Shown piece by piece: positions 1 to 64,000 of a stretch of DNA of 64,000 nucleotides. A program made the translations under genes and the position numbers. Origin of the DNA: Octopus vulgaris (lineage: Eukaryota). The notes beneath the pieces were generated by a model. The model ran no database searches. It worked only from the letters and a program-made list of their open reading frames with translations, and was not told the DNA's origin. How positions within the stretch are numbered: position 1 is the first letter of the stretch; each line of letters starts with the position of its first letter. The DNA lies in contig OX597817.1 in assembly GCA_951406725.2 (NCBI GenBank), forward strand, positions 33,356,001 through 33,420,000. The letters are read 5' to 3'.

Positions 1-85
1 AAATGTATGAGAGAAAGGAACAGAACAGGTTTCTTGCCGAACTCTGTAAAAAAGAGCCATCATTTAATTTGTTTGGAATTTTCTT

Positions 86-315
86 ATTTCTTTATTGCCC
101 ACAAGGGGCTAAACATAGAGGGGACAAACAAGGACAGACAAACAGGTTAGGTCGATTACATCGACCCCAGTGTGTAACTTGTACTTAATTTATCGACCCC
201 GAAAGGATGAAAGGCAAAGTTCACCTCGGCGGAATTTGAACTCAGAACGTAACAGCAGACAAAATACCGCTGAGCATTTCACCCGGTGTGCTAATGTTTC
301 TGCCAGCTCGACGCC
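86..315 (-). mobile_element. tRNA-derived SINE with target-site duplication
   Basis: Flanked by the direct repeat TTTGTTTGGAATTTTCTT (68-85 and 316-333). B-box-like GAGTTCAAATTCC on the minus strand. Same family as 61521-61757 (+). Confidence 0.85.
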
Positions 316-1831
316 TTTGTTTGGAATTTTCTTTTAAAATCCTAGAAATTTAAGATGTAACCAGTGACTTTGTGATTTGTTAGAAACTTGACCAGGAATG
401 AGTAATAATGTGTGTAATGGGTGTGAGTGTTTATTTTAAGGAATGGCAGCACCCTTGCAAGTTCTAGCAGATGGTGAATGATCAGCTTCTGCAGATTGCT
501 GCTGACAGAGAGGATTCTTAGAATATTAGTCCTCAGTTGAAAAAGTTGAGTAAAATGTTTGTATAGAATTTGGTGGGCAAGATAAGTGGGTGGATGTATA
601 GTTATGCATTGGGATATGCAGCCTGCTGGTTATAAGAAACAGAAGCTGCTATAATAAATGGAGAAGAAGAATTTACAGAAAGAATAACACTCCTACAGGT
701 TAGTAGCTGAAGTGTGTTGGTGAGCTGAATATACTTTATATAAGGATACCTTTAGGATTGCTTAGTCTGTGGCTTGAAGACCATCCTTTATACAGGTCAT
801 AAACAAATGAGGCTTACACTTGAATTTTCTGGTCTAAAAGTATTTCAGATGCAGTAATAATGAATATAGTGTTACTGTGAGCCTTGATTAATATTGCAGC
901 AACTGATTAAGTAGTGGATTGGCAGAATTACTAGAGTTGGATAAAATGATAACTGATAGTATTTGTTCCAGCTCTTTAGATTCTGAGTTCAAATCCTGCT
1001 GAAGTTACCTTTGCCTTTCATCCTCTGGGTTCAATAAAATAAATGCCTATCAGATACTGGCAGATGTGTGTGTATGTGTGGGGTCACTGATATCAACTAA
1101 CCCTCTCTCCTCAAAACTCTTTTGTCTGATTTAGGAACAATTATTTATAATAGTTATTGTCAGAGACACTTTTCAGTAAGCTTTTATGAAGGGGTTTGCT
1201 CTCCTCACCCTTATCTCTGTCAACAGCAGTCTGTTGACAGAGCTTGCAAGAGTACTGCCACAAGTTTACTCAGCATTCTAGAGGGTCCTACATTCTCCAC
1301 CCTCACTGAGTTAGTCTTTCTTTCTTTGTTTCTAATTGTTGAAGTTCTGAAATTTCGTAACTTTTGTGCCAAAAGCATTTTAAGATTTTTCATTTCTTTC
1401 CACACAAAATTTGAGTTTCAGTGGGATATTATAAGGCGGTGAAATATAACAAAAGAATGAAGATATACAGTGATTATAACTAAAGGTTCATTCTTCATTT
1501 GACTTGTAATGGAACATATAACCAGTGGTATACTAGTTAAAATAAAGCTCATATTTTAGTTGGTTTCCCTCAAGTATTGAAATAAGTACTAGTGGTATAT
1601 ACTAGTTAAACAGATCAGGAACAGAAATTATTGTGACCCATATTTTTGGAGAGAAGTTAATAAAAAGAAATTTTAAATAGGGTCACATGAAATTTTGGAG
1701 TGTTTAATTTCTTTCCAGCTTGTTCTAGTTTACTAGAAGAAAAAATAGGTGTAAGACCTGATGTTCTTGGGCAAATCTGGAAAAGCAAGGTAACTTTAGG
1801 AAAAAGGATGCATAAAAGTCTTCATTTAACG

Positions 1832-1963
1832 CAACATTTCTCAACTGGAGTTCTCTGGAATCCTAGGGGTCCACAAAAGGTTCCTAGGGGTTATGTGAGA
1901 GTGTGAGATATGCTCATTTCATGACTGTGATATTACTATACATGCACAACATATTGGTTATTG

Positions 1964-2035
<72 letters not shown>

Positions 2036-2432
2036 TTTTTTTTGCCTTTAACCCTCTAACGTGGAGTATAGGCCACTTATAGTTGAATTCCATGTCGCAT
2101 AATTTTTGGCTTCTGTATTTATACTCTGCCATGAATGTCCCCCTTCCTCTATTTCCTTTTGTGTTGATCTCCACCACGAGTTCTTAGGCCTACCTCTCCT
2201 TCTATATCCATCAGGTTTCCACTATAAAGCACTTTTTGCTACATTAGGTGTGTCTTTTCTAATTGTGCTACCAAATCCACTTCCACTTTTTCTTAAATAT
2301 TTGCTCCTTAATCAAAACTATGATGAAAAAAAATGAGAAAGATACGCTATATAATTTTTTTGTTCAGGGGTTCCTTGAGGCATGTAATTTATTTTAAGGG
2401 TTATGCAAGGCTAAAAAGGTTGTAAAACACTG
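1832..2432. mobile_element. Non-autonomous hAT-type DNA transposon with nested (TA)n and LINE-like fragment
   Basis: Degenerate termini CAACATTTCTCAAC...GTTGTAAAACACTG. 8-bp TSD ATTTAACG (1824-1831) / ATTTAATG (2433-2440); 8-bp TSDs are typical of hAT. Confidence 0.6.
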
Positions 2433-3705
2433 ATTTAATGTAATATATTGGTGGGACTTTTAACTGAAGTTTTTTTACTGTCTTATAAGTTCCACCCACT
2501 GACTGAAATATTTTTACTAGAATGATTCATTTGCATGGTTGGATTGGCTTCTAGTTTATAGACAACTTGTAAACTGGATTTACTAGTTTCAGTCATCTCA
2601 TGAACAGGTATCAAGAATTTAAAGAAGAAAAAAAATATTGAGTAGGTGACAACTAAAGTCATTTACCTTTATACAAGTCTATTAAATTGTTCTGTCTTAA
2701 ATATAGGCAACAGTTTGTGTTTCTTATACAAATGATTTCCCACACGTTTTTTGATTAATAACCCTATTCATTTCTGACCTACTTTGACTGGATTTTATTA
2801 AAAATGCAATTATTTTATTACTGGTATTTTATTTCTGCCTCCCACACACAATGATTTGTTTGATGCTCTTGCTCTGGTATCTTGAAACTGGGTGTGACTG
2901 AAAAGTATAAAGAAAAAATCAACTTCAACTGCAATTTATAAAATAATCATGTGTTTAGATACGTTAATAAACAGTACAGAAAAGACAAAATGTTAGACTG
3001 ATATGTAATATCTAATGACTTGTCTTTACTCTGCCAGTTATTTCTGTTGTTAAAAGGAATAGTTATGTCTTATAACTGTGTAGGGACTTCATAAAACGTA
3101 AGTGCATAGATGTTTTGGATGGAGGTTTGTAAAATTAATGCAGTGGACTATTGAATTTGAAATCATTCTGATTTCAAATTCCTTCCTCTGCCCCTTAGTA
3201 TTTGAGAAAGATTTTGGTTGCTATTTCTAGTGGGCCAAATGACCATGTGGAGGCTCCTTCATTGTGATAAGTTTGGTGATCTCACCAATATATATATATT
3301 GATGAGATTAGCTATGACTCTCACAATGCCTAGTTTAATTACCCATTAGTCTTAATTTTCCTTTAATAAACTATCGTTATTTTTAGGTCTGCTTTTATAT
3401 ATTTTCATGGGTCACACATAATTCAATGAAGCAGGGTTTTTTTACAGCTAGATACCTTACTGTTGCCAACCTTCATCAGTTTCAAAGCAAAGGGATATTT
3501 CCTTATAGATGGAGACATTGTCATGGAAGACTGGAAACAAGATGAAGAGATACATAAACACATGCACTCATACAACACACACACTGAGCTTCTTTCAGTT
3601 TCCATCTATTGAATCTTCTTAAAAGACTTTGGTTGATCCAGGTCTATAATGGAAGACACTTGCTCAAGGTGCCACTCAGTGAGACTGAACTTATAACCAT
3701 GTTTA

Positions 3706-3868
3706 TAGGTGCAGGAGTGGCTTTGCGGTAAGTAGCTTGCTTACCAACCACATGGTTCCGGGTTCAGTCCCACTGCGTGGCACTTGGGCAAGTGTCTTCT
3801 ACTATAGCCTCGGGCCGACCAAAGCCTTGTGAGTGGATTTGGTAGATGGAAATTGAAAGAAGCCTGTC

Positions 3869-3908
<40 letters not shown>

Positions 3909-4390
3909 GTGTGTGTGATTGTGTATAGAAGAATATATTAATAAAAGAATTCCAACCTTGTCTGATTTTCACGTTTTATTTACAATCTTATAATGATATA
4001 TTATAAGATAATATATTATAATTGAATAAAATAAAGTGAAATAGTAGAATGTTAAATATTCATTCTGATTGAACTAGTACTTTCATGCATTGAATTCTGC
4101 AATCTTCGGGTTCGTGTAGTAGTGTTGACAGTCATGCTTCACAATTTTTGACTGTATATATATATATATATACATACATACATATGTGTGTGTTTGTCTG
4201 TGTTTGTCCCCCAACATCGCTTGACAACCAATGCTGGTGTGTTTACATCCCCATAACTTAGCGGTTCGGCAAAAGAGACCGATAGAATAAGTACTAGGCT
4301 TACAAAGAATTAGTCCTGGGGCCGATTTGCTCGATTAAAAGCGGTACTCCAGCATGGCCACAGTCAAATGACTGAAATAAGTAAAAGTGT
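3706..4390 (+). mobile_element. SINE (abundant family) with central (TA)n carrying a Penelope-like insert
   Basis: Head GGTGCAGGAGTGGCT...GGTTCAGTCCC and tail GACTGAAATAAGTAAAAG. Homologous to copies at 5191, 18716, 23596, 30868 and 53348. Confidence 0.85.
4071..4113 (-). ncRNA. Minimal type-I hammerhead ribozyme-like motif (variant core)
   Basis: Minus strand reads GAAC-CCGAAGA-T-TGCA-GAATTCAA-TGCA-T-GAAA-GTAC-TA-GTTC. Stem I GAAC/GTTC, stem II TGCA/TGCA, palindromic stem III AGTACT. Core U4 is replaced by C. Confidence 0.55.
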
Positions 4391-5190
4391 AAGTGGTTGG
4401 GAAGTGACCTTCTAAGCCACAGAACCAAGCTTGCAACTGAATGTAATTTTTAAAACGAAAAAAAAAACCATTCATATTATCACAATATTTTCTGAATAAA
4501 TATCAAAACTTTTTTTTAAAATAGAGGATTATAATCAAAATAACACCTACACACTATTTAAACCTGAGTTTACTGTACATTTTGGTTTTAAAAAAAATAC
4601 CAACTGAGAAATATCTAAATTGTGAACACAAATTTTACTCTGTCAAAATCTCTACAAAGTTTGATAAAGTCCTTGTTTTCACTGACAAATGAGAACTATT
4701 TACTTTGTGGTTTTATTTACACAATAGATGATTAGCTGCATGAACCTCTCAATACAATTAATTTCACTTAATGAAAGATTGGATAGCAAAAAAAAAAAAG
4801 CAAATACTAATGATCAGCAACAGACTCACCTACTGCGAAGTCAAGAATATATAAAATTACAGGCATTATATTCTTTGATGGCTATTACCACTTGTCTATC
4901 GTGTTTGTTGCTCTTCTTTTTGTTAACTTGGATTACAAAGCTATAGTTACTCACCATATACCTGACTCTGGCAACATATAAAGTACTTAAAAGGTTTAAT
5001 GATTTGAGAATTTGTATGTGTTTTATTTATTATTATTATCATCATCATTATTATTATTATTATAAATTTAAGTATCAGATTTATTTACTTTTCTCACAGA
5101 GAAACACCTACCTCCTTTAGTCATTGTATTTTTACAGAAACCTAAGGGAACAAAACTGTTTAGTTTCATCAAAATCAAGGCTGTACTTTC

Positions 5191-5595
5191 TTACTCTCTT
5201 TTACTCCTTTACTTGTTTCAGTCATTTGACTGTGGTCATGCTGGAGCACTGCCTTCAGTCAAACAAATTGACTCCAGGACTTATTCTTTACAAGCCTAGT
5301 ACTTATTCTATTGGTCTCTTTTGCCGAACCGCTAAGTTAGGGGGACGTAAGCACACCAGCATCGGTTGTCAAGCGATGTTGGGGGGACAAACACATACAC
5401 ACACACACATATATATATATACATATATACGATGGGTTTCTTTCAGTTTCCATCTACCAAATCCACTCACAAGGCTTTGGTCGACCTGAGGCTATAGTAG
5501 AAGACACTTGCCCAAGGTGCCACACAGTGGGACTGAGCTCGGAACTTTGTGGTTTGTAAGCAAGCTACTTACCACACAGCCACTCCTATGCTTGT
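5191..5595 (-). mobile_element. SINE, full length
   Basis: Reverse-complement homology to 3706-4390 and direct homology to 23596-24028. Confidence 0.85.
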
Positions 5596-5822
5596 TATAG
5601 TTTGTGTATTTACTTATTTAGCTAATTGCTATTAAATAGGAATATTTTCTAAGAACTTGCCAACAGTTGAAATAAAATCTGATGCTTTACCTTTTATCTT
5701 AAAATGTTCATAGCCATTTTTTTTTTAAAGGTTATGCACAGCTATTTTGCTATTAGGTGGCTCATATTCCGTTTTCATATTATTTATAGCTCATATTATT
5801 TTCTATTTAATTTTATAGACAA

Positions 5823-6581
5823 CTAGCAGTATCGCCCGGCGTTGCTCAGGTTTGTAAGGGAAATAACTATAAAGCATTTTTAGAGAGTTATAGCCAAAAA
5901 ATAGAAAAAAAAATGATGGTAAATTTTTTTTGAGAGTTAAAACAGGTGGAGTTGCGTCCCCTAGACGGTCTGTGGTTTGGGTTTCTCATTCTCGACCCCA
6001 TGTCGAATTTATCGATTTTTTTCAGAACTGGGGAACTTTTCAAAATTTTCGCTGCGTTAGTTTTGAATTATGACATTGGGCTATGTGTGTGTCAAGTTTC
6101 ATCAGAATCGGTTGAAAGCCGTGGTCAGAGTGAGGGTACGAGAAAATAGACACACAGAAACACGCACAGACAAACTGCCGTTTATATAGAGAGAGATAGC
6201 AGTATCGCCCGGCGTTGCTCAGGTTTGTAAGGGAAATAACTATAAAGCATTTTTAGAGAGTTATAGCCAAAAAATAGCAAAAAAATGGAAAAAAAAATGA
6301 TGGTAAATTTTTTTGAGAGTTAAAACAGGTGGAGTTGCGTCCCCTAGACGGTCTGTGGTTTGGGTTTCTCATTCTCGACCCCATGTCGAATTTATCGATT
6401 TTTTTTCAGAACTGGGGGAACTTTTCAAAATTTTCGCTGCGTTAGTTTTGAATTATGACATTGGGCTATGTGTGTGTCAAGTTTCATCAGAATCGGTTGA
6501 AAGCCGTGGTCAGAGTGAGGGTACGAGAAAACAGACACACAGAAACACGCACAGACAAACTGCCGTTTATATAGAGAGAGA
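5823..6581 (-). mobile_element. Non-autonomous Helitron-like element, head-to-tail dimer (5823-6196, 6197-6581)
   Basis: Minus strand starts TC and ends CTAG, with a GC-rich subterminal hairpin (CCTGAGCAACGCCGGG). Inserted between A (5822) and T (6582) with no TSD. Two near-identical ~375-385 bp units. Confidence 0.75.
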
Positions 6582-6614
6582 TTTCACTTTAATTTATTTA
6601 TTTTATTATTATTA

Positions 6615-7395
6615 TGTTTGACTTTTGTATTTGTACAAGTTGGCTCCAAGTCTCACTCAGAGACCTCAAGAGACAACAAATTAGAAGTTCATGTTGGTGT
6701 TATAACTAGGATGTCATATATTTGGTTTTGCACATAGTATTGTTCTAGAGAATATTTAAGAAAACAAGAAAATTATGAGTTAGTTTTAAAATTTGAGATT
6801 ACATAGACAATATTTTACTTAGGATATAGGCAGTTTCCATGAGTACTATCTTTTGAATTTCTGCCATTTTGGGGTTTCCTGGTATATGAGCTAGGTAGCA
6901 ATCAGCCCCTTTTGCTATCATTCCAAGGGCACCTATGACAACAGGTATTTTTTTAGTCTTGAGGTTCCACATTTTGTCAATTTCTATTTCAAGATCTTTA
7001 TACTTGCTCAGTTTTTGCTAGGTCTTGACAGATACTTTTATCTTGATATCAATGAGGAGGCATGATTTTTGTCTGAAGTCTTTCAATATAATGTCTGGCC
7101 TATTTGCATTTATCTTTCTGTCAATTTGAATTGTGAAGTTCCAGAGGAGTGAGATGTGATCGTTTTCAAGCACTGGAGGTAGTTTGTGTTCCCACCGGTT
7201 TTTATCATGGGGTGGATCTGGGTATTTGCAAATTACCCAGTGAATACATTGTGCTGCTCTATCATGCCTGTAGAGATACTCTGTAGACGCAAGAAGACTA
7301 CACATGAAGACAACATGATCAATGGTTTCATTTTGTTGTTGACATACACGTGTTGGGCTATTGTTGTTCTTTAATACATTGGTCTGGTGGTTTAC
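6615..7395 (-). mobile_element. 5'-truncated RLE-type LINE (R4/Dong-like) 3' end, decayed
   Basis: Translates to a degenerate zinc knuckle (RVCQQQNETIDHVVFMC), an RHD motif and NRPDIILKD...CLLID (PD..D restriction-like endonuclease). Flanked by (TTA)n on both sides. Confidence 0.8.
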
Positions 7396-7829
7396 TATTA
7401 TTATTATTATCATTATTATTATTGTTGTTATTGTTGTGTGCTGGCAGAATTGTTAGCATGCCAGATAAAATGCTAAGCAACATTTCTTCTGAGTTCGAAT
7501 GCTGCTGAAGTCAACTTTGCTGTTCAACCTTCCAGAGTTGATAAAATAAATACCAATCAAGAACTGGTGGGTCATTGTAATTGACTTACCCCTCCTCTCA
7601 AGGTTGTTGGCCTTATGCCAAAAATTAGAATCATTATTGTTGTTGTTTGCCTTCTGCTTAAATCAAAAATCATTAATTGTTGTTAGGCATTAAATTAGCA
7701 AAATTGTTTTCCTCATTGTAAAAATGATATAGTGCTCATGGTGGCTTTGGTGGGAATAAAGTTGGAGTTTCTCGAGATGATCCCAATAATCAAGACCGTG
7801 TCTAATCTTTTTATGATTGATTTTTGGGG

Positions 7830-8680
7830 TTCTTCAATTTTTATAATATCTTGTTTTGTGTAGGGAGACTTCAGTGGACAACGATATTCAAGGTGAGGAC
7901 AGGTGAAGTTGGAGAAGAGAAAAATAATGGTAGGAGCATCTCTAAACTGAAAAGTCCTAAGGATCCAGAAGCATGCCCTGTGGGCTTTATTGATTTTGTT
8001 ATTTATATGGGCACTCTAGTTTAAATTGTTGTCAACAATTACTCTGAGGTCCCTAGTGGTGTTTGATGCCATAAGGTTTTTGCCCGAGAGTAGAGTGAAT
8101 GACAGCATAATTGCAGCCTCTTTACCAAAGTGGATTAATTCAAATTTATTCTTATTTAGCTGCATATTGTGTTTTACCACCAATCAAATAACAGCAAGTA
8201 TATCTGATTGAAGATTAGTCCAGTCTCCAGCCCTGTCAACTACTTTCAGAAACTTAGTCATCTGCAGAAATACTTATACTGCTGTCTTTAATGATGACTC
8301 TTGCTGATCTTGATTAAACACCATGTATCACCACATGCTGGGTTCTGTTCCCCATAAACATTCAATCCGCTTTAACAGTTTCCCTTGGACTCCACTATCC
8401 AATAGTTTCTTTAATAGAATGTTGTAGTCAGTCTAGATAGATGACATCCGTATTGGAACCCTCTACCAGAGCCTTTAGGATGTCATCAAAGTGATGCAGA
8501 AGCTGTGTTAGACAGTCCCTACCATTGCAGTAACCATGTTGGTTGGGAATAAGTAGGCCATTACTTTTCAGAAAGTGACTTACTCAAAACCTCACCACTC
8601 TCTCAAATAATTTGACAATATAAGAGGTAAGTGGGATCAGTTGACAAGTCACTGCCTGCAATTTGTTGCATCTTTTGAAA
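7830..8680 (-). pseudogene. Decayed reverse transcriptase fragment of a CR1/L2-like LINE
   Basis: Minus-strand fragments PLTSYIVKLFERVV, NQHGYCNGRDCLTQLLHHFDDILKAL and DVIYLD. Multiple frameshifts. Boundaries approximate. Confidence 0.7.
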
Positions 8681-9609
8681 ATTGGGACAATCAATTGGGA
8701 GAGGAAATATCTATGTATATATGCTATAGAGTATAGTTGGTTAATTGCTTTCTTATGTGTGAATATCATTACAGCAATCTGTGCAATTATTATAAACTCG
8801 CAAGAATTATTTCTTAGTGCATTATTTAATCAGTGGCAAAAGTGGCTAATTTAATATCGTATCAGAAGATTACCGATTATTGTATCACAAGTTCACACCA
8901 TGATGTAAATAACTATTACATTGCACTTTTAGCTAAAACATTTAATTGTGGTCTCTTTAGTCTATGAAGATAACTTTATGATAGAAAAGTCTAGCAATAA
9001 AAAAACAAAGTAACTTCATATAGGAAGATGTACTTATTTTCTTATGCTATAAAATAACCAGTTCTACAGGTGTTACATCTTACTTGCCACAAGCCTTGGT
9101 CATTGGAGCTATATATTGATATAACTTAGGAGAATATAAACCTAACCTGGCACATGTAATATTGTAAATAGTTTGTTGGATATTTTTGTAAGATATTGCA
9201 TGCTGTTGAAATATTTAGCAATTCGGTGCTTTCTACTTCCATCTATATAACTTTTTTCTATCTGCTTATCTCTCTCTTTCACTTCTCTCACCTTCTACTA
9301 ACTGATATTTTGACAGAAATAAATTGCATCTAGGTGAATAAAGGATAATTTTTTTTTATGCTTTCATATGAATATGAAAGCTTTATTGGGGAGAATTGAG
9401 CAAGACTGAGATGGGTAATGTTATTTGAAAGAATTACATAAGTTTAGCTGTTTGGTTAAGAAGTTCACTGGTTTAGTCCACCTGCACAATGCCATGTATC
9501 TTAGGCAAGTACCTTCACCTATAGCTTCATGTTGATCAATATCTTTTGAATGGAATTTGGTATACACAAACTTCAAAAAGTTTGCTGTATGTGTGTGTGT
9601 GTATAGTGA

Positions 9610-9662
<53 letters not shown>

Positions 9663-9663
<1 letters not shown>

Positions 9664-9911
9664 TGGGTTGGTGCATAATTATTGCGGCTTTTTTTCAACA
9701 AATTTTATTCAACAAAAGCAATAACAACATGTAACAAAAACATCTTAAATGATTATTCTGGAGCATATTCACCATCTACTTCAATTACTGCTTCCCATTT
9801 GCTTGGCAGACGGTCAGACCATCATTTAAAGATGTTTTTGTCAAATATTGTTAGTTTTTGTTGAATACAATTTGTTGAAAAAAAAGCTGCAATAATTATG
9901 CACCAACCCAA
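9663..9911. mobile_element. Mariner-derived MITE
   Basis: ~55-bp TIRs TTGGGTTGGTGCATAATTATTGC...GCAATAATTATGCACCAACCCAA, adjacent to (TA)n. TA on the left side. Confidence 0.8.
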
Positions 9912-10118
9912 TGTGTATATATATATAAAAATTATAATTTAGAGTATCTAAGAGATACCACCACGCTGGAAATAGCAGCCAAAACTTGACTCTAAAACCA
10001 CATTAAATGTTCACTGCAGTGGTGTGTGTATATCGGTGCCCCAGCATGGTCACAGCTCGTGAGCTGAAACTAGATAAAATAAAAATAAAAAATATCATCA
10101 TTTAACGTCTGCTTTCCA

Positions 10119-10168
<50 letters not shown>

Positions 10169-10366
10169 GTTTGGATTCCTGGATAGGTAACCAGATATTG
10201 ATTGATTTTTGTTATTTCTTCCTCTCTGCCCGTGTGGATTGTTTTCAAGTATTCTGGTTTTTCTGGGAGCCCCTTTTTAAGTAGAAGAAATAGCTAACGG
10301 TTTTTGGCTGCTATTTCTAAGCTTCGGTATGTGGTAAAGCGAATCTTTGCTGAACCCTAATTATTT

Positions 10367-10410
<44 letters not shown>

Positions 10411-11309
10411 TATGCACTCATGTACAAACATTAGAATGTGAAATAGAAGTGTTTACGGAATAGAAATGGGGAGAAAAAAAATAGTTATGACGAGAACAAA
10501 TACTGTACTTATTAATATTGTTATATCAGTGATGCCTGAAAGAAAATGAAATATAAATGAATATCAATTATTTATAAGTGTGGTTCTTTTCCTTCTAATT
10601 TTTCTATGTTGGATAACCTTACATTTGCATTTAGTGTGTTGTTAATGAACACTTAGATAAATTTCATAAGGCTTTGTACTAATTGTATCAAATTCCTCAT
10701 GGAATTCTGTGAGATCATAAAACCAACCCAACCATATAAAGAATTATTTTTAGTAAATGTCACACAAGTTAATCCACCCTTTGATTTCAAGAGCGGCTAT
10801 TTTTGGCACTTTCATGTGAAAGCTGTACAGTTATTCCATCATTATCTAGTTGATCAATAATGCATGTGTAAAATATTTATTGCTGACAACCATTATTTGC
10901 TGAATATTTCTTTGAATTAGGCATCAATCTAGCTAATAAAGTAGCCTACACATAATTGCTTGCCCTACAGAAATAGCAGCCAAATTACATCTTATAATCT
11001 TCAATTATGAAAAGACACATTAAGGGTACGTAAAATTACATTATATAAACTACCTACACTGATTGTTAGCTGTCAGAATACTGTATCCTTCAAAAATTCT
11101 CTTTACCAACTCTACTCCTGATGTACCTATGCACCCTTTCCTCTTTATGGCTCTTCAGCTGTTCACTTTTCTGACTTCCTATGTTTCATCCTGTGTACTG
11201 TACAAGTACTTTTGGCTATTATTGCTGTCTTTCTTTACCTGACTCATTGCTGCTTACTGTCTCTTCTTTTATTCTTTTCCAATGGAATCACAGGTAGATT
11301 AACAGATAC

Positions 11310-12215
11310 AGTCAAGTCAGCTTTGTATATGGCAGATGTGCAGGAACAATAAGCATTAAGAGCATACCGGGCTTAGATTCTCTCAAATGCCCAGGAGGCT
11401 CTCTTGAGGTTGTTGATAGTTTCTGTTTCCTAGGTGACCAAATTAGCAATGGTGGAGGATGCTCTGAAAGTATTGTTTCTAGAATAAGAATTTGGTGGAG
11501 AGTTATTACTTCTGTTGGCAATAAAAGGACTCTCTCTGAGGTAGACTATATGATGCTTGTGTGTGAACAGCTATACTCCATGCTAGTGAGACATCTCTTT
11601 TCTTCCAACCTTTTTTAAAGCCTAGCCAGGCTCATGGGCCTGATTTCCTAGTTTCAATGGCGCTTGTGTTCCCCAGCTGGATTTGACGCCAGTCCATCGC
11701 AGCATTACTCATTTTTGCCAGCTAAGTGGACTGGAGCAGTGTAAAATGAAGTGTTTTGCTCAAGAACAGAACACATCGCCCAGTCCAGGAATCGAAACCA
11801 CAATCTTATGATCATGATGCTGACACCCTAACCACTAAGCCACGTGCCTCCACATAGTGAGACATGGGCTTTGAATATAGAAGACGTGTAGACTGGAGAG
11901 AAATGAAGGTAGTATGTTCTGTTGGATGTGCATGTATGACAAAGTAAAAATGTATTGAGAGAAAAGTTGGGTATGAGAGGATTCAAATGTAGCATGCAAG
12001 AGAGAAGACTACATTGGTTTGGACATGTGATGTGAATGAATGAGGACAACTGCATAAAGAAGTGCCGATCACTGAAAGTAGATGGTACCTATGGAAATGG
12101 GGGACCTGGGAAGATGTGGGATGAAGTGTTAAGGACTGATCTAAGGGTGTTGGGCCTCATGGAAGAAATGACAATGGACTGAGATGTCTGGCAATATGAA
12201 GTTCTTGAGAAGACC
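11310..12215 (+). pseudogene. RTE-like LINE 3' fragment interrupted by a SINE
   Basis: Translates in pieces to SLEVVDSFCFLGDQISNGGGCSESIVSRIR and MQERRLHWFGHV, typical of an RTE C-terminus. Confidence 0.7.
11595..11854 (-). mobile_element. tRNA-derived SINE inserted into the RTE fragment
   Basis: 11-bp TSD TAGTGAGACAT (11584-11594, 11855-11865). A box TGGCTTAGTGG and B box GGTTTCGATTCC on the minus strand. Confidence 0.85.
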
Positions 12216-13258
12216 CGCCCACATCAGCGAGACTGAGTTCTAGAACTGTTGTGTGTCCCACGCACACTTAACAAGAAAACTTCTCACACGCTCTACCACA
12301 AGAAACCAAACTATATCTCTACAGCTCTTCTCTTTCTCACATTTCCACTTCATGTGCTATGCTTACCTCTGACTCCCTAATCCTTTCCTCACAGCCCTGT
12401 ACCTCTGTATCATAGATATCCAGTAGCCCCCTGACTCTATATATACCCAGATTTTTGCCAGTCACTCCCCACCCTCTGCACTTTTTAATCACACTTCCTT
12501 TACAGTATCCTGCCATTTATTTGATTCATCATTTAAAAAATTCATTCTAATTAATTTGATTAAAAATACTCATTAGAAATTCCTAATGTATATTACTAGG
12601 CATATGTTGGCCAGGGTGGTATTATACAGTTGTAGTATTGCCTATTGACTGAAACTTGTTGTGTATTCATATTCAAATGCTGTCCAGTTAATAATACATT
12701 ACTAAATATAACTTGTTTAGGAAGTGCTAATATGAAATGGCTCTGAAAATGGGCAGAAACCTACCACCCTAACTATAAATTATTGCAGCAAAACTCTTTT
12801 CTCTTTTACTAAAACAAGTATACCACAGAGAGTATAAATAATCATTATTTGTAGTAAGGCTGTTTAAATTAGCATTGTTTGGTATTAAAATCCTATTTAC
12901 AGTTCCTACTGTGGTGCCAGCTTTGTAATTTGTTTGGTTTTTAATGTTCTGTTTATGTTGTTATCGATGGCACACCTTAATCAGTATGTATGAGATACTG
13001 AACTCATAAAATAATAATCAGTTTCCATTATACTTTTCTTTCTGTTGAAGCTATAAACTAAATGACAAGCTAATACACTCACTACTTGTTCATATTCATT
13101 GTTCATGGCCGAGGGATGAAGAAACACAATTCATTGCATTTAACTAACTTAACCTATGACAATACTTACTTTCTCTTGACAATAGTTTGCTGGTACACCA
13201 ACTACTTTCTAAATAACATAGCTGCTAAATATGCTATTATATTAATAATATACAAAAG

Positions 13259-13301
<43 letters not shown>

Positions 13302-13397
13302 CAGGAAGCTTTATGAAAATAAACAAAAGACGAAGGCAGGTGTAGTACAAACAAACAATTGTATTAGTATGGCGCTCAGGAATATAAATAAAACAAG

Positions 13398-13435
13398 TCT
13401 TTTACGTTTCGAGCCTACGCTCTTCAACAGAAAGA
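13398..13435 (-). ncRNA. Minimal hammerhead ribozyme-like motif in Penelope-like fragment (~13302-13510)
   Basis: Minus strand reads TCTTT-CTGTTGA-A-GAGC-GTAG-GCTC-GAAA-CG-TA-AAAGA. Stem I and stem II are perfect; core A6 is replaced by T. Confidence 0.6.
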
Positions 13436-14740
13436 TACACAGAAAAGAAACACGGAGAGAAACAAGGAGAGAAAAAAAATGCATGCAGAAGCTAGCGATT
13501 CAACATGGCGATATATATTCTGTATGACAGGTAAAAGACCACTCTAAGGAAACTAGTGGTGGTCTGTGTTAGAGAAAATTATGCTGTGAATTTATGAGTT
13601 TGATTGAAAGGAATTTCACTTTTTGGGACTCTGAGAGAGAGAGAGAGCATGAAATATCTTCTTTTCTCCCATGGAATCCAAATTATACAGTCATGAATTT
13701 TACTGGAAATCCTGTATATCTTTGTCATCTAACTCTGTTCTATAAGTAGGATGCTTTAAACCAGCTATTTATGAGTCAATTTCTTCCCACTCACCACACA
13801 AAAAAAAAAAAAAAAAAAATGCAAATGAGAAGCCAGTGCTCTTGCAGGCAATTTTGACAATAATAATTACTGCAGCAGAGATTTCCTTTCGAATTATATA
13901 CCAAATAGAAATTGTTTGAATGTTCTTGATTGTCTGTTAGAGTATCACAGGATAGGACATTGTGATAATTCTGTTGCATATTATTGATTTCAATTTGATA
14001 TCTCTCTATTGCACATGTGCACACACAAACACACATGTGCACATGTGTGTAATTTTGCACATGACTAACAGAAAGTCTGTCCATAATTTCTATAAGTAGT
14101 TTATAGTCCGATGTAAATGCTTCTAACATTAGTGTTGATACGTGTATTAAAAATACTCAGATGACTAGCAACTGTTTTAAGATGTTTTAGAAAGAAGTTG
14201 CCTTTCAATAGATGAATAATTCCTTAAGTAAATATTCTGCCATGGTTTTACTATTTGCTTGACATTTGAATTTCAGGCCAACCCTTCAGAAATAACAAAT
14301 GAATTATATATTTTGTACATATATAGGGTGTCGCCAAGAACATCTCTTTTAAGTACATGTTTGTATTTTTGCTTAAGCAAGATTAAGATCCTCTCTGTTA
14401 GAAACCGAATCCCGATAGTTTTTAATTATGAGCCCAAGTCAACATTCCTCTCATTACATTTTCAATTTCCAATTGTAATTAATCACAAGGTCTTGTGCAT
14501 CAATCCATTTCAAATATTTGTTTTAATTTTGAATGGTTAGCCTTTCCTTTGTTTGATTGATTTAAGCATTGTTCAACAATGTTTGCCTCTCCTTGTTCTG
14601 GTTATAGTTCTATTTAATAAAGGTCGTCATGCATGCCACATTGTATATAAAGTTTACTTTATTACTTCTCTACTATAATGGACGATGACCTTTAGTTATT
14701 TCCCTCAGGCTTTGTTCTGTCATAGCATTTATACATTCTG

Positions 14741-14771
<31 letters not shown>

Positions 14772-14959
14772 GACGGGGACCTTTGGAAATATGCTGTGCT
14801 TGAGAAGACCCAGCAAGCCAAGTGAGACCATAACCTCTTGGCCTATGCCAGGAGTGTAACCAGCCCACTTATGCATACCTTTCCTTCATTGGACACTTAA
14901 ACTCTGCTTGTGAAGACCTGTTGAGGCAAGTGGAATCGAAATCAAAATCAAATTCGATG

Positions 14960-15407
14960 ACTGGCATCTTTGGTAGTGGAGCGCTAAGAGTATCATACAA
15001 GTGTGATCATTGCCATAGCAGCAAACAGGCTTCCGTGCCGGTGGCATGTAAAAAGCACCATTCGAGCATGATTGTTACCAGCATCGCCTTACTGGCACTT
15101 GTGCTAGTGGCACATGAAAAAACATTCGAGTGAGGCCCAGTGCCGCTGGGCTGGCTCCTGTGCAGGTGGCATGTAAAAAACACTATTTGAGCATGGCTGT
15201 TGCCAGTACTGCATGACTGGCCCTCGTGCCGGTGGCATGTAAAAGCACCCACTACACTCTCGGAGTGGTTGGCATTAGGTAGGAAATCCAGCTGTAGAAA
15301 CTCTGCCAGATCAGATTGGAGCCTGGTGCAACCATCTGGTTTGCCGGTCCTCAGTCAAATCATCCAACCCAAGCTAGCATGGAAAGCCGACATTAAACAA
15401 TGATGAT
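14960..15407 (+). mobile_element. SINE with internal GTGGCA(C/T)GTAAAAAGCACC repeats and (GAT)n tail
   Basis: Homologous to 16990-17430 (-), 20915-21188, 32395-32720 and 58020-58330. Confidence 0.8.
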
Positions 15408-16045
15408 ATATACATACACATACTCTTCTATCTCCATTGATCTATCAATATGTAAATGACTGTTTCACTGAAGAGGTTGAATATGACTAAAAGATATCCA
15501 GAGTTGTCACCATGTCTGCTATAGGTCAAACTATGCTTCTCCTACTATTACCAACATTGATTAAAATATTGGCATCAATTAGTTTTTAATTTTTTTCCCT
15601 TGCTTTAGTTATTTCTCTTAGCTTTGTCTGGTTGATTTCCTCAATTTCTTTTACAGCTTAATATGAGTTTAGTTTTGATTAATTAAAGTGATCATGTTCA
15701 CCTCATTAAGCATTTACTTCATTAATTAGCTTTCTCCTTCTCCCCAGATTACAGAAAAAAAATAAATACTAGTAGTACACATGGATACATTGCTTAATTT
15801 ATTTGGAATCTCAATGAATATACTTGTGTCAACTGAATAAAAGAAATCTACTAGCGATGGTTGAATAAAATAAACAGTTAGATGTTAATTTAACTATGAT
15901 ATTCAAAAATATGATGAGTGCCAGAGTCTTTGATATAGAATCTTGTTAAACTGGGTTTCAGGTCTTGGGGCTTGGATTAGCTATTTCTCTTCATTTTCTG
16001 TGCTAGTGTTCATGAAGGAAGTAAGAGTTACAACTCTAATTTCCA

Positions 16046-16275
16046 TTGTGTCTGGGAAAAGTCATTTTCTTTTTGTGCCTTATAATGTAACACACTCACC
16101 AGTAAAATTTCCACTTATTTCTTATTTTTATTTTCCTAAAATTTTCCTTGACTCAAAAGGTTGCAAGATGCAATGAAAATTTTAGGAAAATAAAAATGAG
16201 AAATAAGTGGAAATTTTACCGGTGAGTGTGTTACATTATAAGGCACAAAAAGAAAATGACTCTCCCCAGACACAA
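16046..16275. repeat. Foldback / MITE-like inverted repeat, ~100-bp arms, 28-bp spacer
   Basis: 16046-16146 is the reverse complement of 16175-16275 with few mismatches. The same peptide appears in opposite-strand ORFs. Confidence 0.9.
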
Positions 16276-16989
16276 CAGAAAATGCTTCAATGCACAAACT
16301 CATATAAAGAACCTTGCAAACCAAATCCCAAAACGAAATCTAATTTCCATTTTTGCCCGAAAATCTTGACTCTCAGGACCATCAAGAGACAGCATTGATA
16401 ATCTCTATTGTTACATTTCAAGGAAACTTAGAGAGAGAAAGATCCTATGAGTGATAGAAATATCTCAACCTGTTAGAAATATTAGCCACATCTCTCTTAA
16501 ATCATAACCTACCATCTTTTGAAAAAGATTGAATGTTAAATAATGTTGACTGAGATACCTCCAGAAAGAGAAAATGGTTCAGCTGAAATATTTGGCCATG
16601 GTTGTGGTTGCTTTAGGATTGATCTGGGGCTTAAGAACAATTTGCTCGGATGCCATGCAAACATCTACTATAGTTCTGGGCTGACCAAAAGCCTTGTGAG
16701 TGGATTTGGTAAATGGAAACTGAAAGAAGCCTATTGTGTATGTGAGGGTGTGTAGGGATTTCCACTTGTTTTAATGTCACAGGATGGTTGTAAACAATCA
16801 TCATTTGTTTCTGATCTTCCATTAATAAAACATGTCTATCTATGGGGAAATATTATTTTACCTGGAAACAGGTGAGGGTTGACAAGAAAAGCACACAGCT
16901 ATAGAAAATCTTCCCCAACAAATTCTGCCTGACCATTTATAAGCATGAAAAAGTGAATTTGAAGCAATAGGGGTGATTATTCCAGAATC

Positions 16990-17430
16990 ATTATCATCAT
17001 CATCATTTTACGTCCGCTTTCCATGCTAGCATGGGTTGGACGATTTGACTCAGGACTGGCGAATCAGATGGCTGCATCAGGCTCCAATTTAACCTGGCAG
17101 AGTTTCTACAGCTGGATGCACTTCCTAACACCAACCACTCTGAGAGTGTAGTGGGTGTTTTTATGTGCCACTGGCACAAGGGCCAGTCAGGTAGTACTGG
17201 CAATGGCCATGCTCAAATGGTGCTTTTTACATGCCACTTGCACAGGAGCCATTCCAGTGGCACTGGCAATGACCTCGCTCAAATGTTTTTTCATGTGCCA
17301 CCAGCACAAGTACCAGTAAGGCGACGCAGGTAACGATCACACCCGAATGGTGCTTTTTATGTGCCACTGGCACAGAAGCCAGTTTGTTGTTCTGGCAATG
17401 ATCATGCTTGGATGGTGCTTTTAGATGCTC
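16990..17430 (-). mobile_element. SINE, inverted relative to 14960-15407
   Basis: Reverse-complement homology and (CAT)n tail at ~16990. Confidence 0.8.
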
Positions 17431-17680
17431 GGATGCAGATAAGAATGAATTGATAAACAATAATATATTAAAATAGAACTTTTAGTTAGTGAGAATGATG
17501 ATTTGCATTAATCAAAATGTAAATGAGACTAAATTTAGTATACATACATATATATATATATATATCTCACATGACCGATCAGACCATCAGATGGTACATA
17601 TATATGTATTTAATAATATGTGTACCATTGGCGATTTTTTTCCCTCTATCTTCCCTTCTTTGGATCTTTCCTTTTCCTAT

Positions 17681-17714
17681 GTTTCTGATGAAAACTCCGC
17701 TCGAAACGTTAAAC
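17681..17714 (+). ncRNA. Minimal hammerhead ribozyme-like motif in Penelope-like fragment (~17565-17810)
   Basis: GTTT-CTGATGA-AAACTCCGCTC-GAAA-CG-TT-AAAC. Intact core, stem I GTTT/AAAC, palindromic AACGTT; stem II is eroded. Confidence 0.55.
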
Positions 17715-18167
17715 CCTCCTTCTTTCCTGAGCATTCAATAATACTATGCTTGTTCCACGTCCTCATGTTGTTGTGTTTTCTCTTTGTGTTTACATGTTTG
17801 GATTGACTTTATATTTACTAATAGTTTTATGGCTCTCTATGAATTAATCCTCCACCTCACCTGATGTAAAAACAAACAAAAAATTAAAATATCAAGTCTC
17901 GTTATTTTATAATAATTTATTTCCAGCAGTTCTTTATACAAAAGACCAAAACAGGCCAATTTAAACATGTGAAATGTCTTTCATGAACTAAATATTTACA
18001 TCCACCCTCACCCACCTCATCTTTTAATTATTAACTTGATGGCATTGTTTTTCTTCAAATTTTATTTCAATTTGTATAATTTCTTTTATCTTTATATATT
18101 CCTTACCTTTGAATAGTTTTCACCTTTTACTATTATTCATAATTGTAAGCCTGGTTATTTCTGTCCA

Positions 18168-18340
18168 TCTCTGTCTACCTCTCTCTCTCTTTCTGCTTTT
18201 GTCATTCTCTATCTGTCTGCCCCCCTCTCTCTCCCCCTCTCTCCCTCTTTCTCTCTCCCTCTTTCTCTTTCTCTCCCTCTTTCTCTCTCTCTTCCTCTCT
18301 CCCCCTCTCCCCCTCTCCCCCCCCCTCTCTCTCTCTCTCT
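18168..18340. repeat. Polypyrimidine (CT/C-rich) low-complexity tract
   Basis: Nearly pure C/T run. A second such tract lies at ~19040-19290. Confidence 0.9.
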
Positions 18341-18715
18341 ATTTCTGTGATACACAATCCCTATTGATTGGTCCCAATTTTTTTTCTTTTCACAATCCCT
18401 TCTGATTGGAATTCTGGAATTCGACATCCTCTTTTTTCTTCCCAAAAAGAAAAGCTCTACTTTGTATTTTGTCCCTTCTGTGTTCAGCCCTGCGTGTCCA
18501 ATAAAGAAATCTATCTGTCTATCTATACACACACACACACATATAATGAATATGTATATATATATTTGTATCTTGGCACTTTGTCCCATAAAGACTATCT
18601 ATACAAATACCAGTTTCTAAGTTCTTTGTATGAAAGAGAAAGAAAGAAAAAAACTGTTGAATGAATTTTTTCAATAAAACGAAATTGTTTGCCAGTTTTA
18701 AAACTATTCTGTGAG

Positions 18716-18984
18716 TAGGCGCAGGAGTGGCTGTGTGGTAAGTAGCTTGCTAACCAACCACACGGTTGCGGGTTCAGTCCCACTGTGTGGCATCTTGGGC
18801 AAGTGTCTTCTGCTATAGCCCCGGGCCGACCAATGCCTTGTGTGCTTGACAATCGATGCTGGTGTGTTTACGTCCCCGTCACTTAGCGGTTTGGCAAAAA
18901 GAGACCGATAGAATAAGTACTAAAAGGTGGTGCTCCAGCATGGCCGCAGTCAAATGACTGAAACAAGTAAAAGAGTAAAGAGAG
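18716..18984 (+). mobile_element. Internally deleted SINE
   Basis: Head and tail match 3706-4390; the central region is missing. Confidence 0.8.
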
Positions 18985-20853
18985 GTGGAATAAAAATTGG
19001 ACTAACATTATTCTAGATTGTACACCAATGTGGAGTGACTTTCTTTTTCTTTCTCTTTTTTTTCTTTCTTCTTTCATTCCTTTTTCCACTGTTTTTTTTT
19101 GTTCTTTCTTTTCATTTTGTTCTGCATATTCTTTTCTTTATTGCATTCTTTTTCCCCCTCTTTTCTCTTTCCTTTTATATTTGTACATTCTAATTTGTGT
19201 TCTCTTTTCTTGCTTTTTCTTTTTTTCTTACCTCTCTTTTTCCCTGTTTTTCTTTTCTCTCTCTCTCTGTCTCTCCCTCCCCCTCTCTCTATATATTATA
19301 TGGTCAAAAACAAACTAATCAATTTGCTTTAATGCCACTTAACTATATTAAATTTGCAAAACCAGAGATGACAAATACATCTAGACAAAGTAAAAGCATG
19401 TTGTAAATATTTGTTACTGACAAATCACAGCAAAGTCTAATTTTGATTCATATGTCATATTATCAATATGTACAAAACCCCTCCCCACCTCTGTTCTCAC
19501 TGGGCAAGACAAAATCTTGAAAGTTCATTTAATGTTAAATTGAAGTATCTCATAATAAACTTAACCAGTATTTGATATCTTTGCCTAACTCTGTGTTAGA
19601 CGTATAGTGAAAGGCATTCTAGACATTTTGCCTTTCATTTAGGCAAAGTGCATCCAGAAGTACCTTCTCGTGTCCTATTTTTTTAAAGTTCAAAGGGATT
19701 TGAATGTGATTTCTTGCAGACCTAACTTCCATACTGAGGGTCTCCAATATGCCTAATAAATCCCAGGCAAAGCATTAAGCTATTCTGACTGGTGAAGCTC
19801 CAATATAGGAATATAGGGGAGTATGGAGTCGGAACTTAATCCCCACTTTCTCCAGGTCCACTCTGGCCCAGTGCTGTAGTATCTGTCCAGATTCCCAGCA
19901 AATGAGTCAAATAGTAGATGGTCCTGTGGCTAAGATTTACAGGACAGCTGGCCCCTTGATATATGTTAATTGGCCATTTGGTTTTTGACATATCTAGGGG
20001 CCAGCCCTCTTCTGTGTATATGCTCACCCTTGTCCTGTCTGAAAAAAAACAAACAAAAAAAAACTGATGGTGTTCTGACAACATTTCAAAGAATAAATCT
20101 TATAGATTGGGTTAAATTAGCTTGCAGCCTAAAATTATTTTTCTTCTATAGGAACAAAGCCAGGTAGTTTAAGTTGGGAATATCTACTCTAGTATTTGAT
20201 TAATACTCATTTTATTGACCCAGAAGGGCAAATAGCAAAGTTTACCTCTTTGACATTTGAACTCAAACTTTGAAGGGATACAGAACAGGTTGAAACTTTT
20301 TTCTATGATACAAAACTGGATGTGTTTAGAAGATGAATACGAAATTAAATGTAAGTTTTTCTAAAAAGAATGGATGGATACAACACTGAAATAGAGAATA
20401 TTAATGTTATATCATTTAATGTTATAATTCTGTTGTGGTGAGACTCATGGCACCCCCTGCAAGAATACGTGACCGAACGACTATAAATAGTAGCGGTCTG
20501 AGTGAGAGACAGAGCAAGTAGGTGTTAATTGCAGAGAGTTGTAAGGTGTTGTTTTGGTAGTTTGTCGGAATATCATTTGCTGGTTCATGTATAGCTTGTT
20601 GGATCATATTGTTGTTACCCTGCTTAGTTATATATTTTATTGTTACTACACAGTTATAGTCTAAACAGGTATCATCATAAATAGTTGGCAACAAGTAATG
20701 ACATTACAATAAATTCCAAACAGAAATTGTTTGTCTTCTATTGAATGTTTGTATTTCAATTCGTTTTGCTGCATGTTTGGTTTGACTTTTGAAAATCATA
20801 ATATTGTGAAGTGGTGACATGACATTTTCCACTCTGTGTGTGTGTACATATGT

Positions 20854-20903
<50 letters not shown>

Positions 20904-21188
20904 GTATATACAGGCAGTCAGTGCTGCCTGACTGGCACCCATGCTGGTGGCATGTAAAATGCACCATTCAAGTGTGGCCAATGCTAGTGCCACCTGACTG
21001 GCTCCCGTGTCAGTGAAATGTAAAAGCACCCACTACACTCTCGGAATAGTTAGCACTTGGAAGGGCATCCAGCTGTAGAAACCTCACCAAATCAGATTGG
21101 AGCCTGGTGCAGCTTCTCAGCTTGCCAGTTCTCAGTCAAACCGTGAAACCCATGCCAGCATGGAAAGTGGATGTTAAACGATGTTGAT

Positions 21189-22473
21189 GAGTACCATGAA
21201 AAAGTCTTCAGCCACTTTAAACTATTGTAAATTTCTACTAACTGCCAACTTATAAGTGGATGTTTCGCATTGTTTTTTACAGGTGAGATATTGACCCTGT
21301 TTGGGTCATTATATTTTGTAGTAGGGGTTCTGAATGAGTGGGGAAGATGGGAGACGACCATCAAAAATGGCCTTGTAAAAGTTTTCAGCCACTTCACAGT
21401 CAAGACAGTGTTTTAAAACAGAAGAATGTCTATAATGAAAATTTACTACATAATGTTCATTTCAAGAAGTTACTGTACATTGTTGATATTTCATGTGGCT
21501 TCCCTTAGCTTGAATAATTGCTTCAATCCACCTGGGAAGAGATGCATACAGATTCTTCACCATCTTCACAAGTATGAGATGCCATTCTCTGAGGCTGAGC
21601 TCCCACAACTCTTCAAGATTGCATGGATTCTTCTGATAAACTCTTCTCTTTATCATTTGCTCAATGATATTTAAGTTAGGGCTCTGATATGGCCAATCTT
21701 TCAATATGGTATGTGGTATTGCATGTCATCTGTGACATGGAGCTCCGTCATGCTGAAAAATCTCACCTTCATCCAAGTCTGGTATCAAATTGTCCTTCAG
21801 CCACTGGATGTATTTAGCACTATTCAAGTTGCCATCAATTTCAACCAGCTTTCTTGAACCATTACTTTTTATGTATCTCCAAAGCATCAAACTCTTACCC
21901 CCAAACTTCATTGATTTCATTGTGTAACATGGGTCATTTCATTTTCCTGGAGGCCTTCTGACAAATTTTCACTTATTAGGTGACACAAGGAGTTCGTCAG
22001 AAGAATTTACACAATCTTTAAGAATTGTGGGAGCTCAGTCTCAGAGAATGGCATCTCATACCTGTGAAGATGGTGAAGGATTTGTATGCATCGCTTCCCA
22101 GGCATATTGAAGCAATTATTTAAGCTAAGGTTAAATCACCACACGAAATATTAACAATGTACAATAACTTCTTGAAATGAGCGTTATGTAATAAATTTTC
22201 ATTATAGACATTTTTGTTTTAAAACACTGTATCTTGATTGGTTTATGTGAGGTGGCCAAAAAGTTTTGTGTGGCCATTTTTGGTGGTCATCTTGCATTTT
22301 CCCCTCTCATTCAGAACCCCCATTACAAAATATAATGATTAGGTATGGAAATTACTCTAACAGGGCTAATGTTTCATCTGTAAAAAATGCAATGTGAAAC
22401 GTCCGCTAATAAGTTGGCAGTTGGATGAAATTTACAATAGTTTAAAATGGCTGAAGACTTTGGCACGGTACTG
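21189..22473 (-). mobile_element. Tc1-like (DD34E-type) transposon remnant with long inverted arms
   Basis: Transposase pieces on the minus strand: FGGKSLMLW, IDGNLNSAKY, IFQHDGAPCH and DWPYQSPNLNIIE. Right end ...GGTACTG-TA. 21189-~21643 is an inverted homolog of ~21990-22473. Confidence 0.85.
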
Positions 22474-22522
<49 letters not shown>

Positions 22523-22612
22523 AAATCAAATAATCAAACATTACCAATAACAAAACAACAAGAGGACATGTACATGGAATGTATTCATTTGATGCTCTGT
22601 AAAAAGGGAGGG

Positions 22613-22649
22613 CTTTTGAGGTTTCGGGCACAGATCTTCATCAGAAAAG
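22613..22649 (-). ncRNA. Minimal hammerhead ribozyme-like motif (degenerate stem II)
   Basis: Minus strand reads CTTTT-CTGATGA-AGATCTGTGCCC-GAAA-CC-TC-AAAAG. 5-bp stem I and intact core, in a fragment adjoining (TA)n. Confidence 0.5.
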
Positions 22650-23183
22650 TTCAGAAAAGGAAAAGTATCACCAACAGCATGTGTATAGCTACATAAAGAA
22701 AATATGGACAATGTAACATAAATATGTAATAAAAAACGTCATGCATCCATGATGATGCACCTGAGACAAATCATGAGCATTCCATAGAACTACATGGTCA
22801 GAAACACTCATTCTAGAGAAAGCCTAACTTCTTAGAATGGAAGAGATATTAGTGTAGCAAAACCTCTGCTGATTTAGGTTTGTCCAAAGATTGGAAGAAA
22901 CCTGGTTACTTAGACAAATTCTCTTTTCACAGTTGTCTGATGTGCATATGTGTATAAGGTGATGAATTGGCAGTTGTTTGGAACAAAAGTATTGTAGGAA
23001 AAGAAAAAAAATTGCCCAGGCTTGCATATATGTAGATGAAAGGTTAGCCTTGATGAACAGAGACCACACCATTTTGTGTGTATATATGTGTGTATGTATT
23101 TGGATACATGTAATTATTTCATCTTATTTTCTTTATTACAGGATTGAATAGATGAACAGTTAATATCAACTGGAGCAGTAACT

Positions 23184-23471
23184 ATGGCTAACTCCACACC
23201 AAGCACTAATGGTGCTACCAACCCCTATTGTATAAAATCAGACAGCAATGGATCCTGTTCAGGCCTGATTTTACCAATTCTTAATGAAGATGCCTGGCCT
23301 TTAGGGTTCCGTGCATTTGTATACTTGCTAGGATTACTTTGGTGCTTCTTGGGTGTATCGATTATTGCTGATACATTTATGTGTTCCATTGAACGCATTA
23401 CAAGTAAAACCCGTAAGATCAGAGTGGCCGACAGCAGCAAACCGAATGGATTTCATGAAGTTGAAGTGAAG
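23184..23471 (+). CDS. Na+/Ca2+ exchanger (NCX/SLC8-like), first coding exon (exon likely starts at 23142)
   Basis: MANST...SGLILP...RAFVYLLGLLWCFLGVSIIADTFMCSIERITSKTRKI...EVEVK matches the NCX TM1 region. Acceptor ttattacAG at 23140-41, actATGG start context, donor AAG|GTAATT, phase 0. Confidence 0.93.
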
Positions 23472-23595
23472 GTAATTTATACAAATTTTTTATATTTTGT
23501 TTTTGTACCAAAAAAACTCGATGCACTTCATCATACATATAAAGGACCATCATAGTATGCTTATAAATTTAATTTTATTATTAAAACATTTATTA

Positions 23596-24028
23596 TACTC
23601 TTTTACTCTCTTTTACTTGTTTCAGTCATTTGACTGCAGCCATGCTGGAGCACCGCCTTTAGTCGAGCAAATCGACCCCGAGACTTATTCTTTGTAAGCC
23701 CAGTACTTATTCTATCGGTCTCTTTTGTCGAACCGCTAAGTGACGGGGACGTAAACACACCAGCATCGGTTGTCAAGCAATGCTAGGGGGACAAACACAG
23801 ACACACAAACATATACACACACACTTATATATATATATATATATATATATAAATACATATATACGACAGGCTTCTTTCAGTTTCCGTCTACCAAATCCAC
23901 TCACAAGGCATTGGTCAGCCCGGGGCTATAGCAGAAGACACTTGCCCAAGATGCCATGCAGTGGGACTGAACCCGGAACCATGTGGTTGGTTAGCAAGCT
24001 ACTTACCACACAGCCACTCCTGCGCCTA
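23596..24028 (-). mobile_element. SINE, full length, intronic
   Basis: Same family as 5191-5595. Confidence 0.85.
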
Positions 24029-24071
24029 TGGTTAAATTATGGTTAAATCTCTTGATTATTTTTTTTAAATA

Positions 24072-24610
24072 TTGGGTTGTCTGAAAAGTTCGTGCTGATT
24101 TTTAAAGGAAAGAAAAAGGTCAATAAATACTTGCCATTACATTTTTAATCAACCAAATATGAACCATTTTGTTGCACAATGCGTCTCCATCTTTCCTTTA
24201 ACTTGAAAATACCCTCTTCCCAGAATTGAGGTGGTTTCATGGCAAAGATCCAAGGAATTGAAATTTTACCATTAAGACTATTCTGCAGAGATCTGAATAA
24301 GTGGAAATCCAAAGGAGCAATATCTGGTGAATATGGAGGGTTGGGTAACACATCCCAGCCGAGCTGCAGCAATTTTTGTCTGGTTCTCAAAACATCAAGT
24401 GCCGAAAATGAACTTTCTTATCTTCTATTTTAAAGGGTTACAGAATTTACACAGTTTATAGGAACATAAACCTTCTTCCACAAAAAGATAGCTTATACTG
24501 TGCTCTAAATGGAGGTGTAGTCAAATCCTGTTTTATGGACTCAACCATGTTCTAAAATAAATCGAAAGGTAAGCTACTATAAATCGGCACAAATTTTCAG
24601 GACAACCCAA
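24072..24610 (-). mobile_element. Internally deleted mariner, same family as 53716-54999
   Basis: TIRs TTGGGTTGTC...GACAACCCAA with TA on both sides. Retains PPYSPDIAPLDFHLFRSLQN. Confidence 0.9.
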
Positions 24611-25448
24611 TATTATTATCTGATAGCAAGAAGAGAATGTGGAACATTTCTGTGACCTTTTCAGACTTTCTCAGTTTTGAAGGCATATTTATGTTCAATG
24701 TTTGTAGTTGGATGCATGTAGGAAACAAATGGATGAAGAAACAGTTCCAGATGGTTAGCATTCTGGGAAAGAAGGTCTGAACAAAATTGTTCCTCCTGAG
24801 ACTAGTATTTCCATTATTGAAGGATGTCATTCAGGCTTTTATTCATCAAAGTATAAAAAAATCTGGCATGAGATTTATAAGTTGAGTTTGGATGCTGCCA
24901 ATTTGCAAAAGTTTACATATCTATGTGTGCATGGTTATATGTAACAGAAAAAAGATTGTAGTATTTCAGGAAATATGTGGTAGATGTAATGGAACCCTGA
25001 AATATACCAAAATACACCAGAATGAAAAAATGTCCTTGACAGATAGTGCAGTGGGGCACCCTGTAAAGAATCTTCTTATCCAAGAAATGTGAGATGGTTG
25101 GAACCAAAAGATTGGCAACCTAGTTAGGAGATTGTCATGCAAGACATGGACAAATACTTTAACAACCTTGCTTTTGCTAAAGTTTGCAAGGATGAGAGAT
25201 CAATGATGTAGGAGAGCAAGTCCTTGCTAGAGTCCACTCTACAGAACCCATACTGGTGGTCTCTAGGTAAGGTAGAAGACTCAAGGTGGTTATAAAAATG
25301 GTTGCTTAAGCTAACCCCATCATTAAGATGTTGGAAGTTAAGACAGTGGATTAGTAGCTGATTGGGTCAGACATTGGTCTTCAATGACAAATGAGCAGGC
25401 ACACTGTTGTATGTTTTCATATGCTGGGGTATATTCCTTTGGAAAGAG

Positions 25449-25479
<31 letters not shown>

Positions 25480-26711
25480 TCATAGGGTTTGAAGTTGAAC
25501 CTGTCAGAACTGTTTAGCTCTAGGTCAACCCTAATTCAGCAGACCTATGACTTGTCTTGATCATCTCACTTAATTTCAGCTAGATGTCTGAAGATGTCTG
25601 ATGTAACCTCTCTTTGTAAAAATAATTGAGTGTGATTTGAGGGAAATTTGACTAACTCATCATGTATGAGATAAGAGGAGAAATTTAACTTATAACAGGA
25701 TTTTCAAATGAAACTGCAAACTTAATAATATGTGGTTAAAATAGCCAAGTGAATTAAGTATTGGACTTTTAACTTACAGATTATGTGTTCAGATCTAATG
25801 AAGATGTCTGATGATTTTTTTTTCTTTCTTTAGTAAGGGGAGTGAAGTAGAAATTTTATTCTATACTTTGTCAGGTCATTCATCTGTTGGTAGCAGTTAC
25901 CAAATATTTATGAGCCGCTCATTATAAGCAGTAAAAAATGTTTCTCCCTTTATTGTAATGTAGTTGTGAAATAAGGATCGATTTTTTAATGCTCCTGCTC
26001 TTTAGATCAGTGAGTGACTTCTCTCTCTATATATATATAGTGTGTGTGTGTGTAACTAAGTAAACTGTGTTTGGGAAGGTGTTTTCAATATGGGCATAAC
26101 ACAATGTTAGTGATAGGGTAAGATATGGTAATTGTTTATAATACAGTTTATTAATGATATAGGTCCATTAATTGATTTTGAATTGTCAGTGTTATGATTA
26201 CTGTATGATACTTGCCTTGTATAACCTGGTTGACACCAACACCACATTTTTGTTTGTACTTTTTTCGCTTTTGGCAGAGGGTGAAGTGTTATTCTATAAA
26301 GGGTAGGAATTATATATATATTCTTTTTAGGGTTTTCTTGTCTATGTGACTGAAAAGTTCCATAAGTTGCAGTTTTGAGGAAGGACAGAAGTAAAAAAGT
26401 ATTTCATGCAGAGTTTGAGTAATGAAGCAGTGAAATTGATGTAAAATGGGAAAGAATGATGTGAGTGGTGATTTTTAGGTGGGAGTAGGTTTAGAATTGT
26501 TGAGTTCAGAGAGCATGGTCTTAATTAGATTGATGTCAGAGATCAACAGGAAATATTTGTATAAACAATTCTAAAATATATAACATAGAAAAGTAATCTC
26601 AATTTTCTATCACATTACTATCAATGTTCCTAACCCTGTAACTCAATAACCTTTCATTTACCCTTTTAACAATAGAAATTGAAATTTATTTAATTTTTTA
26701 TTTTCATTTAG

Positions 26712-27138
26712 GTATGGAATGACACCGTTGCCAACCTCAGTCTGTTGGCTCTTGGTACGAGTGCTCCAGAAATATTACTGTCTGTTATTGAGATTCTGGG
26801 TAATGGTTTCTGTGCTGGTGCTCTTGGACCATCAACCATTGTTGGTTCAGCTGCTTTCAACTTATTCGTCATATCTGGTATCTGTATCATGACAATTCCA
26901 AACGGTGAATTCCGACGCATCAAAAGTATGCGGGTGTTTGGTATCACCTCATTCTTTTGCCTTTTTTCTTACATGTGGCTTGCCATTGTTTTGCTAGCCA
27001 GTAGTCCGAATGAAGTGGAACTGTGGGAAGCTATTGTGACTTTCCTCTATTTCCCACTTCTCATCCTTATTGCCTATTTGGTTGACCGGAAGTGCTGTAT
27101 TGAGGATAAATCCACAGGAATTTATGAAATAGCAATGG
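26712..27138 (+). CDS. NCX exon: alpha-1 repeat and TM2-5
   Basis: VWNDTVANLSLLALGTSAPEILLS...LGPSTIVGSAAFNLF...VELWEAIVTFLYFPLLILIAYLVDRK. Acceptor catttAG, donor ATGG|GTAAGA. 427 nt, phase 0 to phase 1. Confidence 0.97.
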
Positions 27139-29392
27139 GTAAGATATTTTTTTAATATGAGTGTATGTGTGTGTATGTGTATTATTTTCTTAAATGAGGC
27201 ACAAAGACAATACATCTTGAATGGAATCAGGCATAGCAATTTAAATCAATATTGGTTCTAATGAAATGACAAATCAAAATATTCACTGATATAATCTGAT
27301 ATTCTTGAAAGTTCTAAATTAGAAACTTTAAGCCTTTTAATATTTAAACTGGTCATGTCTGACTCAAATATTCTGTATTATATTAAAATCAGTTAGGTCT
27401 AGCCTTTCACACCTTGTCCACAATATCATAACAATAAACAGTCACATCATTGAAATTCAAAACTATGAGATGATGCTCAACTAATTCAAGACATTGTGGA
27501 TAAATAAGCATTTCATTTAACAGAGTAATCTTAATGCTAAAGGGCTAAAGCATCTAAATTAGCCCATTACTGCTTAAATTAAGCTGCTCATTGTAGAATA
27601 CAGTTAGTCCTGGCTTCGACTCCCTTTTGAAAGAATTTTTTAGCCTTGTTCTTGATATCTTTGAGAAAAACATAACTATTAAGTACATAAGAATTTGTGG
27701 CCCTTTCCATAAGAAATCAATATTTGATGAGGGTTGATGAGGGTAGCTAAAACAGTAAAATAATAAACTGGCTGTTTTAGTGAATATAATTTGGTTTTAC
27801 CTATTTGGTGCTATTATTACTTTGTGCACATAAAATATGCATCAGTAATATATTAGGATTGATTCAGTTAACTACACTGCCTTCCTTACCTATCTAAATT
27901 GACCTTGTGCCCAGTCATCAGCATTAATATTTTTCTGTTTTTCCATTTTTTTTTTCAGACTGATAATATTTATATGAGTTTCAAATATTCCCAATGTATT
28001 ACATTTTATCTTACAGCAAGTGAAATTTAATAGATTTTTTAAAGGATATTTTTATATTTAATTTATCATATTTGATTGTTTTTGTTCATCACCATCCAGT
28101 GTTTTAAATCCAGGTTTTGTCCCTGTTGGCAGGGGTGGCCGGATCTACCTTAATGCCATTGCAGCTGCCCTTACACCATCTTGCCATCTTTAATCTAAAT
28201 ATTTACTTATCCCAAAAAATAAGAAACAGTAACAACTCATTTTCCTTTTAAACATTCACTGACAAATGCTTATATCATATATCTTATGATTTCAGAGCTA
28301 TTTTGCACTGTATTAAAATACTAGTGTCAAAATGTAACAGTGTATCAATATTCCTCCACCCTGGTTTTGTTATACTTCAATAAACAATCTACTTCGTATT
28401 TTTTAAAGAAATTCTTTCTTATATATAATTGTGTGTGTGTGTGGTAATAGTAGGAACATTCAATATGAACTTTTGTTTTCTTTCTCATTTGTATAACATA
28501 CCAAAGACACCTACATAGTTAAAATCTTTGATCGCTAATTGATGGCAGTTTAATGTTTTAAAGATAAGTACAGTAGCAATGTGAAACAAAATATAAATAA
28601 ATTGCTGATTTTTATATTTGCATTTATTTACAACTAAATTTTAAATAATCTAAATGACACCAGCTGCCTACCAGAGAAATGAGTGTATTTAAAAAGTGAT
28701 GCTTTGGGTACCAGATGCTGTTGAAGCTGAAATAGTCACCACTCTGAATTGCTTACTTGGGCTTAATCTTTTACCCCTTGTGACGTTTCTGACTCATAGA
28801 TTCCCCAAACATTCTTGAACACTTCCAAATCCAGTCTCTATACAGATGTCACACTACTACACACCCAAGGCTCATTCTGATCATTTAATCTCATCTCATC
28901 TTATCAACACAATCCCACTTTACAGCACCAGCTGACTACACATGTACACCACTGTTGCTGTCACTAGAATCTATTATCTGGAAACCATCAAGTATTTCAC
29001 AGCAAGCTGTGCAGCTACTCTACTGGTAAAACACCACAGCCTACAATACTTGGCAGAAAACCCCACTATTACTAATTAGGAGGATTTCTGTGTTGCTTTT
29101 TCATTTTTTGACTGACATTCCTGCCATGAACCTCCTCTTTTTTTTTCCTTTTGTAAAGGCATGATGTGCCTTTCCAGAGTCACATCAAGCAATGTGGTGT
29201 CTTTTATTTTATTTTTCTATACAGCAACTAAGAGAATTTTCAGTAAACCAATCTTGTGCAAGATGGCCATCAGGAGAATAAAAAATGCTCTTGTGAATTG
29301 CACAACCCACTGACTCTTTTTTTACTTTCCCAAATACACTTGGGAATTCTAGTCAAAAGATTTTTTATCAAATTTGGCTGATTCTTACAAAT

Positions 29393-29736
29393 CGGAGACC
29401 CCCTTCGGTCACGACACAGACCATGGGATTGCACCTAGATAGTTACCCTCCTAGACACAAGTCCAGGCGAGGTTGTTTATGGAAGACCAGCAGTCGCCCA
29501 TGCATACCAGCCTCCCCTCTCCACACCACCAGTGTTAACCAAGGGAAAGACAAAGGTCGATACAGCTTGGCACCAGTGACGTCGCAACTCATTTCTACAG
29601 CTGAGTGAACTGGAGCAACGTGAAATAAAGTGCCTTGCTCAAGAACACAACATGCAGCCCGGTCTGGGATTCGAGCTCACAACCTCACGATTGTAAGCTC
29701 GACGCTCTAACCACTGAGCCATGCGCCTTCAAATAC
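29393..29736 (-). mobile_element. tRNA-derived SINE
   Basis: A box TGGCTCAGTGG and B-box-like GAGCTCGAATCCC on the minus strand. 10-bp TSD TCTTACAAAT (29383-29392, 29737-29746). Confidence 0.85.
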
Positions 29737-30075
29737 TCTTACAAATACAGTCACACTATTCACTGCTAATTATACCTGCAGCATTTTCTACTCATCAAAT
29801 CATCACCGGCATAATCTTTCTGTCATATTATCCTTTAAAGTCATAATTTTAAGATTATTCATTATCCTAATGCAAACTCATCAATGAAACATGCAAAATA
29901 ATAATAATAGTATAAAAAAAATAATGAATAAAAATAGTTTTACTTTATTGTATACTGACAGGTAATTTTTGTATGCTCTTTTCCATTTGGTACTGCTCCT
30001 CCCTCTTGTTTTCTTTATGTTGTGTCTGATAATAAGACTAAAGCTAATGTCTTTTTCTATGTTCAACTACAACAG

Positions 30076-30090
30076 CACCAGAGGCAAAAG
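30076..30090 (+). CDS. Candidate NCX microexon, 15 nt (APEAK)
   Basis: gctaat branch-like site, pyrimidine tract, then caacAG|CACCAGAGGCAAAAG|GTAAGC. Symmetric phase 1, no stop. Confidence 0.7.
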
Positions 30091-30867
30091 GTAAGCTGTG
30101 TTCTTATGTCAGAAATTTCATTAGAAAGCTAAAAGCAATTGAAACGGGTGTCTTTTAATTATTCAAAATTTTGATTATTATTATTATTAAAACACTTCTT
30201 TCTGGTTTAGTTACCATAAATGTGAATTCATTTGAGTTTATTTTCTTATATTCAAATGACTTATTTCTAGTTGGAAAGGAAATGTAGTGAAAGAAACAGC
30301 CAAGCAATTTGATTAAATGTTTAGTGGTATTTAGTTACGTCATTTTATATTCTGAACTGTTGCATAGCATGAGTGAGACCACAGGGGTGGTTGTCCTGAG
30401 GAAAACATTCTTAAGAGCACAAAATTAACAGAACTAAAAACATATGTGAAGTAGTAATAACAAAAATAGTTTGCCCCCCTTGCAGTACTTGCCTTGCCCT
30501 GGACACTCACAGCTTGCAGTACACTGTTGGTTGTGAGTTTAGTTCCTTCCAAGATAATTAACAAATTGTATCAGTAATGCTTTAGGGTTAATTTAATCAA
30601 CTGTACTTGTGTTACTGCTAAAAACCATATCTTATAGGTGTATAGTCTACGAAATTCAACTCTAATAGATGTGTATGGATATTTACCTTTATGCACTTTT
30701 TTTATTGAGAAGATTATGCATAGCTAGGGAAAAAAAAAATCCTTTATCACTGTTAGTTGAGGGCCAATGTTTCTAATTTTTTCTCTAGAATAATTATGTC
30801 TTGTCAGAGGCAGTTAACTCTTAAAGGGGATAAACTTAAACTTTATTTTTTCTGTCACAAACATTTG

Positions 30868-31092
30868 TACTCTTTTACTTGTTTCAGTCATTTGACTGTG
30901 GCCATGCTGGAGCACCGCATTTAGTCAAGCAAATCGACCCCCAGGACTTATTCTTTGTAAGCCTAGTACTTATTCTATTGGCCTCTTTTGCCAAAGCGCT
31001 AAGTTACGGAGATGTAAACACACCAGCATAGGTTGTCAAACGATGCTGGGGGGACAAACACAGACACACAAGCATATACACACACACATACA

Positions 31093-31128
<36 letters not shown>

Positions 31129-31865
31129 CAAAATCAGAAAATGGAGAAATACATCTAAAGCATTAATCAACTATCAGAAAATACCCAATCACATACTTTA
31201 TTGAACCACTACATAAGAACATTAAGGTTAAACAAAACAGCGTACATGAATGAGTAATACAATACAATAGGTACAATCATTACAAGAGGATATAAATAAA
31301 TAAATATTATATTTATATCTATTTATATTTATTTATTTATATCCTCTTGTAATGATTGTACCTATTGTATTGTATTACTCATTCATGTACGCTGTTTTGT
31401 TTAACCTTAATGTTCTTATGTAGTGGTTCAATAAAGTATGTGATTGGGTATTATCTCATAGTTGATTAATGATTTAGATGTCTTTCTCCATTTTCTGATT
31501 TTGTATTATTAATTTATGGTAAAAATAATTTTACCTTTGCCCATGTAATACAGTAAATGAATTAATTGCATCGCAATTCTTAACATTTATGTATTAACTT
31601 TGTTGGGTAATTCACTAGCAGTATATTGGATATATGTTATCCCATGGAGGGTTGAATTTGCAACCCCTATCTCAATTTGTATATATATATATATATATAT
31701 ACGACGGGCTTCTTTCAGTTTCCATCTACCAAATCCACTCACAAGGCTTTGGTCTGCCTGAGGCTATATAGAAGACACTTGCTCAAGGTGCCATGCAGTG
31801 GGACTGAACCCAGAGCCATGTGGTTCGTAAACAAGCTACTTACCACACAGCCACTCCTATGCCTA
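30868..31865 (-). mobile_element. SINE interrupted at its (TA)n by a ~550-bp insert containing a long palindrome
   Basis: SINE halves at 30868-~31126 and ~31679-31865 match 23596-24028. Confidence 0.85.
31127..31505. repeat. Long near-perfect palindrome, ~180-bp arms
   Basis: 31127-~31306 is the reverse complement of ~31326-31505. About 4 mismatches seen, all in the outer part. Confidence 0.95.
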
Positions 31866-32394
31866 TGTACACTCAACATTCTAGTTTTCTACCTATAAAT
31901 CATCCTCCCTCTTAACAACTCTGCCAGTTTACCTCTTTTAATGAATTCAAAAGATGAATCCATTAAATTCAGAGGTTGTAACTAATCAAAGTACAAATCA
32001 TAGGCAAGTAAAGGTAAGTGGCTTGCGATTATTGTGTTGGCTTCACGATCATAGAGTTGTGAGTTCAGTTCCTAGACTGAGTGGAATGTTGTATTTTTGT
32101 GTAAGGTACTTCATTGCTCAGCTGAAAATGAGTATCAGCTGATTGCAAGTGCAGCTCTCTCCTTAGTTATCATATCTTCAATGTTCTACTGGGTTAAGAG
32201 TTGCAGCACCAAGAGGGGAGGTCTATATTTTCTATCAAGTCATATCCATTTTTGAGTGATGGCTAAGCCAGTCATAGATAATCTCAGAATCAACAAGAGT
32301 TAAGACATTTTTGTTACTATTCTGGTTGATCAATTCAATATAAATATGTTCATAATAAAAGCATATGCAGTAGTTTATAATTTCGATGACATTC

Positions 32395-32720
32395 CCTGGT
32401 CTGGTGGTACGTAAAAAAGCACTATCCGACTCGTGGCCGATGCCAGCGCCGCCTCGACTGGCTTCCATGCCGGTGGCACGTAAAATACACCAATCCGACC
32501 ATGGCCGTTGCCAGCCTCGCCTGGCACCTGTGCAGGTGGCACGTAAAAAGCACCCACTACACTCACGGAGTGGTTGGCGTTAGGAAGAGCATCCAGCTGT
32601 AGAAACATTGCCAGATAAAGACTGGAGCCTGGTGCAGCCTTCTGGCTTCCCAGATCCCCGGTCGAACCGTCCAACCCATGCTAGCATGGAGAACGGACGT
32701 TAAACGATGATGATGATGAT
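32395..32720 (+). mobile_element. SINE with (GAT)n tail
   Basis: Homologous to 14960-15407 and 58020-58330. Confidence 0.85.
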
Positions 32721-33122
32721 TTTGAAAGATTTCCCTAATTATATATTTGCATTTAAGATTTCAAATAATTTTCTAACATAAACACAATACCACAAATAGT
32801 TGTGGGGGGTGGGGAAAAAGGTATCCAGTTGACTCTGGTGCTTATTTATCCAGTACTTAGCAATCTCAGGTGGGGAAGGGCAAAGTTGACTTTGGCAGGA
32901 TTTGAATACTGAATGTAAAGTGAGGCAAATAGATATTGGTTTCAAATTTTGGTACAGGGTAGCAGGTTTGCGAGAAGGGCTAAGTCTATTAAACCAACCT
33001 CAGTGTTCAAATGGTACTTATTTTATCAACCCAAAAGGATAAAAGGCAAAGTTGAACCCAGAAAAAGCAAATAAATACTGTAAGGCATTTTGTTCAATGC
33101 TTTACATATTCTGCTAATTAAC

Positions 33123-33404
33123 AAAGTTTTCAGAAGGACTTCTAACAGCAAATGGCACAAAGGATGCACAAAGAATAGATAAGTTCATAGTGAAACCTGC
33201 CTATAACATGTCTTTGATTTCTGGCAGGTCATTTGGCTTCAGTTATGTTACTATTACTTTTGTAAAGTTTTCAGAAGGTCTTCTAACAGCAAATGGCACA
33301 AAGGATGCATAAAGGATAGATAAGTTCATAGTGAAACCTGCCTATAACATGTCTTTGATTTCTGGCAGGTCATTTGGCTTCAGTTATGTTACTATTACTT
33401 TTGT
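33123..33404. repeat. Tandem duplication, 2 x 141 bp
   Basis: 33123-33263 and 33264-33404 differ at about 3 positions. Confidence 0.95.
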
Positions 33405-33808
33405 AATAGGCATTAACTTTATACCATTACATTTCTTTACTTTATTATAGTTAGGTACACTTGTACATTTTAATAAATTAATGATAAATATATTCATATT
33501 TTTGTTTCCCTAAGCTCATGAAATTTTAGTAGCTACTTTTTCCTTCCATAATATTTTGATTTGCATCTTAAAATTTATGTTTGTTTTAAATTAAAATTTT
33601 TAAGTAAAACTCCTGAATGTAAAGGTTTTCTAGAGAAATTTCTGACAACAAAAATATCATTACGAGACTTGTGTATATTTTGTCTTTATTTTTTCACTTG
33701 TTTGCTGTGTCACTTTTCACTTCTTCCAAGGAAATGTTCCCCACCTACCACTCCTAACAGGAATGAGATTTTTTATATCTGTTTTAAAGATTAATGTTGT
33801 TATTTCAG

Positions 33809-33823
33809 TTGATGCACCAAAAG
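33809..33823 (+). CDS. Candidate NCX microexon, 15 nt (VDAPK)
   Basis: ttaatgttgttatttcAG|TTGATGCACCAAAAG|GTAAAT. Symmetric phase 1, no stop. Confidence 0.65.
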
Positions 33824-35960
33824 GTAAATAATAATAATGTAGATATGTTTCTTTGGGACCAGGGAAACTTTCTTCATTATAACAGAATTATGAAAAGGAA
33901 TTTAAAATTGCATTTTTTATCTTTAGCATCATTTAGGACATTAAATTATAGTATCAAATAAGTTTTGTAATTTGTTTTTCCAAATAGATGATTTTTAATG
34001 GTGATGATTTTCTTTTTTTTTTTTTTGTGCAGCTCTTGTTTTCTTTAACAATCTAAGAATGATGTCATTCAAAAATACAGAAAATGGAGCCTGTTAGAAA
34101 ATAATTTAAGTTTAGAAAATAACATTTTGAGTGGTTAAACTGAAGGATTTTCCATTTGTTTACAAGATATGTGGTAATCTAAGATTTGTTATTAGTGTCA
34201 ACACCATTCAAAGAAAGTTCTCTCTGTTGATAATTAAGAAATGGCAGAAATATGCCTGTAAAGAATATGGTTTATACTTTAAATCTTCACAGAAATTTCA
34301 TGTTGAGATTATTTAGAACATTTGTGTTTTGTTTAGAATCCTTTTTTGCAAAGATATTGAAGGCTACATTACTATTTTTTTTATTATCTTTAGTTTGTAT
34401 ATAACAAGGTAAAGGCAGTTACAATGATGCATATTTTCAAAATGGTCTTTCACATTAGTTCTATAACGTGTCTACTTGTTAATTATTTTTTATGCTATTT
34501 ATAACCATAGTTGACTGTTATTCAAATATATTGCATTTATTTACTATAATAATTTCAAGGTTACTTCATGAAAATGTTCGGGATGCAATTTCCATAGCTA
34601 CGATATGCTACATAGGTTTGTGGTGTGACATTAAAGTAGACAAGATTTAATTGCTATTGAGGAACTCGTGACATATAATAGTTAAATAGATTAAGTTGAA
34701 ACATCTAGAATTTTAAGAGTGTTTGAAGTTTTATCATAATTTTGTTGTTCAGTTGGTATTATGAAACCAGGCTTAAAAATAAGAAAATCTTATCAGATCT
34801 CTCACTTCTTTTGCTTTTATTTTTGCCTTTGTGTAACATTTTAGTTTTAATTCTTATTTAGTTTCTTTCATCATTGTTTCACTTTTAATTTCCTTCTAGT
34901 TTCTGTCATCAAATTACTATATCATTTGTTGACCGGGCAGTTAGAGAAATTTTTGTCTGTAGTCAGCTCCTGTGAATAGTTTGTGAGCATATGGTTTAAT
35001 GTTTCTCTCAAATACATCATTTCTCAATTATTTGTATGTAAACACTTGTACAGTTACTGAGCCTTGTGTTTAAGAAATGAGTGTAGAGGGACAACTGTTT
35101 AGATGATCATGTCATAATTTTTAGTGAATAGACAATAGTCCACTTGGTTTGTATGTATTTAGGTTGGTGTCAATATCATTTGCTCTCAATGTTTTTCATA
35201 GCTTAATTTTTTCTGATATTTTCTTTGTTGGTTAAGATATCATTTAATTTTAATGTGATTCTCTACTATTAAAATTAAAAGTACTTTTAAATATATATAA
35301 AAAAAATAGTAAGGATGTTATAGGGATAGAATCAAACATTTTAAGGAAACTGGTGCCATAAAAATAACTCCAATTGATAAGGGAACTAGGATTTGTTAGC
35401 AAAACAAAGCTTGAGTGAAAATATGCTTTGGTTGTATGGCATGAGGAATGGTTTGAAAATAAATTCTTAAATGCATGTCTAAATGGTTTATTAATTCCTG
35501 ATGTGCTGATCTGTAACAAAGCATGACTTTGAAAGGTTTATAAAAAATGTATCTGTTATTGTATTTTCATTTTGGTCTTTTAAAATGGTTAACTTCTGCA
35601 TGTTGTTGATGCATATCTACAAACAGCACTTTCTTTTTTAACTTCAACTTTATTCTTACTACAATATTTCAAAATAAGTGGTTTCATTGATCAGAAAATT
35701 TATAGATGTTATTTAGATAATCTCATTATTAATGTTAATATCCATCTTTTATTTTTTTACTTGTTTCAATCATTGGACTGTAGCCATTCTGGGGCACCAC
35801 CTTGAAGGGTTTAGTCAAACAAATTGACTCCAGTACTTATTTTTAAGTTTGGTACTAAATTCTATTGGTCTCTTTTGCTGAACCACTAGGTTACCAGGAT
35901 GTAAACAACCAACACCAATTATCAAGGGGTAGGGGGACAGACACACACATACATGTTAAC

Positions 35961-36011
<51 letters not shown>

Positions 36012-39000
36012 GAATGTGTATGTGTATAGTTATATATAAAACAGGCTTCTTTCAGTCTCCATCTAGCACTCACAAGGATTTGGTCAACTCAGGGCTATTG
36101 TAAAAGCCACTTACCCAAGGTGCCATGCAGGGGAACTGAACATAAAACCATGTGGTTTGACTCCTTACCACACAGCCATACCTGTAAACATTGTAACCAA
36201 TTGCAACAGGAAATATTATCTAAAATCTGGTTCCTGAAGTTAATCCAACTGAAACGATCTTTGGTTCCAAGAAACAAAATTTTTCATTTTAAACTGTTTG
36301 TATTTAGACTTAAATCTTCCATTGTCGCTTTATGTAAGAATTGTTTGTTGAATTCCAAACACCAGCTTAATTATCATTGAATTATTATTTTACTAATTGT
36401 TTCCCAATTTTTAAATTTTAGAATTTTTGGATGCACACAATATATTCCAATAGTAATATGATACTGAAAAGGTTAAATAACTTTGTGTCAGAGTAGTAAA
36501 AAAAAAAATCAGTTTTCTGCTTTAAAAATCAATCTAATATCGAACTATTAGAGTAGAGGTAGGAAGGAGAGAATTTGTTTTCAGACAAGATGTCATTTAC
36601 AACATAAATGTATTTTTCCAAAATGTATAAAATTTGAGAGATTACAAACCTGCTTTAGTGTTATGCATTACTATGAAAAATAAGGTCTTTAAACACTCTT
36701 TTACTAATATAAAGTATATCCTTTAAAGCAGATCTACAGAGTGTGTATTTTCTTGGTTTCCTGCAATCCAAATGATGCATTCAAATGTGACATCCCATCA
36801 GTATTTTACACTTGCTTTCCAGTTATCATTGCCCGAGTCAGTTCTTATTGAGTTGCTCTTCCTCTACATGGGCAGTGGAGTATGTCTCGCATGTTTTTGA
36901 CATGGTTTCTATTGCTAGATACCCTTTCTAACACCAATTTGAATGAACTGAAATTTTACAAGCGCAAACGTTTCAAAGTTTAAGATATAATGTCAATGAA
37001 GTCTCTAAATTCATTAGCTATAATGACTGTGCCTGCTAGAAATAGCAGTCAAACTTCACTCAAATATCATTATTAAAAAGGACAGATTGAATACTATACT
37101 TCTATATATACTGCCTGAAAAAAATTAGATTATCAAAAGCCATTCCAGCTGTGGCCATCCAGTCTAAGTACAGTTACTTGATATTCCACTTAAAGTTTGT
37201 TTTTTCAGCTTATGAACAAATTTGAAAAGGCCAGCTTTGTTGAAGAAGCTTATATTTGGTATTGGATGTAGTTTTGTCTAATTATTAGGAATAAGGCCTA
37301 AATGCTAAATAAATAGTCAACGTATTGGTCACTGTGTTGTATCTTATAGTAACAAGGCACTTTCTTTTGTTTGCTTTACTTGAGGTGGCACATTAGTGGA
37401 TTGTGTTAAAAGAAAATACCACAGTGGACTATACTTTTAATAATTCACATGCTTTTAATGTATTATTGAGTGCCAATGAAAAGAAAAACAAAAAGAAAGA
37501 AAGAAAAAACTTATGAATTTCATAACAGTTTAGTGAAATCATCAAAACTTTGAAGTGCCATCATTCAGAATTGAAAGCATGAAAATAATTATGGTATATT
37601 TCTAATTTTGATGGTTTAAATTTTCTGAAAGTTATAAGTACCTGAAGATGTTTTCTTCTTGAGAGAGACATTTGAGATTTTAGAAGTGAATGAAGCTTTG
37701 CTTATATCTTAATGGCAGATTTCTCTATCTTACAGTTCTATCTGCATTTTCCGGCTATCTCTCTCTCTATATATATATATATATTTATTTCTTTTTTATT
37801 TTGCTCAAACACTTGTAAAGCTATCTCTTCATTACTAGAGCTTTTCTCATAATTTATCACTGTTTACTGTCTCCCTAAATTGCTTCTTCTTTCAATTATT
37901 TTGTTTTTCATTTGTAGTAGAATAATTTCTTTTTATTCACTTTCTCTCTAGCTATTTGACAATGTGAACTCCATTAACTTTCCTTTCAAAACCTTTCACT
38001 AGATTTTTCTTTACATATTTCTATATTACTAACCTTTCTTTTATATGAGAGCTGAAATGTAATAGAAGAACATGGAGCATCTAATAGGGTTCAGTTTTCC
38101 TGTCAGATATCCAAAATTTATTTTTTATATTCCACGTTAAATTGGATTTCAGTTTCCTAAATATTTCTCCATTTTTCCTTCTACCTTGAGTTTTCTTTTC
38201 TAAATTTGTCTTGGAGCAAGTGGTTTGTTTTCTAACTCGTATCTAGAGTATTCAGATCAAACTATTTAAAATGAAATATTTTTTATAAGAACAGTAGTAA
38301 GGCAACCACTTAATTCTTAAAATTTCTATCATGAAGAACAATAGTATTTTACCTTAAGGATTTTTCAAAATTGTTCCTGTATTGTTTCAGCTTTTATCTA
38401 ACTGCATAGTACAATTCCTTAGCTTTGTTTTATATATATATATTTAGTTAAACTTTTTATTTTTTATTTAAGGTAATTTTTTTCCTAAACTTCTACAAGC
38501 AGTTAATATTCTTTCAATTTAACTCACTATTTGAAACAATTCTTATCACCTTTTAATATATCTTTATAAATTGATCTTTCTAACTTTTTAACAAATTCTC
38601 AAAACTTTCTCTTAGTTCAGATGACATATTTGAAATTATTCTTTGAAACCTCTGAATATGTCCATATAGCTCTTACTAAAATCATCTCTCATAAATCTAT
38701 TATCAATGCTCATTCTCAATTGTTCTTAATAGATTTTACCTGAATTTTCTTCTTAACCCTTTGCCTGTCTGTTGTATCACAAATAATACATATTTTTCTG
38801 GGATCCATGCATTATATATGATATGAATTCCTAATTTCTTTCAACCACTAGAGTAACTTGGGATTTATGTATTACTAATAACATATGAAACAAAGAATAA
38901 CTAGAAGTCTGAAAAGAAGCATGACTGTTTAGGACAAATTTATCGAAATGCTTTGGAAAGGCAAAAGGTTTAACTTCCCCAAAATTAACATTGTAGATAC

Positions 39001-39154
39001 TGAATGGATCAATATTGAAATGTATCAAGAAGAAAGTTGCTTGTTCACCTACTACAGTCAATCTTACTAAACTGTTACTCTTTCTCTGTGTACTGTTTCT
39101 CTCTTAACATTTCTGTTTCTTTTGTTTTTTTTCCTATAAATTCTGTTGCTTCAG

Positions 39155-39172
39155 ATAAACAGCTTAGCAAAG
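39155..39172 (+). CDS. Candidate NCX microexon, 18 nt (DKQLSK)
   Basis: Very long pyrimidine tract (~39070-39150), then ttgcttcAG|ATAAACAGCTTAGCAAAG|GTAAGC. TGC just upstream of the acceptor. Phase 1, no stop. Confidence 0.75.
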
Positions 39173-40475
39173 GTAAGCATTTTGCTTCTAACCATTATAG
39201 TTGAACACCAAGTTTTAGCCAGTCTATACAAAAGTGTTCTTTATCCAGATAATTTTTTTTAAAATTTTATAACTACTAATATTATTTGTTGTACAAAGCT
39301 TTTAAAAAAACTTCCATCATGTCCAGCTTGCATGCTTTTTCCAATTGTGCTTAACCGCTTTAAATATTTGTTTGTATGAGAGAGTGAGAGAAAAAAAAGG
39401 AAGAAATTATCTTCGACTCAAACTTCATGTATCATAATATAGTTCTTGCACACAGTTACACTTAATATTATGTAATTTATAGTGTGTAATTAATATGTTT
39501 GTGTGGGTGAGAGAAACATTTATAAGAATGTTGAATATTGGCTCTCTACTGTTCCTATTTTATACTACAGTAAAAATAAGATTTTAAAAAATACATTTAC
39601 ATTTGTTCAAGTACAATAACTAACTCTTATGAACTGCAAAGAGAAGCAATTATATAAAATTTTATGTTGTACCTTTCAGTTATTGTATTCTACCAAAGAA
39701 TAAGTAAGGGTCACTGCACTTATAGACTTTCTTGATAGAAAAAGGTTTAGGTGTATGATATAATGACAGTCTAGATAGCACCAGATATTTTGGTATTACA
39801 CCAGAAAACTAAGTTAAGCTTCTCATTGTGATATGATTTATCTCTTAACGTTTTTACCAATATGTGTGTCTAAGATTTTTCCATATATATTGTTAGATAG
39901 CTAGAGTACATGCATGTGCGTGCACATAGACATACACAGGTAAAATAATATCTTTCTGTTGAGTAAAGCATTTTTATTAACACTGTGATACTATAATAGC
40001 CAAGTTGGCTCAACTGGGTATATTACTGATACCTATTTCTCCCAGTCAACAATGGTTGAAAATAAACACAGGTTACCAAACTGTTATGATGAATTTTACT
40101 ACTTTTTATACCAAAAAGAAAAAAATATTTGCAGACTGATTGGGCAGTTACTTATTAATCCTAGATGTGAATTTCTTGGTAACCATTAACTGATGGAAGT
40201 TTTTATTTGTAAAACTAAATTTTCCATATTATTTACTTCTAATAATTATTCATAGTTTACAAACCACGTATTTATTTCAGTTCAAATGAATATATAATTA
40301 ATCAGAGTAAACAATTTGTTTTTATATAAATTTGTGATTCTCATGTTTAAGCATCATTTTGATGCATTTCTTCCTTATTTAAATTATGCAGAGACTTTCA
40401 CCCACTCACACACACTTACACACACATGCAATCATTTGGTAAGTGGTGTCAGTTTTTACACTTCTGATATAATGA

Positions 40476-40654
40476 TATAAGCTTAAAGCTCATAAGAAAT
40501 CACCGTGCATTGACTAAGGTAAATAGTTTAATATTGGGGCATAAAAGCCCCCAAGAGAAGTAAGTAAGGTTTCCATTGAGGGCTTATATTTCCCAATATT
40601 AGACTATTTACCTTAGTCAATGCATAGTGATTGCTTATAAGCTTTAAGCTTATA
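40476..40654. repeat. MITE-like inverted repeat, ~80-bp arms
   Basis: TATAAGCTTAAAGCT...GCATTGACTAAGGTAAATAGT is mirrored by ACTATTTACCTTAGTCAATGC...AGCTTTAAGCTTATA. Confidence 0.85.
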
Positions 40655-40676
40655 AAACACATATATATATATATAT

Positions 40677-40914
40677 ACCGGAGTAAACACATAAATGTGA
40701 AACAAGGTGGAAAAAAGTGTACTCAAATACCAGGGGTAGAGTAATATGCTTTATTTAAAAGCAACGGGAATGTGAAACTCCGAGTAACAGGTTTTGTTGA
40801 ATTTCTGCTGGTTTTAAATAAAGCATATTACTCTACCCCTGATATTTGAGTACTCTTTTTCCACTTTGTTTCACATTTATGTGTCTACTCCGGTATATAC
40901 ATATATATATACAC

Positions 40915-40964
<50 letters not shown>

Positions 40965-41031
40965 ATATGTCCGGGAACGTGAAACTCCGAGTAACAGGTT
41001 TTGTTGAATTTCTGCTGCTTTTAAATAAAGT
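40677..41031. mobile_element. Penelope-like terminal-repeat remnant: inverted pair (40677-40895) plus a partial direct copy (40971-41031), embedded in (TA)n
   Basis: ~85-bp inverted arms TACCGGAGTA...TACTCCGGTA. GGGAA(C/T)GTGAAACTCCGAGTAACAGG occurs twice. Confidence 0.6.
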
Positions 41032-43660
41032 ATATATGTATATATATAAATGCATATATATAGATAAAGGTATATATAGCTGATCTAGCAGAGAAGCCAA
41101 CGGCCAATGGATTTAGGGTCTGAAGAAAAACTGCAAACCTATATCTGTTTCAGCATCTTCTCTGCATTTTTTACACTTGTTTATGGTATATTTTTATACT
41201 TATAATGAATCTCTTCATATATATATATAATGTGATGGGTATAATCAGTTTAACTAACAGCTGAGTTGGTGATGGGCACAAGCCATTTAACTATCAGCTG
41301 AGTTATAACCTTCAACCAGACAAATTATTCTGCTTGCTTTAGCTTACCTAGCTTGAAAATGAAACACATTATCATGAACAATAGTTCAGTCGTTTATCTC
41401 TTTTAGGGCCAAGTGATATATTTTATATTAGTCATCGCATTCTCATCTCTATGTGTATCTAATTATTTTTAATTATTTTTATTTAAATGAAGGTTAATTA
41501 AACTTTGAATTATACGGACGTTAAAATAAAATGGTGAAATTTATCATTTGTGTTCTGCTGGATGGTTGACTCATCTTCACTCCTCCAAATCTCATGAAAT
41601 AAGTACCAGTAATTTATCGGGGTTGAATCAATTGACTATTACCTATAAGCCCCACTCTACAAATTTATAACTTTATTCAAAAGCCAGAAATCTAGTATAA
41701 ACATATATGGACTGCAAAATATACTAATATAAGATAGCAAATCAAATATTGAAGAATAATATATTTACAAAATATATATTTGAAGAGTAATATACAATAT
41801 TTACAAAAATAAAACAAAATGTTTACTATCATCATTGATACAAGTCCATTTGTAGCTGTGCACCTACAAACTCCCCAGGCTACACATTTTTGATTGAAAG
41901 GTTAACTAAATGTTTCATCAGATATTAAATGTTTTCTGTTGTAGTCTTGTTGTTATAACTTACTGAATATTTAAAATAAGTTAAAGGTTTGTCTACCTTA
42001 TTCTTATTTGTTGTTGTTTTTTTGATAAAGTACTTTGTTTCTAATAATCAGACTACAAACTAGTAAGTTAAAAGAAAGTGCCACAATTGAGTTTTTTAAC
42101 CATTACAATAAAGATACCTGAAAGCAAAAATCCTTACAGCAAAAATTATGCCAAAAGTGGTTAAGTGAAAATAAATATTGCAAATTTTTCTATGGCAAAA
42201 ATATCTAACATGAAAGTTAAAAATTGTTTGTCATTTCAAGAAGGTAATTGATTTACACTAACTGGTGTAATCTGCTCCTGCTGAGTCTTGCATGTCCAAC
42301 CACAGTATTGAACCAGTATAGTACACAGGCATTTCCAAATTATGCAAGTATTGCATTCAAATGCAAATTTTCCCTAACATGATTCTGTAATAAAAAGCTT
42401 ATTTTTTTCCCCATCTATTTCCATATTGAATGTAAGTTAATGACAAAATGTTTTGCATTATAGGCAAATTTAAAGGCAAAATTTTTATGACCACAAAACT
42501 TCTGCAATACCAGAAATATTGGGATACTATAAATTTGTATTTTTACATTTTGTTATAAGAACAGAATAAAATATACATGCATAATTATCGTAGATATTCA
42601 ATAAATATCAATTGATAGAAATATGATAAAAGATAGCTAATAATGATTATAAATGACTCCATTAGCAGACAAACATAAAAAAGAAAAGACAACTTGAAAC
42701 GGTAAAATAGGTATACACTGTACCTCCATGTCCAAGAACCACCCCATTTCTGTATCTGATTTGGATTAATTTTTGCTGACTCCCAGGTTTTTTGATTCCA
42801 GATTGTACCTGGTAATATTATTTTTATACATTATATAAATATTATTGTATTTTCTGATTTCTTAACAATGAAAATGCAATTTTTATTTAATTAATTGCAT
42901 CTCTGAAACAAATTTATTTTTCATCTTATATTGAAATAAACAAGAAAAAGATTTTTGGCTGTTCAAAAGTTTATGGAAATACAATCAATGATAGTGTTTT
43001 GGTAGATTCATTTAAGTGTTGGACAAAATGCCTTGCTATATTTGTTCTAGCTCATTATATCATGAGTTCATATCCTGCCAAGGTGAACGTTGAATTTAAT
43101 TTTTCTAGGGTCGATATAATTTAGTCTCTGTCTAGGGTGGTGGGACGATAGAATTATTAGAGCATTGAACAAAATATTTTGCACTGTTTGTCCTGACCCT
43201 TTTATATTTTGAGTTCAGCTTCAATGACACTAGTAATGAGTCATATCAGCCCTTGAACAATGTCACTAGAATCGAGGAAAGAAGACTTATTATATGAGTA
43301 AATGCTTGTGTCCAGGAGGGAAACTATCCCTGTGTAGATTAGATGGGCAACGCTAACCAATAGAGGCCTTATGTGAAAATAATTATACATTTACAAGATT
43401 AATTAAAGGTTACATTAGAATTAAAAGTGATGTATGTTAGCAATTGTAAACCTGTCATTGGTCAATATATTTTAAAATAAACACTTCAGCTTAGTGGCAA
43501 CACTTTTTGACTAAATGTTTAAGGTCAGACAAAAAAATTTGTTTGTTGCTATTTATATTTTGTTATAAGTTGAATATCTGTTCAGTAAACAGATATAATT
43601 TTTCAGTTCCTTAAACTAATAAATTACATTTTCAACTGTTTCTCTGTTCCTTTTAAACAG

Positions 43661-43663
43661 TAG
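43661..43663 (+). other. Candidate 3-nt microexon (adds Val) or recursive splice site
   Basis: actaat branch (43615-20), pyrimidine tract, then aaacAG|TAG|GTAAGA. Confidence 0.5.
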
Positions 43664-44442
43664 GTAAGATACATTTACAACAGAGCTTTTGAAGATTTAA
43701 TACATTTTTTTAGGTTTGATGGATGTTAAATGTTAGAAAGCAGCATTGATTTATGGTTTTTGTTTTTTAATATTTGTGTTTGTCCCTTGCAACATTTTTT
43801 TCAGCTCATTTGATAAACAGAACCAATAAACATCAAGCATGTAACTGTACCTAATTAGTTTACTGAGAAATGAAGTGTAAATGAAATTGTTTATCAATAT
43901 TGTAATGTGTTGTCTTCTAAATTTGTGTTGCTGCTGATGTTTTTAAAAGGCTTTTATTGTCGCTTATAATATCAAGGTTCTAATGTGTTAAGTTTCAACA
44001 CAGTGTAGTCAAATAATTTGTTTTTAAAAGTGAAAGATGGTAAAAGATAGAAATTCTTCCCTAACTTTTATACATTCTAAGAACTCCAAAGAACTGTAAA
44101 AATTGCTTATGTGAAATACTTCTTTTTTTTTTTTTATTATTGCTATGTGTAATCTTGTTTGTTTTAGATTATCCCCACAAGAATAAAATTGTTTCCTTCG
44201 AATATCTTTATATTTCTGCTATTGGTAGGAATATATTTTAGCAAACTAATATGTCACATTGGATTCAATCTTTACTACAAAGTAAATAAGAACTGCCAGA
44301 CAAGCTTAAATATCATCATCGTAATGAAATAATACCAGTCATTTCATTTTACTCATATTTTTAATAACTTGCCAATTCTAAACCTTTACATAACAGAAAG
44401 TTAACAACAAAAACATTTCTTTTCAAATTATTTTTATTTTAG

Positions 44443-44516
44443 GATCAAAGGGATCAGAAGAAGAACCTTTGGACAAACCTGAATCCACGGAAGAAAATGT
44501 GTTTTTACTTGCCAGA
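44443..44516 (+). CDS. NCX exon, acidic linker (GSKGSEEEPLDKPESTEENVFLLAR)
   Basis: tttttattttAG acceptor and AGA|GTAGGT donor. Its 74 nt convert phase 1 to phase 0, exactly as needed to join 27138 to 47452. Confidence 0.85.
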
Positions 44517-47451
44517 GTAGGTTTCTTCCAAATTCTTTCCTCTATTGTCTGTTTTAGTACAATAGAAATATATACAATAACAAACCTTAACACTTCAAGC
44601 TTCATGTTATTGCTTTTCTACCAAGTCATAACATGAAACTCAGTAACAAAGGGGCAAAACCTCAGCTTTAAGTGTTGTTATCATTAATTGTATGTATTGA
44701 GAACTTTTTACTTACATTTGTGTATGCATGTGTGTGTGTGTGTGTGTGTGGGAGGGGCTCTGTATAAAAGGTATCAGGTGTATGCAAGAGAAAACTATGC
44801 TAGTTTGGTTGTGTTTGGATGAGGACATCTGCATAAAGAAGTGCCAAGCTCTAATTGTGTAGGGTACCTGTGAAATGGGTAGACCCAGGAAACATGGGAT
44901 GAAGTGATGAGAAAGGATTTTTGGATGCTGGGCCTCACTGAGGAAATGACAAGGGACCGGGAGATGTGGCAATTTGCTTTACTTAATAAATTTGCTTTAC
45001 TTTGGTGTTAGGAAGGTCATCCAGCTGTAGAAACACTGCCAGATTAGACTGGAGCCTGGTGCAGCCTCCTGGCTTCCCAGATCCTGGTCGAACCGTCCAA
45101 CCTGTGCTAGCATGGAAAACAGACATTAAACGATGATGATGATGAATAAGACATATCAAACTAAGTAAAATTGCTGTCTTCCACACATTCAGGCTTGTTC
45201 TTTCAGGAGCTGGTGCCACTTAAAAAGCACCTGTGCTGGTACTGCATTAGTGCACCTGTGCCAGTGGCTCGTAAAAAGCCCTCAACACACTCTGTTAAGT
45301 GGTTAGCATTAGGAAAAGCATCCAGCCATAGAAACCATTCCACAACAAACAGTTGGAGTTTGGACAGCTCCTTGCTAACCATTCCAGGTCAAACTGTCCG
45401 ACCCATGCCAGCATGGAGAGCAGATGTTAAACATTGATGATAATATATCCATTTAGTGATGATTTGGAAGAAAGAGTACTCAATACCATAACAGAGATTA
45501 ATATTTCTATTTTGGTTGAGTCAGTCTCTTGCTACTCTGAGTATGTGTGTGTTATAAATTGCATTTAATTTATGAATCATCATGTTTTTGCAATAACCTC
45601 CCTCATTGTATGCTTTCTTTATATATATCAGTGAGTTTCTCACAGTTCAGTTAATCTGTTGATCTGTTAAATAAGGAACTTATTAAAGAGGAGTAACTAC
45701 AAAACATAAGATAATGTGAAGGCAAGTGACCTAGTGGTTAAGGTGTTAGGCTCATGATCATTAAGTCATGGGTTTCATTCCTGGACTGGGTGGTATATTG
45801 CTTCCCTGGGCAAAGCAATTCATTTTATGTTACTCCCATTCACTCGACTGGAAATTAGCTCTCAGTTGAGAGCTGATGCAGCTCTCCTTTCAGCTGTCCC
45901 ATCCCCGGGTCAAAGATAGGAGGGTTTGAAGGTATATGTATCTACTTGCAACCCTATGTGTACCTCAAACAATTAGCAAATTTTGGGAAGTAATAGTGAT
46001 TGAAATGCATAGAGTGAACACCTGGCTCTTTTGTAAAATAAACTATGGTTGAATTTAAGTATTTAAGCCTGTTAATTATTTGAAGAAGAAAAAATTATTT
46101 CAATTTAATGCTATCAAGCAGCTAAGCCACTACAAAATAATTACGATGTTTTTTGATACCAGCCCTTCTGAGATTGCCTCTTTGTCATCTTTTTTTTTTT
46201 ATATAAAACTATCCATTTTTAAAGGTATTTATATCTCTCCGACTTCACAAGTTTGTTTCAAAAACCTGCTTAATAATTAAAAGAATTAGTTACTTTTTTT
46301 TTTTTTAAATCCCATCAATTTCTTGATTATCTCCAGATTTAATCGGAACATGTAGATGGCAACTTTTGTTAGAAATATGGTGAGGAATGGTTTAAGCCAA
46401 ATTCTAAAATTTGAAAAAAATTTATCAGAAGAAGAGTTATTAGTAAGAATAAACATGCAATGAAATTAAAACAAAATATTTTCTAAGCAACATTGTCATA
46501 AGGTTAATATGCTGATCCCATAAATGATTGAGTTAAAATTTTGTTACAGTTACTATAATGCAAACTTAGACAGTTTCTGATTCTCTGTAGTCTAACTATT
46601 GAAAAGACAAATACCACAGTAAAATTTATAAGGACCCACTTATAATAATGTATGAAAATGTTAATATGTATGAGATCAGACAAAATAAAATATAATAGAA
46701 AAGTAGTATATTCTAAAATAGAAGTTTAAAATTTTGCTTTTGAATTAGTTTTGAAAAAAAAAAAAATGAAGAAATTAGTGCATTTAGTAAAATATCTTTT
46801 ACATTTACTTCTACATTAAATTGGTTTCAAGAATATTACTTAAGAAAAGAGTTTTTTATAAAATTAATAACCGAAATTTTAAAATCTAAATAGGAACATT
46901 ATGTCAAAGAACCAGAAGCATCCCTGGGTAGATTGGTTGGTATCAAAACAGTTAAAGAAAAAGGAAGTAAAAAGCTTGCTGATATCTCGTACTCTCTTTC
47001 TTGATATTTTATACTTTCAACCAGTAGCATTTCCCCCTTTTTGCATCATTTGATGCTCCTTTTACCATGTTGATGTAGGTTGGATAGTCCAATAGAAACC
47101 AACAAGCCACAAGGCTACACTGATCTCCAGTACCTGCTCTGGCATGGTTTCTATAGCTGGATACTCTTCCTAATGCCAGTCATTTTACAGAGTGTGCTGT
47201 GTGCTTTAAATGTGGCACCAGCACTAGTGAGGTTATCAAGTAGTCACAAGACAAGAGCCCTAAACTGTGTGGGGTTTAGTATTGAAGGATGTGAAAGATG
47301 TAACATAATTACAGCTCATGCTCAAACCAGTTGTTTCATTTGCATAAATTGGATAACATTTTGTTGTTCAATCCTGTTTCTTAACTCATTCATGTTCAAA
47401 CAACTATTTCCACTGGTTGTATAGTTTTATCTGTTTGTTGAATTTTTATAG

Positions 47452-47619
47452 GACCTTGCTCGTACACAAGATATTACTCAAACAGATGCTGGCCGTTTAG
47501 CTGCAGCAACCCTTGCTGAACGTCAGAGCCATGGGAGAGGATGGTATCGTATCAATGCCAATCGAAGTATGACTGGTGGTCAGAAACTTACACCAATAGT
47601 TATGGAAGCTTTCAAAGAG
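47452..47619 (+). CDS. NCX exon, helical segment before CBD1
   Basis: DLARTQD...LAERQSHGRGWYRINANRSMTGGQKLTP...FKE resembles the NCX KSRAFYRIQATRLMTG motif. tttatAG acceptor and GAG|GTAACC donor. 168 nt, phase 0. Confidence 0.92.
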
Positions 47620-49300
47620 GTAACCTAGATAACTAACTTGATGTCTCTTATTTACTCCTTGTTAAATGACTTCAGTAATCAAATTTTCTTTTCAAAACTT
47701 AGTGCAGCATGCAATGTGCCAGCATGGCCACTGCCAACTAGTTGAAACCAGTTAAAATAACGTCATTACAAGAGAAAAAAAATTTATGAAAACTGCTTAG
47801 TATGAATTGTGCCAGAAATTACCGTTTCAAAATTTTGCCATTGTTTGATGTTAAACATGTTTTATATATGTTTTTTTTTTATTTTGCTTTTCAAGAAAAG
47901 AATTTAAATAATTCCACAATTTTTATAATATTGGTTTCTTAAGAATGGAGTCAATGTTTGTAGGAAAGTAATGTAGTTGACTCAGTTAATTCCAGAGCAT
48001 TGTGTGTATACTTTTGTTTTTGCTTTTCTTTAGAAGGATGGAAGAGAAATTTAATAGTGCAATTCATATTCAGAATAGAGCTGGAGAAAACTAAATGCTG
48101 CAAAGCAGTTCATATCAACTAATTCTGCCAATGATAACTGCATTTTCATTTTTCCATTATTGAAGTTTGCAGAATATATTGCAGAAACTGTTGAAAATCT
48201 TTACAGTATTTAATTTTATCCACTTATATTCTGGGATCAAATCCTGCTTATTTTCCCTTTATTTTGCTGGGCTAGTAAGATAAATTTCAGTTATATATGT
48301 TGTTTGTAATATTACTGATTATATTATTAAAACTGACTTTGTTACTAAGAAACCAATATTGACCACATTAGCTTGTGCTTATGGAAACTGCTGCATGCTT
48401 GTTTTTATTTTAAATGAATGTAGAAAGTGGAGGGGATAGTTTTTTTGTTTTTTTTTACTAATGGAATTCGAGAATTTTAAATATATTTTAACTGGCTTGT
48501 TAAATGTCACAGGTAAGCTTTCAATAAGCCAAGAATATAAACTAGTTTCAGTTCTGAGCAATTATTTCACTTTGCTCATTATTTCAATAACTCTGAGAAA
48601 CACCATACAATCTTATTTCCCTTCAGTTTTAGATATGCCTTTGAATATGTATTTATGTGAGAAATCAGTGAATAATGATTTAGCAATCACTTAGTGTATG
48701 TAGACTTTTCCCTTCTCTTGTCACAAAAGAGAAACTAGGAGTAACATTAAATGAATGAGTTGAATATTATTTTCAATTATGTTCACTTTTAGATGTAATG
48801 TAGTTTTGCCATTTAGTTTCCCATCAGTAGGAGAACTAAATGTTTATCACTTGATTTCTTTGGGTGACATGCACCTCCTTTAGGATTTTTAAGAAAGCAA
48901 GAAATACAGATTGTTGAACTCAAGTATTCTTAAAGCATTTATAATGTAAATGAAATGAGTGAACTACAACTAGGAATAAAAGCTGGGAACTTATCTGACT
49001 ATGTAAGAATATCTTTATAATTTCCAGAGTGGAGAAATTACAAATGAATTTTATTTAATTCTCTTCTTTAAAACAGATCCAATACTAATCTTTTATTTCT
49101 CATTGAGGATTATTTAAACATTTTTTACTATCTTTGTAGTCTGTTGCCCTTTCATTTTTTATCATATTGCTCAATCATACAATTATGTAATTTCTGTATG
49201 TGTGCATGTATATATAATATAATTTCTCTCAGGTTCCATAAATGTATGTATATACTATATTTTACGTAGTTTTTTCTTTTTTTCTCTTTTTTGTTTTCAG

Positions 49301-49321
49301 GCTGGTAGTAGATATAGGGAA
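49301..49321 (+). CDS. Candidate NCX microexon, 21 nt (AGSRYRE)
   Basis: ~30-nt T-rich tract, then ttttcAG|GCTGGTAGTAGATATAGGGAA|GTATGT. Symmetric phase 0, no stop. Confidence 0.6.
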
Positions 49322-51891
49322 GTATGTTTTACATTTTAGATTTATAAAGAAATGTTTTCCAATCTAAAATATTTATTTTATTTTGAATTTGTTTTCAGTA
49401 ATTTAATGAATTTTTACAATATTGTTGTTATCAAGTCTACATTGGTTATATTTCTGTTTATTTGTATATTTTCAGTTTTGTTTAATCTGAAAGTTATTTT
49501 TCAGAGATTTTAACATATTTCTTACTAATAACTATTAATAGAGGGGGTTGAGATCTAACAACTAAAGTTAATATTTTAGGCTTTCACTGGAACTTCATTC
49601 TATAGAAAGGACAAGCTTCAACTTATATAAACCATTTTTATTTGGTCTTGAATGTTTAAGCATTTTCTTTTCTTTTCTTTTTTTTACTTTTACAATTTGA
49701 ACAGAGAATGAGGAGAAGAGCTCAAGATCTCTGCAGATTTTCCCCAAAGTGGTATGGATGATATAGTTAATGTTCAGGTTGTACATATGCTACAAAAATA
49801 TAGGTGTATAGAGAATTGTTCTGAATGCTTGCACAAAATGGTCTCTGCAAAAGGCACCTGAAAACTGAGTGCTGGTTGTTAGACATACTTCATAGAGAAT
49901 ATTAGAACTACTACTAGTAGCTGATAGTTTGTAGCATGACAATTCCAAAAATACTTTACACTAAAACATTGGTATAAGGCGAACAGGGGGTGAGATGAAA
50001 TCTAGCTCATTGACAAGAATTGGTAACATGGTAACTGTGCTTTCTTTTATTGGCAGATTGGCAATAACTAATATTCCTCAGTCAATCATCATCCTGGAAT
50101 GGGTTAAAGGTAGCTTTAGCATGAGACATAATGCCACATTGCATAAAAAAAGAAGTTGGCTTAATGCTTCTTTTCTGATGTTTCTTACGAAGTCAATTTT
50201 GTCCAAAGTGATGAGATGTTTCATCATGAACTTCTGTTTTGTAATAACTGCCAGATATGTGGAATGGAGCAATATCATTAAAACTGAAAATTACAAAAAT
50301 TATATTATATCCAACACATTTTTTAACAAGGCTTATGAACCAAGATATCTGATGTTTTGTATATCTTACTGAGAGCAGAATGTTATATATATATCTTACT
50401 CTCATAACTGTTCATTGGGCTCAAAATAAAGATATGGAAATCAGACTATAATGATGCTTATGATGTAGGAGACTTGCAGCTAGGTTAAGGCCACAACTCA
50501 TTAGGTATCTGTTACCATGACATCCTATAAGTTGTTTATAGAACTTTCTTATTAACATCTTACTTTGATAATAATCTTTTGGTTTCTCTATTGAATTGAG
50601 ACTCACTTAATATTTATATTAAATGTTTGTTATAGTTAATCTGTTCTGAGCTCATGCTTCTAAAACATAAGCTTAAATAATTCATTTGTTTCCTTTACAA
50701 TTAATGTGAATATCTAAAACAACAGTACACGTTTGATGATAAATAGTTCAGAAATAGTAATCTACTGGAACTCCATTATTTACAACGACGAGGGCTCTGA
50801 TTGGTCTGGTGAATGGAACAGTCTGCTTGTGAAATTTAACATGCAAATGGCTGAGCACTCCACAGACATCTTCACCCTTAATGTAGATCTCAGGAAGATT
50901 CAGCAAGACTCAGAATGTGACAAGGTTGGTCACATTCTACCAATTCTATTGATTTACAAAGTAAATTACAGGTACCACACACTTTTGCTAGCTGAGTGGA
51001 CTGTAGCAACATGAAATAAAGTATCTTGCTCAAGGGCACTATGTACAATTGGGAATTGAACTCACAACCTTATGATTGTGAGCAGAATACCCTAACCACC
51101 TTCAGAAGTAATTATATATTTTCTGATAATGAGCTAAAAGTTTTTTTTATGTTTAAAAACACACATACACACACACAAGACTATAGATTAGAAGAGTTCT
51201 AAGATAGAGTAAAATAGTACAATGTTTGTTTCACCTTTAATGAACGTGAAAATTAAGTAATTTACCTATTAGAATATAATTTTAACACAATGTTATAACT
51301 GTTAATTCCAACATTAGAATTGAATCGTTTTTTAATATTTTCAGTATCACTTTATTCTAATCAGTTTAATCACCAATTGTCATCAGCTTATTTTTACATG
51401 GTTCTGTACTTTGTATCATTATTGGACTCACTTGTCACTTTGACAAACTGAAGATTCAACAGGACACAGCTTTGCAGTGTTCTTTGATGCATTGGCATGT
51501 CATCTCGTGTGGGAATTCAGACCTACCTAGGATTTGCAGATCTGTTGTAGTAGCGGTCTCCACCATTTGGGGACTGATTGGATCCAACTCGATACTGGGG
51601 TCTATTATTTTCATTAGTGTCGATCCTGGCTGCTTCAAAGTTGGAGATGACTTGGTAGCAAGAGCTTTCCTAGAAGGCTCTTTCCAGTATCATAAATATC
51701 ATCTAATTAGTATCATACTACAATAGTGACAAATTATCTTTGATTTTTAAACATATAAGTAACTCTGTGTTTGTGATGTCCTTTATTGCAGAATAATGCA
51801 TGGCAATCTGTTCTTTCAAATTTATAAATTGAATATTATGCAGGATGCTTCACATTGATATCTTGGTTTTCTTATCTTTTATTAAATGCAG

Positions 51892-51915
51892 ATTCAGGAT
51901 GAGCTTTCAGCCAAG
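51892..51915 (+). CDS. Candidate NCX microexon, 24 nt (IQDELSAK), with an alternative in-frame acceptor giving 18 nt
   Basis: cttttattaaatgcAG|ATTCAG|GATGAGCTTTCAGCCAAG|GTAAGC. Phase 0, no stop. Confidence 0.72.
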
Positions 51916-52159
51916 GTAAGCGTCTGGAAATATTTAACTATATTTCACCCATTTTGGTTGACTGATACCACCATTTCCATTTTTCTCTAAAGGGGAGATT
52001 TTCTTTTCCTTTTACTATACCATAAAGGACTTCTCAATATCTATATAATACATGATGGACATATCTGTACATATGTATAATTGGGTGTATCTGTTTATCT
52101 GTGCGTTTGTGTGTTTCTTTCTGTCTATATATATGTGTGCATGTCTATTTCTTTGTGTC

Positions 52160-52193
<34 letters not shown>

Positions 52194-52398
52194 TATAAAT
52201 ATAAAATACAAAATGGGACAAGAATGCAAAACATCTGCACAGGTGATACAAAAATGGAACAAAACATCCAGATAGATGATTCAAAGAAAACAAGGATGGG
52301 TCATTCGAAGTTTTCTTTCCTCAGTTGAGTACCAGATTATCTTCACAATTTTGGCTGATTGTACTTGACACACAAATATGCAAAAGCAAATACAAAGA

Positions 52399-52436
<38 letters not shown>

Positions 52437-52446
52437 TACACAAATA

Positions 52447-53320
52447 TGAGGTGTAGTCATAAAGTGTCCAACCTTTGGCCCAAAAACAAGCAATATTAGA
52501 AAAAACTCAACATTTTGATTTAGTCTCCTTCAAAGTATTCACCTTGGGAGTCTACACACTTTTTCCACTGCTAGAAACATTTTTGGAAATTACAATTTGG
52601 GATGCTGTAGAGCTTGTACCATTGGAATTTGCTTAACATCCTCTGTTGACTCAAATCTTCTCCCTTTGAGTATTTTTTTAGCTTTGGGAATAGCCAAAAG
52701 TAGCATGGAGCCAAGTCTGGGGAGAAAAAAGCCTGACAAACAAGTGATGTATTTTGCTTGATGAGGAATGCTTGGGCAGTGTGGGCAGAATGAGTGGGTG
52801 CTTTGTCATGGTGGTGTTGCCAGTTTTTTGCAGCCCACAGGTCAGGTTGCTTTTGCTTGCATAGCTTCATGAAGGCAATGAAGAACCCTGCAGTAATATT
52901 CTTTCTTAATTATCTGACCTTGTGGTGCATATTCATGGCTCACTGTCAACTGAGGTGGGGCCAACTTTGAACTGGTTGTACCACTTCTTTATTTGTGTTT
53001 TTCATAGCATCATCTCCAAAAGTCTTCTGAATCTTCTCGATAGTCTGGGCTTGCATATCACCAAATTTTTGGTAGGATTTGATACAGTATCTTTGCTCAA
53101 TGTGCACAGTCCTCTTGACTGAAACAAAAATCACACAGCACACTTTCCATGTCTGTGCTTAACGCATCATTATTGGAGACTGGCACAACCTACAGACATC
53201 AAACTTTTTGTGCATGTTCAGGAAGGATGTGGCCAACTAATACCCATGCAGTTTTTGTTCAAGCATTATTATTTTGTGCAAAAAAAAAATGAAGGTTAGA
53301 TACTTTTTGACTACACCTCA
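52447..53320 (-). mobile_element. Internally deleted mariner (second family)
   Basis: TIRs TGAGGTGTAGTCA...TGACTACACCTCA with TA TSDs. Fragments EQRYCIK, HHDKAPTH and SPDLAPCYFWLFPKLK. Confidence 0.88.
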
Positions 53321-53715
53321 TATAAAAAAATGAATGCAAAGAAACATTTTATATACATAGGCACAGAAGTGGCTGTGTGGAAAGTAGCTTGCTTACCAAC
53401 CACATGGTTCTGGGTTCAATCCCACTGTGTGACACTTTGGGCAAGTGTTTTCTACTATAGCCTCAGGATGACCAAAGCCTTGAGTGGATTTGGTAGGTGG
53501 AAACTGAAAGAAGCCCGTCATATATATATATATATGTATGTATGTCTGTATTTGTTCCCCTCACCATCGCTTGACAACCAAAAGAATTTATATATATGTA
53601 TATATATATATATATATATATACAACAGTTCTTTGTATGTTTTTATATATTTGTGTGTGTGTATATATACACACACATGTACACTCAAATATATAAAACA
53701 TAAAGAAACATTCTA

Positions 53716-54999
53716 TTGGATTGTCCGGAAAGTTCGTGCCGATTTATGGTAGCATACCTTTCGACTTATTTTAGAACATTGTTGAGTCCATAAAATAGGA
53801 TTTAACTACACCTCCATTTAGAGCACAGTTTAAACTATATTTTCGTGGAAGAAGGTTTATGTTCCTATAACCTGTGTTAATTCTGTAACCCTTTAAAATG
53901 GAAGATAAGAAAGTTCATTTTCAGCACTTGATGCTTTTCTTTTTCCGTAAAGGGAAAAATGTCTCACAAGCAACCAAAGAAATATGTGCAGTTTACGGTG
54001 ATGTTTCTTTATCTGAAAGAACTGTACAGAAGTGGTTCGCAAGGTTCTGAGTTGGAGATTGTAGTCTTATTGATAAAGAGCAATCAGGCAGACCATCCAC
54101 TACAGATGATGGCCAAATCAAGTCATTAATTGAAAATGACCCACATTGCACAACCCGAGAATTGGCAGAAAGCCTCAACCTATCAAAATCTGTCATTCAT
54201 GAGCACCTGGTAAAGCTTGGGTACACAAATTGCTACGATGTTTGGGTACCAGACGAATTGAGTGAGAAGAACCTTTTGAATTGCATTTCCATCTGTGATT
54301 CGCTTTATAAACGGAATGAAAACGCACCTTTTTTAAAGCAAATTGTGACAGGTGACGAGAAATGGATTATCTACCGAAATGTTCCGAGAAAGCGATCCTG
54401 GAGTAAGCGACATGAGCCACCCTTAGCCACCCCAAAAGCGGGTCTTCACCCTAAAAACGTCTTGCTTTGTGTCTGGTGGGATTGGAAAGGAATTCTGTAC
54501 TATGAGCTTCTCCCAAGTAACCAGACAATTTATTCTGAGAAATACTGCACACAACTAGATGAGTTAAAAGCAGCAATTCAAGAGAAACGTCCAGAATTTT
54601 TCAACAGGAAGGGTGTTGTTTTCCAACATGATAATGCAAGACTGCATGTTTCTTTGGGAACCAGACAAAAATTGCTTCAGCTCGGCTGTGATGTGTTACC
54701 CAACCCTCCATATTCACCAGATATTACTCCTTCGGATTTCCACTTATTTAGGTCTCTGCAGAATAGTCTTAATAGTAAAAATTTCAATTCCTTGGATGAC
54801 ATAAAAAGATACCTTGATGAATTCTTTGCCATGAAACCACTTCAATTCTGGGAAGAGGGTATTTTCAAGTTAAAGGAAGGATGGAGATGCATTGTGCAAC
54901 AAAATGGTTCATATTTGGTTGATTAAAAATGTAAAGGCAAGCATTTATTGACCTTTTTCTTTCCTTTAAGAATCGGTACAAACTTTCTGGACAACCCAA
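53716..54999 (+). mobile_element. Full-length mariner (DD34D), 1284 bp
   Basis: ~30-bp TIRs and TA TSD (53714-15, 55000-01). Confidence 0.95.
53898..54926 (+). pseudogene. Mariner transposase, 342 codons with one premature TGA (54048-54050)
   Basis: Single frame from MEDKKVHF. Motifs WVPDEL, VTGDEKW, FQHDNA and YSPDITPSD, with 34 residues between the 2nd and 3rd catalytic D. Confidence 0.93.
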
Positions 55000-55374
55000 T
55001 ATACACATATATGTATATTTGTGTATATATATGTGTGTGTGTGTATATATATATATATGCACACACACACTCAAATATATAAAAACACATACAAAGCAAC
55101 ATTTTATATACATACATGTATCCGTGTGTATGTATGTGTGTGTACACACACACACATGCATACAAACACACACGTATCATGTACCAATGGAGTTCCCCTT
55201 GTAACTACATAGTTTTGAGCTCTATCTCACCATGTGGAACCTTCTCTTCTATAAGAACCTCAAGCACACTAGTGCCTGGTGAGTGGAATTGGTTTTCAGA
55301 AACTGTATGGAAGGCCCCGTGTATGTATGCATAAAAATATATAAGTATTACATGTCTGTGTCTATGTATGTATG

Positions 55375-55416
<42 letters not shown>

Positions 55417-55629
55417 TGTGAAGCATTTTGGCATGGCTGTTTTGGCCCCTTGTATTTGGCAATGTTGCTTTGATGGTGACTTACTTGACATTAGACATTT
55501 TGTCTCAAGGACCATTTGGATGTGTAAAACATTTTATTACAGAAGTTGACAATTATCTTATAACCACAACTACTGAATTACTCAAGTTTGTTTAGCATGC
55601 TGCCTATAATGGTTAGTAAAACATTGACA

Positions 55630-55939
55630 GTGGAGGCACAATAGCCCAGTGGTTAGGGCAGTGGACTTGTGGTTGGAGGATCGCAGTTTCGATTCCCAAA
55701 CCAGGCGTTGTGTGTGTTTATTGAGTGAAAACACCTAAAGCTCCTCAAGGCTCCGGAAGTGGGTGGTGGCGACCCCTGTTGTACTCTTTTGCCCCGATTT
55801 TCTCTCATTCTTTCTTCCTGTTTCTTGAGTAACGCTGCAATGGACTGGTGTCCCGTCCAGCTGGGGGGAACAACTCATTCGCCATAGAAACCGGGCCCAT
55901 GAGCCTGGCTAGGCTTGAAAAGGGCACATAAATAAATAA
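55630..55939 (+). mobile_element. tRNA-derived SINE
   Basis: A/B-box head and 12-bp TSD AAAACATTGACA (55618-29, 55940-51). The same head occurs at 63923-64000. Confidence 0.85.
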
Positions 55940-58019
55940 AAAACATTGACATCCGCCAATGTATTGCTACACATCTTTGATAAAGTAGAATAGACAGTGA
56001 ATATAAATGTTGGTAATTTATACAGAAAAACTGGAGAGAAAGAGAAGCAATAAGATGTATCAAGTGACACCAATTGTTACAGACATCTCTCTCTGTCTGC
56101 CTGTAAATGTATGTTTCTGTATGTGTGCTGTGTATGTTTGCCTCCAGTGCCAAAAAGTACTATTGCTAAAAAGCCATTGCCAAATCAGGCTCAATGCCCA
56201 ATCAGCCATGCCAAATTACCATCATTCAAATGTCTGCACCTAATTACCTCATTTCATGTGCGCATATATAAATATATATGCATACATGTGTGTGTGCGTG
56301 CATACATATAAGCATGTATAAATACATATATATATATATATAAGTATATAATAATAATATTAGGGAATAATATTCCAAACTTATAGGGAAAAATTCAATT
56401 TAGAAATACTAAATCAAATTTCGCAAAATATAAATTAGAAAAAAACCACCTTTTATCAATTCAACAATGAAAAAATTAAATTATACCATATAGAAAAAAA
56501 TTACATCCTATAGAAAAAATTAGATATAAGATAAAAACATATACCAATGATTAAGTAATGTGCAAAATAATAAATAAAACGTATATATTTGGTATATTGG
56601 CTAATGTTTCTAATTTATATATATAATAATTTGACCCCACTGATATGATGGAAAACAATAACTGAACAATTGTTGGGGGGGTTGTGATATTTTGCCACAG
56701 CATGTGGTTGGCTTTGAGTACATGCTATTGATAACCCCCAAGAGGCAGAAAAGCATCTGGCATTCACACTAAACTTTTGCAATCATGGAAAAATGGCTGT
56801 TAAAGCAATAATGATGATGATTGTATATATATTCCTGCTTGTGTATATGTATATAATATCCATGCACAGGCATGTATATATACCATACATACATATATCT
56901 TCATGTATTCATTTACATAAATGTATGTCAAGATGAAAGGATGAATATAAATTTTGTGGTTACATACACATATTCTTTCAAGTACCAATATATATATAAA
57001 AGCATCAAATACTAATATTTCTTGATCGTGTACAATGGCCAGAATTTTAAACCAAAATCTCTTAAATCAATATAAAATTTGCTTGGATGTGACCTCTCAA
57101 CACAATCTACAGAACTTGATCTGTGCTTGCATATAAATCTAACCTTTTACCTGCATCATATATATACTGGAATGATTATAAATTATGATAAATGTAAATA
57201 ACCCTTAATTTCTTACACCAAATATAACCTCATTACAATTAATTAGAATTGAATATTTGTCCTTTTCTCCATACTCTTATAAAATCAGACTTTCTTCCTT
57301 ACTCACTTTCCTGTTTTGTTCTTTTTTTCCCCCTTTCTTTTAGTTCTTCGTTTCTTTCTTTCCTTCCTTATGTATGTATGTATGCCTTCTATACATACAT
57401 CTATTGTAAAGACTTAACTTAATTTAAATTTGCTGTTATTTGTTAATTTAAATTTATTGTTTATTACCATGACACGTAATCATATAACATCTAAAGACTA
57501 TTCTAATATGCCACAATTCTACACAACCTACATTGCAACCACTTAAGCTCCATCCACAAGATGAATAAAAATATATCAATAAAGGCTTCAAAGGAAAAGC
57601 CAATTTCTCTCTAATAAAAATCCCTTAAAAAACAAGTGGATATTAGTGTTTAGAAGAGTATCCAGCCTATAAATCCTTCCTCAAAATAATTGCTGTCCAA
57701 GTTATGGAACAACTGATGTTAAACAGATGAAAGATTGTGTGTGATTGTGCACCAGTATCTTGACATCCCGTGGTGGTTGTAAGTGAAGGTCAGTCATACT
57801 GTGAAGTACATGGCTGGTCATGGTAAATATTACCTTGGCTAGAAATAGATGAGTGGGAATTGGAGACAGGAAGTGCATCCAGCTGTAGAAAATCTTCAAC
57901 AAATTCCAAGTGACCCATGCAAGCATAGAAAAGTAGGCATTAAACTGATGATAATGATATATATGTGTATATATATCAACATCGAAATAAATATCAAATA
58001 GAAATTGTATTTGTGATAC

Positions 58020-58330
58020 CTGTACCGGTGGCATGTAAAAAGCACCATTCGAATGTGGCCGATGCCAGCACCGCCTTGACTGGCTTCTGTGCTGGTGGCA
58101 CGTAAAAAGCACCAACCGATCATGGCCACTGCCAGCCTCCCCTGGCACCTGTGCCAGTGGCACATAAAAAGCACCCACTACACTCATGGAGTGGTTGGTG
58201 TTACGAAGGGCATCCATCTGTAGAAACACTGCCAGATCAGACTGGAGCCTGGTGCAGCCCCCTGGCTTCCCAGACCCGGTCGAACCGTCCAACCATTGCT
58301 AACGTGGAAAACGGACGTTAAATAATGATG
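58020..58330 (+). mobile_element. SINE with (GAT)n tail
   Basis: Homologous to 32395-32720. Confidence 0.8.
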
Positions 58331-58558
58331 ATATATATATATATATATCGTCAGTGTGTCATACATCCGAAAAAGAAGCACACTTTAAAGCATAGAGCAG
58401 TAATGTATTTATAATTAGTTAAGTCTATGCTTAATTATAGTGACTAATGGTTTTGCATCCATAAAGGTCTTAGCCCCATGGCTGACTCATCAGACTGTAA
58501 AGCTGAAGGTATGTCTTTCTTCAACTCAGGTTTCAGGGAGTTTTAGTCACTCTATGAC

Positions 58559-58589
<31 letters not shown>

Positions 58590-58696
58590 GTCTGTGTGTG
58601 TGTGTATAATTAAAAAAAAACGAAAGAAAAAACAACAAAGCAAAGACGTAGTACATGCAAAGTATTAGCAGATGCTCAAGGAAGGAAAAAAAGGTA

Positions 58697-58731
58697 GTTT
58701 TACATTTCAAGCAAAGCTCTTCTTCAGAAAT
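58697..58731 (-). ncRNA. Degenerate hammerhead ribozyme-like motif
   Basis: Minus strand reads TTT-CTGAAGA-A-GAGC-TTT-GCTT-GAAA-TG-TA-AAA. Confidence 0.45.
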
Positions 58732-61520
58732 AAGACGGAGGAAAGTCCAAGTGAAAAGGAAAACAGAGGAGAAAAATCATTAGCATCAAGTTATAATAAT
58801 AAAGTAGAACCAAATAGTGATATTTTGAAATCATTTAATATGCACATTTCAGGTTTGGGTAACATACGGTTAATTAATACAGGAGTTTAATTAGCTTTTT
58901 GAACATTTCTTTTGAATAGTGCACTAATTGGATGCGATTGTATAGTATACTATGCATGATCTGGCATAGTGTGTTATATTGATTAATAGCCAGATTGTGC
59001 ATGATATGCAATACAAGCCTGTATAGCATACAGTTTCTGTACTATCCAAGTATGAAATTTGAAGTATAACTCCTGTATTCATTAAATTACATATCCTGCT
59101 GGTGGCACTGGCTTTAGGAATGGCATTCAGTGGTAGAAATCATGCCGAAGCAGATATTTGACTATAACAGGGTCCTCTAATCTATTAGATCCCATTAAAT
59201 ATGTAAGTATGGGAAATGTGATAAAATATGACATTATATATACATATGTAGATAGATAGGTAGATATAGTGAATTGAGAAAATTTTGTTGATATTTTTAG
59301 CAGATTGAGTCATCTTGTGGCAACTCCCTTGTTGGTTCAGTTAAGTAGATTTAGTATTTGGTTTGAAAACATATCCTACAACAAGCACTTGCTTAATCAT
59401 GAAGTATGTTCTGTTGTATTTGACACATTTTGAGTAGATAAAATCTGTTTCTTCAACCTAAGAAATAAGCTTACCGGTTCTAACTTCCACACTCTTACTC
59501 ATCGTCAAGTGGTAATTTTCCTCTTTATAAATTTCATTTAAAATAATATAAAGATTTCCTAATTAAGTAGATCTCATATTTACAGAGAAAGAAATAAGTG
59601 TACGTTATTCATGTTTTTCTCAAGAGCATTAACAATCACAGAGAAATGGCTTCACCTGAGAGCTGAGACTGGGTCACAAATTCAACTGTCTAGCATCATG
59701 TTCATGAAGCTAGCATCATGTTCACAACAACCATCTACTATTTTATTACAAATTCAAATAATAATTCTTTCTGCTATTAACACAAGTTTTGAAATTTACT
59801 TTATTGATCCCTGGAAGAATGAAAGGCAAAGATGACTGTGACAGGATTTGAACTCAAAATATAAAGTGCAAAACAAGATGTACAGTTGAGTGGTTACTTA
59901 TTTTATTGACCTCAGTAAGTTTTGAACTTGTGACACACAGGTCCCATACTATTTACTAAGTATTTGGTTCAACATTTTTCTGTCTCTCTTCCACAAACTT
60001 CAAATAATATTAATAATGGCTATGCTTATGATGTTACTTGACATGTTAGTAATAGCAGCTAAATCTCCTCTAAATCACATCATCTTAAAGAAAGACACAC
60101 TGAATAAAAAGTCACTTCTATGTGAAAAAACATGATATTCGGGTTACAGAGCACTTTCAATCACTGGTTTGTTTGACCAGAGCTGGCCCAGGGTTAGACA
60201 ACAATAACAATAATGGCATTTATCTTTTATCTCTTACTTGTTTCAGGCATTGGACTGTGGTCATGCTGGGGCACCATCATGAAGGGTTTAGACAAACTAA
60301 TCAACCCTAGTACTTTTTTTTAAAGTCTGGTATTCTGTTGGTCTATTTTGCTGAACTACTAAGTTACCAGAACACGAACAAATTAACATCAGTTGTCTAG
60401 TGGTTGAGGCAGGGGTGGTGGGATACGCACACACACACGCAAACATATAAATGTGATGGGCTTCCACACAGTTTCTGGCTACTAAATTCACTCACAAGAC
60501 ATTGAGTGGAAGACACTCACCCAAGGTGGTGCACAGTGGGATTGAACCCAAAGCCACATAACTGCAAAGTGGGCTGTTTAACCATACAGCCATGCCTCAA
60601 AAAGAAAAAAAAACTTTCATGAGACAGTAAGTGATTAAAATAAATTTTTTAGTTCAGCTCAATACTATAAAAGGAGAATGAATGATATTCTTTCCTCTTT
60701 TTCATGGGCGTCAGTAATGAAGTCAAGTGGAATCCTGCCTTGGAGGAATCAAAATTGGGTCACAGAATGGGCTTGCTAAGAGATTTCCCTAATCCTACAG
60801 TACATAGCATTTCAGTTATAATAAGGGGAAACTCCACCCCAGTTTATTTTGTCATGCATACATTTCTATTTATAGCTCTCAAGATGAAGAGCAAATGTTT
60901 TAGATTTCTCAATCTCAGGATAAATATGACTTATAAAGTTTGGATAAACACGATTAACTTCATTAATTAGAATATTAGAATATCAGCCAAAGCCAACACG
61001 TGTGTGTGCATACACATCTGATCTCTCTCCATTACATATATGTGTATGTATGTGTGTGTGTGTGTGTAGCCAGCTAAGTATATGTGTGTGTATATGTATG
61101 CGCAGATGAAGATGAGTGCTTCTTTAGGCAGATATGTGTGTGTGTAGATACGTGGTATGTCTAGAATTCTGGACATCTGAGATGCTACTAAACACTCAAC
61201 ATCTGGTTGATTAAATGAATGCTATGAGACCTCCTCAGGCAGTTATTAATGGGAGGTCACTCAACAACAACAATGACAAAGTAAATTTTTCTTTTTTTGT
61301 TGTTTCAACAAGGCATTTTAGTGTTTTGTTATTTTAAAACTTGTCTGACGATATAAGCTGAGAGGAAGAGATGTGAATTAGGGGTGGTGGCATTTCTAAG
61401 CTTTACTCAACCAGTGTCAGGGTATGTGAGGGTATGAATGTTTAACTTTAAATTAAGAAGAAAAAAAAAGATGTGGGCATTGCTATGTAATAAGAAGTGT
61501 GTTATTGCTATGTAAATAAC

Positions 61521-61757
61521 AAGGCGGCGAGCTGGCAGAAACGTTAGCACACCGGGTGAAATACTTTGTGGTATTTCGTCTGCCGCTGCATTCTGAGTTC
61601 AAATTCTGCCGAGGTCGACTTTGCCTTTCATCCTTTCGGGGTCGACAAATTAAGAACCAGTCACGCACTAGGGTCGATTTAATTGACTCAATCCCTTTGT
61701 CTGTTCTTGTTTGTACCCTCTATGTTTAGCCCCTTGTGGGCAATAAAGAAATAAGAA
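61521..61757 (+). mobile_element. SINE (family of 86-315)
   Basis: Reverse-complement homology to 86-315. Confidence 0.85.
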
Positions 61758-63131
61758 ATGTGTTTCTCAACCACATGGTTCCACATTCAGTCCTGCTATG
61801 TGCTGCTTGGTTAAGTGTCTTCAGCTATAGTCCTGGGTCAACCGAAGCCTTGAGAGTGGATTCAATAAAGGATTTAGTAAGAGGAAAGTGAAAGAAGCCC
61901 AATGTGTGTGCGTGTGTTTGTGTTTGTTCCACCACCACTTGAAAAGTAGTGTTGGTTAGTTACATCCCTTAACTTAGCAGTTTGGCAAAAGAAGATTGAT
62001 ATGATGAGTGGGTACCAGGCTTAAAAAAAAATACTGGGGTCAATTTCTTTGACTTAAACCTTTCATAACGGTGCCCTAGCATGTTTCTGTCCAATGTCTG
62101 AAACAAATAAAAGATTCCAGGGAAATCAGATTGATAAAGTAGAATAGTAATGTACGTTAAGAGGAAATACGGTTGAGAAACAGGAAGAAGTCTAGATTAG
62201 GTGTCATCTAGTTGAAAGGTATTCTGTGAAGTTGACAACCAGTTGCTTTACTTTCTGCCTAGTTAGTTACTGTTTGAATTAATTAGGCTGTTACTACATA
62301 CATTCTCCTATGGCACCCACTTTTCTGTTTATTTATTTATTCATTTATTTATTTATTTATTTATTTGTAAGTGGTGGTGGTGGTGGGAGATAGTGTCATT
62401 AGTGTTATCCTATGAATATTATACTAGTTCTCAGTCAGATGTTTGGAATTTGTGGAATTAACTAAGGAAGGATGTTAGCAATATAGCAGCCATGCATATT
62501 AAGCAAACTACACACACACACACATGCACACACCTACTCATATACACAAGCACACACCTACTCATTAACATAAGCACATACACACACACATGCCCATTTA
62601 CTCACACACAGAACTACTCACACATGCAAGTTATTACCTCCAGTTCAGGTAATGGGTGAAAAGAAAACATGCACATTTATATACACATGCAAAGCTCTGT
62701 GTGTGTGTGTGTGCATTAATCACACACCCACACTTTAGATGTAGACAAACAGATACAAAAACTGCCACGCCTTATCTTATTTCTTACAATATCTGCTAAG
62801 TTCATAAATTGGTTGCAGAGGAACTGAACAATCCTGTTACTTTGGCAACTTCAGTTCCTCTTTCTCCTTTGCCTTTTGCTTAATTTCTTTCTTGTATTTG
62901 GCTGTATAAATTACACCTAGAATCTATGTACGAGAAACTTAGAGCCAGAGAAACCAAGATGAAATTCCCTAAATAGGTACTTAGCAAATTGAATGAAACT
63001 GTAAACCTTTGATATATTCTTACAACTTCAATTTATTACAGACACTGATATGGCTGTTAGTCACCTAAAAATTTCAATAAATTTGCTGTGTTGCCTAACT
63101 TGTGTAGGATATTCAATTATATAAAGACCCT

Positions 63132-63154
63132 TTATATATATATATGTATGTATG

Positions 63155-63197
<43 letters not shown>

Positions 63198-63202
63198 GTA
63201 TG

Positions 63203-63284
<82 letters not shown>

Positions 63285-63312
63285 TGTATGTATATGTATG
63301 TATGTATGTATG

Positions 63313-63343
<31 letters not shown>

Positions 63344-63368
63344 GTATGTATATGTATGTATGTATATA

Positions 63369-63401
<33 letters not shown>

Positions 63402-63422
63402 ATGTATGTATGTATATGTATG

Positions 63423-63455
<33 letters not shown>

Positions 63456-63872
63456 ATGTATGTATGTATATGTATGTATATATATGTATGTATGTATGTA
63501 TGTATATGTATGTATGTATATGTATGTATGTATATATATGTATGTATGTATATGTATGTATGTATATATATGTATGTATGTATATATATATGTATGTATA
63601 TATATATATATATATGTATGTATATATATATATATGTATGTATATATATATATATGTATGTATATATATATATATGTATGTATATATGTATGTATATATA
63701 TATGTATGTATATATATATGTATGTATATATATATGTATGTATATATATATGTATGTATATATATATGTATGTATATATATATGTATGTATATATATATA
63801 TGTATGTATGTATATATATGTATGTATATGTATGTATGTATGTATGTATGTATATGTATGTATGTATGTATG

Positions 63873-63918
<46 letters not shown>
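63132..63918. repeat. Compound (TA)n/(TATG)n microsatellite, ~790 bp
   Basis: Directly visible. It explains the four low-complexity ORFs at the window end. Confidence 0.98.
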
Positions 63919-63921
<3 letters not shown>

Positions 63922-63922
63922 T

Positions 63923-64000
63923 GTGGAGGCACAATGGCCCAGTGGTTAAGGCAGTGGACTCGCTGTCGTAGGACCGTGGTTTCGATTCCCAGACCGGGGG
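63923..64000 (+). mobile_element. SINE tRNA-like head, truncated by window end
   Basis: GTGGAGGCACAATGGCCCAGTGGTTAAGGCAG...GGTTTCGATTCCC matches the copy at 55630. Confidence 0.8.

Follow-up and report, generated by a model that had tools for sequence, protein, structure and literature searches.

The question raised by this locus is whether a set of very short AG..GT segments, lying in two introns of the Octopus vulgaris gene for an invertebrate Na+/Ca2+ exchanger (NCX, SLC8), are alternatively spliced exons and, if so, what they could do to the exchanger. The window, meaning the whole stretch of 64,000 nucleotides analyzed, carries the gene on its + strand, to which all window coordinates below refer.

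Host gene and exon frame

The first coding exon, E1 (23184..23471, from the initial Met to the TM1 loop), was placed by tblastn of protein P0123 at 100% identity. E2 (26712..27138) runs from the alpha-1 repeat through TM5 into a post-TM5 segment without the XIP motif and ends in phase 1; it matches Pfam Na_Ca_ex (E 6.6e-16) and is covered by spliced contigs from sequencing runs. Beyond the first intron of interest (site 1) lies E3 (44443..44516), a constitutive 74-nt exon (GSKGSEEE...LLAR) delimited by the joints 27138>44443 and 44516>47452, the latter read in 4/4 runs. E4 (47452..47619), defined by alignment to NCX1 and by spliced contigs, encodes helices homologous to the two-helix/YRI region of NCX and ends in phase 0; its Pfam Na_Ca_ex_C match is weak (E 0.0024) and under the cut-off. 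The remainder of the following intron (site 2; 51916..64000) exits the window, and E5 starts outside it, at L001:9318.

Alignment to NCX1 identified both alpha-repeat transport halves of the SLC8 family, with the motifs GTSAPE, IVGSAAFN, GTSMPDT, and GSNSVN set against GSSAPE, IVGSAAFN, GTSVPDT, and GSNAVN; we take these to be conserved ion-binding motifs. Tandem Calx-beta domains, CBD1-CBD2, lie in the TM5-TM6 loop (PF03160 on Octopus homologues), match two-domain structures of Na/Ca exchange proteins (3rb7/3rb5, E 1e-26), and are consistent with the beta-sandwiches at 380-602 in the AlphaFold model. The first-pass annotation of the locus as a cephalopod NCX gene holds on both counts. According to available extracts of one study, most divergent invertebrate NCX-like genes are predicted to be functionless (PMC2408596); by family membership, the host protein is a putative exchanger.

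An NCX lineage without XIP

Classical NCX proteins have a basic XIP sequence after TM5, whereas the octopus gene does not: the window protein reads RKCCIEDKSTGIYEIAM, while the fish NCX2b and the C6 paralog read RRLLFYKYMGKRYRADKRHG and RKLLNKFISKKYRASKQKG, respectively, at the XIP position. In the tree, built by a quick method without bootstrap, with a thinly sampled classical side and with NCX-SQ1 and CALX left out, the window protein falls into a 55-row invertebrate clade (SH-aLRT 99), apart from the fish NCX2b and the C6 paralog. Judged from its sequence, the host is a member of an invertebrate NCX lineage that has no XIP motif and is distinct from the classical NCX proteins. Without XIP, its Na+-dependent inactivation is predicted to be absent. 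This lineage is apparently unstudied, and the octopus gene draws attention to it.

Two invertebrate members of the same family serve for comparison, namely the classical CALX of Drosophila and NCX-SQ1 of squid, also a cephalopod. NCX-SQ1 reportedly has an XIP region and gave no splice variants in nine clones, whereas the octopus gene has no XIP and has alternative cassettes. Identity with the NCX-SQ1 lineage was rejected on the absence of XIP and the different locus; an XIP-like segment and a single long first exon belong to another octopus gene, G000:C6, probably the NCX-SQ1 orthologue. In vertebrate NCX1 (SLC8A1), a cluster of small cassette exons, A-F, is combined within CBD2, according to the portions available of two papers (PMC2217150, PMC10550945). 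As in the octopus gene, the cytosolic loop is varied there by several small exons in combinations, but in NCX1 the variation falls in CBD2 and in octopus ahead of CBD1. The octopus lineage lacks the CBD2 insert that bears the vertebrate cassettes (alignment A1), and among 25 Octopus models only one distinct C-terminal part per species was found, giving no sign of CBD2 cassette splicing.

Seven cassettes in two introns

The six AG..GT cassettes proposed in the first-pass annotation were recovered at their positions, with the proposed lengths and frames, and a seventh, located beyond the window, had been missed. With generic splice-site weights and a cut-off set after the candidates were seen, the host introns gave six hits of 3-30 nt with a score of at least 11 in 43,002 bases, all multiples of 3, while the same scan of a control sequence gave six hits in 184,303 bases, one of them a multiple of 3. 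The description of good donors and tracts fits most cassettes, with the exceptions of VDAPK (score 4.7) and the weak donor of AGSRYRE (1.2).

At site 1, m1 (30076..30090, 15 nt, APEAK) is found in 15/25 Octopus models and as E2>m1>E3 in run X1. The second 15-nt cassette, m2 (33809..33823, VDAPK), has weak splice sites and occurs in 4/25 models, all of O. sinensis and always together with m1; its support comes from gene models, with no inclusion in the spliced contigs examined. The 18-nt m3 (39155..39172, DKQLSK), with a UGC at -8 and an AG-free zone of 97 nt, is present in 13/25 models and as E2>m3>E3 in run X16 (organism B). The fourth, m4 (43661..43663), is a 3-nt candidate (Val) consisting of a NAGNAG acceptor followed immediately by a donor, known from its splice score (12.1); it appears in 0/25 Octopus models and in 0/5 runs with a readable junction upstream of E3. 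It may represent an exon of 3 nt or a recursive site of zero length, or have arisen by chance. A location inside a repeat was rejected, on the weak evidence of a single match in the genome.

At site 2, the 21-nt m5 (49301..49321, AGSRYRE) is spliced as E4>m5>m6 in run X16, and its counterpart AGSRHRK is found in 4/10 O. bimaculoides models. The 24-nt m6 (51892..51915, IQDELSAK) occurs in 18/25 models and as E4>m6>E5 in run X1; a second AG at 51898 would give an 18-nt form, present in 0/25 Octopus models. The 15-nt m7 (L001:3800-3814, LDNPQ), 3.8 kb outside the window, has a UGC at -10 and a GCATG 5 nt inside the downstream intron. It is included in 14/25 models, always with m6, and its inclusion is supported by these models and not by the spliced contigs.

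Weaker candidates with lengths in multiples of 3, at 34394 (with an in-phase stop), 39680, and 39901, and beyond the window at L001:5984 and L001:6787, had no model support and were not counted. The other introns scanned held no candidate with a length in multiples of 3 that equalled the cassettes in score. In the C5 paralog, nine sense candidates, one of them a multiple of 3, were counted in the homologous intron of 57 kb, which thus has no array; low-stringency tblastn returned noise except for known exons.

Inclusion and number of forms

No run is recorded as RNA, but the contigs contain spliced joints and therefore derive from RNA. They document both inclusion and skipping for m1, m3, m5, and m6: run X12 skips every cassette, X1 includes m1 and m6, X16 includes m3 and m5+m6, and X3 and X9 skip site 1. 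An 18-kb query at likeness 90 was dominated by intronic repeats; its sole junction read was the skip 27138>44443, and run X7 gave no cover of E2. A loop-focused homolog search returned 14 proteins, of which two had not been met before and were not Octopus isoforms, and a search among shorter proteins gave 0/590 candidates.

The 25 public Octopus models come from three species, span 824 to 855 residues, and are not independent of each other. Their within-species differences are confined to sites 1 and 2. Together with the contigs, this agrees with the earlier proposal that the microexons are real, alternative, and placed ahead of CBD1, not within CBD2. The expectation that standard annotation would miss the cassettes failed, as five of the six are in public Octopus models (three of these five in O. 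vulgaris, VDAPK in O. sinensis, and AGSRHRK in O. bimaculoides). Among the models, 6/8 possible states are seen at site 1 and 4/8 at site 2, in 18 distinct site-1/site-2 pairs; neither models nor contigs give phasing between the sites. VDAPK, AGSR(Y/H)R, and LDNPQ are always accompanied by a partner cassette in these non-independent models. Inclusion is thus probably hierarchical, with m2 needing m1, and m5 and m7 needing m6, which would give about 20-25 forms. The previously calculated 16 x 6 = 96 variants are not supported, as 0/25 models contain the 3-nt exon or use the short acceptor and the dependent cassettes never occur alone.

Recurrence at the same positions in other lineages

Between O. 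vulgaris and O. bimaculoides, APEAK and LDNPQ are identical, and the remaining pairs are near-matches (DKQLSK/DKQLGK; IQDELSAK/IRDDLSAK; AGSRYRE/AGSRHRK). LDNPQ is also found in the Logan proteins P0142 and P0145, which belong to a sister clade. This retention of the peptides between Octopus species, and of LDNPQ in the sister clade, indicates selection.

Relatives in gastropods, bivalves, crustaceans, and sea urchins have isoforms that likewise vary at site 1, with the phase unchanged, and several vary at site 2 too, with sea urchins varying at one site only. Among isoform groups selected for having several isoforms, site 1 is variable in 14/14 groups of a first set and 7/9 invertebrate groups of a second, and site 2 in 8/14 and 2/9, respectively; of the internal differences listed for these groups, none falls in CBD1 or CBD2. 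In 16/16 groups, the residues that follow the constant exon have codons with the same first base, as predicted for a phase-1 intron; the cross-species intron homology rests on such protein junctions. The inserts are short and mostly unrelated in sequence from one lineage to another; in mantis shrimp, the differences between models amount to 1-3 residues at site 1. The idea of a separately evolved cephalopod system is not supported: crustaceans, sea urchins, and molluscs other than cephalopods show variation at these positions, and the lineage-specific part is most of the exon sequences only. On this comparison of sequences, the two introns would be ancestral, with repeated gain and replacement of small cassettes.

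The recurrent gain of tissue-specific exons at the same coding position has been termed type I convergence, with spg/DOCK and syd as examples, in the portion available of a preprint (bioRxiv 10.64898/2026.09.05.749416). The octopus NCX resembles these examples in the use of different short exons at equivalent positions across bilaterian lineages, and differs in that a single gene has two hotspots, holding up to three or four cassettes apiece. The type I convergence exons are also tissue-specific, whereas the octopus cassettes are known here from models and unlabelled runs. SLC8A, NCX, and Calx gave no match in the main text of the preprint, as far as that text was available and supplements aside; the latter may list O. 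bimaculoides exons. A literature search, covering subscription journals thinly, returned no account of these exons or of splicing in this NCX lineage. Short exons that emerge time and again at two constant positions in different phyla are clearly exemplified by this locus.

Possible function of the inserts

Between TM5 and CBD1, the inserts lie to either side of the two-helix region. In the AlphaFold model, both sites lie in a low-confidence region (224-372), either side of helices 265-315, the linker region has pLDDT<50, and m6 and m7 lengthen a low-confidence helix at 326-345. Extracts of PMC11021524 describe a Ca2+-dependent membrane-anchoring role of the YRI helix of NCX in simulations, and a TM5-CBD1 linker unresolved in cryo-EM, its role open. 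Human NCX1 with residues 341-365 deleted responded to Ca2+ and Na+ much like the wild type in the accessible part of PMC10550945. This segment, in the loop before CBD1, aligns with site 2, and 8sgi is probably the deletion construct.

We regard it as reasonably probable that the cassettes are a tissue-regulated, partly nested adjuster of the length and charge of the tether between sensors and transporter. Alternative splicing of six microexons in two introns adds 5-16 residues after TM5 and 8-20 before CBD1; the tether would couple the Ca2+ sensors to the transport domain, and cassette inclusion, presumably regulated by tissue, may modestly alter Ca2+ activation, turnover, or partner binding. 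Inclusion that differs by run, peptides kept across species, positions that vary across phyla, the placement of both sites around the predicted helical pair, and the anchoring role simulated for the YRI helix speak for this tether reading. Against it stand the near-wild-type behavior of the 341-365 deletion, as far as reported in the source above, inserts mostly unrelated between lineages, and net insert charges of -1 to +1 only. The linker variants of the octopus gene form a natural series in which to ask whether the TM5-CBD1 tether matters.

A broader version is offered tentatively, as a doubtful possibility: echinoderms, arthropods, annelids, and molluscs would share an ancient NCX lineage that has neither XIP nor the CBD2 splice segment and controls its own activity through two "nursery" introns, one on each side of the two-helix bundle. 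From the bilaterian ancestor onwards, these introns would have taken up separate sets of microexons in the several lineages, the octopus being among the densest with seven cassettes, including a 3-nt exon doubling as a recursive splice site. If true, NCX allosteric control would have a second splice-based mode, as yet undescribed, and a function would be shown for the unresolved TM5-CBD1 linker.

It is unlikely, in our estimate, that the cassettes are spliced but nearly neutral, with a tolerant disordered linker letting frame-preserving microexons come and go. Such neutrality would fit the functional deletion mutant, regulated like wild type in the reported part of PMC10550945, the low pLDDT of the linker, and the turnover of inserts between lineages, and would leave an ordinary annotated microexon set; however, it fits poorly with peptides kept across Octopus species (LDNPQ also in the sister clade), with dominant isoforms that differ between runs, and with variation limited to two sites when the other introns scanned have no multiple-of-3 candidate of equal score.

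It is quite improbable that the inserts act not on tether mechanics but as short binding, trafficking, or phosphorylation motifs, as could be imagined for LDNPQ, invariant in octopods and their sister clade, or for the basic, Ser-containing AGSRYRE, whose AGSR-x-R is kept between species. The extension of the 326-345 helix by m6 and m7 would suit such motifs, but no partner was identified and the inserts of other lineages share no motif.

Relation to the neural microexon program

A fully independent, cephalopod-specific, neural code driven by eMIC, with about 96-128 variants including the 3-nt exon, as the first-pass annotation had it, is hardly credible, since m4 and the short m6 are missing from all models, only some of the states are seen, four cassettes have no near UGC, and the same sites vary outside cephalopods, even if the 18 site pairs, the UGC by the acceptors of m3 and m7, the SRRM_C match, and the mantis shrimp precedent for very small exons are in its favor. 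In the available part of its description, the eMIC-dependent class of neural microexons has a UGC near the 3' splice site and a long AG exclusion zone (10.1101/2021.02.24.432780). Only two of the seven octopus cassettes, m3 (-8) and m7 (-10), have a UGC in the tract, in contrast to that program; m1, m2, m4, and m5 have none nearby, and in m6 it only overlaps the acceptor. The likeness to the Srrm234/SRRM3/4 program lies in frame-preserving exons of 3-27 nt in an ion-transport gene, in the UGC of m3 and m7, and in the long AG-free zone of m3. As a candidate for the eMIC domain of an Srrm234 gene, the genome contains an SRRM_C match of 32.6 bits (cut-off 27), spanning profile positions 13-55 of 67.

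Microexon cassettes and their use in Octopus transcripts

In the NCX gene of the window, which extends from 23184 to ~21 kb beyond the window's end, microexon splicing is borne out at two sites, since 25 full-length Octopus gene models vary at both and the contigs of public sequencing runs agree. The six cassettes proposed in the first-pass annotation were recovered in the sequence at their proposed places. Four lie at site 1, the phase-1 intron between the coding exons E2 (26712-27138) and E3 (44443-44516): m1 (APEAK, 30076-30090), m2 (VDAPK, 33809-33823), m3 (DKQLSK, 39155-39172) and the 3-nt candidate m4 (possibly Val, 43661-43663). At site 2, the phase-0 intron after E4 (47452-47619), m5 (AGSRYRE, 49301-49321) and m6 (IQDELSAK, 51892-51915) are joined by a seventh cassette, m7 (LDNPQ), located past the window's end (L001:3800-3814) and having the best-scoring donor among the cassettes. 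Using generic splice-site weights and a cut-off (score of at least 11, 3-30 nt) set after the candidates were known, six matches were obtained in the two host introns (43,002 bases) and six in the controls (184,303 bases of antisense strands, flanks and other introns), with lengths divisible by three in 6/6 and 1/6, respectively. The score of m2 was just 4.7, which by sequence alone is indistinguishable from background. A 141-bp tandem duplication (33123-33406, 97% match) lies 400 bases upstream of m2.

The model set comprised 7 O. vulgaris, 8 O. sinensis and 10 O. bimaculoides proteins, leaving out one partial protein and one cluster member absent from the listing. Within each species, sites 1 and 2 were the sole differences between models. 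Inclusion was counted in 15 (m1), 4 (m2), 13 (m3), 4 (m5), 18 (m6) and 14 (m7) models, and in none of the 25 for m4 and the short form of m6. The run contigs, which carry no tissue label and indicate presence but neither absence nor level, joined E2 straight to E3 in X3 and X9, contained E2>m1>E3 and E4>m6>E5 in X1 as well as E2>m3>E3 and E4>m5>m6 in X16 (organism B), and skipped all cassettes in X12. In X9, two contigs behind E4 had a mixed consensus (agreement 0.68), which fits m6 plus direct joining to E5. With the exception of m4, the cassettes are thus genuine and already stand in public gene models, contrary to the expectation that standard annotation would miss them. The literature searched, including the main text of 10.64898/2026.09.05.749416, held no description of this splicing pattern in the octopus exchanger.

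The 96 variants (16 x 6) envisaged for independent cassettes are not reflected in the models, where six of the eight possible m1-m3 states, four of the eight m5-m7 states and 18 different site-1/site-2 pairs were seen. Because m2 occurs exclusively with m1 (4/4 models), and m5 and m7 exclusively with m6 (4/4 and 14/14), the models, which are not independent and do not prove phasing between sites, suggest nested inclusion and about 20-25 forms.

Since m4 is a NAGNAG acceptor with a directly adjoining donor, it could give Val, serve as a recursive splice site of zero length, or be a chance pattern. It scored 12.1, and two similar-scoring 3-nt patterns occur elsewhere in 124 kb scanned on both strands. 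It was not seen in the five runs whose contigs cover the joint on the 5' side of E3, although aligners easily lose 3-nt exons. Among models of mantis shrimp, this site shows differences of 1-3 residues. We give m4 about an even chance of being real.

A UGC near the acceptor, part of the eMIC signature (10.1101/2021.02.24.432780), is found in m3 (-8) and m7 (-10), and none near those of m1, m2, m4 and m5. An above-cut-off SRRM_C match (G000:C25:37317492-37317626) is likely the Srrm234 gene. Neural control would be plausible for m3 and m7.

Also, m6 (IQDELSAK, with LYGDLSIK as its counterpart in the clade sister to the octopods) is similar to the first residues of E5 (LHEDLK, or LYDDLK; L001:9318), a weak hint that it may have arisen as a copy of the E5 acceptor. 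The E4-E5 intron carries a near-intact mariner-type transposase ORF of 291 aa (54051-54926, + strand; Pfam Transposase_1, E 1.7e-26), and a long TATA/TATG microsatellite (63133-63924) occupies the window's end.

Host gene and NCX lineage

E2 has a Pfam Na_Ca_ex match, and its translation is found with 100% identity in proteins that carry the name sodium/calcium exchanger 3 in O. vulgaris and O. sinensis. In a quick tree without bootstrap (61 rows chosen by E2 similarity, the classical NCX side being thin), the gene falls inside a clade of 55 rows (SH-aLRT 99) made up of proteins from echinoderms, arthropods, annelids and molluscs, which neither fish NCX2b nor the C6 paralog of octopus joins. 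Neither the basic XIP sequence nor the CBD2 insert, the seat of the vertebrate cassettes, is present in the aligned clade members, which retain the transport motifs and most of the acidic residues in CBD1. NCX-SQ1, in contrast, has XIP and, in the available text of PMC2217150, no splice variants in nine clones; therefore, the gene is not of NCX-SQ1 type. Divergent NCX-like genes of this sort have been put aside as lineage-specific and probably non-functional (PMC2408596, available part); both the tree and the motifs speak against this. C. elegans NCX-3 has been described as a more diversified clade (excerpts of PMC4232491).

The C6 paralog (G000:C6:76924327 region) has an XIP-like segment, groups with fish NCX2b and has an uninterrupted 585-aa ORF from TM1 into CBD2. 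The fourth NCX-like gene, in the G000:C12:35154839 region, is very divergent and sits on a long branch.

Variation at the same sites in other lineages

Isoforms were aligned within clusters picked for having several members. The first set covered Logan proteins, three Haliotis, Ruditapes, two Mya sets, two Patella, Crassostrea, Biomphalaria, Gigantopelta, Babylonia and Macrobrachium, the latter present in both sets. Site 1 varied in 14/14 groups of this set and in 7/9 invertebrate groups of the second, including two sea urchins and mantis shrimp, the spider and scallop pairs showing no site-1 variation; site 2 varied in 8/14 and 2/9. The proposal of a cephalopod-specific system is thus not upheld, as site 1 also varies in other molluscs, crustaceans and sea urchins. 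In Ruditapes and Mya, site 2 loses six residues from shared sequence, perhaps through an alternative acceptor. Within CBD1 and CBD2, the alignments of both sets print no internal isoform difference (terminal gaps are not printed). Within each group (16/16), the codons of the residues behind the constant exon begin with the same base, at least two different residues occurring in 14, as would be predicted from a phase-1 intron at site 1, and an intron of phase 1 is likewise located here in the octopus C5 paralog. The overall pattern agrees with "type I convergence", defined as short exons at equivalent positions in the accessible text of 10.64898/2026.09.05.749416.

The C5 intron (57 kb) contains one 21-nt in-frame candidate (AEAPTHP, G000:C5, about 50942770-50942790; position 27770 of L011-L018), which does not exceed what the scan yields by chance; in a Haliotis paralog, an insert of 7 residues occupies this position.

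Position in the protein and likely effect

In the AlphaFold model of protein P0133 (mean pLDDT 68.9; residues 224-372 nearly all <50), site 1 (239-249) is a coil between TM5 and helices 265-315, and site 2 (331-350) lengthens a low-confidence helix ahead of CBD1 (start ~380). According to the part of PMC11021524 available, the TM5-CBD1 region with its two-helix bundle is unresolved in NCX1 cryo-EM, and simulations led to the proposal that the YRI helix becomes anchored to the membrane upon Ca2+ binding. Human NCX1 without 341-365, the stretch aligned with site 2, responds to Ca2+ and Na+ like wild type (PMC10550945, available text), which counts against a large effect. On balance, we favor regulated, partly nested linker extensions, which would modestly adjust the tethering of the Ca2+ sensors to the transport domain; of the main rivals, near-neutral tolerance of the cassettes appears less likely, and the insertion of motifs less likely still. 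Insert sequences are mostly unrelated across lineages, although LDNPQ and an m6-like 8-mer recur in Logan proteins, likely from squid or cuttlefish, whose branch is sister to the octopods.

Directly behind TM5, where XIP would start, the last part of E2 encodes two adjacent Cys residues (DRKCC, about 27083-27097). A Cys near this place is retained in most aligned clade members, and the pair might, speculatively, be a palmitoylation site.

Follow-up and report, generated by a model that had tools for sequence, protein, structure and literature searches.

A candidate 3-nt cassette microexon in the microexon cluster of an Octopus vulgaris sodium/calcium exchanger-like gene

Introduction

Near the 3′ end of a 17.3-kb phase-1 intron in an Octopus vulgaris exchanger-like gene, two acceptor AGs follow one another directly and abut a donor (CAG|TAG|GTAAGA). 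Is this arrangement an exon of three nucleotides, a ratchet point of recursive splicing, or a chance assembly of splice signals? The first-pass annotation of the window (the whole 64-kb stretch of DNA analysed here) had proposed either of the first two. Our analysis leaves the microexon half of that proposal plausible, given three cassette neighbours in the same intron, and the ratchet half poorly supported. We give an even chance to the reading that positions 43661-43663 form a 3-nt cassette microexon missing from the annotation, which would close a series of four phase-1 microexons between the coding exons E2 and E3 (Table 1). The probabilities attached to this reading, to a chance origin and to a ratchet point are judgements and were not computed.

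Table 1. Positions of the coding exons, microexons and candidate splice signals within the 64-kb window.
Feature	Positions	Strand	Basis
E1, first coding exon of the Na+/Ca2+ exchanger-like gene	23184..23471	+	97/97 residues identical to P0006
E2, alpha-1 repeat to TM5 and XIP-equivalent segment	26712..27138	+	phase-1 end, donor GTAAGA
Cassette microexon A, 15 nt	30076..30090	+	peptide identical to that in annotated isoforms, flanked by AG and GT
Cassette microexon B, 15 nt	33809..33823	+	peptide in O. sinensis isoforms P0007 and P0008, AG/GT flanks
Cassette microexon C, 18 nt	39155..39172	+	match to annotated isoforms
Branch-point-like ACTAAT (CUAAY type), branch A at 43619	43615..43620	+	sequence inspection, predicted
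Polypyrimidine tract, 25/31 pyrimidines, one TCTC/CTCT, no TGC	43624..43654	+	base counts
Proximal acceptor CAG, purine (A) at -4	43658..43660	+	sequence inspection
Putative 3-nt microexon (TAG, coding one Val), doubling as distal AG of the tandem acceptor	43661..43663	+	splice-signal scan, translation
Donor GTAAGA	43664..43669	+	7/9 matches to donor consensus, same as annotated microexons
Downstream intron segment, 779 nt	43664..44442	+	coordinates
E3, 74 nt, own acceptor TAG (44440-44442)	44443..44516	+	protein match
E4	47452..47619	+	protein match
Cassette microexon D, 24 nt, 3′ of E4, in the second variable region	51892..51915	+	isoform match

Host Gene

The open reading frame at 26712-27140 matches the Pfam family Na_Ca_ex (PF01699, E 6.7e-16) and shows 100% identity to O. 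vulgaris and O. sinensis proteins that bear the name sodium/calcium exchanger 3; E1 and microexon C have the O. vulgaris residues. Full-length matches to the product of the gene contain both PF01699 and PF03160, and the octopus protein matches human NCX1 chains (E 7e-153). By this predicted domain content, Na_Ca_ex transmembrane repeats together with Calx-beta domains, the host gene falls within the SLC8/NCX family. No constitutive coding exons beyond E1-E4 were found within the 64-kb window. Before E1, a CAG preceded by a pyrimidine tract ends at 23140 (region 23110-23183, plus strand), which suggests that an untranslated exon probably lies upstream of the first coding exon.

The octopus protein shares 36% identity with fish NCX2b, as compared with 58% between squid NCX-SQ1 and NCX1 (PMC2217150); judged from these identities rather than from a tree, it is probably another paralogue and not the orthologue of NCX-SQ1. 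In human NCX1, residues 219-248 after TM5 are described as the XIP strands, the hub of Na+-dependent inactivation, followed by a long disordered loop (PMC10550945). The octopus segment in the corresponding place (27080-27138, plus strand) lacks the vertebrate NCX XIP sequence with its basic and aromatic residues and aligns poorly to XIP, so that its equivalence is positional only. Given no vertebrate-type XIP sequence, Na+-dependent inactivation may be different in the octopus paralogue.

Microexon Cluster at the E2/E3 Junction

Annotated isoforms of the exchanger differ by short inserts exactly at the E2/E3 junction. The microexons A, B and C are all phase-1, all lie in the 17.3-kb E2-E3 intron and are combined variously among the annotated isoforms; the candidate site lies 4.5 kb 3′ of C. 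Among the proteins examined, the peptide of microexon B occurs only in O. sinensis, yet the exon is intact in the O. vulgaris window. All four annotated microexons, D included, terminate in AAG|GT. When isoform P0008 was modelled with AlphaFold2 (68 sequences, mean pLDDT 74.2), residues 224-284, which comprise the cluster and the insertion point, followed the TM5 helix and had pLDDT <50.

Inserts at the same E2/E3 position are also found in relatives from Haliotis, Babylonia and sea urchin, among which same-species isoforms are represented by three Babylonia proteins and a Haliotis pair; we count these inserts in favour of the microexon reading. Exon length within the cluster varies between relatives, as seen in the 5- and 6-residue inserts of P0011 and P0012. 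Such variation would fit a candidate that is what is left of a degenerate microexon, once longer, or a relic of the cluster in the form of a tandem acceptor, mostly silent now; splice signals are all that the candidate has in common with A, B or C, it is not in a self-repeat, and we regard this origin as very improbable. We also asked whether the 5-residue insert of P0011, which ends in Ala, might represent a C-version of the 3-nt exon; the idea was set aside because the insert aligns equally simply with microexon C.

Several other splice-like arrangements were observed in the window. A CAG inside D (51895-51897) could give an 18-nt in-frame variant (score 17.2 by the weight matrix described below), and the 5-residue cassette that follows D in P0003 and P0009 was not found within the window. 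In the intron after E4, CAG|GTAAGC at 48510-48518 (plus strand, region 48457-48518) has a CUAAY 52 nt upstream, a 38-nt AG-free zone and a weak tract (58% pyrimidine); it may be a candidate of zero length, or it may serve as donor for an exon missing from the annotation. Two further high-scoring acceptor-donor pairs on the plus strand are without protein support, one of 25 nt or 0 nt (38448-38478) and one of 21 nt whose tract is very strong and whose donor is weak (49301-49321).

Composition of the Candidate Site

Inspection of the letters upheld most of the initial description of the site. The branch-like ACTAAT and the CAG and TAG acceptors abutting GTAAGA are all present, with the branch A 42 nt 5′ of the first candidate exon base. 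A pyrimidine-rich tract is present too, although the length first given for it, ∼35 nt, is slightly generous: 15 of the 16 core positions (43639-43654) are pyrimidines, and the whole 37-nt span between ACTAAT and CAG holds 25. The tract lies inside an AG-free zone of 52 nt 5′ of CAG. The next exon had been placed ∼780 bp further on, in agreement with the start of E3 after an intervening 779 nt. Translation likewise confirmed that use of the first AG in this phase-1 intron adds 3 nt, and hence one Val, with no stop; the frame was kept in all three inclusion combinations translated. At 95.5% of the length of the intron, the site thus has the flanks expected of a cassette microexon (≤27-30 nt): a branch, a tract and an AG acceptor before it, and a GT donor after it.

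The surroundings of the site are unremarkable. RNA structure around it is nothing special (z -0.38), it lies outside any self-repeat, and its flanks are not unusually repeat-free, 52% of random positions doing equally well in this respect. About 25% of the window is self-repeated, and the window includes tandem duplications of 141-nt and 385-nt units and a 790-nt TATA/TATG microsatellite (33123-33406, 5824-6582 and 63133-63924, respectively). An intronic open frame of 291 codons (54051-54926, plus strand) matches Pfam Transposase_1 (E 1.7e-26) and HTH_24, and by its motifs we take it to be mariner-like; four other repeat-like fragments gave no Pfam match.

The signals, the frame and the cluster are properties of the DNA itself, whereas for the order of splicing and the choice of AG we draw on mammals and flies. 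On that footing, U1 would bind GTAAGA and the short 779-nt intron would leave first, joining TAG to E3; the upstream intron would be removed next, with 43619 as branch point and CAG, the first AG, as acceptor, leaving one Val just before the Gly-Ser-Lys at the E3 start. Use of the second AG, or skipping of the site, would yield the annotated protein. Human NAGNAG acceptors favour the proximal AG, a preference that grows when position -4 is a purine and when the branch lies further away (PMC3250501). The candidate has both features, an A at -4 and the 42-nt distance, so that by these human data CAG should win over TAG and give 3 nt rather than 0. Downstream-first splicing is reported for 58% of human SRRM4-dependent microexons (PMC10250204). 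Such a route would suit a 779-nt intron and would avoid the competing out-of-frame donor that upstream-first joining would form one base upstream (6/9 matches, vs 7/9). Inclusion would probably be partial and tissue-restricted, with neural tissue a guess by analogy. Since a low-confidence loop would receive the Val, the protein is probably affected only slightly; a single Val may do little where the loop is flexible.

We rejected the idea that the same Val might come from a NAGNAG at the acceptor of E3 itself, which has no second AG. The acceptor of E3 does bear on how the exon might be sought in transcripts. TAG followed by the first E3 bases already exists in unspliced RNA, and the search first proposed, for reads with TAG inserted before E3, is confounded because E3's own acceptor is TAG. 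With an anchor in the upstream exon, a TAG read can be assigned to one place only, because the plus strand of the E2-E3 intron has a single AGTAGGT.

Comparison with Chance

Splice-like signals also arise by accident, and the site may be a decoy (pseudo-exon) in an AT-rich intron, ignored by the spliceosome or used at noise level; we hold this to be a substantial possibility, if somewhat short of an even one. The candidate was chosen by eye out of 64 kb, which favours such an origin. A strict rule was applied that combined YAG, an AG-free zone of at least 30 nt, at least 70% pyrimidine, a YTRAY branch and GTRAG within 30 nt; both its thresholds and those of a relaxed rule were fixed after the values of the candidate were known, and the resulting figures flatter the candidate. 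Across the 64 kb the strict rule gave three plus-strand matches (C, the candidate and D) and one on the minus strand, thereby recovering two of the four annotated microexons; the relaxed rule recovered three of the four among nine matches. The other plus-strand matches of the strict rule are therefore real microexons, and there were none on the antisense strand of the gene span, which argues against a decoy, as does the fact that the candidate preserves the frame, is free of stops and sits inside a microexon-bearing intron.

Block-wise dinucleotide shuffles of the E2-E3 intron produced a strict match of ≤3 nt in 4 of 150 cases with 200-nt blocks and in 0 of 150 with 1-kb blocks, and strict matches of any length averaged 0.17 per shuffled intron. 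The relaxed rule is more favourable to a decoy, with 1.6-1.9 pseudo-microexons per shuffled intron and a match of ≤3 nt in 18-22% of shuffles. A weight matrix was trained on the seven acceptors and eight donors of this gene, with the candidate excluded. It ranked the candidate 10th of 761 plus-strand pairs and 5th within the intron, and four minus-strand pairs and two unannotated pairs in the same intron outscored it. Intron shuffles scored at least as high as the candidate in 30 of 200 cases at ≤3 nt and in 61 of 200 at any length. A CUAAY branch accompanies only 8 of the 90 YAG sites with an AG-free zone of ≥30 nt in the same intron.

The motif YAGNAGGTRAG was observed three times in the window against 0.46 expected, and its two additional occurrences, which lie 5′ of the gene and outside it on the minus strand, again speak for a decoy. 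These YAG-NAG-GTRAG motifs (4825-4835 and 9287-9297) may reflect chance or an unknown antisense gene. Depending on the test, the chance expectation is 0 to about 0.2 per intron, and the candidate stands above chance only moderately, a result that is suggestive and not decisive.

Protein Evidence

A Val before the E3 start was present in 0 of 11 cephalopod-type proteins spanning the junction (the 11 with the E3 start among 170 proteins), another point in favour of a decoy. These 11 are the representatives of clusters with 50 members, and the count covers the representatives, with the other 39 members outside it. A search for the Val form among shorter proteins was negative for all 352 candidates, and a search of 50%-cluster representatives returned 50 matches with no close relative over the junction (best 9e-12, identity ≤56%). 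Nine of the 11 proteins are annotation-derived, and the two others are just 75-77% identical. Common aligners are reported to miss exons under 8-10 nt (PMC7821500), so that for the nine annotation-derived proteins the absence of Val is weak evidence; by the same reasoning, loss of tiny exons by aligners would account for the absence of the candidate from annotation. Counted against the 3-nt microexon are the lack of a Val protein, the 15-30% chance obtained with the weight matrix, which equally favours a decoy, the lack of UGC (discussed below) and the competing out-of-frame donor that an upstream-first route would bring.

Recursive Splicing

If the site were instead a ratchet point, upstream exons would join the second AG, GTAAGA would be regenerated and the product re-spliced to E3, leaving no trace in the mRNA. 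We judge this improbable, even though AG and GT are juxtaposed (43662-43665) behind a branch and a tract, just as in the Drosophila ratchet points and RS-exons described for Ubx, kuz and Bx (PMC8605326, PMC6110457). The regenerated donor, with 6-7 of 9 matches, would be as good as the native donors, and the first segment from E2, 16.5 kb, is near the 9-15 kb segments of flies (PMC6110457). AG|GT is nevertheless expected anyway for a 3-nt exon with a consensus donor; as such an exon ends in AG, the string NAG-NAG-GT is no separate sign of recursive splicing.

In its placement the octopus site differs from those of flies, where single sites fall about halfway along the intron and almost every segment is longer than 1 kb (PMC6110457); here the site is close to the 3′ end and only 779 nt remain. 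Recursive sites are reported in 63% of fly introns over 40 kb, a class to which the 17.3-kb octopus intron does not belong, and shorter recursive introns exist too (PMC6110457). Fly ratchet points are also described as requiring a cryptic RS-exon donor downstream (PMC8605326). The octopus site is without a clear one, the candidates at +177 (43841) and +618 (44282) being weak and the only two. Furthermore, the ratchet AG would be the second of two and would compete with an AG 3 nt upstream that human data predict to be the better. The site therefore has the AG|GT of a ratchet point, and lacks both a mid-intron division into multi-kb segments and an AG that should be the one chosen. The native donor of E2 and the proposed ratchet junction are identical over the first 8 intronic bases, so that short reads cannot separate the two.

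The site might also serve both purposes, which we likewise think unlikely. Removal of the 779-nt intron first would create a regulated NAGNAG on E3; were the upstream intron to leave before it, by way of the second AG, the site would be a ratchet, the order thus setting the presence of Val. If true, a ±Val switch would end a combinatorial microexon cluster adjoining the inactivation segment of the exchanger. A literature search found no paper on cephalopod recursive splicing or on cephalopod 3-nt exons.

Implications and Comparison with Known Systems

If the 3-nt microexon is used, it would add an unannotated dimension to the isoforms of this exchanger, with up to 16 combinations of four cassettes in the loop after TM5, and if it is real, cephalopod annotations overlook the smallest exons. 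The surprise would be modest, the kind being well known and the three larger cassettes being in public protein annotations already. No paper on the microexons of this gene was found in a search to which bioRxiv supplements and most subscription papers were out of reach. The main text of one preprint (bioRxiv 10.64898/2026.09.05.749416) has three mentions of octopus and none of SLC8 or exchanger; its supplements may list octopus microexons.

Among known microexons, those dependent on eMIC/Srrm234 or SRRM3/4 in neural tissue are an obvious point of comparison (PMC8797185; 10.1101/2024.09.17.613571). Fly eMIC exons are described as having an extended zone free of AG, a branch of the CUAAY type, a tract with UCUC, and UGC (PMC8797185). 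The candidate is alike in its AG-free zone, 52 nt as against 25-40 nt at the acceptors of E2, E3 and E4, in its CUAAY branch (branch A at -42), found at 0 of those 3 constitutive acceptors, in its strong donor, and perhaps in UCUC, of which the tract has a single TCTC/CTCT at -20. It differs in lacking the UGC typical near the acceptor, with none in the last 30 nt or 60 nt. In mammals, UGC is reported for 74-79% of SRRM3/4 microexons and is not strictly needed (10.1101/2024.09.17.613571).

Exons of 3 nt have precedents in mouse Ncam and Drosophila troponin T (PMC8042270), in RPS24 (10.1101/2024.12.24.630263) and in cytohesin-1/2, where a diglycine/triglycine difference of one Gly switches lipid binding (PMC6314551). 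Each is a one-codon, in-frame exon with its own acceptor and donor, as the candidate would be; those exons have been seen in mRNA, and the octopus candidate is known from genomic signals. The cytohesin exon is, moreover, conserved and lies in a ligand pocket, in contrast to the predicted disordered loop (pLDDT <50) that would receive the Val in octopus. After downstream-first splicing, the candidate would also resemble a NAGNAG acceptor (PMC3250501), presenting CAG/TAG on E3 with a difference of one codon; unlike such acceptors, its tandem AG lies 779 nt from the exon body in the genome, and the acceptor of E3 itself is not a NAGNAG.

At the level of the gene, the closest parallel is with exons A-F of vertebrate NCX1 (PMC2408596, PMC2217150, PMC10550945), small cassettes that diversify the cytosolic loop as those of the octopus cluster do. 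The vertebrate exons lie in the C-terminal part of that loop (CBD2), whereas the octopus cluster, to which the 3-nt microexon would belong, comes right after TM5 and the XIP-equivalent segment.
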